Source: Geosiphon pyriformis uo1
Lineage: Eukaryota; Fungi; Glomeromycota
Assembly (NCBI GenBank): GCA_016748015.1
Contig: JAAOMT010000627.1
Span: 1-64,000, forward strand
Length of the DNA: 64,000 nt
Direction: 5' to 3'
Part shown: piece by piece, positions 1 through 64,000 of the stretch
Position numbering within the stretch: position 1 is the stretch's first letter
Layout: every line of letters starts with the position of its first letter
Made by a program: the position numbers and the translations under genes
Notes under the pieces: generated by a model
What the model saw: only the letters and a program-made list of their open reading frames with translations
Databases searched by the model: none
What the model was told of the DNA's origin: nothing

Positions 1-2
1 TG

Positions 3-1349
3 GAGACATTAACAATTCCAACAGATTGGTCTCCAGATGAAAAACATCGGTTACAACAACAAGCCAAGCAATACTTCTTACACAACAACATGATTTATTA
101 TTGAAACTTCAGAAACCCAAACAATCCACTCAGATTAATACAAGAACATAAAAAAGAAACCATTTTATATAATATGCACTCAGACTCTTTATTAACACAC
201 CTAGGAAAAGACAACACCACCCAGAGAACACTAGAATATTACTTTTGGCCTTAAATGAGAAAAGACATTTATGAATACGTTAAGTCTTATGATAGTTGTC
301 AAAGAAGAGAAGGAACTCACCTTACAAAACCTTTAAACCCAATTAAAGTTGGACAGCCTTTTGACCGAATTAGTATTGATTTAGTTGGACCACTACCTAT
401 CACAAACCAAAGAAACCATTATATTGCAGTAACTGTAGACTATCTTACCAAATGGCCTGAAGCCAGAGCCATTCAATGAGCAGATGTGAAATCAGTAGCA
501 AATTTCATCTACGAAGACATCATTTGTAGACATAAATGCCCAATAGAACTTTTATCAGATCAAGGAACACATTTTGTGAACAACCTAATACAAAAAATTT
601 GTGAACAATTTAATGTCAAAAGACCTTTATCTTTGCCCTACCATCTACAGACAAATGAACTAGTGGAACGTTTCAACAGAACATTGTGTGAATTACTAGC
701 CAAAATCTCAACAGATTTTGAACAGGAATGAGATATCTTTATTCTATCAGTGTTACTAGCATATAGAATACTAAAACAAGATACCACAAAACACACACTA
801 TTTGATCTAACCTATGGAAGAACAGCAACATTACCAATTAGTTTCACAGTGAAAACATACCCAGTACAACCAATTAATAAAGACAACTTTCAGGAAACAC
901 TACAATGAAGAGCCTACACTCTGCTTAGCACGTTGGAAGGAAAACGACGAATAGCAGCCACCCATATTAAACACTCCCAAGCTCAACAAAAAGAATGGCA
1001 TGACAACAAATTGCCTCCAGTTACCAATGAATTTAAAATTGGAAACAAAGTTCTCTTACACAGAACTAAAGCTGAAAAACAATGGAGTGGAAAATTTGAA
1101 AATAAATGAGATGGACCATTTTTTATCCATAAAGTCCTAGGCAACAGATCATACAAACTAAGACTAGATGACAAAATTCTAGCAAAAGTTGCACATGGAG
1201 ATTGTTTGAAACACTATAATTCCAGAAACAATCCTGAACTATTAATTCCACAAATTGGTATACATTCCCCTTTAATCAATCCTGAAGATATTTTCCGAAA
1301 TTTAGAACCAATAGTTGTCATTGAACAACCTCCCAACTTGAACACTTAA
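3..1349 (+). pseudogene. Gypsy integrase (Zn-binding, DDE core, GPY/F module, no chromodomain) with in-frame stops
   Basis: Motifs SCQRR, PFDRISIDLVGP, VDYLTKWPEA, LSDQGTHF, TNELVERFNRTL, and KQWSGKFENK*DGPFFIHKV. Stops are TAA/TGA at Q/R/W positions. Confidence 0.92.
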
Positions 1350-1471
1350 CTTAAATTTATTACTATAGTTATCTCCTTATAATTTAGAAACAATCTCACA
1401 AAAACAAAGTAAAAATAATATAAAAACCCATACACCAAAAATAATTTTCTTTTATTTTCAAATCTCTTATA

Positions 1472-2528
1472 ATGACTATTCCTCAAAACATTCAACAATT
1501 ATCTCAAAAACTAATGTTAGCTTTAAAAACAATACCTGAATTATCTATTACTGTTACTGGAAACCACATTAATTATACCCAAACAGAAGTAGTTACAAAG
1601 TTAGCCCCAAATTCATGAAAATATTACCCATATAAGAAGAACACAAGAAGTTATTCTGGAATTTACCTGCCAGAACTTTTAAAGCTTGCTTTAAGAGAAA
1701 ACTTAATACTCACTCCTATTAGTATTCCACCAAATGCTACTATTCAACAAAAACTTCAACTGTGTCTTAATGAAGAAAACTACAACTATACTCCAATATA
1801 TAGANNNNNNNNNNNNNNNNNNNNNNNNNNNNNNNNNNNNNNNNNNNNNNNNNNNNNNNNNNNNNNNNNNNNNNNNNNNNNNNTCAAAAACTAATGTTAG
1901 CTTTAAAAACAATACCCGAATTATCTATTACTGTTACTGGAAACCACATTAATTATACCCAAACAGAAGTAGTTACAAAGTTAGCCCCAAATTCATGAAA
2001 ATATTACCCATATAAGAAGAACACAAGAAGTTATTCTGGAATTTACCTGCCAGAACTTTTAAAGCTTGCTTTAAGAGAAAACTTAATACTCACTCCTATT
2101 AGTATTCCACCAAATGCTACTATTCAACAAAAACTTCAACTGTGTCTTAATGAAGAAAACTACAACTATACTCCAATATATAGATATTTTTACATTGGAA
2201 AAACACTTCACGAACAAAAATGGAAGCTTACAGCAGCAAATCTTATAAAAGAAGCTATTCAGAAACAACTCCACAATAAATTCAAGACAACAGCTGAATC
2301 AACAAACAGTCGCTACAAGTTCAGAGCTGTTCTTAGACTTTATAACCTATTTCACACCTGTAAAAACGTCCTACAAAACCCAATTTTACAACCCTTGAAG
2401 ATTCAATATATTGGAAAGCTCACAAAACTGGAATTTCAAAAATTTTCAGACCAAATTTTTTTAATAATCTTGGATTACTATTTGGAAATTACAGACAGTA
2501 CTTAGACTTTGACAGAGCTCAGTCTTGA
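1472..2528 (+). pseudogene. Accessory ORF3 of family A (~225 aa after removing the gap duplication), function unknown
   Basis: Manual translation: MTIPQNIQQLSQKLMLALKTIPELSITVTGKPH... RYFYIGKTLHEQ... RYKFRAVLRLYNLF... IQYIGKLTKLEFQKF..., ending at the PPT (..FDRAQS*). Homologous segments occur in B, C and A'. Confidence 0.75.
1504..2184. other. Scaffold gap (79 N, 1805-1883) with unmerged 301-bp contig overlap
   Basis: 1504-1804 matches 1884-2184 except T1537 vs C1917. Confidence 0.9.
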
Positions 2529-2539
2529 GGAGAAGATTA

Positions 2540-3516
2540 TATTACCAGACGAAATTAGAGATATTATTTAGCATGAAATTATCTTTATAATCCCTATCAT
2601 TAATTAGCATATATTATTGTTTCAAATTATCACTTATTACATTAGCAAAAATGTCCAAAATTATCATTTAATTAATAACTCAATTTGTACATAACACAGA
2701 TGTAACCTAATTGTGATGATTAATCATGCAATACCCCAAAATACATAACATTCAAAAGTTTGCTGAAATTTGTAGAAATTCATCGAAATAATTAATAGTT
2801 CACCGAAATATCTATTAGTTTGCAGAAATAACTTGTAGTTTACCAAAATGTATCTTTAGTTCAGCAAAATTGTAGAAAAGAGCAAAGTTCAAGTTCATAG
2901 AATAGTGTTATGACAAGTTGTATAAAAGAAAAGCTTTTCTTTTCGAGGAAATGTATCTTACTTCAGATTTAACAATTAAAATCATCCTTTACACACAAAA
3001 ACAAAATAAAATATCAAATAATTTGAAAAATCAAATTCTTAATTATTTCCCTTTGAAATTAACCAATTTCTACTAAACAGTTTGAAATTGATTAACTACC
3101 AATTTCAGTAAACTGTTAGTGACTCCAGACCTGAATAGAAAACGTTTCCCTTGACAGAATTCTATTTCTTTTACATTTTTTTTACTTCTTTTTTATTTTT
3201 TTATAATCATTAGGGTAGCCTATAGATGGGATTCCTGTAGAAGAGTTGACTTTCACAGCAAAGTAACTACACATTTTTAGTGAACTTTCAGATGAGCAAT
3301 TCCTGGGAAAGAGTTGACATTTACTACAATGTAACTACATAAAGTAACTGGCATGGAATTGGCCATTCCACTTATAAGCCCAGCAGTTCAAATTATAGGA
3401 GATAATTTGAAAATAAATTCAGTTACTGGAGGTTCAACTACTTCCTGGAAACATGAATTCACAGCAAGTCAACATCAACAACATTTAAGAAAAGAGACCA
3501 AAAACCTCCAGTAACA
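2540..3516 (+). repeat. LTR family A (3' LTR)
   Basis: Runs T(A)TTACCAG...CCAGTAACA, with a PPT immediately upstream, TATA-like TGTATAAAAG at ~2920 and a ~20-bp motif array at 2757-2873. Confidence 0.92.
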
Positions 3517-4269
3517 CCATATTCATTAAACTTATAATAATAAAAAAAATAAAAAAATTAACAATAATACAAAAAATTAACCAATTATAAAATATTATAA
3601 TAATAATACAAAAATTTATATAGTAATAATTATAATAATAGTAAAAAAATATTATATTATAATAGTAGTAAATATTATTTTAAAATAACAAAAATAAAGT
3701 ATTACAATATGTTATTTTACAGAATTATTAATATATATATATATAATATAATTTTAATATTAAAAAAACGGATTAGAAATTTCAAATTTTAATATTAAAA
3801 AATATTTAATATTTGATAAATCTTTTAATTAATAAAAATAACAATAAAATATTGTTGAAAAATTAAATTATTATTACAAAATTATTATAAAATTACTTAT
3901 ATTTATTATTAAATAAAACTATTGTTTGTTAATAAAATTTATTAAAAAAATTATTATTTTATTTAGAAAAATATTTAAAAAATATTAATATTTGTGTTTT
4001 AAATTAGAGAAATATTTCAAACAATTACAAAATTAATCTTTAATTACAATAAATAAAATTTAAAATTAGGTTTTAAAAAGTACAATATATATAATATAAT
4101 AAAAAATTTTTATTTAAAACCAAAAATAGTATTTTAATAATAATTAAAAATTGCTTTAATTTAATATTAATTAAAAAAAATATTTTAAAAAAGTGTTATT
4201 TAACTTTAAAAAGCTTTAAATATTAAATTAATAAAATAAAAATAAAAAATAAAAATAAAAATAATTTTT

Positions 4270-7200
4270 TATTATTATTTTATTTAATAAGTAAGATTCA
4301 AATATTATCTAGTATAATATATTAAACTAAATAATCTAAACTAGAATTATGTATTTAACTATATATAACCAGTTATTTAAGCCAATCAAAACAAAATTAT
4401 ATACAAAAACCATGTTTTTAATATCAAAAAAATAAACATAATTTATATATATTAAAATTAACTTTAAAAGCTTTAACAATCTTAAGCAGTTTAATTATAT
4501 TACTAAACAATACAAATAACAAACTAACAATAATCACAAAAATAGTTTTATCATATAAAATAAGACTATTCTTTTCTATAAAAGTTTGATGTTTAAAATA
4601 AACAAATCAGATATTATTTGTATAAGTTAATTTAAAACTATATACAAAATTCATAATTTTTTCATTAGTAATTTTGGTATTTTTAAAAATTAAAAAAGAT
4701 TCTTAAAACCAGTTTTAAAAAACAAATTTTTTATATAAAACTGTATATACTAAAATATTAGAAAAACACAAAGAAAATAATTGTAAAATACATAAGAAAA
4801 ACTTAAACAAACTTTTAAATAACTATATAAAATTTAACAGTTTTTTACAAGATTTATCATCTAATTTACAAGAAAAAACATGATTTGAAAACTCAATATT
4901 CTTACAAAACAAATATAAAATACAATATTAGTATTTATTATATAGATATTTTATAAATAATTATAAACAATCTGTAATATAAAGTTTTTATAAAATAAAA
5001 ATATGCTTTAGCTATAACTTTACTTATAAATTCTGTTAATATGTGAAAATTAGAATGTTACACTAGCAATAATTTGAACCAATCTATATTTTTAAGTAAA
5101 TTAGTTTTTAAAACACAAATACCAGATCTAATTTTTTAATAAACACAATAAATTATCTAAAAAATTCTATAAACAAAATACTTTGTATTTTTTAAAACAA
5201 TTTTATTATTAACTTTAATAAAATATTGTTACTTATAGAAAAATAAAAATTATAATAGGTAAAAAAATAGGTAATAGAAAATTGTTATAGTAAAAAAAAA
5301 AATTTCAGAATTTTTCTCAAAAAATTAGAATTTTAAAATTCCAGAATTTCAAGATTTTTTTGAGAAATTGAAAAATTTTAAAAAATCTTATATAATAAGA
5401 AATATGTATATATAATAGTAATATTAGAAGCAAGAAAAAAAGTTAATTAGATTCAGACAGATATTTAGATAAATAATCATTAAAAATATCTTTTTTTTAT
5501 TAATAGTTACTATTACTAAAAGTAAAATCATACTTATATTAATAAAATACATTTTACTATCTAAATTCATATCATTATTGATTGCTTAAAGAATACTTAT
5601 TGTTTTATACTATCAACAATTAATGTTAATAAAATCCAAAACTTAATTACATTAAAACAATAGCTTTTAATTATAGTTATTAATAGAATACTAATTTTTG
5701 ATTTTTTTTCTTTTTTTTTATTGTTTTTTTGTTGTTTATTAATTTATTAAAAAATAAGTACTAAAATATTGATGTTAAAAATAGTCTGGTAAAAGACCCA
5801 AGAAACAAAAGTAAAAACTTAAAGATAGTTTATTAAAAAAACACAATTGCTAAATTAAATCAGTCATTATATTAAAGACAAAAATTGAGAAGAAATCAAT
5901 AATTAAATCTTTATTTATTATACAAAAAACTTAAACCAAAACTTTTAGATTATGAAAATTTTTAAAAATCATTATTATTAACAGCTATTGAACATTAAGT
6001 TACAGGTTTGTTATTTATTTTAGCACCCAAATAATTATTTGTAATAATGTTTTTGTATATAACTTAAAAGCACCACATTTGAAAATAAAACTGTATTAGC
6101 CAAAACATTAGGTTTTTTAATGTTTAAAACATTCAAATAGTTTTTAACTTTGTGTTAATTAATACTTAAATTTTTTTTCTTAATAATATTTACAATATAT
6201 TAATACTTAATTCAACAATAATTACAAAAATCTAATAAAACCAAAGCCAACTTTAAATAATATATATGTTCAAAACTACTTGGCTATTAGAAAACAATTT
6301 AATTGTATAAAAAAAAAATATTCTAAAGCAAACACAATAGTTTGCAACTTAGTTATAATAAAAGATATTAATTTAGACACTTTAATATCTAAACCCAGAT
6401 TTATGTTTTTAAAAAAAGCCAAAACATTAGTCTTTATTTTAATAATATTCAAATTGCTAAAAAAAACTACTGGTATAAACAAAAAAGCAAGCTATATTAA
6501 CATCTAATAGTTGGTAATAAACCAAATTAAACTTATATGAACTAAAAACATATAAAAATTGAAAGCTAATAGCCAAAAATAAGTTAAAAATACAGAAAAC
6601 TAACCTATTTAAAAATTTAGTAGCAGATTTAAACCAATCAAAAACAGAATTCCAAAAATCCAATCTTTTTCAACATTTAAAAATTTTTTAGTTAAAAACA
6701 TCACTTTTTTTATTATATAATTATTTAACAAAAACAATATTAAACTATTTAAGTAAATAAGACATCTTAAAAAAGACAAATCTATCTAAGATTATTAATA
6801 TTAAAATCCTATTTTAAAAGCAAAATACCAAACACAAAAAATTGATTAAAAACAAATTATAATCACAAAAAAAATAAACCACACTAATTAAAAAATTGTT
6901 TAATAAATTAATCTTAAAATAGACTAGATAGCATAAAAAGTGACAAAGAGACCAGCTTAAAACTTATAAGTTAAGAAATTTATAAATGAACAAATAGTTC
7001 AAGATGCTATATATATTATAAAAACTTAGCATAAAAGCCAATTTGTTTTTAGTTTGCACTTGTTTAAAAGTTTTTAAACTATACAAAGAAAAAAAATAAA
7101 TTATATAATTCAAAAAGTTTAAAAGTAAACAAGATTTAAACTTTAAGCTCTTATAAATTAAAGTGTTTTATTTATTATATACTCTATTAAAAATAAAACT

Positions 7201-7620
7201 AAATTAAGTTTTATAGTTAATAATAAAATAAAGTACTATTAAAACCAAATATAGAAACTATTTATTAGAAATAGCTTTTTTTAAAACTCTATTAGCAAAA
7301 AAATTAATGTTTAAATAAGTCTTTACCAAATTAGATTTAAATAAACTCTTTGTTAAAAAAAATACTTAAATATCTATAAAATTTTTTTTTTTAGTCATCA
7401 AAATTGGCAAATTACTAATCAACAAAAAATGATTCATAATTCTATGATTGATTAAAATAACCACTGTTTTATTATTATTAAGTAAATTATTATTAATTTA
7501 AAAAAATTTATTTATAATATTTAAAATATATTAAGTTGTAATTTAATTGTTATCTATTTAAATAGTACTATTAACAAATATATTAATAACAAAAAATGTT
7601 AAATTAATCTGATTTTTTAC
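4270..7620 (-). mobile_element. 5'-truncated, highly degenerate LINE (end of RT, RNase H, 3' UTR), interrupted by a solo LTR
   Basis: 4270-4400 matches the LINE 3' end at 19890-20010. ORF 6276-6482 is a degenerate version of the RNase H segment in ORF 20696-21442. Boundaries are approximate. Confidence 0.72.
5227..6046 (+). repeat. Solo LTR related to family B, inserted in the degenerate LINE
   Basis: Starts TGTTACTT and ends TTGTAATA. 5985-6046 is the reverse complement of the B-type LTR ends at 9559, 18854 and 43118. Flanks ATAT/ATGT fit a 4-bp TSD with one G>A change. Confidence 0.75.
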
Positions 7621-8481
7621 ATGTCTTATTTTAGTTATAAACTTAAAATTAATTTTATATTTATATATATTTTCTTGTTTTTTAATTTTATACAGAAAAA
7701 AATCATAGAAAATATGCTAGAAAAGAAAAAAAAATACTTTACTTTGATTTAATTTATCAAACACTTAATATCTATCTGTTAAGTTAAAGTTAATTATAGC
7801 TTAATTAACTTAATTATTGTAAATATTACTAAAAAACTTAATAAATCTGTTATACATTTTAACATGAATTAAACTGTTTTTTAAATATATTATTACAAAT
7901 AAACTTAATAAAATAAAAATCATAATTTTTGGTGTTTATGCTTTGGTATTTGAAAGTAGATTGTGTGTAGATATAATAGTTTCTCTAATATTATAGGTTA
8001 TCAGTCTCTAAAAATTTTTAATATATGTAAATTTAACTGTAAAGTTCTTTGATTATAAAATACAGAAATAGATTTTCTAGCAGATTTTATTTGTAGATAT
8101 AAGTTTTTTTCTCTAAGCTAATTAAGTACACTCATTATAATCTGGTATTGTTTTTTCATTTTTTTAGTAAACTAATAAAATAAAATTAATATTTAACACT
8201 AAAGAAAGCTTTTTTCTTTTATTAGATTATTATGAAGTCTATTTTTAAACAGTTAATTTTTAATGTTATTACTTTACAAAAAAAAAATTAAAGATAAAAA
8301 AAAAATAAAATGAAAAAAATAGAAAAATATAATTAATATTATTAATTACCATAATTAAGAACAATTGGTTCAAGTTATTAGAGTTTTAAAGCTATTTATG
8401 CTAATAATATTTAATCTGAAGTGAAGATAACAAAAACAATTAATTTAATTTTAATAATCAGAATATAAAAATCATGTATAA

Positions 8482-9441
8482 TATTATTAATAAAATTTTA
8501 ATCATTAATTAACATAAAATTACTCTTATAATTTTTATTATTAATTAATATATAGTATTATTATTTTAATTATTATTTATTAATTAATCAAAATTATTAA
8601 ACATTATTATTTAATTAATAATCTAATTTATAGAATACACAATTGTAATAATCAGATTATGTAATACACTAAACTTTATAATATTCAAGAATTTGTCAAA
8701 ATTTGTAAAATTTTGTAAATTAATTTAATAATTCACTAAAATAATTTATAGTTTATAAAAACAATTTATAATTTATTAAAATGTATTTTTAAATTCATTA
8801 AAACTATAGTAAAAAAAGTACAAGTTTAAAGAATAATACTACAATAAATTGTATAAAAGAAGAGCTTTTCTTTTCGAGAAAATATATTTTAGCTTAAATT
8901 ATCTTTTATTAGAAATATTTTTTTAGTAATTATACAAATTACTTCAATAAAAACTGTCTTAAAAACAACAAAAATTATAAATATTTTACTTAAAATTCTC
9001 TGAATTCTAACTAATATTTTAAAATTGATTAGTTATCAATTTTAATAATTTATTAATAATTCCAAGTCTAGATAAAAACAATTTTCTTAATAAATTTACA
9101 TTTCTTTTATTTTTTATTTTTTATTATTATAATCATTAAGATACCCTATAAACAAATTTTTTGTAAAAGAGTTAATTTTTACAGCAAAGTAACTATATAT
9201 TTTAATAAGCTTTTAGATAAGCAATTCCTAAAAAAAAGTAAATTTTTACTATAAAATAACTATATAAATAAATAGCACAGAATTGGTCATTCTACTTATA
9301 AGCTTAGCAGTTTAAATTATAGAAGATAATTTGAAAATAAATTCAGTTATTAAAGATTTATTAGTTTTTAATAATTAAAAACCAACAACAAAACAATATT
9401 AACAACATAAAAGAAAAAAGACCCAAAAATTTCTAGTAGTA
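8482..9441 (+). repeat. LTR family A (5' LTR of A')
   Basis: Colinear with 2540-3516 and followed by TTTGGTGTTC (PBS-like). Confidence 0.85.
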
Positions 9442-9558
9442 TTTGGTGTTCTTTTATGGAAATAACACAGCAACAATTAAATCAAAGTAGTAATTACATT
9501 AGACATAACAATTCTAAAATATTATTGTTACAGATTAGAGTAATAATTTAATAAATAG

Positions 9559-10476
9559 TGTTACAAGTGATTATTTGGGGTCTCAAAGCAAATAACAAAC
9601 CTGTAACTTGGTGCTCAATTGATAATGTTAGTAATATCTGAAAGTGTTTTGATTTGAAGGTTTTTTATTGGAGTTTTTTATATAATAGACAGAGATTCTC
9701 ATGTTATTTTATCCATCGCTTTTCAGAATCGCAATTTTGTCAATTTTTTTCTTAACATAGTGGCTGGCAATCCTCTGATAAGCAATCCGTAATTCTTATG
9801 TATTCTATCCACTTACAGGGGTCTTTTACTAGGCAATCTTTGACATTAATACTTAGTGCTTAATTTTTAATCAATTAGTATACACAACAAAATAAAGCAA
9901 AAATAAAGAGATAAGGAAAAATAAAGACAATAAGCCAAGGCAATATAAGTTAGTATTTTGTCAATAGCCATGATCAAAGACTATTGTTCCTGCAGGTTTT
10001 AAGTATCAATTACTATCAACATTTAGAGTTAATAGCAAAAAATTGGATTTAAGATGCTGAATAAGTATATTTATTGATATTTTGGAATAATATGGTTTTT
10101 AACTGAGGAATAGTAACTAATAAATTTCTGTTTGAGTATTCTGTCTTTTTTGTTTCTAATGCTACTGCTATATATATTTATTTTCTAGTTTTACAGAATT
10201 GCTTTGGATTGTCTGTTTTTGCTAGCTATTACTTTGTTTTTTAATATTATAATTAATTATTCTATATTATAACATGTTATCTAACATTATTACATGTTAT
10301 TCTGTATTATCTTATATTATAATACATTATCCCATGTTATAACACGTTATCCTATGTTATAACACATTATCTAACATTATTGTACACTATTCTGTGTCTT
10401 TTCATGTTTTGTTATGTTTTTCTTCAGATCATGTTTTTCTTTTTTTCTTTGATAGGCTTTTTTTCTTCAAATAATA
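9559..10476 (-). repeat. LTR family B (3' LTR)
   Basis: Direct repeat of 18854-19751, adjacent to the PPT AAAAAAAGAGGAGATAA on the minus strand. Confidence 0.95.
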
Positions 10477-10491
10477 TTATCTCCTCTTTTT

Positions 10492-11261
10492 TTAATATTG
10501 AGCTCCTATGAAGTCGGTTATGTTTGTTGATAAAACTTTGTTTATGTAATATTTAATAGTTATGTCAACTATGGCTTTTTGTAGATCTTCAAACTGTTGA
10601 TTGGTCATTTGTCCTATGTTGTTGACTGTTATTTTTTTTAAAGATCCATCCAATAGTACATTTGGACAATGTTAGAAAGTAACATATAATTGACATGCTG
10701 TCTTGTAGTATAGTGTCAGGTTGCTTCTTTTTATGAATTCTTCTACTTGTCATATTGCTTTTTTGTTGAAAGTTTTCTGGTTGTAGTCTCCATATGGGTT
10801 TTCTAAGTCTAGTTGTTCCCTAATTTTGTAAAACCAATATGTTGAAGGGAGTCTTTTTTTTCACTTCTGAACATTGTCTGGTGTTCATTCTCCTGTTTCA
10901 GGAGTTTGGTTTCATGAGCTAAAGATTTTTTAATTATTTCTAGCTTAAGGGCCAAATATGTTGTATATAATTGTTTTTGTCTTCTATCTAATTTTTTCAC
11001 TCTTTCTTCTTCCTTTCCTCTTTTTTTTCCATGTTTCATCCAAGAAGTATATTTAATTCTTTTTTGTAAAATTTTCTTTCTGGACGGAATATAAGAATGG
11101 GAACAGTTAGTTCTAGTTGAACTCTTGCCTATTTTTCTCTTCCCTTTATCTTTATATCTTATCTCTTTTTTATTGATTATAATTTTTATTTGAAATGTAG
11201 ATTTTTGAATTTTATTAAATAATTGTTTAGATAATTTTAAAATTTTGTTTAAAAGATCCAT
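10492..11261 (-). pseudogene. Accessory ORF3 of family B
   Basis: MDLLNKILKLSKQLFNKIQKS... YWFYKIREQL... YYKTACQLYVTF... ITVNNIGQMTNQQFEDL... DFIGAQY*. Contains frameshifts; aligns by eye to ORF3 of A. Confidence 0.75.
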
Positions 11262-11341
11262 GTTTGAAATTTCTATCATTCTTTTTTTTGTGGTCTTGAG
11301 GCTTATATGCATGTAATATCTAGATTTCGGCACATGTGTAG

Positions 11342-12500
11342 CTATGTCTTGATAATTATGATTGGTTCCATATTTCGTGGTATATCTTTTGGTCTGATTA
11401 ATAGAATTTGTGCTCCTAATTGTGGTTCCACTGATGTTGATTTTTTGTGTTTGATAAATTTTTAAACAATTTTTATGTGCTGTTCTTTTCAGAATTCTGT
11501 TTTCTAATCATAACTTGTAAGATTCGTTTCCTAAAATTTTGTGTATGTAAAATGGTCTGTCCCATTTTGGATCAAACTTTCCATTCCACTGTTTTTTCAC
11601 TTTGGTATAATGTAATAGTACTTTGTCTCCAATCTTAAATTCGACTGGTTTATTTGGTAATTGGTTATTGTGTCGTTTTTTTTGCTTTTCTTGAGACTTT
11701 TGAATGTTATCAGCTGCTTTTTGTCATCTGTTTTCTAGTGTTTCCATTAGGTCATATGTTCTTCTCAGCAATGTTTCTTGGAAATTGTCTTCTGTTATTG
11801 GTTTCATTGGATATGTATTGATCTTTATCTTAACTGGTAATGTTGCCGTTCTATTGTATACTAATTTAAATAGTGTTGCTTGTATAGTATCTTGCTTCAT
11901 CATTTGATAAGCAAATAATACTGATAATATAAATAAATCCCATTTGTTCTGGTTTTTTTAACTGATCTTGGCTATCAGTTTGCACAATGTTCTATTGAAT
12001 TTTTTGACTAATCCATTGGTTTGTGAATAATATGGTGATGATAATAGTCTCTTTATTCTGAATCTTTGACTCAGTTCTGTTAATGTTCTATTTACAAAGT
12101 GAATTCCTTGGTCGGATAATAATTTTTTTGGACATCTATGTCAACAAATCAAATCTTAATAGATGAATTTGGCAACAGATTCTGCATCTGCTCTTTGAAT
12201 TGCTTTTGCTTCTGGCCATTTAGTGAGATAATCCATGGCTACTGTGATGTATTTGTTCCTTCTGCTAGTTATTGTTAATGGTTCAACTAAGTCAATTCCA
12301 ATACACTCAAATGATTGTCCTATTTTGATTGGTTTTAATGGCTCACTGGATCTTGTTCCTTTTTTTCTTTGACAAACATCACAATTTTGCATGTATTGGA
12401 TGATGTCTAGGTACATGGATGGCCAATAGTATTTATTTCTGGTTCTTTCTATGGTTGCTTCTTTGTGAAAATATCCTGCTGTTGAATCGGAGTACATATT
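11342..12500 (-). pseudogene. Integrase of element B
   Basis: ORF 12156-12497 (KYYWPSMY, CDVCQR, IGIDLVEP, MDYLTKWPEA). The LSDQG and KFDPKWDRPF regions lie downstream. Confidence 0.93.
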
Positions 12501-12749
12501 GAATAATATTGTTTCTTTTTCTGGTTTTGTAATTACTCTGGTTGGTTGATTTGAATTCTTTTTGTTTTTTCAATAAAGTATATTTTGGTGAGTGATAAAA
12601 TATTTGGACTGTTGTTTAATATGGTTTTGTTCCTTTTGAGATAATCTCTCCTCAAACCATTGAGTATTTATTAAATATTGAAGTTGTTGATATTTTTGTG
12701 TATTCATCTTTTTGTTATATTTTTGGGTTGAAGTGTTCTTAGATTTGTT

Positions 12750-14094
12750 TCATTTGTGATAAACTGTTGGCATTTCCATTTTCTTTTCCTTTTTTGTAGT
12801 GTATGATATATTTAAATGGTGAAAGTTCTATTTTTTATTGAGCATGACAATCATTTCCAAATTCTTGCTTCTGAATTGAAGTCAATCCTTTATGATCAGT
12901 GTAAATATTAAACTTCTGGCTTAAGTATTCTTTTCATTTCATGACTGCCCAATAGATTGCTAAGTGTTTTAATACTGGTGTTCTATAGTTCTTTTCAACT
13001 GGATTCAAACTTCAGCTAGCATATACTACTGAATGTTTTCTTTCATTTGGTTCTCTCTGTGATAGTACTGTTCTCAATGCTTGGCCTGATGTATTGGTGG
13101 TAATAATGAATGGTTTGCTGTAATTTGAATACATCAACACTAGAGCTTGAATAATCTTTTTTCTTAATATGTCGAAAGCTTCTTGCTGGTTTTCTGTTTA
13201 TTCATACTTGATGTTTTTTAATTGGAGCTGGTGTAATGGCTGGGCCAGTTTAAAAAAGTCTTTGATAAAGTGGCAATAGTATTTAGCAAATTCCAAGAAT
13301 GCTTTTAGTTCTGTCAAGTTGGTTGGTACTGGAAAGTTCTTGACTATCTCAATCTTGTCTGGATCTGTTTTGATATTGTTTTTGCTTACAACATGTCCCA
13401 AAAACTTGAGTTCAGTTTTTCCAAAGAAATACTTGGTTGCATTTAATTTTAATCTGGCTTTTCTTAATCTTTCAAACATTTGTTAGAAATGATGCAAATA
13501 ATTGTCAAATGTCTTGGAGAACACATTTATGTTATCTAAGTAAACAACTACTGATTTTCATAGTAGTCTAATGTAAACAATTTCCATTAGTCATTGAAAG
13601 GTGGCTGGTACATTCATCAAACCAAATGGCATTACTTCAAATTCGAAATTCCCTTTTCACATTGTAAAAGCAGTTTTCTTTTTATCTTCTGGTTTCATGA
13701 CTACTTGCCAGTAACCACTGTCTAAGTCCAGAGTTGAAAACCATTTCTTTCCTCTAAAAGCATCAAACAGTTCTTGGATCTTTGGAGTTAAGTAGCTATC
13801 TCTTTTTGTTACTCCATTCAGTTTTTTATAATCCACACAAAAATGGATTTTCCCATTTTTTTTATAGACTAGTACCACTGGTGATAACCATGGGCTTATT
13901 GATGGCTGAACTAGCCTGTTGTTAAGCATCCAATTAATTTCTTGACGAATGATTTCATGGCTGGCTGGTGGTACTCTGTATGCTTGTTGTTTTATTGGCA
14001 TCACATTTCCAGTCTTGATCTGATGCTGAATAATGTCAGTATGGCCAAATTCATTTTCACTGACAAAAATGTCATTAAAGTTGTTAAATAACAT
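12750..14094 (-). pseudogene. Reverse transcriptase and RNase H of element B
   Basis: PWLSPVVLV, HFCVDYKKLN, FSTLDLDSGYWQV, KKKTAF, VMPFGL, VVYLDN (D>N), LKFLGHVVS. Confidence 0.95.
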
Positions 14095-14574
14095 CTTGAG
14101 CTGTATATGTTAAAATGAGTCTAAGTTTTCTATATTCATTTGTTCCAATTGTTCTGATTGGAGCAGATAACATTTATTCCATCTGTAAATTGTTTGTGAC
14201 ATGATATCCACATATCCACAAAGCTGTAGAAAATCTGGAATGAAGTTTGGTGGCTGTTCTTCAACTTCAGTGCTTAAATATCCAATGGTGGTTTTTTTTA
14301 ATATTTCTATGATGTTTTTTGTTGTGTTGTAGATGGGAATTTTGATATGGTTCTTGTTTTTAGCTAGTATGTAAAGGTTGGTAAGTCTAATTTCTCCTGA
14401 TTTGCAAATAGTTGGTTCCATTTCAAAAATTTGTGTCTGATTCTTCACTTTTCTTTCTATGATTAACATGTACTGGTCATATGGTGGAATGGAAATTAAT
14501 TGATAGATGGATATAATTTCTTTCTTGTTAATAATCTCTTCTTCTGCCATATTGACTGATACATCTATTCTACC

Positions 14575-14955
14575 TATTGATTCGAATTCCTGTATCCCTC
14601 TAGCTGTAATTCCTAATTTTTTTCTATTTCCCACTGATACTAATTGAGCTATTTTAACTAAAGGCAGAAATATTGTCTGTGCTATCTTTTTATTTGGCTC
14701 TATAATATAGGCATTTTCTGAGTCATTTTGTAGCATAACAATAATATTTTCTACATATATGGCATCAATTATTTCTCCTCTGATGCTGATTTCTTTTTTT
14801 GCTAAGCTATTTTTAGATGCTAATTGAACTATTGTTGTTGTAGAGATTTCCAGTACTACTTTAAAATCAATACAGGTGCATAAATGTGGTTTTAATTTGA
14901 TGGCATTTTTTCCCATATATCTTAGATCAAACTCTGCATCAGTATCATGTGCACA
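14575..14955 (-). pseudogene. dUTPase domain within Gypsy pol (between protease and RT)
   Basis: All five trimeric-dUTPase motifs are recognisable despite G>A decay: DAEFDL (AGxDL), ASKNSLA (RSS), GEIIDAIYVENI (GxIDxxYxG), KIAQ, RGIQEFESIG (RGxxGFGSxG). Confidence 0.9.
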
Positions 14956-15199
14956 TTCTGACATAATATCTTCATCATTGTTACTGAACCATCTGAGTTT
15001 CTGCTTCTTGGAGAGATCAGGAAGTGTGATGTACTGTTTGGAGTCTGAATCTGAGTTTAAATCATTGTTGTTATTGCTGTTGCCATTTTGAACAATGCTG
15101 GAACTATTGTTGTTATTATTGTTGGGGTTTGAATCAGAATTAAAAGTTGAATCTAATTCTGATACACAGCTGCTGATTGGTTCTTTTTCTTCTAGAATT

Positions 15200-15880
15200 G
15201 TATAGATCTTATGTGGTGTTAGATTGTAGATAAGGTTATACTCATTACAATACTAAAAGTCACATGAGATCAAACAGTGGTCACATAATTGGGTGTTTAT
15301 TTCTTTCAAGTGCTGTTCTTGTTCCTTTCAAATGGGTGCTAAATTTTGGTATTGTTCATGGAATTCCTTTGGGTCTGTCTCAATATTTAAAAAGGTGTTA
15401 AGATTGGAAATAAGAACAACTTCAACTGGTTCTGGTGAATTGTTTTTTATATCTAAGATCTCACTGGGCAAAGCACCTGCTATCTTAACATTGACTATTC
15501 TCCAAATCTTGCCTTTGTTATGTGGATAATTGTCCAGGCGAGAGATTGCTCGATGCCAGGTTGCAGTTATTGGGATTTCTTGACTTACCCAATTGTTAAT
15601 AAGAATTGTGTATTGACATGATGCATCACAGGTTCCTTCTCGACCAAAAATGTTGTTCCATATTTCTTTATTAAGCAGTTATTCACTACAAGCAAGACAT
15701 GGCTCATTGTCTCACTTGCCTTAGGGTTTTGAATAGCCATAGTGTTTATGGTGGCATAGTTTGCAATAGTAATGGATTTATGTCTAGTAGTCTTTATCAG
15801 GCACAACTCAAGCTTTTATGGAGGACAACTTTTTCTTGCAGTTTTTGCACTTGAGTGAGATATAGGGTGGCTCTGATCTG
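15200..15880 (-). pseudogene. Unknown Cys-rich, putative Zn-binding domain in pol
   Basis: Manual translation in the pol frame: KCKNCKK, YYCKLCHH, PCLACSE, GTCDASCQY, LCDHCLISCDF*YCNE. Confidence 0.7.
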
Positions 15881-16089
15881 GTGTTAGTTGAATAAGAACT
15901 TCTCCAACCACTGGTAATTTCATTAGTAGTATCTTTTTGTGGCTTGTCTTCTTCTTTTTTTTTCTTTTTGTTGTCCCAAAACAGTATTGGTAGTAATTCA
16001 TTGTGGTCAGTGTAGCTCATGAAACTTGGTAGGCTTTCCAGATAGGTTTTTTTTCTTCTTCTTCAAATTCAATTAGTGGTGCAGTTGTA

Positions 16090-16480
16090 ATGGTCTTGAA
16101 GTGTTTACAAGTGACTGGTATTCTAATATGTTACCCATTTTGGCTGAGCTGTAGTTCTTGGATGTTCTAGTCAAGCACAGCATTAATTTTAGACAACCAG
16201 TTATTACCAATGAAAGCTTAATACTGGGTGGCTTCCATGACTAAAATCTTGATTGGTACAATGATACTATTGACTTCGATAAGAAAATTGTTGATTTCGC
16301 TAATTAGAGTTTTGGTGGCTTTATTAGCAGTAATAATTTTGGCACTGGCAGCATAATCAACTTGGCAACCTAATTGGTTCATGAGTTGTTGTGTGATAAT
16401 GCTGTCTGCTAAACCACTGTCTAAGATCAGCTTGATGGTCTGCCTATCAACCTTGGCATTAGTGTACATAACAATAATGA
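16090..16480 (-). pseudogene. Retropepsin-like aspartic protease of element B
   Basis: MYTNAKVDRQTIKLILDSGLADSII (catalytic DSG), followed by a degenerate ALxGNxWL-type motif. Confidence 0.9.
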
Positions 16481-17059
16481 GTTTCGTATTAAGGGTGGCT
16501 CCACTAAAGAGAGAGGTTTCAGTTGGTCTTTTAATTTCAAAGGAAAAAATGACTGCTAACAATTCGTTATTTGTGATAGTGGCTAGAAGTATGTTGTTAT
16601 TAATTGTTTGCTTTAGGGAGGTTTCCAGGTTGTTGTTGGTTAAGACATCTTCTGGGATAACCAGGAAACTCAGATAGTTTTGGGAACTCTGATTTTGATT
16701 GTACCTGTTTTCTGAATTCCTGGAATGTGATTCTACAGTATGGTTGGATAAACTGAAGATTGGTTAATGTACAACTATCACTGATTTCCAGTTTTGCTAA
16801 ACAATTCTCAGTCTTTGGTTTCTGGATGACATCTGAATTGGATTGTATGGTGGGGTTTGAATTTGTTGTGGCTAATATATTACTTGTGACTGTGGCTGGT
16901 AAATAACTGGTGCTGGAGTTTAATAAACTGGGATTTGGTAGATTGGTTGCTGTGCTATTTGAGTATAATGTGGTTGATAGTGATCTTAATTTGAGTAGTG
17001 GTTCAGAGTTTGAAATCTGCGATTGGAGTTTTGATTTTGATTCTCCAATCATAGATTAT

Positions 17060-18791
17060 TGCTATAAACTTGGCAGTTAGCTCTGATGTGACCTTGTTTA
17101 CCACAATTGTAGCAATTATGTGTCTCTTGCTGTCATGGCTAATTGGATAATGATGATGAGGGACATGACTGATTTCAGAAACAATTTGCATTTCTTGAAT
17201 TATTGCATCATTGTGGAGGCTAATAAATTGTTCGATTGTCAGCTAAGTATTCTTCTAGTTTCTGATTAATTGAATTACTGAATTGTTTTAATTTGGAATC
17301 CAATTCAGATGATCTATTTATTACTAGATTTACAGCTTGGGCATGATTGGTTTTAAGTTCAGCTGCTTCAAAATCTCTGGTATTTGTAACAGTGGCTTGA
17401 AGGTTTGTTGGATGCAAAAGACATATGCATTGAAGAATACTACTGCACAGGCCTCTAATAAATTGGTTTAGAATTTGTGGCATTGTAAAATAATCGACCT
17501 GTATTGCCTGAATTTGGCACAAATTCCTGTGGAAATGTTCCAAGTAAGTAGTAACTGTTTTAGTTTCTCCTTGTTTAATGGTAGTAAAAATGTTGGCTAA
17601 GTGGTTGATGCTATTATTATTGCTGAAATATTGCAGAAACACAAGCTTGAATGCATTGAAATTTTGGAGTTTGTTACCCAGACTTTGATACCATGAATTA
17701 GTGATATCCTGGAGGAAATATGGAATGGCTTGTATGGCTCTGGTATTATTCCATCCATTGGCCACAATGGCTTTTTCAACATCATTTAGTCACACCTGGG
17801 CATTGTTTTTTTTGCCCATGAACTTTTCAAGTTTTGCTATTGGAGCATAGACTATTGGATCCAAGTTTGATTGCTGTTGTTGTTATGATGGTGGTGGTTA
17901 AAGCAGTTATTGAATAGATTGCTGAAGTGGCTGCTGTTGAATCAGTTCAATAATTGGTTCAATTGGTGGCTGATCAATGACAATTACTGGAGGTAAGTTT
18001 TGCTGATTAATTGTTTTAGGGTTTGGATTGTTTTGAGTTTGCTGGGTTTGAATGTTCAGAGTTTCAACTTCCAGATTTTCTAAGATTGGGTTTTGGTAAG
18101 TAAATTCCTGATCTTCATTTTTTTTTTTCTTTTCTTCTGATTTTGTTACTTCCCACAGATCAGTTGTTCCAAAGTCTGGTGGGAGTAATAGTAATCAAAA
18201 TCTTGATAGTGTTGGTGATCATGATTTAAATCCTTTAAAATATTTGCCATATGGTCCTAATAATTCTGTTCTTCTTTGTTTACTTTGAAATAGGAATCAT
18301 CCAAAGGTTAATGTCATATTTGATGTGAATTCATTTGCCAAGGAGATATTGATGGCACTTCCTAGTGTATAATGGTATGATAGATTGGTTGGTGATTCAA
18401 CTTTGGTTTTCTTTTAAGTGGGTGATTGTATTTTTTTGGGTGTTATCACTGGTGTTTGCAATTTTTCTTTGTCTTTGTTTACATAGGTAATGGAGAATTG
18501 TTGCTGGGTGTATCTTTCAATGGTTTGATTAATTTCCTTGATGATTGGTGCAAAACTGTAGTTTTTTGGTAAGCTAGTATGTTGAAACAATTCTGTATAG
18601 AAATTTTTTTTTGCAAATTCAATGTTAATTGTTTCTCCTAAGCAGTCTGTAATTTTATCATTGATGTAAAAGTTGAAGACTGATTCTGCTGGAAAATGGT
18701 TGTTGTTTAATCCTAACTGTTGGCTGTACTGTTGAAACAAGAATTTGGTAAATCTTAAATGGTTTGCTCCTATGATTTCTAATTCTGCCAC
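17060..18791 (-). pseudogene. Gag of element B (long N-terminal extension, capsid domain, CCHC knuckle)
   Basis: ORF 17220-17765 is retrotransposon-gag-like (ANGWN...IKQGETKTV...NQFIRGL). CYNCGKQGHIRANC at 17073-17114. ORF 18414-18791 is in the same frame. Confidence 0.88.
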
Positions 18792-18834
18792 TTTTGAATG
18801 ATTGTTGTTGGTACTGGTTTTTTGTAGAATTATA

Positions 18835-18851
18835 CCTCACAAAGAGCACCA
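18835..18851 (-). promoter_or_regulatory. Primer-binding site TGGTGCTCTTTGTGAGG
   Basis: Lies 2 nt inside the 5' LTR end. Complementary to a tRNA 3' end ...CCUCACAAAGAGCACCA, which resembles elongator tRNA-Met or tRNA-Ile(UAU) ends. Confidence 0.85.
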
Positions 18852-18853
18852 AA

Positions 18854-19751
18854 TGTTACAGGTAATTATTTGGGGTCTCAAAGTAAATAACAAACCTGTA
18901 ACTTGGTACTTAATTAATAACATTAGTAATGTCTGAAAGTGTTTTGATCTGAAGGTTTTTTATTGGAATTCTTTGTATAATAGACAGAGATTCTCATGTT
19001 ATTTTATTTATAACTTCTTGGAATCGCAATTTTGTCAATTTTTTTCTTAGCATGGTAGCCAGCAATCTTTTGGTAAGCAATCTGTAATTCTTACATGTTC
19101 TACCCACTCACAGGAATCTTTTACCAAGCAATCTTTGATGTCAATACTTAACACTTAATTCTCAATCAATTAGTATACACAACAAAATAAAGCAAAAATA
19201 AAGAGATAAGAAAAAATAAAGACAATAAGCCAAGACAATATAAGTTAGTATCTTGTCAATAGCCATAATCAAGGGCTATTGTTCCCATGGGTTTTAAGTA
19301 TTAATTACTATTAACATTTAGAGTTGATAGCAAACAATTGAATTTGAGATGCTGAATAAATATATTTTTTGATATTTTAGAATGATATGGTTTCTAATTG
19401 GGGAATAATAACTAATAAATTTTTGTCTGGGGATTCTGTTTTTTCTGCTTCTAATGCTACTGCTATATATATGTATTTTCTAGTTTTACAGAATTGTTTT
19501 GGATCATTTGTTCTTGCTAGCTATTATTTTGTTTTCTTATATTATAACTAATTATTCTATGTTATAATATATTATCTGATATTATTATGCATTATTCTAT
19601 GTTATTCTGCATTATAACACATTATTCTATATTATAAAGCATTATCCAATATTATTGTGCATTATTCTGTGTCCCTTCATGTTTTGTCATGTTTTTCTTT
19701 AGGTTACATTTTTTTTTCTTTTTTTGATAGGCTTTCTTTTTTCAAGTAATA
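18854..19751 (-). repeat. LTR family B (5' LTR)
   Basis: Direct repeat of 9559-10476, adjacent to the PBS. Confidence 0.95.
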
Positions 19752-19985
19752 ATAACAAGAAAAAACAAGATTGTAGAATAATAAAATAGATTAAAGAAAA
19801 TTTAACTTTAAAAAATAAATTAAATAAATATGGATTTAATATACAAGATCAGTCTTATAAAATATTTTAATTGTTAATTTTTTTTTTTTTATTAGTTTAA
19901 CAAGTAAAGCCCAATTATTATCTAATACAATACAATTATCTAAAAGTTTTAAATTAAATGTGATTTATGCTTTTGCTATATGTAA

Positions 19986-22900
19986 CTAGCCACTTAGCAA
20001 ATCAAGACTACACTGTACAACTATATTTACTGTGACTTTACCAGTAGCATTACTGAAAAACAAATGGCCAATACTCAGGCCAAAGTTGGTGACATAACCC
20101 CTTTCAATTCCCAACAACTGAGCAACACCATCTAAAACCTTAGCAAGAAGATCCCAAATAATATCATAAAAAAACTCATTCACACATAGTGATCTATGAT
20201 ATTCTATTTTAGCTTGAAGTTTTGAGTTAGGCATTCAGATTCACTTCCTATGGCCAGTGGTCATATCTCGAACAAACTTAACTAGATGAGACATTATAAG
20301 CTTAGTATCCATGAAAAATGCTTTAGCATCTGCCAACTAATCTTCAAACACAAGACCCTTGCACAAAATTGTGTAGAGACCAACATCAAAAACAGAAGAA
20401 GCCAAAGACTGCAAACTGCAGATAACAACAAGATTGCCCCAGTAAGAGACTTTTAAAGAGAAAAATACTCACTTAACAAGCTCTGACATGTCGAAAAGTC
20501 CAAGCAACAAACAAAACTATGATCTGAAAAATCTACCTCCTCACAACATACACATAATATACTAGGATAACTAGGATTATATAAGTGTTTTCTTATAGCC
20601 ACAGGCAACTTTCTGTGTAAAGCTTTCATCAAATACATGTGCAAACTGACAGTGGCCCTGCTCATATATTCCGCAAACATATGGGAGTCAGAGTGTCAGA
20701 CCAAGACAGTACAAACCCAATTTATGTCTCCAACCCATGAAGGATCTACAATGCTCAAATCAGGTCCAAATTTCCATTGAAAGCATCTAATAGTATTATT
20801 TGTTTTTCTAATGAAGTGGTGTACATTGCCAGAAATCAACTTACTATCTACCATCAAGATCTTTTCTTTGACATTTGCTGGAAGAACAAGTCTTGATGAC
20901 ATGACTAGATTAGCCAACCAATTAGTGTGCTTATTGTCTAACACACCAAAGTGACCCTTCACCTTTGTCCAAGTAACAGAAATGTTTTTACATTTAACCA
21001 AATTGCTAATATGATGGCATTCTATCCAGCATTTGTTGCAAAAATTGGGAGCCACCAATCTTAACTCTGCTTGACAAGCATCCAAAAAAGTCTGACTATC
21101 AGAAAAAACTATAACATTCGAAAAAGCCAGAATGCACTTAAGAGCCAGTGTAACAGCCTGTATTTCAGTTAGGATAGATGATAGCAAACCATGAACTTCC
21201 ACACTTATGTGCAAACTCAGATCAAAAAAATAGGTGGCAGCTCCTTCAACAGTGTCAGAAGTACCAAAACCTTTAACAGAACCATCAGTATAAACTAAAA
21301 TCACTGGCAAAGAAGCGTTTTTCAAACTAGAATGAATGAAACCAAAGTGGTTCATATTAGAAACATCTAACTTGGAAGAGGACTCAAAAGCAGGAGAGGA
21401 ACTTTTAACCAAACCACTACTCTTGACAAAATCTGAAACCAATGTAAATCATAAGGGAACTGGACTTCTGAAATCCAATTATTTCCAACAGCAAAAATCT
21501 TTTCAATTAAAACATTCTTCATGACTGTTCAATAACTAGTCTGCAAAAATGACCCCAAAACATTTCAGTGATTTGCAAATCTGGAGATACAGTGCCTGGC
21601 CCAAAATATCTAAAAGAGGAAAATTATGAGACGAAAAGCATTGGGCAAGCCATTAGCCAAGAAGATCTTATTATGCAAAAAAATTTTTGTAACACCAGCC
21701 AGAAAATTGTTTATTGAATTGACCATTAACTTAACAAAAAATTGAAGAGGGTTTCAAGATATCCAGCCCAAAACCTGCAAGTCTATTAACCTATGCCCAA
21801 ATAGTTAACCTATTAACCCAATATTATTAGTGAAATGAGACTTTTGCTTCTGCTTGGACTTGTTCAAAAGGCTTCAAATTGTATAAAGAGGGATAGTGCA
21901 CCACCTCATTAGAAAAGTCCCTAGGCAAACTGGTCTTAGACTTCAACCCCTTTCTAATCATATGATTTTATTTCTTACACGTGCCTCTATTAACGAAATT
22001 GAGTTCTATATTTGACTATGGGCTGTAAAACAGTCAATACCAAATAAGAGAACTGCTTGTCTGTGATAGGTTTGCATAAAACCATGGATAAGAAAAATTT
22101 GACATCTGAATTTGCCTTCTTTAAATTTGGACTAGAAAGATCTTTAGTTGACAGAAAAATACCTAGATACTAATGAGTCTCACCAGTCTTAGTAATTGAA
22201 ATTGGAGACTCACTTAATTCTAAAGAGATATTGCTGGTCCTTGAGTTAATAAGAATGGTAACTGTCTTTTCCATGTTAATTAATATATTCATTAATTCAA
22301 AGAACTCACTAGCAATGTTCAAAATATTCTGTGTTATTGTATAACAATTGCCAACCCAAATAGTATCATCCATGAAAGCACTAGCAGCCAAATAAGAAGT
22401 CAAACCAGCATTTAACTCTATTTTGCCTGTTCTGGCTACGAATTTGGAATTGATCCAGTACTCAAAAAATGACTCATGTTTCTTCACCTTGCACAACAGA
22501 GAATCATAAAAAATTCTCCACAAAAGAGAAGAAAAAACTTCCCCCTGGTTCAGACTATCATGGACTTTGTAACTCTTGAACAAACCAAAGTCTGTCATAA
22601 CTCTATTCATGTGGCCATTGTGAATACTACCATAAAACCTGACAAACTTCTCACACATTTTGATTCTCTCTAAACTACCCTTCAAATGCAATCAGCCTAC
22701 TGAATCATAAGCTTTGTGCATGTCCTAAAGTACCAGCCAGAGTTCTCTGCCTTTTTCTAAAGCATTTTCCACAACAAATCCTATGACAAAAATAGGGGAT
22801 TGAGTAGAAGTGCCTTTCAATACTGAAAAGTTGTCTTTATGCAGAACATTGTGTGTGCTGCAAGCTTTCAAAATACAATCAGATAAAATTTTTGAAAAAA

Positions 22901-24680
22901 TTTTCATTGAAGTCTTAATGAGAACAATAGATTTGGTGTTTGTTAATACCTCTTCCCATTCATAGAGTTTCAGAATCATGGACACCCAGGCTTTTTTCCA
23001 AACATCCAGAACAGATTCACATACCAAACACAAGTTGAGCAGATGCAAAAGAAGGACCAGAACAAATTCATTATAATGCTTCCACATCTCATTAGAGATA
23101 TCAGACAAACCAGCAGCTTTACCATCAGGAAAATCCTTGACCACTAATGAAAATTCATCAAAATCAATTTGCTTTATTACACTAGAAAACACACCATTAT
23201 TGACATAATTGAAAGGAGAGAATTGTTCTTGCCAACAAGAAAACACAGAAGATTTGACTGTGCATTTTCTGGTCCAATCTTCTATAATTGAATTCACCCT
23301 GCCTTTGACCAAATCAGGCTCTAAAACTAAATCTCTATTATCAACCAGATAATCCAACATAACTTTTCTGAAAGTCTTCTCCAACACACTTTTGATCATT
23401 TAACTTTTGTTGTTTGTAAAAGCTTCCATGTGTTTATCAATGACCGCTCAGATCTATGAATCCTCAGTAGTCTTAGAGTCTAAAAACTTGCGAGACCTAT
23501 ACAGTTTTCTGAAATGAACCAGTGATTGTTCAACCAATACTTTGTTATGACCATTGCCCAAGGATTCTTTGAACTCTACAGCTTGGTCAAGATCCAAGTC
23601 AGCCTATTTATTAACTAAAGCCTAAAATTCTTCCAAATTTTCTGATTTGTATGCTTTCAAAATTTTTGCCATCAAAAGTTCTAACTTGTGAAATCTAGAA
23701 GAGGCAGCAGTCTTGACCAATCCACTGTCTCTGTACCATGTTTTTATAAGAGTAGCTTCCACTGCAGAGCATACCATCCAACAGAGCTGTGTCCACATTC
23801 CATTGATATCACTCTTAGATTTGTGGTATTCAAAATCACCAGCAGCCTCTGAAGCAGCAGCCAACAATACATCCCCAAACTTTTTCCAAACCTCAACACT
23901 GATGTCACTGACTTTGTATCTCCATTTTTCTTTTGTGGCCTGTTTGTATATCAAATTAAGTTGAGAATTGAGAAGGCCTCCCAAACCAATGTCCACTAAT
24001 ATGACCAAGTAATTAGAATCAAAAAATTCAACTGGACAGTAAACTCTTTGGTTAAAAGAAAAACTGTGAAGACTATCACTAACCAATATAAAATCTATGC
24101 ACCTCTGAACACCTCTCAAATTGGACCATATAAGAAGTCTGTACAAAAGAAAACCATGTAAAAAGTCAAACAAACTCAGATCCAAACATTTTTTGAAGCT
24201 TACATTGCAACCAGAATCATTTTTGTTAAAGTCACCACCACAAATAACAAATGTACTGCTATTTAAAGCCTCAGCCACCATCAAATTGACAACATGTGAG
24301 TGAACCAGTCTCTTTTTCAAGATAATATCTGTATACAAGCCCAAAACTGTTACTGAAAGTTTGTTTTTGAAGATTAATTTCACAGAAATAAGTCGACCAA
24401 ACACTTCAGAAACTTTGCACACATGCTTTGCTAGAGAAGCATTCATAATTATGGTAACACCTGCACCCAAATAACCTGACTCTAAACCAGAAGTGAACAC
24501 TTGAATACCATCAAATTTATTCATAATCTAAGGATGAACTTTGCTTCTCAACTTTGTTTCAGTAACCACAGAAATCACATTGCCCATATTTTTGTGCCAA
24601 TGAATGATATCTTCTTGTTTGGCAGAATTGTTCATGCCTTTAATATTACATGTAGCTATCTTTCACACTAAACCACTCAT
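19986..24680 (-). pseudogene. LINE ORF2 (AP endonuclease, RT, RNase H, C-terminal Zn knuckle)
   Basis: GGDFN and CIDFILVS (APE); GKAAGLSDI, LNQGEVFSSLLW and AFMDDT (RT); VYTDGS, TEIQAV, FSDSQ and WTKVKGH (RNase H); CVCCEEVDFSDHSFVC. Confidence 0.93.
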
Positions 24681-27540
24681 TAAGATGAAAGAAGAGCTGA
24701 AGAATTCAAACCAGAATACAGACAATCTAACCTTTCTAAAACCAAACTGATTGAGACCTTAAAAGCTATCATTTTTGATTCCAATCTGCCCACTGTTACT
24801 GGAGGTTTTTGGTCTCTTTTCTTGAATGTTGTTAATGTTGATTTACTGTGAATTCACATTTCTAGGAAGTAGTTGGACCTCCAGTAACTAAATTTTTCTT
24901 CAAATTATCTCTTATAATTTGAACTGCTGAGCTTATAAGTGGAATGGCCAATTCCATGCCAGTTATTTTGTATAGTTATGTTGTAGTAAATGTCAACTCT
25001 TTCCCAGGAATTACTCGTCTGGAAGCTCACTAAAATGTGTAGTTACTTTGCTGTAAAAGTCAACTCTTCTACAAGAATCTCATTTGTAGGCTACTCTAAT
25101 GATTGTAAGAAAAAAATAAAAGAAAAATAAAAGAAATGTAAAAGAAATAGAATTTTGTCAAGGGAAATGTTTTCTATCCAGGCCTGGAGTCACTAACAGC
25201 TTATTGAAATTGGTAGCTAATCAATTTCAAAAACATTAGTTGTGTTTGAGGAAATTTCAAGTGTAATAATTTTGAGGATTTGGTTATCGAATATTTAATT
25301 TTTATTTGATTTTGTAAAAAGTAATTTGTTTCAATTAAGATATCTCAAGTAAGATACTATGATAAAATATGGGAAGGATACATTTTCTTGAAGAGAGAAG
25401 TTCTTCTTTTATACAACTTGTTATAATACTAGTCTTTGAACTTGCATTTTTCTTTTTGCTATAATTTGGGTGAACTAAAGATACATTTCGGCAAATTTAC
25501 AAGTTATTTCACTGAACTATTGATTATTTTGGCAAATTTTCATTAATTTCGGCAAATTTTGACTATGTTAAATGGTTCAGAGTATTGTATAATTTGATCA
25601 TCTTAATTTCTAAAGTACAAATCGGATTATTGATTAAGTAATAATATTTGATAATTTGGCTAATTTAATAAGTGATAATTGAAATAATAATGATATGCTA
25701 ATTAATAATAGGAATTATAAAGATAATTTCATGCTAATTAATAGCTAAAATCCTACTAATAACACCACCTTGGAGGTGAGAACCTTAGAAAAACTTAAGC
25801 TAGAGTCATAGACCATATTATCAACAGCTGAAAAAGGAGAAGCAAATGCCAACATTATATCATCTAAAGCCATATCCACATCCAAATGTGACACCAAAGG
25901 GGTAGAAGTGACTGGAGAAGAAACACTAAAAGGGGTTGCTATTGGTACTATTTCCATACCATTCAACTTCCTTAATATACCAGACACCTGATTCATTAAG
26001 AGCTCTAAGAAGCATTCCAAAGTGGCTTAACAAGCATTCAAGGAAGAGTTATTAACTGAAGCAAAAAAAAAATCACTGTTTGAATCTGAAACACCAGAAA
26101 GAAGGATGTTAGAACTGGAATCAGAACTGAAATGAGAACTACCAAAAGAACCAGCAAGTGAGACCACCTGGGCCCAAGTTTTGCTACCAAAGGCAGCAGG
26201 GCAAAAAATCAGAACACTTTTTTTCTTATACAATCTTGCCAACTAAAAACAATATTTATTAGAAGCATTTCTCTTAAAGTTTTTTTCAGAAAAAGCAGAA
26301 ACCAGAGTGTCAGAAGCATTACACTTCAAAGCTGAGTGTTCAAACTTCCCATATTTTTTATATTGAACCAAGTTCAATCTAGTCCAAGAAAGTTTCACAC
26401 CACCAAAAATTGGCTCAGTGCAAAAAGCAGATTCAAGCTTATTTTCAGATTCAAAACTGACCATGGCACAGTGATTCTGGTTGCCAGTCTCTAGAGAACA
26501 ATTGATCATGCAAGTTTTTCCACCAGTCTTTTTCAAAAGAGTGCCAAGATTGTGCGCAGTTGTTTCCACTGGCAAAGTAAACAATAGGCCCTAAAGCAAT
26601 CCCTAGACATCCAAGTATTCTGATCTCCCACAGTCATAGCCACATGCACTAAGTCTTTCCCAATAAGGAATGATTATCTTGATGCCAATTGCTTTGCTTG
26701 TTCCAATTCAGCAAATTCTACTACAGCCTTCTGCCACATACCAATCAGCTGAATCTTGATCAACTTAATATTACCAAACTCAAATACTGTGGTGACAATC
26801 ATTTTTTTTGGTGTATCCATGGAAATTTTCTTGATTATTACAGCTCAATCTGAATGAATTTTTTGTTTCTTGAGATTGCTGTTTACAATAATTCTCTTCT
26901 CTCTGGTTAATGATGTAGCCTTAATCAAGTTCTCCTTAAAAGTAAACATTAATCAGATGATCCCTTCAAATTTTGAGGGGGTAGTAGCCTCCCCAAAACC
27001 ATTGATTGTTGAAAATAATTTCCTAATGAATTGGGTCTTAGCTGTAGCAGATTTGCCATCCACCACCAAAAGATTAATATTCAAAACAAAAGACTTCCTA
27101 ACTGACACTTCCACTGGGATTTTAATGATTTTTGAATCAATCCACTTTTTTTTCAGAAAGATAGGCAAGTAAGGAGGAAACACAATACCATCATCATTTA
27201 TAGTAAAATCAGGAGAGCCAAGTAAAAAGCCAAACACCATACCAGTATTGATATGTTTTGTCTTAGAAGTGGTTGTAGCTGAACTCAGAAGAGACTCACT
27301 ATTTACACCAATCATGCCAACATCTTCATCATTACAGACAGACTATCCACATCAAAATACATACTATCACCAGGCTCAGATTTATTCAAAGAGATATCCT
27401 TCTCATCACCAAAATGTTTAACATTTCCAAGAACCACTTTCTTTTCTGAGTAAAAAAACCACCAGTAGGACCATAAAAAGCATCTTTGAATACCTTCTTT
27501 TTTGACATATCACTGTCCAAAGCAGTTTTTAAATCTACAA
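24677..27540 (-). pseudogene. LINE ORF1, interrupted by a solo LTR
   Basis: ORFs 26953-27315, 26243-26584, 26027-26242 and 25745-26020 are colinear with ORF1 at 61024-62928, including a degenerate CCHC knuckle. Confidence 0.88.
24794..25764 (-). repeat. Solo LTR family A with TSD CCAC
   Basis: TGTTACTGGAGG...TAATAACA is the reverse complement of 2540-3516. CCAC lies at 24790-24793 and 25765-25768. Confidence 0.95.
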
Positions 27541-28164
27541 CGAAAGAGTTATTATTTAAAAAAATGTTGAAAGAACTAACAAGAAAAAATAGAAAAACTT
27601 CTTTTTCAGAAAATGTGCTTTTTGAGAATTTTTGGAGGTAAGAAAGAAAGAAGTTTTTTAATTTTTTTCAAAAGATAATTTATACTGTCAACAAATAATA
27701 ACATATTAATATAATTTTATGCTTTATATTGACATTTTTAAAATTCAATATTAGATATTAGATGTACTCTTTAATCACATTTTATTTAATAATCTTCAAA
27801 TACTATAATTATATAAATTAAGAAAAAGTAAGTAAATATTAACAAATAATTTTTTATCCTAAGATGTTTAAATACTTGAAGATAAGAAAAAAAAAAGAGA
27901 AACAAATAATAAGAAAAGAATTAAATTGATAGATATTGTTTTATTCTTTTGATTTTTTACATATTTTTTTATAGTTAAAAAACTTATTGTTTATATAACT
28001 ATTTAAAGTAGTCAATAATCAGGTCAATAATCAAATTAATAGTTAGGTTATTAATCAGATTGATAATTGCTATCTAAAATAATATAGTTAATTATATAAT
28101 ATTAGTAATTAGTATATGTAATAATTAATAAAAACTATAAGTTTCAATTATAATATTATTCTTT

Positions 28165-28810
28165 TTAAAAAGATTAAGCTTTGGTAAAATCAAGCTATTT
28201 ATAATGTAGTTTATCTAAAAAATCTTATTTAACTTAAAACTAACTAGTTTGTTGAAATTTTTTGTAAATAAAGTATATAATACTTGAAATAAAATAAGTT
28301 TTGTATTTAAAAGACTAAATTTTTGTATAAAAGTTTTGGCTTTTTTTGGAATAGTTAAAACTCTTGGAATATCTAATTATATAATTTCCAAAATTTTTAT
28401 TTGTATTTCTAAAGTTGTTTTCTTTAAGAGTTTTATGTTTTTTATAACTTCACCAAATTAATTATAGAGCTTTAATTGTTTTTTATATAATAAGTTTTTG
28501 TTTATGGACAGAATTTCTTGAATTGTTTTTCCAATTATAATAAAAAATATGAATATTATTGCTGTTATGCTTTTTAGCAGATTCTTATCTATTTTGCTAC
28601 CAATTTTTTCTTTTCTGTTAATAATTTTCTTTGGTTTAATAACAATATATATTCTATTATTATTAATTATAGTTATCTGTTTTTTAATAATTAAAGTAGT
28701 ATTTAAATAATTTTTGATTCAATACTTATAAAGAATATAAAAGGCATTTTAAATGTTTTAATCTAAGAAATAATTGTTTATGTCAATTGAAGATATTTCT
28801 GTTTTAGAAA
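28165..28810 (-). pseudogene. Accessory ORF3 of family C (degenerate)
   Basis: Fragments NIFN*HKQLFLRLKT and IIGKTIQEIL align to the ORF3 motifs of A and B, at the same position between integrase and PPT. Confidence 0.55.
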
Positions 28811-31800
28811 TAATATATTTATTTATATTTAATTTTTGTTAATTATTTGGATCAGTATTACTATAACAAATAACTAATCAAGTCATTTGTAATATTTTTT
28901 AAATTATGTTCTATAAACAGAACAATTATTAAAAATTGTTTTATATTAATCTTATAAGATATAAAAACTATTGTTTAAAACTTTGTTGATTATAAAAAAT
29001 TCTTTCTATTAGTTAAAAAATTTATTATTATAGACATTGTTTTTGTTTAAGTAATATTCTAAAACTAAATTATTAATACTTAAAAAAAGTGTTTTATAAG
29101 TTTTCTTTTTTTTAAGTTTTTCTTGAAACTGTTTTATCATTTTAAAAACAATTATCTATGCTTTTACCAATGAGTCAAAAATAGTACCAATTTTTTTTGC
29201 AAAATGTTTTTATAATTTCTTATTGTAATTTCTTTAAAGAGTTTTGTTTTAATGTTTGTTTTTATTGGCAAAATTACTATTTATTCATAAAACAAATAAA
29301 AAAATTTATAATTTATTATGCTATAATTTACAGTTTTATAAGCAAACAAAACTAAAAACAGTACTTTGTTTTATAAGTTTGTTTTTTATTGGTTTTGGCT
29401 AAAATTTCACATAAGATTTTATTAAAACATTCTACTAAGTCATTTGTTTAAGAATAATAAAAAGAAAAAAGGTTGTAATATATTCCTATTTTTCTATAAA
29501 GTTTTTCAACCAGTGTACTTAAAAAAGCTTTTTTTCTATAAGATAAAAGTTCTTTAGAGCAGTTATAGCAACAAATAATATTTTTATAAATAAAATTGGC
29601 TATTGAGACAACTATTTGGTCTGAGATAACTCTTGTTTTTACTTATTTTGTAAAATAGTTGATAGTTGTAATAATATATCTGTTGCCATTAGAAGTTATT
29701 GTTAAAAATTCAACAATATTTATACCAATTTTGTCAAATAATTGACCAACAAAAATTGAATGAATATCTTTTTTTCAATTGAATTTTTTTTTTTGGCAGA
29801 TATTACAGATTTTAATGTAATTAGCAATGTTTTTTCCTAAGATAGACTAATAATAATAAGCTAGAGTTTTCTAAATTGTTTTAATCTTTTTAAAGTTTTT
29901 AATTAATAGATTAGTGTATATGTTGTAGATTACAATTTTTTTTCAAATTTGATGATTTTTTAAAAGCAATCAGAATCTTTTTTATTTCTTTTGTATAATT
30001 GGTTTTGATAGATTAAATAAAAATTTGATTGTTTTTACAAATGTTTTTTTTGTTGTTAAATGTAGTTTAATAAGTATTGTTTTTTATCTAAAAATTCTAT
30101 TAATACAGAGTAATTATTCAAGTCTATTATTATGTTTGTTTTAAGAGAAAGTTACTAATAATTAAGTTGGTTTGGTTTGAAAAAGTTGTATTATTATTAA
30201 ATGGTAAGTTTAAAAACAGTATTAGGATTTTGATAATAAGCTCTTTGTAATATTATATATTATAATCGAATTTATTCAAGTAAAATATTTAGTAAGTTAT
30301 TTTTTTATGTTTCAGCTTCTTTTTATTATACAGCTAAATCAAAGCTTAGTAATCTGTTATTACCAAAAACTTTACACTAAGAAGATATTTACTTCAGTAA
30401 GTAGTAAACTATACTACTGTTAAGCATTTTTGTTCTATAACTAAGTAATTTTGTTTTGTTAAGAAAAAAAAGTTGTTAGCACAAGTTATAATATGTTCTT
30501 TATTATCTTTATTTTTTTAAAATAAAACAGCACCAAGTCCAAAGCCAGATGCATTAGTATAAAAGATAAAAAGTTGATTCAGATTAGATTGTTTGAGAAT
30601 TAGTTTAATAACTAGTTTTTCTTTTAGAATTTTAAAAACTTTTTGTTAGTGTGTGTTTTAATAGTAATTAACAGTTTTTTTGGATAGTTAATTGAAAGAA
30701 AATATGATTTTGAAAAAATCTTTAACAAAATTTTGATAATAAAAGACCAAACTAAGAAAAAAATATAGTTTATGAATGTTTATTAGTTGTTTAATGTTTT
30801 GAACTTTTTTAATCTTGGCTGGATTAAAGAAAATTTCATTTTTTGTAATAAAATAACCAAGAAACTAAGTAGATTGTTGTCCAAAAAAAGATTTGATTAA
30901 ATTAATCTTAAGACTAGCATTTCTAAGAAGATCAAAAACCTTTTGCAAATATTTAAGATGTTTATTCCAGATTTTGGAGTATACTATTATGTTATTTAAG
31001 TAAACTAAAACAAAGTTTTTTTTTACTGATTTAAATATTTTGTTTATTAAGCATTAAAAAGTAGAAAAAGCATTAGTAAAGCCAAAAAACATGACTATAA
31101 ATTTATAAATATCATACTTAATAATAAAAACAGTTTTTTTTCTGTTTTCTAAATCTATCTCTATTTGCCAAAATCTAGCAGTTAGATTAATAGTTGAAAA
31201 AAAAGCAGCATTATTAAATTAATCTAATATTGCATCAATTTTAAAAAGTAAATACATATCTTTTTTAGTAATAGTATTTAATTGACAATAGTCAATACAG
31301 AAGTATAAAGTTCTATTTTTTTTAGATACCACTATAACTGAGAAGATCTATTTATTCTTGGTTTTTTGTATAAATTCAAGATTTTTTATTTAGTTTATTT
31401 TTTTCTTAATAAACTTATTATTATAGCAATTAGATTAATAAAGCTTTAGATAAATAAAACAAGTTTTTTTAATGGTAATAATATGTTGTATTACATGAAT
31501 ACATCTAAAAATATCATCTTTTTTTGATATAACTAAGCTGTTTTTAGTCAGTAAGTTTTTAATGTTCACTTTTCTTTCTTTAGAAAAGAGTTTTTTTTGT
31601 TTTACAGCTAGTAATTAAATCTTAGATGGTTTATTTTCAAAAAACTTTTGCACTTTTTTTATTTTTTTTCTTGGTATTAAGCTGATTGGTTTTCAATTTT
31701 TGTAATAGATTAAGCAAAACATGTATTTGTTATTAAGAAAATACAAAAGTTTATTGTACTAGCACCAGACACAAAAACCATATTACCAATAATTATATTT

Positions 31801-32051
31801 GGCTTTCTTGTTAGGTTTTCTGTTAAAAATTTTTTTAAGTATGTTATAGTAAAATCAACAAATTAGCTTGTTATTTATAATGATTTTTTTGTTAGTTTTA
31901 ATATTGTTTAGTGGCTTGTTATTATTGGTAAAAGTAATGTAAATAAGTTTAGCAGTTTTTTTTTTTCTTTTTATTATTATTATTCTTTTCATTATCTAAT
32001 TCATTTAATTGTTTTTTTTTTTTGGTTTTGCTTAATTACTAAGGGATTTGT

Positions 32052-32420
32052 TTAATAATAATACTTAATTATAATAAGTTTTTTACTATATCTAATGGTT
32101 AATTTACACAGTTTATAGTTAAGCAAAGCTTTGACTTTTTTAAGCCACTTATTGTCAACAATAATAATATATTCTTTAGTTTTAAAAACTTTTATATTAG
32201 TTTTAATACTACTGCTATTAATGCAAACAAGAACAGCTTTGGTAATACCAAGTTTTTTTTTGTTATTATACATATTAATTATAAGTCTAGTAGAGAATTT
32301 ATCAATTTTTCTATTAATAGCTTCCAAGAAGTGTTTAGTAATAATACTTATAAATAATTTACTGTTTAGAATTAAGTTAATAAAATAACCAGCCACTTGG
32401 GCTTTGCAAATTAAAAAAGT
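32052..32420 (-). pseudogene. Aspartic protease of element C
   Basis: FINLILNSK (degenerate LILDSG) ... IIVDNKWL. Confidence 0.75.
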
Positions 32421-34462
32421 AATATTATTATTGTTAATAAATTCAGCTTGGTGAGAATATTTGTTAGTTTTTGGTGTTTTTTTTTTAAGATTAAAAATTT
32501 GTGAAGATTTTTTCTGAACTGTAAATAGGTTATTAACTGGCCAAAAGTAATATAAACTGAAGTTTTTATGAGATTTTTAACAATAAAATAAGAGTTAGAT
32601 TTTTGTACTATTTTTAGAAATTCTAACTTTGAAAAATTTTTAAAAACTTTAGCTTTTAATGACTTATTGTTATTAACAATAGAAGTTGAGGCTTTGTTAA
32701 AGTCTAAGACAAAATCAATCTTAGCTTTTTCTTTTTTTTTTGTAAATTCAGAGAAATTAATGAGTAATTCATTTATATTATAGTTATTATTAATTAAATT
32801 AAAAATGTAAAAAAGGTTTTTTTTTGATTGGCTTGCACTTTCACTCTTTGGAGGTGTGTTTACTAGTTTAAAGACTAATAAAAAGTGGCTTTAACTAAAA
32901 GATTCTTTTTAAAAAAATTAATGTTAATATAATTAGGTCTTTAATTAGAAATATTATTATTGTTAGATCTATTATTATAGTTATTATTGTTTTTAAAAGC
33001 TGAAAAAAATAATAAAAGATTGTTACAGTCTCTTGAAAAATGTCTAGTTAATCCACAACAATAGTATACAAATAGGTCACAATTTTGCTGTTTTTAGTAT
33101 AGTAATTGTTAAGGCTAATTAAAACATGATTCAAATTTAGATCTTTGTTATTGCTAGTTATTTTTGACTGTTTGTGCCAAAGACTTTAATAGCCAAACAA
33201 AATTAATTCTAAGTTTATCAATTAATTGTTTATTTAAGTCTTGAATCTAAATAGTAAAAGAAATAATAGCTATTTAAAAAGCAGAAGCCAGAATAAAAAC
33301 AGAAGCAAAAACTAAAAGTGTTAATTCCAAATGTATTTTTTGATTGTTTTTAATTTTTTATACAAGTTTAATAGCCATATTTATAATAAAATTATTTTTT
33401 AAAGCCAAGAAAGACCAAAAAGCATATGATAAATTAGTTTTTAATTCTTTTGTAAAAAAATAAATCTTTTGTTTTTTTGTTTAATTTTTTCTAAAATATA
33501 CCTATTTAATTAATTTTTTTATTGCTTTAGCATATTTAATTACTATTTTTTCTGGGTCTTGGATTTTTTTTTCCAATTTTATGTACCACTTGAATATTAA
33601 AATTGGAGTTCTAAATTTATTTTCAAACCAGATAATAAAAGAAATATTGTCTTTTTTAGTATTTATTAATGTCTATTTAATTATTTTTTGATAAATATTA
33701 GCATTAGTTTTTTGTAAAAACAAGACAACAAAAAAGTTTTGAAGGTAATCACCAATGATTTAGAACTTGTATTTAGTATTATATTAATTAGCAGTGGCAG
33801 TTTTTTCAAAATCATCTAACTATTTAATTAGATTTTGTGTATTATCTCTGAATAAAAATAATGAAGTGTTGTTTTTTCACTCTAAAACAATTTGTATATC
33901 TTGAAAAACAGCCAAAATATTTGTTTACATAAAGTTAGCAGCTATTAATTTAGGAGTAATTATTTGTATAGAATAATTTGATTTACTTAAGAAAGGATTA
34001 AAAACAAAAATAGTTTGGTAACTTTTTTTTTTGTTTTAAAAAAAGTTTTAGTTAACTAATAAATAACAATCCAGATGTGAATTTGATGATTCAAATATTC
34101 AAAATCAGAAGGCTGTTGATTAAAAGTTGTTAAATATAAAAGTTAATTAATATAGTTGTTTTTTTTAAAAGTTTTTTTAAAGTAAACTTGATCAAAGAAA
34201 TAAATTATATAGACTATATAAGTTTTAGTTAAATGCTCATTCAGAAACCAATTCCAAAAATCTTGGAATTGTTTACTGGGATTGTTTTTTAACAGAAAAG
34301 CAAATTAAGCAGAAAAGCAAAAAATTAAGTTTAATAAAATTTAGATTATTTTTGTTATGTATTACAAAGTGTTTTTTTGATTGTTGTAACAGATATGAAT
34401 AATTACTTATATAATAAAAAACAAAGTAAATTTTGATAATCTTACAGAAAACACTACTTTTA

Positions 34463-35196
34463 TGTTATAAGTTGAAGTAATAAGCTAATGAATAGTAAGA
34501 GAAAACAAGATTGTAGGATAATAGAATAAATTAAAAAAAAATTAACTTTAAAGAACAAATTAAATAAATATAAATTTAATATATAAGATCAGTCTTATAA
34601 AATATTTCAATTATTAATCTTTTCAAAAAGTAACTAAAAAATCTAAAAATAGAAAAATAGTTTATATTGTTAATAAATAATAACACATTAATATATTTTA
34701 TGTTTTATGTTGACATTCTTAAAATTTAATATCAAATATTAGATGTACTCTTTAGTTATATTTTATTCAATAATTTTCAAATACTATAATTATACAGATT
34801 AAAAAATGATAGATAAATGTCAACAAATAATTTTTTATTTCAAGATATTCAGATACTTGAAGAAAAGAAGAGTGAAAAAGAAATAGGCAATAAGAAAAGG
34901 ATTGAGTTGATAAATATTGTTTTATTTTTTTATTTTTTTACATATTTTCTATAGCTAAGAGATTTATTGCTTATATAGTTATTTAAAGTAATTAATAATT
35001 AAGTCAATAATTAAGTTAATAGTTAGATAATTAATTAAATTATTAATCAGATCAATAATTATATTAATAATTAGATTAATAATCAGATTATTAATTAGGT
35101 TAATAATTATTATCTAAAAATAAAGTGACTAATTATATAATATTAATGACTAATACATATGATAATTAATAAAAACTATGGATTTTAACCATAATA
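34463..35196 (-). repeat. LTR family C (5' LTR)
   Basis: TGTTAT...CATAATA ends, 12-bp array at 34990-35107, degenerate PBS at ~34441-34456. Confidence 0.85.
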
Positions 35197-38100
35197 TTAT
35201 CAATTAATTTACACTTATTATAAACAACAATTTAAAATTTGGAATAAAATTATAGCCTTTAAGAAAACATTTTTTTAATATATTAAAAACCAAATCAATG
35301 ATTATCTTTTTAAAAATTACAATATTACAAAAATCAAGTAAAGACTTTTTGAAAACTTTATCTACTACTTAAATGAAAACCCAAAAAATATTAGTGCTAA
35401 TAATTATACTATTTACTTAAAGAACTTAATTACAACATTATCAAATTTTGTCAAAAAAAATATTCTGCTAACTTACAATTTATTTTTAAACTTTAGTCTG
35501 AACTCAAAACAAGCAAAAAAAGCAAAAAAAATACTTAATTAATTTATATAATATTCAATACACCAAAAACAACTTTTCAATATTTGTAAATACTTAAACA
35601 AAGAGTTAATTCTAAACTACCACTTTTAATTATACTCTTTTCAACTTTTTTTGCATAAGCCCAAACATTGAATTTACTACTTAATTGTTTTTTAAAACCA
35701 AAGACTTTATATTATTAAAAAGCTTAATACAATAATTTGAACAAATTTTTATCAGCACAAATCTTTTTAATTACTTAGCAAAAAACTAAAGTAATTACTC
35801 TGATAACATAAGTGATAAAAAAACAATTCCTTAATTTACTAAAAAAAAACCAATAAAAACAAAAACATAATAATTAGATATATTGCAAAATTTCAGAGTT
35901 TACAAAAAAAAATGCTAACACTAGTTCTTAAAAATGGTTTTACAAAGTTTCAAAAGCAAAATATGTTAATAAATAAAATACAACAAAAATATTAAAAGCA
36001 ATTTTCTACTTTTTCTAGAAAACAACAGAAAAATAATTTGAAAACTTAAGTAAACTATTTAAAAACTAACAAATATTTAAAAATGCTTTCTTAGAACAGT
36101 TTACTAACAATAATACTCTTATTATTCTCCAAAATTAATTCTGAAATATCAAACAAAAATTCTCTAAATTTATCATGACCTATTTTAGAAAGTTTAACAA
36201 ACTTTTCTAACAAATTTACCAATTGAAAACCAATGACTATTACTTTAATGCTTAAATATTAGACCAATTTATTATTAAACTTAAGAATAAATTAATCAAA
36301 AAATTTTGTTCACATGCCTTAAAAGATTTAGCCAATGCTATTTAACATGCTAAGGCCTACAAAATAGTTATAAAAGAAGTCAACTACATAAAGCTTGTTA
36401 ATTTAGCTATTAAAAAAACCAGTTCAGCAGTTGAAAAAAATATTGATCAATTCACAAAAAAAGTTGAAAACTATTTTACAAATTAACAACAGTAATAATA
36501 ACAGAGATATTAATTATTACAACAATAAAACCAAAGCAACTTTTTATTATTATTAAACAACCAATCTCAAAGCTATTACTATTATGAGATTTTAAAACAT
36601 TAAAAATAAGATTGCCAAAAAATACAATAAAACCAGCAGCAAAAAAATAATCAACATTATTTTTAATCTTAGCAATTATATTATCAATTATTAGTATCAG
36701 CTTATTACTTATTAAAATTTTAAAACAATTATTACTAATCTGCTCTATAATCAATAAAAGAACAATATTAGCAATTTCTATAGATTTAATAATATTAATC
36801 CTCATCTGTCTAATAATATTAAATACTTGCTCAAAGATTAGTTTAATAAAACCAATTCATATTACAAAACTAATTTATAAACAACAACAAAATTAATTCC
36901 AACAATTAATTAGTTCTTTATAATATAGTTTTTTATAATATAGTTCTTTATAATATAGTTCAACAAAAATCCAATTATTTTTACACCCAACTTAACTATT
37001 TAATAATACCCAAAGAATCGAATTTTTATCAAATTGCACTTTTTAAAAGTGAAGCTGCAACACTAAAACAAAACTTTTTTAACAACAATTACACAATTTT
37101 ACCAGCTAAAATTGCCAAAAATGCCAATTTTTTCGATATTTTTTTATTTGAATTTAAAGCTATTACAAAACAAAAAGCAATTACTATTATGTATACTAAA
37201 GCAAAAGTTAAAAAAAAACCAATTCAATTAATTTTAGACTGTAAATTAACTAAAAATATTATTACTTATTAACTAATACAATAATTCAAATAAAGTATAA
37301 ACTAATCAATTTAAACTATTATTGTTATAGCTAATAATATGAAAAAAAACACCTGTAAAAAAAATCAACAATTTTTTTTTATAATTAATAAAATTACTAT
37401 TTTAATTAAAGTCTTAGTTATAGATACATCTCAATACCAAGCTTTAGTCAAAAACAATTGGCTCCTTAAAGCCAATGCAAATTTAGATTAGAAAACTTAA
37501 AAACTCAAAATTTTATATCAAGAACAATATATCTGAGTATTTGCTATATGTAATATTTTCAACAAATAATCCAAAAAAGCCCCAATATTCGAATTTGAGA
37601 AAAAAAAATTCAATTACCAAAACTTACATGATTTTTGAATTAACATTCAATTGGATTGAGAAAATAAAACAACTATTTGAAATATTTACAATACAAATAA
37701 TAATATTATGACTTAAAAAAACTAATTAACAATCTACTTTCATAATTAAATTAGTTAACAATTAGTATATTCTATATTTAAAACCAGAACCAAAAAAACA
37801 ACCATCCTATATTTTATTTAAATACAAAAATTAAAACAAAAAGCTTTTATTTATAGAAGTTTGCATATTATCCAAAAAAAATATAAAACTTATATTTGTT
37901 ATTACTGTAAAGTCTACTACAGAAAACAATTTGGCAGTCCAAAACAAAGTAAAAAATAGAATAACACAGTTTGTTTCACATATAGAAAATTACTATCTGA
38001 AAAATATATCTGAATTAATATTGTAATAAAAAGAAGAATATGTAATTAAATTTGCTAATATGTTTTATTAATTTCTAAAAAAGTCAAACAAGAAATATTT

Positions 38101-41100
38101 TTTGATGCAGCATACAATAATGTTCTTAATAAACTGTATTATTACTCATATAATACAGAAATAATTTATAAATTAGCCATAACTCTGATCAATAAAAAAA
38201 CCCAAGAAGATATTTACCAGATTAAAAAAGCAAAATACATTAAATATACTATAAAATTAGCTGGATTTGATTATAAAAATAAAATAAAAACTTACTATCA
38301 GATTACAAATTATGTATATTTAATCAAAAAAAACTCAAATTTAATAATTAAAACAAATAAACATTTAACTATGTAAAAAATATATTATGCTTTGTAATGA
38401 CCAATAGTATTCAAAATGCTATGCATTTAGTATTTTCTTGTTCAACAAAAGTAACAAATATAAAATTAAATTTGAAAAATCCAAACCAGAAAAAAAAATG
38501 TCAACAATTCTAATCTATCTTACTAAAAATCAGTCTGCCATATGACTTAGATATTTTAACAACAATAAACAAAAAATTAAACCAAAAAAAGCCCATAAAA
38601 TTAATACTAAATATAACTTACAATATTTTGATAAAAATACTTTGGTTTTTTAACTTAAATCCTTGACAAAAATCAATATTAAAATTTTATTAAAAGCAAT
38701 AATTCAAATTGCTTTTTAATTATTTTTAACCAGCAAAAAAATCAATATTAGAAAAGAAGTTATAGATGTAAAATATACTGAAAATATTACAATTATGTTA
38801 CAAAATGAAACTAAAAAACCATTTAAAATCAAACATGCTAAAAAAATTGTTCAAGCTATTTATCTATTTTTAATCAATATTTTGGATTTGTAATCAATTA
38901 ATTACAGAGAACAATTAGACAAAAATAAAAAAAACCTAAGATTTTGGTTCAACTAGATGATTTATAGTTTTAGTTAACATAGTTCTTAATGCACAAAATT
39001 AATCTTACCAGATTCTTTAATTTTACAATTAATTATTATCTTATCTTTTAGAAAACATCAAAAAATTTACATCTGTCCAAAACTTACTACCATACAACAA
39101 ATTTTCGAATTTAATAAACAGATTTGCAAAAAACATAACATTTTAATACTAAATGTTTATATTTCTAAGAAAATAAAAAAATTTTAAGTAATTTTAACAA
39201 CTATCTTATTATTTTATTAAATAAATTAGAAATTGAAATCATAAATAATAATATCTTTCAAAAAAAAATCTCTTAAATTGTTTCAAATTTTATTAAAATT
39301 GTAAAATATATACTATTCTTAAATCTAAATATTATTTTTATTATTAAAAATTATTATATTATTGAGAAAACACTTTCTCAAATTAATATAAGTTCCTTAG
39401 AACTTTTATAACAAAAACAACTAAAGCAATTTATTGTAAAATATGCTAATATATTCATTAAAAATAATAATAATCTTGGAAAAACTAACATTGTATAACA
39501 TCAAATCTATATAGAAGATATTCTACTAAAATGCCAATAGGTTTATTAAGTTTTACCAGCCAGCCACCAATTTATTAAAAAAAAATCTAACAAATACTTA
39601 ATAATAATTTTATCTAATCATCCAAAAGCCTCTGAATCTTATCAGTAGTTCTTATAAAAAAAAATAAAAAAATTTGATTTTGTGTTAACTATTATTAACT
39701 AAATAATATTACAATTAAAGATATATACTTCTTACTTATAGATATTGTATATAAAAGACTTTTATAACAATCAGTAATTGTTTATTTTGATAATACTAAT
39801 ATCTATTCTCTAATATTTAAAGCCTATCTTATTTATCTGTAAAAAGTTTTTTAACAATTACAAAAAACAGGACTAAAGCTTAATATTAAAAAATACCACT
39901 TTAAAAAAACAAGTTTAATTTTTCTTGAACATATTGTTAACAAAGATAAAATCTAATTCAATTCGGAAATTATTAGTATTGTAAAAAAAACTTTTAAATT
40001 TCTTATAATACTACTAAATTAAGAGGATTTATAAGATTAACCTCTTATTATTATAAATTTATCAAAAAATTTTCTAAAATTGCCAAATTTTTTAACTATC
40101 TAGTCAATAAAAATGTAGAATACTAATAAACTTCAGTTCAATAAAAAGTTTTTGACACTCTAAAAAAAAAATTACTACTTTAGTTCTTGCTTACTCAGAC
40201 TTTAACAAATAATTCCAAATAATTACTAATATTATATAAACAGTATTTAATACTATCTTATTATAATTAAATAATAATAACAATAAGCAAGTTATTATTT
40301 ATATTAGTAGAACATTCAAATTCACTGAAATAAAATATGGCTCAACTAAATTAAAAGCAATTGCTGTTATCTGGACTTTTAAATACTTTTAATAATGCCT
40401 ATAAAAAAGAAAAAAATTTGATATTATTATTGACAACATTAGTCTTAAATAGTTTAACAAAAAAAGTTTTAAAAAACTTAGTGTCAAACAATTTTAATAG
40501 ACTGATTTTCTAGTCAATTACAAATATATTGTTTACTATAAACTTGAAAGATTACATACCAATATTAATAGTCTTTTAAAAATAAGACAAAATTAATATT
40601 AATACCAATTCTATTATTATTTACTAGTTTAATAATAATAAACAATCAATAAACAATAGATTCTGAAAACTACAACAACATTAAAACCTATTTAGAGATT
40701 CTTACTATGCCAGAAAATTGGTTTTCAATCAAAAAACATTAACTATAATACTAATTAAAACAATATTTTCTTTACTATAACAAAATTTATTATTAAAATT
40801 GTAGAAATTTAATTAATTTATTCAGATTAATTCAAGAAAATAAAAAAAAATTATTCTTTACAATATGTATACTAATCTATTATCAGTATACTTAGAAAGA
40901 AATAAAACAATTTAAAAAACACTTGAACATTATTTTTGGTATTATATATAAAAAAACATTTAACAATACATGGAATCTTGTGATAATTGTTAAAAAAAAA
41001 AAACTTATTTCACTAAACTTTTAAATTTAATTAAAGTTGGACAATTCTTTAATAGAATAAAAATTGATTTAGTTAGACTATTATTAATTACTATTTAAGA

Positions 41101-43117
41101 AAATTATTATATTGTAATTATAGTAAATTATCTTATTAAATAATCTAAAACCAAAATTATCCAAAGAGCAAATACAAAATTAGTAGCAAATTTTATCTAC
41201 AAAGACATTATTTATAGACATAGATGTTTAATTAAACTTTTATTCAATTAAAAAACATATTTTACAAACAATTTGATACAAAAAATTTGTGAACAATTCA
41301 ATATTAAAAAACAATTATTATCATTTTATTACTTATAAACAAATAAATTAGTAAAATAATTTAATTAAACAACTAGTTAAAGTTTCAACCAATTTTAAAC
41401 AGAATAGATTTTTATTTTATTAGTATTACTAGCTTATAGAACACTAAAACAAAATACAATAAAGCACATATTATTTAATCTAATCTACAGAAAAACAGCA
41501 ATATTACCAATTAATTTTACAGTAGAAACATATTTAGTATAATTAATTATAAAATAACTTTTAAGAAACACTTTAATAAAGAGCCTATATTCTTTTTAGT
41601 ATTTTTAAAAAAAAAAAAATTGCAGCCATTTATATTGAACACTCTTAAGCTTAACAAAAAGAACAGCATAATAACAAATTACTACCAGCCATTAACAAAT
41701 TCAAAGTTAAAAATAAAGTTTTCTTATACAAAATTAAGACTAAAAAACAATAAAGTAGAAAATTTGATTATAAATAGGATGAATCATTTTATATTCATAA
41801 AACTTTAGGCAATAAATTATATAAATTAAGATTTAATAACAAAATTTTAACAAAAGTTATACATAAAAATTAATTAAAACACTATTATTTCAGAAGCAAT
41901 TCTAAATTGTTAATTTTACAAATTAGTATACATTCCTTTTTAATTAATTCCAAAAATATTCTTTGAAATTTATAACCAATAGTTATAATAGAACAACCAA
42001 ATCTGAATATTCAAATTATTTATATTAGTAATTTCTTTAAAAATAACTACAACAAAAAATAACCAACTTAAAAATATATAAAAACTTTTATATTCAAAAA
42101 TTATTATTTTTAATTTTTATTTTATTTTATAATACTTATTCACCAAAACATTTAACAAATATTTCAAAAATTAATGTTAGCTTTAAAAATACTTTCTAAC
42201 TTATTCATAATAATTAATAAAAATCAAATCAATTATATTTAGAAAAAAACTACAGTTCCAGTAATAAATAATTTGCAGAATTATTACTTTTATAGAAAAA
42301 AGCACAAAAAATTATTTTGGAAATTACTTAACAGAATTTTTAAAGCAAGCTTTAAAAAAAATCTATTGTTTACTTCTATTAACATTTATCAAATTTTACA
42401 ATACAACAAAAATTTTAAATGTGTTTTAACAAAAACAATAAATATATCCCAATTTATCAAGATTTTTAAATTAAAAAAACACTATACTAACAAAAACTAA
42501 AACTTAAAACAACTAATTTATTTTCAAAGCTATACAAAAACAAATTTAAAACAAATTCAAAACAACAATTGGACTAATAAATGTTCATTACAAACTCAAA
42601 ACAGTTTTTAGACTTTATAACTTATTTAATATTTGCAAAAATATCTTATAAAATTCAATACTTTAACTAATAAAGATACAATATATTGGCAAGTTCACAG
42701 AACTGAAATTTTAATAATTTTTACACCAAATTATTTCAATAATACTGAATTATTATCTAGAAATTATGGTTAGTATTTGTACTTTAATAAAGCTTAGTTT
42801 TAAGAAAAAAATTATGTTACCAGTAAAATTTTAGCCATTAATTAACATAAAATTACTCTTATAATTTATATTATTAATTAACATATTATTATTATTACAA
42901 TTATTATGTATTATTTAATCAAATTATCAAATATTATTATCTAATTAATAATTCAATTTGTACAATACACATATTGTGATAATTAAATCATACAATATAC
43001 CAAATTCTATAATATTCAAAAATTTGCTGAAATTTGTAAAATTTTGCAAAATAATTTAATAATTTACTAAAATTATTCATAGTTTATAGAAATAACTTGT
43101 AGTTTGTTAAAATGTAT

Positions 43118-43640
43118 TGTTATAAGTGATTATTTAAAATGTTAGAACAAATAACAAATCTGTAACTTAGTGCTCAATAATTGCTATGATTGGTAATATC
43201 TAAAGATTTTTGAAGTCTGAAGGTTTTAATAGAGTCTTTGTATAATAAACAGAAATTTAATTGATGGTTTTTTTTGTGAATTTTTTTTTAGCATAGTGGC
43301 TGATTTAATCTGGTAGTCATATCTTTCTGGTAAATTATCCTTAAATTTCTACTTTTATTATAGGTCTTTTACCAGGCTATCCTTAACTTCAAAATACTTA
43401 GCACTTAATTTCTTTAATCAGTTAGTAAAACAATAAAATACAACAAAAAAATAAAATAAAATAAAATAAAATAAAATAAAATAAAAAAAAGTAAAAGAAA
43501 ATAAGAAATTAATATTCTGTTAATAGCTGTAATTAAGAGCTATTGGTCCAATGTAGTTAAGTATTAGATTCTATCAACATGGAATGTTGATAAAGTAGAA
43601 ACAATTAATATTTTTTAATCAAGTGATAATAATATAGATT
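43118..43640 (-). repeat. Family-B-like LTR fragment inserted in the 3' LTR of A'
   Basis: Starts TGTTATAAGTGATTATT...AATAACAAATCTGTAAC like 9559 and 18854. Contains (AAAAT)n at 43451-43485. Right end unclear. Confidence 0.75.
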
Positions 43641-43849
43641 CAGGTAATAATTAATATTTTATTAATATATAGTTAATAGTTTAGTTAAAATTGTAAATAT
43701 TAAAAAAGATAATATAAAAAACTGCTTTAATTAAAAAAAAATTATGACATTTATGTATATAATTTGAAAAATTTTGTTAAATAATCCAAATAAATTGCTG
43801 TTAGATTTGAAATTGTGGATTTTTTTATTAGGTCTTTAATTATAAATGT

Positions 43850-46800
43850 ACTAAAATTAATAACGTAATTAAATATTATTTTTAAAATAATAAAGTTGAT
43901 TACAAAAAAAATATTATTAATAAGATATTTGATTTAGAGAATTTAAAAAATATATTAATAAAAAAACCAGCTTTATTAATCTAAATAATTTAAACAGCAA
44001 CAAACTTATAAATAAAGTTATATCAAAAAACATTTGCATTAAAATTTATAATTTGATAATATCTTTTAAGAAATTATTTTTTAATATATTAAATAACAAT
44101 AAAATTTTCAATATACTATTATTTATATTTATTGGTATTAAAGTGTTTATAACTACAAAAACCAAAAAAAACCAAAGTTTTTGAACTGGTTAAGTTATTT
44201 ATATTAAATATTGGTTTTACTGTAATTTTTAACAAGTTTTTAAGTGAGAAAGTTAAATTTGTTAAAAACTTTTTTACCAAATCAATAATTGTAAAAAAAC
44301 ATTAACTTTTCAAAATTTTAAGATATTATTAAATTTATATTCATGTTTAAAATTAATCTAAAAGCTGCTAAGCAACTAGCTGTAAATATAAATATTATAG
44401 TTAATATTAGATTAAATTAAAAAGTTATTAAAAAATTCTGGTTGATCTGCTCAAATTGGTTCTTAAATTAATATTAGTTATATATAAAACTATAAATCTA
44501 TTAAAATATAACTCATTAATTTTTGGCAGAAAGCATTAGTTAAATTTAATAAAATAAGAATTGCTAATTTAGTTGTTTCTAAATAATTAATTTTGTTGAA
44601 CAAAAACTCTATTTATATAACTAAAACCAATAATAATAAATAAACATAAGATTTAAGAAACTGCTATTATATTTTTCTATATACTCTGTTAATAGATATT
44701 ATTATTTATGATTTTTTTGATTATTTATTGTTTTATAATAAAAAAACATGCTTTATTTTATAAAATTCTGTAATATACACATATGTATATTGTGTTGTTA
44801 TGTATTTTAAATCTGCTAATGCCAAAAATACTATTGTCTATTCAATTTTAGTTTTTAAAGATATAAGTCTAATTTGGGCTGGTTTGTTAACTTCTGTATA
44901 TGTTAAGTATAAGAAATATGATCATATTTTTAATTTTTATGAACTAAATTTAAAATTTTTTGGTCAAAATTTGAAAAAAAATTCTTTGATTCTGACAAAA
45001 AATGTTTTGTTTTTATCTATACTAAAAAACAAGCTTTAATTTTTTACTCAATGTTTTTTAATAATACTACTTGAACTTTTGTTATAAGTGGTATCTTAAA
45101 TAATCTTTTATTTATATAATTAATTAGTATTCTTTTAATAAGACTTTTGTTTGATATGCCCAATAATGTTTTTGTAGTTTTGACTTTGTTTTTTTGACTA
45201 AATGTTTTAAAACATTTCTTGAAACTCTTAATAAACTATATGATCGAAATTTTTCTTAAATTAAATAATTTTTATTTATTAATGTTTTTTCGAAATGTTA
45301 AAATATTATTCATGTAAATTGCTAAGTCAAATTTAAATCTGGCTATTAATATGTTATTATAGATTTTTTTAAGTATTATTAAATAATACTGTTATGTTAA
45401 GAAATATTTTTTCTAATGGATTCAAAATCTTAACCACCAAAATTAGCAGCTTAAAAGCTAATATAACAGTTTTAGAGAATTTAATTAAAACAATTTTGAA
45501 TAATTAAAGTTTTTTTGTTTAAATAATAATATAGCTACTTCTTTTTGTCTTTAATAAATAGCAAAATTTGAAAAATAGCTACATATATTATTAAAAATAT
45601 AAATGTTTTCTAAGCAAAATATTATTATTAAATAGTATAAAGAATTAAAAAATAATATTTTAATTGTTATTAAAACTAAGTTTTATTCTAATATTAAATT
45701 ATGAATTATAAATAAGTTTATAAGTATAAAAATGTTTACTTTTAGTTTGAATTCAAATTATTTAAATGCTAATATTGCTTTAATTGTGAATAAATACTTA
45801 ATTAAACATATTTTAAAAATTTTGAAAATTTTTAATAGACTTTTAATAATTTGTTTATTGTTTAAAAACAAATATTTAGTTTTTATTTTAGATTTATATA
45901 CAAAAACATCTATAAAAAAATATTTAGATTAAACAATTATTATTAATTTTGTTATAGTTAATATATTCAATAAGAGTATTTTTGTTATTTTGAAAGATAA
46001 TTTTAATAAAAATAGTATTAAATACAATGCTAATTTCAAAAAATATGTAAATTTAAACTTAATTTTTTAATATGTAGTTTATTTGTTAAGTTTTTTATAT
46101 AAAAAAATTCTAAAGATATTAAAAAAACTATTGATTTCATTTTTATTTCAACTTGGTAAATACATTAACTAATAAAAAAATTACATATATAGATAAATTT
46201 TTTAATATTGATCATATTATTATTGGTTTTGGTGATTTTTTGAATATAATTTTAAGAATTTTTTATATACAAACCAATAAAAATCGATAAAAATTCAATA
46301 TAAAAAATATTAATAAAGTAAAATAAAAATTGTTTAAAGTTTTAATGTTTAATATTGTTATTATATATACTAATAATTTTATTGCTATAAAGAGATTTTT
46401 AATTATAAATAGAATATAAAATATTGTTTATAAAATAGTTTGCTTTTTAATAAATAAGATATTTTTTAAGTTCTAATTCAAAAAATATAATAGTATTTTT
46501 ACCAAATTTTTATCTTGTTTTCACAAATTAGAAACTTTGGTTTTTAAGTTAGTTAAAATATTTTATTTAATCTTAAGTAACATATTTACTTTGCTTTTGA
46601 AACTTTGGCTCTTTTTTAATATTAATAATGTTTCTAAAATAGTAGTATTTGTTAATTCAAATATTTATTTTAATATCATTTAGTTTGCTTTATCAAAAAC
46701 TAAGAAATCATATCAAATTTTAAAAATGATAAAATTTTAGTGTATTAAAAAAATATATATTAAGTTTGTTATTAATAAAAGAATAAAAAGTTTTAAGATA

Positions 46801-49800
46801 AATAAAAATCATATAATTTGAAGTATTTTAGAACATTTTTTTTACAAAGTAATATTAAATTATTTGGTGGTTAATGAAAAACTGATATTAAAACTTGAAT
46901 TAATTAAATTTATGATAAATATAATTATAAAAAATTGGACAAGAAAGCACAAAGTGTTAAAAAAGATGTTAAAATATAATATTAACAGTATTTTTTATTG
47001 AATTGTGTTTTTAATGATGTTTTTTTTGGTGTTATGTATTCTATTAGTTCTGATGAATTGTTAAGTATAATAATAAATTTGCTTGATAAAAAAGCAGCTG
47101 GTTTTTTTGGTATTTTAAATAAGTTGTAAAAATATTGTAATAAAATAATAATAAATATAGTTTTAAATTTTATAAACTTTTGTTTAGTGCACAAATTTTT
47201 TATTTAATCTTAAAAAAAAGTTTGGGTTTTAATAATTCTTAAGTTGTATGAATAAAAAAGTGTTTTAATAAATATGTAGTCTATTACTCTAATTAAAACA
47301 ATTAAGAAAGCTTTTTTTAAAATTTTATTTAATAGAATTTTTTTTAGTATATAGTAAGTTTAATGTTTTTTATGGCAATAATTTCTTAGTATTAAAAGAT
47401 ATAACAACATAATTTCCTATATTTATAATTAAATTAATAATAAAAAATATTTTGGAAAAAAATTATAAACTTTGATTGGTTTTGCAAAATATATATAAAA
47501 CATATAATTTTGTAAATTAAGAAATATTTGAAAAATATCTTAAAAAAAATCAAAATATATAATAGATTTTTTAAATTTTTTGATAGTATTTACAATGATT
47601 ATATTAACCAGATTATAATTAATTTTGGTTTAATAGATAACTATTATATTTATAATAAATTAAATTAAAGCAAAGTTTTTTTTCTTTTTTTTGGTATATC
47701 TTTTATAATTTTTATTTATGTAAAATCAAAAAACAAAAAAATATATGCAGTTATAGAATTAATTTTAAATTTGTTGTTAAAACTAATTAAATTAAAGCCC
47801 AAGTAGATATAATATTATTTCTTGTTATTAATGTTTTTATTAATAATACAATTTAAATAAGAAGCAATTAAATTATAATTCAGTATATTTTGAATATTAC
47901 AAATGAATTTTTTCGGATTAATAATATTTTAATTAATAATAATAAGACAGTAATTATTTTTATAAATCATAAAGTTGAAGTTTTTTCTTTAATAATTAGT
48001 AATTTGTCTATTTTAATTGCCAAATAAGAAGAAATTTATAAGTATTTAAGTATTTTTGTGTTTACAAATGATTTGTTAAGATTCAGTTTAATTAAAATTT
48101 ATGCAGATGTTAAGTTTTTTACAGACAAAATCTTAAAAAAAATTATTATTAACAAACAGTTTCTCTATTTGGTTTTAACAGTTTTACATTCTATTATTAT
48201 TTATAAAATCTTGTTTAATTTCATTTTAGTTGGTGTATATAATAAATAAAACAGTTTGGTTTATAAAAATTTAAAGTTTAAAATTAGTTTATTATTGAAT
48301 TTTTTAATAATATAATTTATTATTCTTTTTTATATGATTTAAATATTTTTAAGCAGATACAAACTGAGTACAAGTTGGCTTTTTTTTTTATTTTTCGAAT
48401 GCTGATAATATTGTAAAGCAGTTATCTGGTCATAGATCTTTGAATCTTTAAATATTAAATTAGTTTTTCTGTTATTTTTTGTTTTTTTTAATTTATTTTT
48501 GTGTTAATTTAGTTAACAATTTTTTGGCTAGTATAATTAAAATCTTTGATAATATTACTAATAAAATTTTAATTATATAATAAAATTACTTTTATAATTT
48601 CTATTATTAATTAACATATATTAATATTATTTCAATTATTACTTATTATTTAATTAAATTACTATTTAATTAATAATTCAATTTGTATAATAGAAATTAG
48701 AATAATCAAATAACATAATATTTCGAACTATGTAATATTTAAGAATTTGCAGAAATTTGCAGAAATTTACTAAAATAATAAATAATTTATCAAAATAATT
48801 TGTAGTTTGTTAAAATATATCTTTAATTTATTAAAATTATAGCAAAAAGAAAAGTTCAAGTTTATAGACTAGTATTATAATAAATTGTATAAAAAAAAGC
48901 TTTTTTCTTCAAAAAAATATATCATTAATTGAATTTTAGTATCAATTTTACATTAAAATTATTTCTATATATACAAAAATAAAAATATCAAATATTTTGA
49001 AAACCAAATTCCTTAATTATTATACTTGAAATTCTCTAAAACTTAATTATATTTTAAAATTAATTAGCTATTAATTTCAGTAATCTATTAATGATTCTAA
49101 GCCTGAATAGAAAATGATTTCTTTAACAAAATACTGTTTTTTTTATATTTTTTATATTTTTTTTTACTTTTCTTATTATAATTATTAAAGTAATCTACAA
49201 ATAAGATTCTTATAAAAAAATTGACTTTTACAGCAAAATAACTACATATTTAGTAAGCTTTCAGACAAGTAATTTTTAAAAAAGAGTTGACATTTACTAC
49301 AATATAACTATATAAAGTAACTAACATAAAATTACCTATTCTACTTATAAGTCCAGTAGTTTAAATTATAAGAGATAATTTGAAAATAAATTCAGTTATT
49401 GGAAATTTAACTACTTTTAAAAAACATGAATTTATAACAAACAAGTATTAACAACATTCAAGAAAAAAAACCAAAAATTTTTATTAACAATAATTATAAT
49501 TTGTTCTAAATAATATTTTGTCTTTAGTATTTTAATTTTTTAGAAGTATTTCAATATCTGTAGTTTTTGATAGTTCTGTTTTTTTCAAAATTTATTATTT
49601 GATTAAATATTTTGGCATTGTTTTTATTAAATAGCTATATAATAAAAATAGTAAAATTTTTAACTAAAAAAACTTTAAGCATTAGAAGTATTATTATTTT
49701 CATGGTTTGGTTCTTATATAATTCTTATTAATAATAGCATATTTAAGTGTTTTTATAAATTAATAGTCTTTTTTATTTTCTATAAAAAATATTTAACTTT

Positions 49801-51285
49801 TAAGTATTTTGAGTTTTAATGAATTTTGTCAAGTATATAATAAGTTATTAAATACTAATTTTTTTCTGTATTTTTATCTACATTGATAATTTTTTAAAAA
49901 TTTGGATTTATTAAATATAAAAACTAATATTGTAGTGTTTTTTAATAATTTAGATTTTGGTATTAGTGTTAAAGTTTTTAGTCTAATGTTATTTACTTTA
50001 GCCAAATTATAGACTATTGTATTGGCTTTGAAATGTGTTTTTTATTTTATTTGGTAATAATATTTTTAAACAGTCAAGTAGTTTTAAATGTTTGCTTATT
50101 AGAACTGGTCTTAGTATTATCTAATTTTTGTAACTATTATTAAATAAAACATTATTATATTGTAAAGTTAATTAATAAAAAAAATTTGCATGTGTTTTAG
50201 TCTAAAATTAAAAGCCATTCTGGTGTTTTTGATAATAATAGAGCTAATATATTAGCTGCTGCTATATTATTTTTAAATTTAGTACTTTTAACTATAATTT
50301 AAATTTTTTTTTAAGAATTAATAGCATATGTATATTTGGAAATATATGGTATTTTGTTTATAGAATTTTTTAGATAATTTATTATGTTTATTAGAAAACT
50401 AGTTGTAGTATTATTGTTTTAAACCAGAGTTTAAGAATGTAAATTAAATTGGTTTTTTATAAATATAACATTTAAACTCTTATATAATGACTAAACACAC
50501 AAGTTGAGTTATTGTAAATGTTTATTTTTATTTTATAAAGACTTTTTATTATTAGTTATCTATAGCTGTCTACAAATATTTATATAATAAATACTATTGT
50601 AGTGTTTTGTGTCTTTTTTATAATAAAGTTGAATTTTTGGATTATTTATTTTTATGTTTATTAAACTTTGCTGTTTATAATACTTTGTTGGTTTCTTAGA
50701 CTATTATATAAGAATTTTTTTCTAATTTGTGTAGATTTTTATCTTATATGTCTTAATTATTATTATTATGTTCATTAAATACTATAATATATATTACTTT
50801 GTATAAGATTTTGTTTTCAGAACTTGGTTTTTAAAGTTTTTTTTTTTTAAAAAAATTCTAAGATTGTAATTGATAAAATTATAAAATTTGTATATGATCT
50901 GGTTTTGGTTTACAGAAATAAGATTTAGCTTATTTATTTTAAGTATTATGTAATAATAGAAAAAATATTTGATTCTGATAAATAATTTAGTGTTTTTTTA
51001 TTAATAGTTTTCTAAATATATTGTTAAAAAATATAATTAAATTACTTAATATTGTTAAAACTTTGAATGTAAACTTTAATATACATATTTTGTGTTTATT
51101 CATTTTTGGTATTAGCAATAATATTAGTATTTATATAAAGATTTAATGTTGTTTTGACCAGCTTAAGTAATTGGTTATATATAGCAAATATATAATTTAT
51201 ATTTAGTTTAAATTATTTAGTTTAATATATTATACTAAATTGTATTTGAACTTTACTTATTAAATAATTAATAATAATAATAATA
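43850..51285 (+). mobile_element. Extremely degenerate full-length LINE with (TAA)n tail, interrupted by a solo LTR
   Basis: ORF1/ORF2 junction ~45555. ORFs 44800, 45732 and 48058 are AT-shifted versions of the LINE proteins. The 3' end 51150-51285 matches the other copies. 5' end approximate. Confidence 0.75.
48553..49489 (+). repeat. Solo LTR family A with TSD ATAA
   Basis: Colinear with 2540-3516. ATAA lies at 48549-48552 and 49490-49493. Confidence 0.9.
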
Positions 51286-51609
51286 AAACAGTTTTGGTTT
51301 TTATTTTATTAGATTAAATTTTTTAATTAAATAATATAATAATATAATTTATATTAAAACATAATAATAATTAAGTAAAATTACTTATATTAAATAATAA
51401 AATATTAAAAAAAACAAAAAATCAATATTTTATTTTTAAAAAAAAAACACATATTTCAAAATTGTAAAAGTGGAAAAAAAAATATTTTTTACTGTTTTGA
51501 TTTTTTTGATTATTTAAGCAATAAATATTAGAAAAAACAATAACTTAATTATTAATTTATAATTAAAAGTTTTGGATTTTTAGCTGTAATAATACCAATA
51601 TTACAATTA

Positions 51610-51900
51610 CTTTTAATAAACTGTTTTAAAAAACTTTAATTAAAAACAAAAAAAGTGCTTTTTTAATAGCTAAAAGCTGTTTTGTTTTTATATTACTTAG
51701 AAAAAAACACTTTTATAAAGTACTATTTAGCTATTTTATTATAAAAAAAACCTTTAAATAATGGTACTTTTATTAAGTACTAAAAAAATAGTGGTTATTT
51801 TTTTTTACTCTTTGTTTTAATTGTGATTATAAATTTGCAAAAAAGAAAAAAGTTCAATATTTATTTCAAATAATTTATAAATTTAATTAAATTATAAATA
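51610..51900 (+). repeat. Unclassified AT-rich dispersed repeat (inverted copy at ~59920-60190; probable third copy at ~4110-4230)
   Basis: AAAAACAAAAAAAGTGCT...AGTGG...CTTTGTTT(T)AATTGT is shared between the copies, by eye. Confidence 0.65.
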
Positions 51901-52694
51901 ATATTTTTGTTTTTAATTATGAATAATTTATTTAAAATTATATGAATAGTTTTTTTTATTGTTTTACTGCTTAAAATTGTTTAATTAACAATAAATTATT
52001 TGTAAAATAATAATAGTATTATATCAAATTAACAATCAATCATTTTTAAAATTAAATTTTGTTTTTTCTTTACATACCAAATTAACAGGATTATAAGATA
52101 CAAGCTTTAAAATAAAAAAAGTTATTAATTACATATAATAATTTATTATTAGCAAACAAAATTAGTCTTAAAAACACTTTCCAATGACGATTGTTGGGAT
52201 TTTTTACTTTCAAAGCTCTAAAGCTTCGAAAAAATGTGCTCAATATACACAATTATTTTTTTATAAAATCTATGATTTTCTTCGAAATAAATGAATTGTC
52301 CTTTCATTCAAGCAAATTATCTGAGTAAATTCATCTGTTATTATCCCGACTCTCGTTAATATCCATTAATAATTATTTGAAATTGTCAAGATTTTTTATC
52401 CAAAGATGATTGTTCCCAAAACTTATCCCGCAGTAGATTTGTTACTTTTTATCGTATATGTAAAGCTTGGAAACACTTTTAAAAAGAATTTAATCGGGAA
52501 AACGTTAACGAAGATATCAAAAATGAAAACTAATCTGATTCTAATTCACGGTTCAAATTTTGCGAGAATCAAATCTTTAAAGAGAATGAAAAATCTTTGG
52601 AATTTTATTCATATAGAGTATCAGGCTTTTGAAGCAGTAATTTTATGAAAAGTCAAATTTTACTTTTTTTACTTTTTTTTTATTAATTAATTAA

Positions 52695-53423
52695 TTAATT
52701 AATTCTAACATTTTTTTCTCCATCCAATAGGAAACTTCTTTCTCGCCAGAATCCTTTCCCATAGCTTACTAAAATTTCATTCCCTTTCTTTATTTTTCCT
52801 ACACCTGGCATCACCCAAACACCCATTTTCAATTCGCCCGTTTTCGCATCTATAAATTCGTGAAATGATGCGTTTGGTTTAGATGCTATACCTCTATAGT
52901 CATTAATAAATCTTGCTTCGCTTCCTATGATTTTAAAAAGGAATATTAATAAATTTTGTAAATCCTGAATTGACAACATTTCATTTATGAAATGAGAACA
53001 ATGACCATCTATTTAATTTTTACCTTGTTTCCACCCATCAATACATATTTCTTTGCCAAACCCTAACAGATAATTGCTTTTTTCTTCGCTTTCCATTCTC
53101 CTAGTTACTTTCCCTGTATAACATACTATCAACTCTCTTTCTTTTAAGTCTCTTTTCGCGAACAAACCACTTCCAGGTGACGCCGGGTGGCATATTTGAT
53201 CTTTCAAAGAAATGATCTTGACAAAAGGACTTGGTAACGGTGGTGATAGACAAATCGTACTCAGAGGTGAGGATGTAAAGGGGTGACTTGGGTTATTATT
53301 TAATAAGGGAAGATTTTTCGAGGGTTTTGGTTTTAAGTTGCCCGGAAAAAAAAAATTTTCTTCCAAATATTCAATCTCGGCAAGCCAATTTTGTGGAATT
53401 CTTTTTCTTGACTTCTTGGCCAT
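52695..53423 (-). CDS. Small SET-domain protein (putative lysine methyltransferase), 2 exons (53423-53024, 52924-52695), ~209 aa
   Basis: GSGLFAKRDLKERELIVCYTG, then G|SEARFINDYRGIASKPNA, IKKGNEILVSYGKGFW. A GT-AG intron joins the two ORFs in frame. Confidence 0.88.
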
Positions 53424-53750
53424 TTGAAAATATAATTTGCCGATTTCTTATTGAAATTTTCGGATTAAAAAATAGTTTAAATATTTACACAACCACTTTA
53501 GACACGTAGATAGCCTTGGGAAATATTCAATCGCTGTGCTCCTATTGTAACATATCTTGTTTCACGTGCTCGACATTTAGTGGCCAATTAACTTTTTTCA
53601 CTGTTAAATTTGTTTTTGGCCTGACAATATCCAAAATTCACATACTTCCTTTCCTTTCTATTTTTTGTGAAAAGTCCCGAGAAGCTTCCCTACCTGACCA
53701 AGTCTCAGAATCTGTGGTATTTTAGCAAGAAAAACAATAGCTCAATTAAA
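53424..53750. promoter_or_regulatory. Probable bidirectional promoter between the SET and PHD genes
   Basis: Only 327 bp separate the divergent start codons. CACGTG at 53563 and CCAAT at 53584. Confidence 0.5.
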
Positions 53751-56700
53751 ATGTCTCCCACCTCTACCAAAACAACAGAGAGACCTGAGGATGGGCAGTC
53801 AGCCCCAAACATCCTTGTCGAAGAGGCCTCTCTTTATCAAAAGATGTGTAACTAAACAAGATGTTCAATTCTTATGCTTTTATTCATTTTCATTCTACAA
53901 AATTTTTAAAACTCTATTATTTATTAACCGTCTCTAGTCGCTGACCGAGGCCCAAACAAACGGAAGATCAAGATGAGGCAGCTTGAGCAAATCCCTTTGG
54001 AGGGCGCTGATGATGACTCCGAATACGAAGTGAGTCCAAAAGACCCAGAAGAAACAGACACCGACGACGCTACCATAGTCAGTGGCGGAAATTCAGCCCA
54101 AGAAGGTGAAGTGTGCTTGGTGGTCGAAGCTGAACAGCAGCCAACCGCAGAAATTGAAGCAGTCGACCCCGAAGATACAGAAGCTCTTATAAAAGAATTC
54201 CTAAAAAAATGGGTAAGACTTTTGCTAATGATTTTTTCAAAAGACCAATTCCCTGAAATTGAATAAAAAAATCATTGTTTGCTTTCATCTTGGTTTTAAA
54301 GAAAATTGAGGATCCCGGTGTTTGTTGTATATGTCTTGAAAGTGCTACATCTGAAAGTAATATGCTGGTATATTGTGATGGAGACGAATGTGAAGTAGTC
54401 TGCCATCAAGGTAACGAAGGTTTAAAATTTTTGAGATGCTTATTATGAAAAAATTTTACATAATTTTCTTACTAAACCAAACCTCTTATTATAAAATATT
54501 CTTGTTAGAATGCTACGGGATAATTCATTTACCAGCGAGCGATGAGCCATGGTATTGTGATCGTTGTTTAGCTCCTCCATCTGAATATGTGGCAAGTTAA
54601 TCTGCACCGAAGAAAACTATTCATACAGTTTCTACTGAAAACTATTCGTGCGTTCTCAATATTTTATGTCAAATTCCAGTCATGCGCTTTATGTCCCAAC
54701 AAAAATGGTGCTTTTCGTCGCCTCAAGAACGGAGAGAGTTCGGGTAGCTGGGTGCACCTTGTGTGTGCTCTTTGGATGCCTGGGATGTGGGTAGGAGACA
54801 CATATGAAATGACAGATATTACTGTCGAAGGAATTGAACATAAAAATTGGACCAAGGTATGCGTATAAAAGTTAAACAAAATAATTCAAAGTTACCTGTG
54901 ATTGATTTTAATAAAAGATTTTTTACTCCTCATTTTATATCAAATTAGCCCTGCTCGGTATGTCCAGAAGAAGTAGCTAATGAAGGTGCAAAAATACACT
55001 GTGATGCCGGTGGTTGTAAAAATTTTATACATGTATCATGTGCTCATTCCATGAGCTTATTAGAATGTGTTGAAGATGACCCAAATATATCTGATCCTTA
55101 TTTCGCGGTGAGTAAAAATATTCATCAAAGAAACTAGTATTTTCAAGTTAAAAAATAATAAGTCTACCCCTTTCTGTAGTACTGTCCAAATCATGGCTCT
55201 GAATTACCATCGCGCTTAAACGAATGGGAGCGATGGTACCGTAAAAGGGATAAATTTCTAGGACAAGTTCGCAAAAAGGAAAACGTCGCTCGTGGACAAA
55301 ATCTTTCTTCCGATGATGTTGGCTTCAGCCTTCGGGAAATTTTCGAACACCAGTATTCAGATTATCGTAAAAGTCGTGAGACTCGTATCGCCGGTGCAAG
55401 ACGAAGAGTTGCCGAGGTCACCTCAGTTGTCCATAAATTAAAAGATCAGAAAGAGAAGTATGAAAAAAGTATACCTGACACTCGAATTAAAATTGAAAAT
55501 GCCCGAAAAGAGTCCGAGGCATTGCAAGACTACCTGAATTCGGTTCGTGAAAGCTTGCAATTATGTTCAAGAGCGATATACCATTTCCCTATGAAGCTTA
55601 ATCGACCGGAAAACAACAGTAATCGAGATCGCGACACAGTCGACCAATTCATTGATTTGTTGAGCCGACCAGTTGTATGGGAACCTGCTGCTGCTATGAT
55701 AGCCAGAAGAATTGATATTAATAAACTCGATAACGCTATCATAGCTCCACTTGGAATACTGCCTCCAACGAAAACTACAGCTCCAGTGACCAAAACAAAA
55801 AAAAAGCCACAAAAAAGGAAGATTAGATCTATAAAAGGGCAAAAACAACACAACGGTTCCCAAACGGTTGTTGATATTGAAGTGGGTGAAAAAGAATCTC
55901 AAGTGACAATGACATCGAAATCTATTGCAACAAAAACGTGTGATGTCCAAGAACCACCAATCAAACCCCCGCCGAAAAAGAAGGGACGAAAATCGAACAA
56001 ACAAAAGGAGCTGGAGGAACAAGAGCGACTTTTGGCGGAGCAACAAGCTCAAAAATTGCAAGGACAAGTAAATTTAAGACCTCTTCAAACAGACCTCGAT
56101 ATCCTAAAGCCGATCAAAAAAACCAGGGGTAGAAAATCTAACAAACAGAAAGAACTAGAAGAACAACAAAGATTGTTACAAGAACAGGAAAGATTATTGG
56201 CAGAAGAGCGAGCCCGACAACTAGTGGACCAAGGACGAGGTCCTTATCTAAAGGATACCGATTTTGAGATGGGAAAGAAGCTTGAAAACCCTCGAGAATC
56301 CCCAACAGTAAAACAATCATCGCAAAATGATATAATGTGGCAAGCCAAAGATCTCTTAGCGATATCTCAGCAAGGGATAGAACATCAGCAAAAATTCTTT
56401 ATAGAAAATCCGATCGGAGTCCAACACCACATGGAAGGTGTTCAAGCTTTCGTTGGACTGAATCCTTACAAGACTGAGGAAAGCGTACATCACCAGCAAT
56501 CCTCGTTATTGGGCCAAAACATATCAAACCACCTACCTCAACAAGTGGTAACGGGTGTAGCCCCTTCTGAAAGTCCCCGTAATGGAGTCTCAAGAGGTTA
56601 CAAACGCAGACAAGACAAAGAAATTCGTGATGATGATGATTCCAGCCCCAAGGCGCCCAAAAAAGTACGGGTAATCAAAAGGAAACGTGTGGGCAGACCT

Positions 56701-57265
56701 GGCAGACCTAAGCTCGAGAAAACGCATGCTACTGAACAAACGAATCAAGACGACAACTTTAAAACAATAATAACACCTCCCCAACCAATTTGTGTAGTTT
56801 GCAACTTAGTTGATGTCCCTCAGAATGATCAAGCCTCCGCCACATACGTTACCCCTTCTAAAGCAAGAGCAACATCTTTAATCAATGGACGTGACAAAGT
56901 GCACAGAATGGTTCGCTGCAATTTCTGTGAACGGTGGTTTCATTTGGCGTGCATGAATCCACCGAGAAAGACAATGCCAACGCAGTATGTTAAACCTTTT
57001 GTATCTGGGAGCTTTCATGTTTACTTTACTCATTAACGATCACTTTACTTTTTATCTTCATAGCGGATTCATTTGGCAATGTGAAGAATGCGATCCTGAA
57101 TGGCTTAAAAAACAGCTGGAGGCCGAAAAGACACCAACCAACGGGCTTTTCATTAGTAGCTCAGCTGCTACTAATGAAAATTCTGATAAAGTTTCCACTT
57201 CAAGTGAAGGTGCGACCCCCACCGCCTCTCATTTGAAATGGAGGCTTCGGTCTTCACACAAATAA
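53751..57265 (+). CDS. PZP (PHD-Zn knuckle-PHD) + coiled-coil + C-terminal PHD protein, PHF14/AF10-like; 8 exons (53751-53847, 53938-54212, 54302-54410, 54509-54591, 54680-54856, 54949-55107, 55180-56984, 57064-57265), ~968 aa
   Basis: CCICL..NMLVYCDGDECEVVCHQECYGI..WYCDRC; CALCPNKNGAF..WVHLVCALW; CDAGGCKNFIHVSCA..DPYFAYCPNH; C-terminal CVVC..CNFCERWFHLACMNPP..WQCEEC. The exon phases add up to an open frame. Confidence 0.9.
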
Positions 57266-58177
57266 AGTTTTTTTAATCTTTTATATAAATTTTTATATCT
57301 TGATATTATAGCACATTCAAAAACCTTGTGCATCATTTTTCCAAAATATAAAAGTACAAATTCAAAGAGACTGAATTTTCATAAAATAAATGTTTGTAAT
57401 ATTTAATGGTCAGATTTTGATATTATCAAAAAGTTGAAATAAATTTCAACTGATTCAAAATATTTTAATACCGAAAAAAATTTCATGAATTTAAAAATCA
57501 TTAAATTTCATATTTTTACAATTTGACTTTAATTTTATTTGAAAATTTTTAAACTAAATATTATGTGATATTCAAATTTTACGTTATTCTAATGAGTATT
57601 ATATCAAAGTTAAAAATAGTAGACATTTTTATAAAAAGCTAAAATCAGCACATAGAATCATTTTGAATTGTGTTGAATTTCATTTTTAAAACCAAATAAA
57701 CAAACATTTAACTCTCAATATTTGGTTCTCAGGAAAGACTTTATATACAGAATTTTGTTTGTTCACAGCAAAACAAAGTAAAATAAAAGGATTTCAAAAG
57801 AGCGTTTACTAATTAGTTCTCTTTGTATTAGTACGAGTGATGATAGTATTTATATGTACAATTAAACGAGAGGAAAAAATCAAAGCTAAAATGATACTTG
57901 ATTCAAAGGAAAAGATTACAGGTTATAGTAAAATATGACAGGAATGAAGAGAATATGTTTGTGGGGTAGTTATATGAGTTCCTATACATACAACAGAAAT
58001 AACAGAAAATCAATCTTCAATGGCATGCCATGAAAACCAATTTGACATTTCATGAAATGGTGGTGAGAAACAAGAATTTAGAGTACAAAATCAAGTGTCA
58101 TGTCTGCGGGTAGGGATCCTGAATTTTCCTCTCTGATTTGGAAAATTTACATTTAAGATAAAATTATTAATTAGAAT

Positions 58178-59435
58178 TTAAACTCTGTTCGAAGAAACAG
58201 AAGATAAAAGTCCATCAGTGGAGGATGTCGACGACAATGATTCATCGGTTAATTTGATCTTTTGTTGTACACGACTTTTTAGGAATACCGGAATCAAAAC
58301 ACCAAGGCCAATCAAAACCAGTGCACCGACATTTGCCCAAGAAAACATGTGAAAGTCAGAGGCACTTGTCATCTGGTTGATCGTAAGACCCGCTTGTACG
58401 TGAATGACTGATGGCCCTGCAACTCCAAAGAATGTCCCAAGTAAAAAAATTTTCAACGGAATGCCAACATGTGGAGCCGCTATATTAGCGAACCAATTTG
58501 GTGGGAAAGGGACTAATCGAAGTACGATCAAGTAATTTAGGAGATGATTGGAATGATTTTGGAGATGGCTGGCTAGCAGATCAAGTTTTTCACTGAACCG
58601 TTCTTTTACGAAGGTTTTGCCAAATCTTTGGGAGATTAGGTAACAATTTGTTGCACCAATTGCAGAACATGTACAGACAATTATCAAGGCAACTGGCAAC
58701 CCGAACAATGCACCACCCAAAACTGAAAGCCACATGCTTCCAGGTATTGAGAATGTTTGTAGACTGTATGGAAAGAGAAAAAGGTCACAGTTATGGTTAC
58801 TTTTAACTAGGTCATTAAAATATCCAAGAATAAAATGGCTGTTTCAAAAGAAATAAGATGATATTGACTTACAATATATATACAATTATGAATGCATTCA
58901 TCACATTAAAATAGGATTGCTCCATGTATGAACTTAATAGCTGATTTAGAGCTTGAAGTTGTTCAAAGTTTTTCGGCAATTTCAGGAGAGCCCGATCTTC
59001 ACTTTGGAATATAGTAATCCCGCAAGGAAAAGAGAAAGCGTTAAAAAAATTTGATATTTGATCTTCAACTCAGGTTATAAATTGACCACGAGCTCGTTCA
59101 GGAAAGTAAAAAAAAAAGGAAAAATTATTTTTAGTAACTCACAGGTCTATTGGGGGTAAAAACAAATGTATCACTAGATAGACCAACCCAAGTGATAAAG
59201 CGAATAACATGATCAGTTGTGACAAGGCCAATATTGTTTTCCAACGACGGGCTGCTTTTGCCATAGGGATCTGTTCCTCGCTCATGTTCACAATGGCTTC
59301 GTAACCTTTTGTACCATCCTCTACTGTCACTGTAATACAGGAATCCTGCTTTTGTGTGTTTTTTAGTAATGGGGCGACTTCATTCATGGTAGACGGACCT
59401 AAACTTTGGCGTATATTAGTTGATGTGGCAGTCAT
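58178..59435 (-). CDS. TMEM41: TMEM41-like VTT/DedA (SNARE-associated Golgi) membrane protein, 3 exons (59435-59143, 59001-58873, 58763-58178), ~335 aa
   Basis: LKLPKNFEQL, YIFLQTFSIPGSMWLSVLGGALF, CSAIGATNCYLIS, LRLVPFPPNWFANIAAP. GT-AG introns are in frame. Confidence 0.88.
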
Positions 59436-59919
59436 TATTGGTCATTTGGGCTACGCGACAATGGAATGGTATTCATCTTTTTAATTAAAGCTACCCAATT
59501 GACAAACAAATAAAATTAATCAAATTTCACAATATGTATCTGCAAATTAAATAAGTAGACAAATATCAAGGTAATAACATTTTTTTGGTTTGTTTTTGTT
59601 ACTTTTTAAAATAAAGCTTTGGTTCGAAATGGATGTAATATTCGTAATCAACAATTGAAAATTGAAATGTAACTTTTTTTATTAAAAAAGGTCATAAAAA
59701 TCAATTGCTATGTATTATATTCTGTCGACAAATATCTAACTACAAAATAAATATTATATTTATGTTGTACTTAAAGTATTAATTCAAACAGTTCAAAATT
59801 TCAATTGAATTTTTAAAAATAACTTATAATTTAGATTATAAAACCAGATTGTTTTTAGAAAATAATAATTATATATATAATTGTTAATAAATTTTATTTT
59901 TGTTGTTCTTATTATGTTA

Positions 59920-60190
59920 TTTTTTTAAATTAATAAACTAATTTATGATAATTATACTTTTTTTTTGTATTTTTATAATTACAATTAAACAAAGAATAAG
60001 AAGGAAATAATTACCACTTTTCTTATAGATTTTAATAATACAATTATTTAAAACTATAAAAACAATTAAACAATACTTTAAAATACTGTTCTTAAATAAT
60101 ACTAAAGTAAAATAATTTTTGGTTATTAAAAGAGCACTTTTTTTGTTTTTAAATAAGAGTTTTTTTAAAAAAATTTCTTTTGAGCAATTA
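59920..60190 (-). repeat. Inverted copy of the 51610-51900 repeat
   Basis: The reverse complement aligns by eye over ~270 bp. Confidence 0.65.
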
Positions 60191-60904
60191 ATTAAAATCA
60201 GTTTTACTTTTGTTACTATTTTTATAAAAAGTTTTGAAATTTTTATGTTATTTTTTTAACAATCTTTTTTAATGTTTTTTAAAGTAATTTTTTGACTTTT
60301 TTTTATAAAAATAAAACTTTAGCTTTTTTTAGTTTTTTAATGTTTTTATTGATTTTATTATATTAATATTAATTATAATACTTAATTTTATTTTGGTTGT
60401 TAATAACAGTTTTTTTAAATAATAACAATAATAATATACTTGTTAAATTTAATTTAAATTAGCTTTTAGTTAAGTTGTTTAATATAATAACTTTTGGTTA
60501 AATATTATTAATTTTAAAAGCAAAATAAGTTATATTTTAATAAATAATTTTATTTGATATTATTATTATTTTACTTAATTACAAAAAAAAATTATTTATT
60601 TATTTATAAATAAATAAAACTTAATTATTATTTATTACAATATAACAATACTATATTCTAAAATAAATATAATTTATGTATTTTTTACATGTTAAAAATT
60701 GAATAAATAAAATAAAAACTAAAGTTTTTATTTTTATTTTTTAAAAATATTATTGAAAATAATCATATCTAAAAAATAATTATTAATTATTAAATATATT
60801 TTTAATAACTTTTATTTTAATTATATATTATTATTATTATTATTATTAAAATTAAAATACTTTATGGTTTAGTTTTTATATAATTTATATATATAAAATT
60901 GTGT

Positions 60905-63900
60905 AAAACTTCTTTCTCTCTTACTCCCAAAAACCCCAACAAGTTTTTTTTCTGAAGAAGAAGTTTTTGTTTTTCTTTTATTAGTATTATATTAATATTT
61001 CTTTAACTAATAACTCTTTTGTCATGGATTCAAAGGCTGCTTCTAGTGGCAGCATGTCTAGTAAAAAGGCTTTTAAGAGCATGTTTCATGATCCTGTCAG
61101 TGGTTCCTTTTCACAAAAAAAGAAGGCTTTTCTTGGTAATGTTAAACACTTTGGTGATGAAAAAGATATTTTTTTGAAGTCTGGTTCTAGTGCTAGTGTA
61201 TATTCTGATGTAGAAAGCCTTTCTGGTGATGATGAGGATGTCAGTATGTCTGGTGGTTTTGATGATTCTCTCTTAAACTCGGCTGTTAACACTCCCAAGA
61301 CTAAACATGTAAATACTAGTGCAAATTTTGGTTCTCCTATTGGTTCTCCTAACTTTAAGATGAATGAAGAGGTAAAGCCTCTTCTGCTCCCCCTTATGAA
61401 AAAGGTTCCTTTGGATAAGATTTGGATTGATCTCAAAATCATCAAAACTTCTGTGAAGGTGGCAGTTAAGAAATCTTTTGCCTTGGATATCAATCTTTCA
61501 GCTGTTAAAGGCAATTCGGCGACGGCAAAAACTCAATTAATCAGGAAGATTTTTTCAAAGATCAATGGTTTTGGGGGGGCCACTACCCCCTCAAAATTTG
61601 AAGAGATCATTCGATCAACGTTTACATCTAAGGAGAGCATGAGAAAAGCTGTGTCATTGGCCGATAAAAAAGGGATTGTCGTAAACAATGATGTGAAGAA
61701 AAAAGGACTTCATTCAGATCAAGCTGTGGTGATCAAAGAAATTCCCATGAATATGCCAAAAGAAATGATCATTGCTGCAGTTTCTAAGTTTGGGCAAATT
61801 AAGTCGATCAAAATCTAATTGATCGGTATGTCACAGAAGGCTGTAGTGGAATTCGTCATTTCAGATCAGGCTGTGCAATTGGCTTTAAGATGGTCATTTC
61901 TAATTGGAAAAGATTCAGTTCGTGTGGCCATGGCCATGGAAGATTGTGATACATGGGCTTTAAGAGATTAGTTTAGAGTGCTGTTGTTTACTTTGCCAGT
62001 GCGAACAACTGCACACAATCTTGGCAATCTTTTGGAGAAGGCTGGTGGAAAAACTTGCATCATCAATCATTCATTGGAAACTGGCAATAGATTTTATTGT
62101 GCTGTGGTCTGTTTTGAATCTGATGAAGCTATGGAATCAGCTTTTTGCACGGAGCCAATTTTTGGTGGTGTGAAACTCTCATGGGCTAAGTTGGATTTAG
62201 TTCACTGTAAATGGTGTGGGAAGTTTGGTCATTCTGTTTTGGAATGTAATGTTGGGGTTGTGTCAGCTTCTCAGTCGTTCAAGTCATTTAAAAAGCCTGC
62301 TAACTTGAATACTCATCTACAGTTGGCCAAATTATATGCTAAAAAAAAGGTTCCAATCTCTTATCCTGTTGCTTTTGGAGGCAAATCCTGGGCCTAAGTG
62401 GTCTCAGTTGCTTCAGCCTCTTATGGTTCTCATGATGGCTCTGGTTCTGGTTCTCTGCCCTTTGGTGCTTCAGGTTCTGGTGGTACCCCTCCCCCTCTTT
62501 CTATGGTCAATTCCCCCTTGGGTACATGTTTGGCACGTCTGGAACGCTCTGTAGAGCTCTTATCTAATCGAATTTCAAACATTCTTCTTTGTCTTAACAA
62601 TCTCAGTTTGGTGCTTTTGGCTCCTCATTTTAGTGTGATTCCTTCTGTGGGTACTTTTTACTCATCTGTCTCTGATTCTCTTATGGTTGCTGATTCTGAC
62701 TTGAGTTCCAACATGGTGTTAGATGTTCCTTTAATTCAGCCTATTTTTCTCTCTTCTGGCAATGACAATTTTCAATTGGGTCTGAGCAGTTCCAAGGTGC
62801 TAACTTTTAAAGTTGGCATTTTAGAGTCGAAATTGGTTGCCCTCGATGCTTCTATTGGCTCAATTTTGGCGAAGTTAGAGCAGATGTGTGCTGGTTCAGG
62901 TCCTCTGGTTCTTTCCTCATCTCAATAACCAGTTATATTTGGAAAATTGCCATGTGCAATGTTAGGGGAATAAACAATCCTGCAAAGCAGGATGATATAG
63001 TTTGTTGGCACAAGGACATGGGCAATTTGGTTTCTATTTTTACTGAGACAAAGTTGAAGGATAAGGTTTGTCCCTAGATTATCAACAAGTTTGATGGTGT
63101 TCAGGTGTTTATCTCTGGTTTGGATTCTGGATATCTGGGTGCTGGTGTAGTGGTTGTCATGGACTCTTCTTTGACAAGGCATGTGTGCAAGGTTTCTGAA
63201 GTGCCTGGCCAGCTTCTGTCTGTTAAATTACTTTTCAAGAATAAGCTCTCAGTGTCAATTCTGGGGCTTTACGCTGGTGCTTCTTCGGTGGTATGGTTTT
63301 CTCAGGCTGATGAGATCAACTCTCTTATTGTGAGGGCTGTTAACGAATCTTTATTTGTCATTCTCGGGGGTGATTTTAATGAAGACGGTTCTCATAAGAG
63401 TGTGAGTTTCAAAAAATGCTTTGATTTGGGTTTGGTCAATGCGATAGCGAATCGTGGGGTTTTAAATGTCAGTAAGCATTTTGACATGGACCATCAAGCT
63501 GTTTCAGTGTCTTTGAGTTTGGGTGGACTTTTGGATATGTGCTTGAATTCTCTTTACACACAAATGAATAGAGATCATTGGAAGTTTGACATCAAGAGTG
63601 CCAATGAAGCTAGGTGGTTGGAGTTCAAAGATGCTTTGGCTGTTAATGCCTTTATGTTCTCGGATGCTTTTGGTGTGGCAGTGAGATTTTCAGATATGAA
63701 CGCTATGTGGAACATTGTTCGCAAGGTCATGGTTTTTTCAGTGGGTAGTACATTTAAGAAAAAATGGTTTAGAGGTTTTGATGGTGTGTTTACCAAGACT
63801 TCCTCTAGGTTTCACAAGCTGGAGCTGCTGGTTTCTAAGTTGGTTAAGGCTTCGCGTTTGGATTCTAGTGATGGTTTTGCTTCTTTGTTGGAGGTATGAC

Positions 63901-64000
63901 ACAGACTTGACTCCTTTAATGCATCGGTAGTTAAGTTTCTGTTTCTTTCAGGTTCTAATTTTGATCTTATTTGTTCTGCACTGGCCAAAGCAAGAAAATT
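60905..64000 (+). mobile_element. Younger LINE copy, 5' part (5' UTR, ORF1 61024-62928, start of ORF2 from 62925)
   Basis: 5' end AAAACTTCTTTC. ORF1 has CKWCGKFGHSVLEC and three premature stops in one frame. ORF2 begins WKIAMCNVRG, ..TETKL, GGDFN. Confidence 0.93.

What the first reader, a model, noticed from the sequence alone, without database searches (positions are those of the whole stretch)
1472..42800. Three divergent Gypsy families share a non-env accessory ORF3: candidate 'complex retrotransposon' regulator system
Seen: families A (1472-2528; 42130-42800), B (10492-11261, minus) and C (~28165-28810, minus) have unrelated LTRs. Each nevertheless carries a ~220-260 aa ORF between integrase and the PPT with shared motifs: N-terminal IxxLxKQL/QKL, a central (Y/F)xIG(K/E)xL, and Yx(2-3)AxxLYxxF...IGxLTxxxFxxL in A and B. 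A and B also end F(D/I)GAQx* directly at the PPT. No signal peptide or TM segment is evident, so it is not Env. Established: standard Ty3/Gypsy elements encode only gag-pol (plus env in errantiviruses); complex retroviruses place transactivators here (foamy Tas, HTLV Tax), and Arabidopsis VANDAL elements encode the sequence-specific anti-silencing factor VANC. Inference: ORF3 is an element-encoded helical DNA-binding transactivator or anti-silencing protein, possibly acting on the family-specific U3 motif arrays described next. I recall similar motifs in expanded hypothetical-protein families of AM fungi, but this is unverified.
Basis: partly seen in the sequence, partly recalled or inferred. 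Interest (0 to 1): 0.85.

Follow-up and report, generated by a model that had tools for sequence, protein, structure and literature searches.

The report
Conserved extra gene in fungal retrotransposons
Several families of jumping genes in this fungus carry, after their integrase, a real extra gene for a soluble protein of no known family, which likely enters the nucleus and would help the element switch itself on, though nothing here shows that it binds DNA.

Summary
The extra ORF is real. The window matches Geosiphon pyriformis, and intact copies exist for family A (239/235 aa) and family C (218 aa). A and B are homologous, and so are a fourth Geosiphon family and two metagenome proteins. One of those (L001) also sits between integrase and LTR. 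ORF3 shows purifying selection between A subfamilies, has no transmembrane segment, and has no significant Pfam or fold match. 

Three corrections. C's kinship to A/B is only borderline, and the motifs cited for C are artefacts. A does not end in 'FDxAQ*': it reads through the PPT into U3, as do C and L001. What is conserved there is a DNA motif. The AM-fungus-wide family was not confirmed. 

Two new observations. A PY-NLS-like motif sits in a disordered basic linker in five of six lineages. Integrase is a separate ORF, giving three cistrons. 

A nuclear self-regulator is the best guess (about 0.4), but DNA binding, U3 specificity and expression are untested. Non-env ORF3s are a known kind; this protein family looks undescribed.

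The parts
3..1349 (+). Family A integrase ORF (H2C2, rve, SH3_Tf2-1), decayed; the window starts inside it
1472..2571 (+). Family A ORF3, 239 aa once the 380-nt assembly overlap is discounted; two in-frame stops; runs through the PPT and 32 nt into U3
1805..1883 (.). N gap flanked by a 300-nt identical duplicate (likely scaffolding artefact)
2515..2536 (+). Conserved DNA motif GAGCTCA(G/A)TCTT plus PPT; lies inside ORF3 in A, C and L001, and spans the ORF3 stop in B
2540..3516 (+). Family A 3' LTR (977 bp)
2779..2849 (+). Family A U3 array, 20-nt unit x3.5
9559..10476 (-). Family B 3' LTR
10257..10371 (-). Family B U3 array, 10/20-nt unit
10492..11261 (-). Family B ORF3, about 256 codons, frameshifted near 10852, ends FIGAQY* just before the PPT
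11340..12707 (-). Family B integrase as a separate ORF with its own ATG, 31 nt after the RT-RNaseH stop
12739..18836 (-). Family B gag, protease, dUTPase, RT, RNase H (decayed)
18854..19751 (-). Family B 5' LTR, followed by a TGG-type primer binding site near 18851
28125..28781 (-). Family C ORF3, 218 aa in intact copies, 6 stops here; runs through the PPT and 31 nt into U3; kinship to A/B borderline
27671..28155 (-). Family C 3' LTR, truncated; 12-nt U3 array at 28011-28067
29173..31338 (-). Family C RT, RNase H and integrase remnants
34463..35196 (-). Family C 5' LTR; 12-nt array x9.9 at 34991-35109
35947..42008 (+). Subfamily A' gag-PR-dUTPase-RT-RH remnants and a separately starting integrase
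42132..42834 (+). Subfamily A' ORF3 (235-aa type ending LPVEF), frameshifted and stop-riddled

Best explanation
ORF3 is a conserved, selected, soluble accessory gene of these Ty3/Gypsy elements, and its product likely enters the nucleus and likely acts on the element's own DNA or chromatin to keep the LTR promoter active. Shown: it has its own start codon 75-316 nt after the integrase stop; it is kept across families only 17-30% identical; it is under purifying selection; it has no membrane anchor. Predicted: a small N-terminal helix plus beta-hairpin, a disordered basic linker with an R/H/K-X2-5-PY motif, and a confident helical core (residues about 89-212). Inferred: the linker is a PY-type nuclear import signal; the helical core contacts DNA; the family-specific U3 arrays are candidate sites; the protein is made from a separate or re-initiated message, as the separately encoded integrase must be too. 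The tail ELSLEEEIML is probably not a functional peptide but a read-out of the PPT.
For: Gene reality: intact copies. Five homologous lineages, with pairwise local-score z of about 10-39 against shuffles. Same position in an independent element, L001. Selection, A vs A': transversions at codon positions 1/2/3 are 15/6/27; 7 of 19 four-fold sites against 6 of 163 second positions, p=5e-5; 4 of 4 LTR controls not significant. Not env. Nuclear signal: the R/H/K-X2-5-PY motif (definition from the PMC2408616 abstract) is at the same place in A, A', B (P0154), D (P0152/3), P0149 and P0151; chance is 2-6% per protein; the segment has pLDDT <50. PY is kept in 25 of 43 full A/A' copies, and the other 18 read SY, LY or FY, which C-to-T decay of a proline codon gives. 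ORF3 diverges faster than integrase (A-L001 32% vs 58%, A-B 28% vs 55-58%), as the unrelated LTRs do. Host pressure: CpG o/e is 0.01-0.22 in the elements against 0.67-0.94 in host genes, and B's LTRs differ by 113 transitions and 9 transversions. DNA methylation of TEs is reported in a related fungus (PMC8647823, passages). Distinct U3 arrays exist in A, B, C and L001. Weak hint: DUF1016_N in 4 of 25 A copies, best E 0.028.
Against: No test of binding or regulation was possible. The DUF1016_N likeness is far below its cut-off (12.9 vs 32.8 bits) and within shuffle range (hhalign score 17.9, P 0.06, shuffle maximum 20.0; 14.6 with a balanced alignment). The proteins are not uniformly basic: pI 5.4 and 5.9 for P0151 and P0149, 6.9-7.0 for P0154 and P0152. 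C lacks the PY motif (0 of 18), and only 14 of 23 A and 5 of 20 A' copies keep the full motif. ORF3 abuts U3, so the two would co-vary by linkage alone. A nuclear signal fits other jobs equally well. The codon-position signal at deep distance is weak (A-L001 p=0.27, L001-B p=0.72, A-B p=0.03), and one LTR control gave pN/pS 0.56, overlapping ORF3's 0.38.
Confidence: 0.4

Rival explanations
1. ORF3 is a replication cofactor. It would travel with the particle or pre-integration complex and supply nuclear import, nucleic-acid chaperoning or target-site tethering for an integrase that is made as a separate protein.
For: Integrase is a separate ORF in L001, B and A', and probably C. It has no chromodomain hit. 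The PY-NLS-like motif fits carrying a complex into the nucleus. PMC7264820 raises this role for additional ORFs.
Against: A partner of a conserved integrase might be expected to diverge less (32% vs 58% identity). There are no interaction data.
Confidence: 0.27
2. ORF3 is a counter-defence protein that would bind a host silencing or restriction factor (RNAi, methyltransferase or chromatin reader) rather than a DNA sequence.
For: Fast divergence with a retained ORF. Variable charge. Heavy CpG loss in the elements. RNAi and methylation act on TEs in Rhizophagus (PMC8647823, passages).
Against: No similarity to a known suppressor in Pfam, PHROGs or NCBIfam. No positive-selection test was possible without DNA of intact copies.
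Confidence: 0.22
3. The ORF is a passenger or an artefact of copy amplification, with no function.
For: Many open copies could come from recent bursts. All four window copies are broken.
Against: Purifying selection between subfamilies. Open homologues of similar length at 17-30% identity, including one in the same position in an independent element. Confident AF2 core.
Confidence: 0.04
4. ORF3 is an env-like or cell-to-cell spread protein.
For: It occupies the env position, in sense orientation.
Against: No transmembrane or signal-like hydrophobic segment; 0-3 cysteines; only 218-256 aa.
Confidence: 0.04

Closest known systems
[quoted passage not shown]
   Same: Conserved extra ORF of unknown function after pol. 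Nuclear localisation is reported for GENE23. A regulatory role and DNA binding are proposed, next to tandem repeats in Retand.
   Different: Those non-env aORFs are antisense. This one is sense, has no TM segment, usually overlaps the PPT and U3, and shows no Pfam match to them.
Non-env ORF3s of bdelloid rotifer LTR elements (PMC5408684, abstract)
   Same: Sense ORF3 in the env slot of dUTPase-bearing elements, shared among lineages.
   Different: Those are recognisable enzymes (GDSL esterase, DEDDy exonuclease) or TM proteins. This one has no enzyme signature or family match.
VANC anti-silencing proteins of Arabidopsis VANDAL elements (PMC5735166, abstract)
   Same: Element-encoded, fast-evolving protein beside family-specific tandem repeats.
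   Different: VANDALs are DNA transposons (recalled). No homology was found, and binding or demethylation was not shown here.
Retroviral 3' accessory genes: HIV nef, foamy tas/bel2, HTLV tax (recalled, not tested)
   Same: Position. Like nef (recalled), ORF3 of A, C and L001 runs through the PPT into U3.
   Different: No sequence or fold match. These elements have no env. Splicing is not shown.
DUF1016_N, the N-terminal helical domain of YhcG (PF17761; PMC1189080, passages)
   Same: Colinear weak match over 77 columns around Y-x-x-IG, R-x-x-x-x-Y and GKL.
   Different: Not significant. YhcG's domain is fused to a predicted nuclease and is itself of unproven function.

Membership tests
Ty3/Gypsy LTR retrotransposon | gag-PR-RT-RH-INT order | tested here: met
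   B and A' show gag, PR, dUTPase, RT, RH, INT in this order; L001 shows RT, RH, INT
Ty3/Gypsy LTR retrotransposon | Paired LTRs with TG...CA ends, PBS and PPT | tested here: met
   B LTR pair 84% identical; ends, PBS and PPT visible, the first G often decayed
Ty3/Gypsy LTR retrotransposon | Integrase fused to RT-RH in one Pol polyprotein (usual, recalled) | tested here: not met
   A stop follows RNase H and integrase starts anew in L001 (24 nt, ATG), B (31 nt, ATG, other frame) and A' (about 60 nt, decayed start); C is suggestive only
Env / env-like ORF3 | Signal peptide and transmembrane anchor | tested here: not met
   Hydropathy maxima 0.79-1.29 in 11 of 12 proteins, 1.79 in one C copy; no dedicated signal-peptide predictor was run
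One ORF3 family across A, B, D and metagenome relatives | Significant mutual sequence similarity | tested here: met
One ORF3 family including C | Significant similarity of C to A/B/D | tested here: inconclusive
   hhalign not significant. BLASTP C vs P0151 E=0.002, colinear over residues 4-119. With PPT tails removed, 10 of 18 C copies beat at least 199 of 200 shuffles against P0151, and none against the other 5 targets. C model pLDDT 38
Retroviral-type transactivator (Tas/Tax) | Spliced or internal-promoter mRNA | not testable with these tools
   No reads could be laid
Retroviral-type transactivator (Tas/Tax) | Binds or activates the cognate U3 | not testable with these tools
   Needs EMSA or a reporter assay
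VANC-type anti-silencing factor | Family-specific tandem repeats in the element | tested here: met
   20-nt (A), 10/20-nt (B), 12-nt (C) arrays; 4 TTGCCCTAG-like motifs in L001
VANC-type anti-silencing factor | Sequence-specific binding and loss of methylation | not testable with these tools
   No methylome or binding data
VANC-type anti-silencing factor | Homology to VANC | tested here: inconclusive
   No VANC sequence was compared directly; no Pfam family above cut-off for 10 ORF3 proteins
DUF1016_N / ParB-like helical DNA-binding domains | Profile or fold match | tested here: inconclusive
   12.9 bits vs cut-off 32.8; hhalign P 0.06; Spo0J Z 4.1, rmsd 5.3 over 93 residues, tied with unrelated rows
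PY-NLS | R/H/K-X2-5-PY in a disordered, basic segment | tested here: met
   Present in A, A', B, D, P0149 and P0151; absent in C
PY-NLS | Import by Kap104/transportin | not testable with these tools
   Needs localisation and mutation of PY

The most novel reading that the evidence does not exclude
These elements are a distinct 'complex' lineage of fungal Ty3/Gypsy retrotransposons with three cistrons (gag-pro-dut-RT-RH | integrase | ORF3). ORF3 is a nuclear DNA-binding protein of an undescribed family, possibly a remote relative of the prokaryotic DUF1016_N domain, that recognises its own family's U3 repeat array and overrides host methylation: a VANC- or Tas-like system in a fungal LTR element.
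Probability: 0.2. Interest if true: 0.88.

Novelty: new variant of a known kind. Interest (0 to 1): 0.55.

Why it matters
LTR elements cover about 41% of the G. pyriformis genome (PMC11952901, passage), despite heavy methylation-type decay. A conserved accessory protein is a candidate reason for that success and is directly testable. It also reassigns well over 200 'hypothetical proteins' in the Geosiphon annotation (203 plus 66 hits) to transposons. If ORF3 is a sequence-specific anti-silencer, it would be a fungal LTR counterpart of VANC and a possible epigenome tool. The separately encoded integrase raises its own question of how these elements express three cistrons.

Tried and rejected
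No whole genome was held, so no genome-wide copy analysis and no dN/dS among intact copies was possible.

RNA: no RNA holder was listed; this is no evidence either way.

ESM Atlas gave no answer in 12 attempts, so remote look-alikes are untested there.

Fold searches of the A model: Foldseek PDB and viral libraries gave no match at E<=0.001. VIA best Z was 4.3 of 48,161 chains and 4.0 of 990. The N-terminal domain was barely tested. This shows neither a new fold nor a difference. The C model was too poor to search (pLDDT 38).

Homodimer prediction: no verdict.

Viral contigs: no relative of C or A.

FtsQ hit (NCBIfam E 5e-4, 19.5 vs 366 bits; PDB E 0.1): rejected as chance. phrog_23683 (10 of 18 members, best E 1.4e-4, unknown function): left unexplained.

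NG86 pN/pS was set aside as the main selection test because transition bias lowered one non-coding control to 0.56; a transversion test replaced it.

'F(D/I)GAQ*' as a shared peptide: rejected.

Literature searches (listings only) showed no paper describing this ORF or a separate integrase ORF in Glomeromycota Gypsy elements. Subscription journals are largely absent from that library, and no supplements were read; the curated TE library of PMC11952901 may hold these families.

A look-up of earlier scan findings by sequence found nothing.
Full report
Setting. The window is a nest of decayed LTR and LINE elements with a few host genes. The best protein matches are all Geosiphon pyriformis hypothetical proteins (120 listed of 203 hits; 66 of 66), so the window is most likely from that fungus or a very close relative. 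I therefore used natural intact protein copies from the databases in place of a de-mutated consensus.

Family A. ORF3 starts at 1472, 122 nt after the integrase stop. An N-run and a 300-nt identical duplicate inflate it by 380 nt. Net it is 720 nt, matching the 239-aa proteins (23 of 120 listed) at about 81-87% identity. The window copy has stops at codons 49 and 218. Intact copies continue past the second stop, through the PPT (2527-2536), and end 32 nt inside the LTR, which begins at 2540. The copy at 42132-42834 belongs to a second subfamily, A' (235 aa, about 66% identical to A).

Family B. The element is nearly complete (9559-19751, minus): gag, protease, dUTPase, RT, RNase H, integrase, ORF3. 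An A-only profile hits its ORF3 C-terminal half at iE 1.4e-7. The same profile against 1.84 billion proteins gave 35 hits. Of these, 18 are named Geosiphon proteins, 2 are unnamed metagenome proteins (P0149, P0151), and 15 were not looked up. They include B-type gene models (P0154, P0155) and a further family D (P0152, P0153). Identities between families are 17-30%, except 36-37% between the two metagenome proteins. All five lineages score far above shuffles against each other. No intact full-length B protein was found.

Independent element. L001 holds the 3' half of a nearly intact Gypsy element: RT-RNase H, stop, integrase with its own ATG (one premature stop), a 316-nt spacer, ORF3 = P0151, PPT and LTR. 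The position of ORF3 is therefore conserved in an element whose integrase is only 58% identical to A's.

Family C. Its frame is biased open (6 stops against 19.2+/-2.8), and intact copies are 218 aa. Profile-profile tests against A or the balanced set are not significant. In favour of kinship: C aligns colinearly with P0151 over residues 4-119 (E=0.002 for the single pair); 10 of 18 copies beat at least 199 of 200 shuffles against P0151, but against none of the other five targets; the mixed profile places 16 of 18 copies start-to-start, at best 4.7 bits, about the 99th percentile of shuffles; and the helix order in the low-confidence C model parallels A's (by eye). C's integrase is also the most distant (36-38% against 50-58%). 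My reading: probably a remote homologue (about 0.65), not proven.

The 'GAQ' end. The DNA motif GAGCTCA(A/G)T(C/A)TT followed by the purine tract is recognisable in A, A', B, C and L001. B stops in one frame of it (FxGAQ). A, C and L001 read another frame through it (ELSLEEE, ELNLFEE). The shared feature is likely a cis-element for plus-strand priming, not a peptide.

Selection. Between A and A', transversions fall 15/6/27 on codon positions 1/2/3, and four-fold sites differ far more than second positions (7 of 19 vs 6 of 163, p=5e-5). Integrase behaves the same way (p=5e-7), and four LTR controls do not. pN/pS is 0.38 (0.28-0.52) against 0.41 for integrase, but controls gave 0.91 and 0.56, so this measure is weaker. 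At deeper distances the signal is saturated or weak (p=0.03, 0.27, 0.72). ORF3 diverges much faster than integrase.

Protein. AF2 on an 18-row alignment gives mean pLDDT 70.5: a helix and beta-hairpin (5-37), a disordered linker (39-64) and a confident helical core to about residue 212. There is no TM segment and no family above cut-off in Pfam or NCBIfam; PHROGs gave only weak hits. The linker holds R/H/K-X2-5-PY, the C-terminal motif of PY-type nuclear signals (PMC2408616, abstract), in A, A', B, D, P0149 and P0151, but not in C, which has a basic cluster there. A weak DUF1016_N resemblance was followed up with 74 YhcG proteins. It was colinear but not significant. Charge varies from pI 5.4 to 9.3, which does not favour a simple basic DNA binder.

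Architecture. In L001, B and A' the RT-RNase H frame stops right after the RNase H end and integrase starts again 24-60 nt later, in different frames; C is suggestive. Decay could create a stop in one copy, but the same place in three lineages points to a real feature. These elements thus appear to have three cistrons and need some way (re-initiation, splicing or internal promoters; inferred) to express two downstream genes. Each family has its own U3 repeat array. Because ORF3 abuts U3, linkage alone would make the two co-vary. An unchecked earlier scan note (e1-7220919) makes the same point for another fungus, and two others (e1-7415706, e1-9512229) report unrelated or untested extra ORFs in fungal Gypsy elements. 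These are leads, not support.

Mechanism. Shown: a real, conserved, selected, soluble accessory gene. Predicted: its fold and a nuclear signal. Inferred: action in the nucleus on the element's own promoter or chromatin, under strong host methylation pressure (CpG o/e 0.01-0.22 against 0.67-0.94). I give this 0.4, an integration or import cofactor 0.27, a protein-directed counter-defence factor 0.22, and passenger or env-like roles 0.04 each.

Comparison with what is known. Non-env extra ORFs after pol are an established kind (PMC7264820, parts 1-2 of 3 read; PMC11963269 and PMC5408684, abstracts; 10.1101/2021.04.13.439636, passages), and DNA-binding regulatory roles have been proposed for them before. 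The idea is therefore not new. The protein family, its sense overlap with PPT and U3, and the separate integrase were not found in the searches made (listings only, open-access library; PMC2836005 passages did not mention a separate integrase ORF). I recall similar helical motifs in Rhizophagus hypothetical proteins, but no call confirmed this. The nef, tas and tax comparisons are also recalled.

Verdict. Observation partly confirmed; interpretation partly supported. This is a new variant of a known kind, interest 0.55.

Noticed in passing
L001 772-799; window 12741-12707 (-), about 40597-40660 (+), about 30110-30090 (-): Integrase is encoded as a separate ORF after an RT-RNase H stop in L001, B and A', and probably C. 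This is unusual for Ty3/Gypsy and was not found in the literature searches.
   Followed up: partly
window 14110-15252 (-) and 38480-39178 (+): Families B and A' carry a dUTPase domain between protease and RT.
   Followed up: partly
window 1504-2183: A 300-nt identical duplicate around a 79-nt N gap, likely a scaffolding overlap that inflates ORF3-A.
   Followed up: yes
window 9559-10476 vs 18854-19751: B's two LTRs differ by 113 transitions and 9 transversions. Elements have CpG o/e 0.01-0.22, and older copies drop to 18-19% GC, which suggests strong methylation-linked C-to-T decay.
   Followed up: partly
window 8504-9558 and 19752-19883: Nested insertion: B appears to sit inside a C-type LTR remnant with an apparent 4-bp duplication, next to an A-type LTR and its PBS.
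   Followed up: partly
window 24794-25764 (-), 8504-9438 (+), 48572-49486 (+): Further A-type LTR copies. The one at 24794-25764 is flanked by GTGG on both sides and looks like a solo LTR.
   Followed up: partly
window about 20400-27657 (-) and 60905-64000 (+): LINE-like elements with an RRM-type ORF1, RT and an RNase H domain.
   Followed up: no
window 52695-59441: Host gene island: a SET-domain gene (53013-53447, -), a PHD-finger gene (55180-57265, +) and a VTT-domain membrane gene (58178-59441, -).
   Followed up: no
window 4221-7888 vs 47524-51333: A pair of long, very AT-rich inverted copies (about 68-73% identical) with no hit to the pol queries; family not identified.
   Followed up: no
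window 60703-60888: An imperfect palindrome of about 190 nt (70% self-complementary) just upstream of a LINE-like ORF1.
   Followed up: no
P0152, P0153: A fourth Geosiphon ORF3 family (D), closer to B than to A, not present in this window; the gene models are fused to LINE sequence.
   Followed up: partly
alignment A2 residues about 115-160: phrog_23683 (unknown function) matches 10 of 18 ORF3 proteins, best E 1.4e-4, over the same helices as the weak DUF1016_N hit.
   Followed up: no
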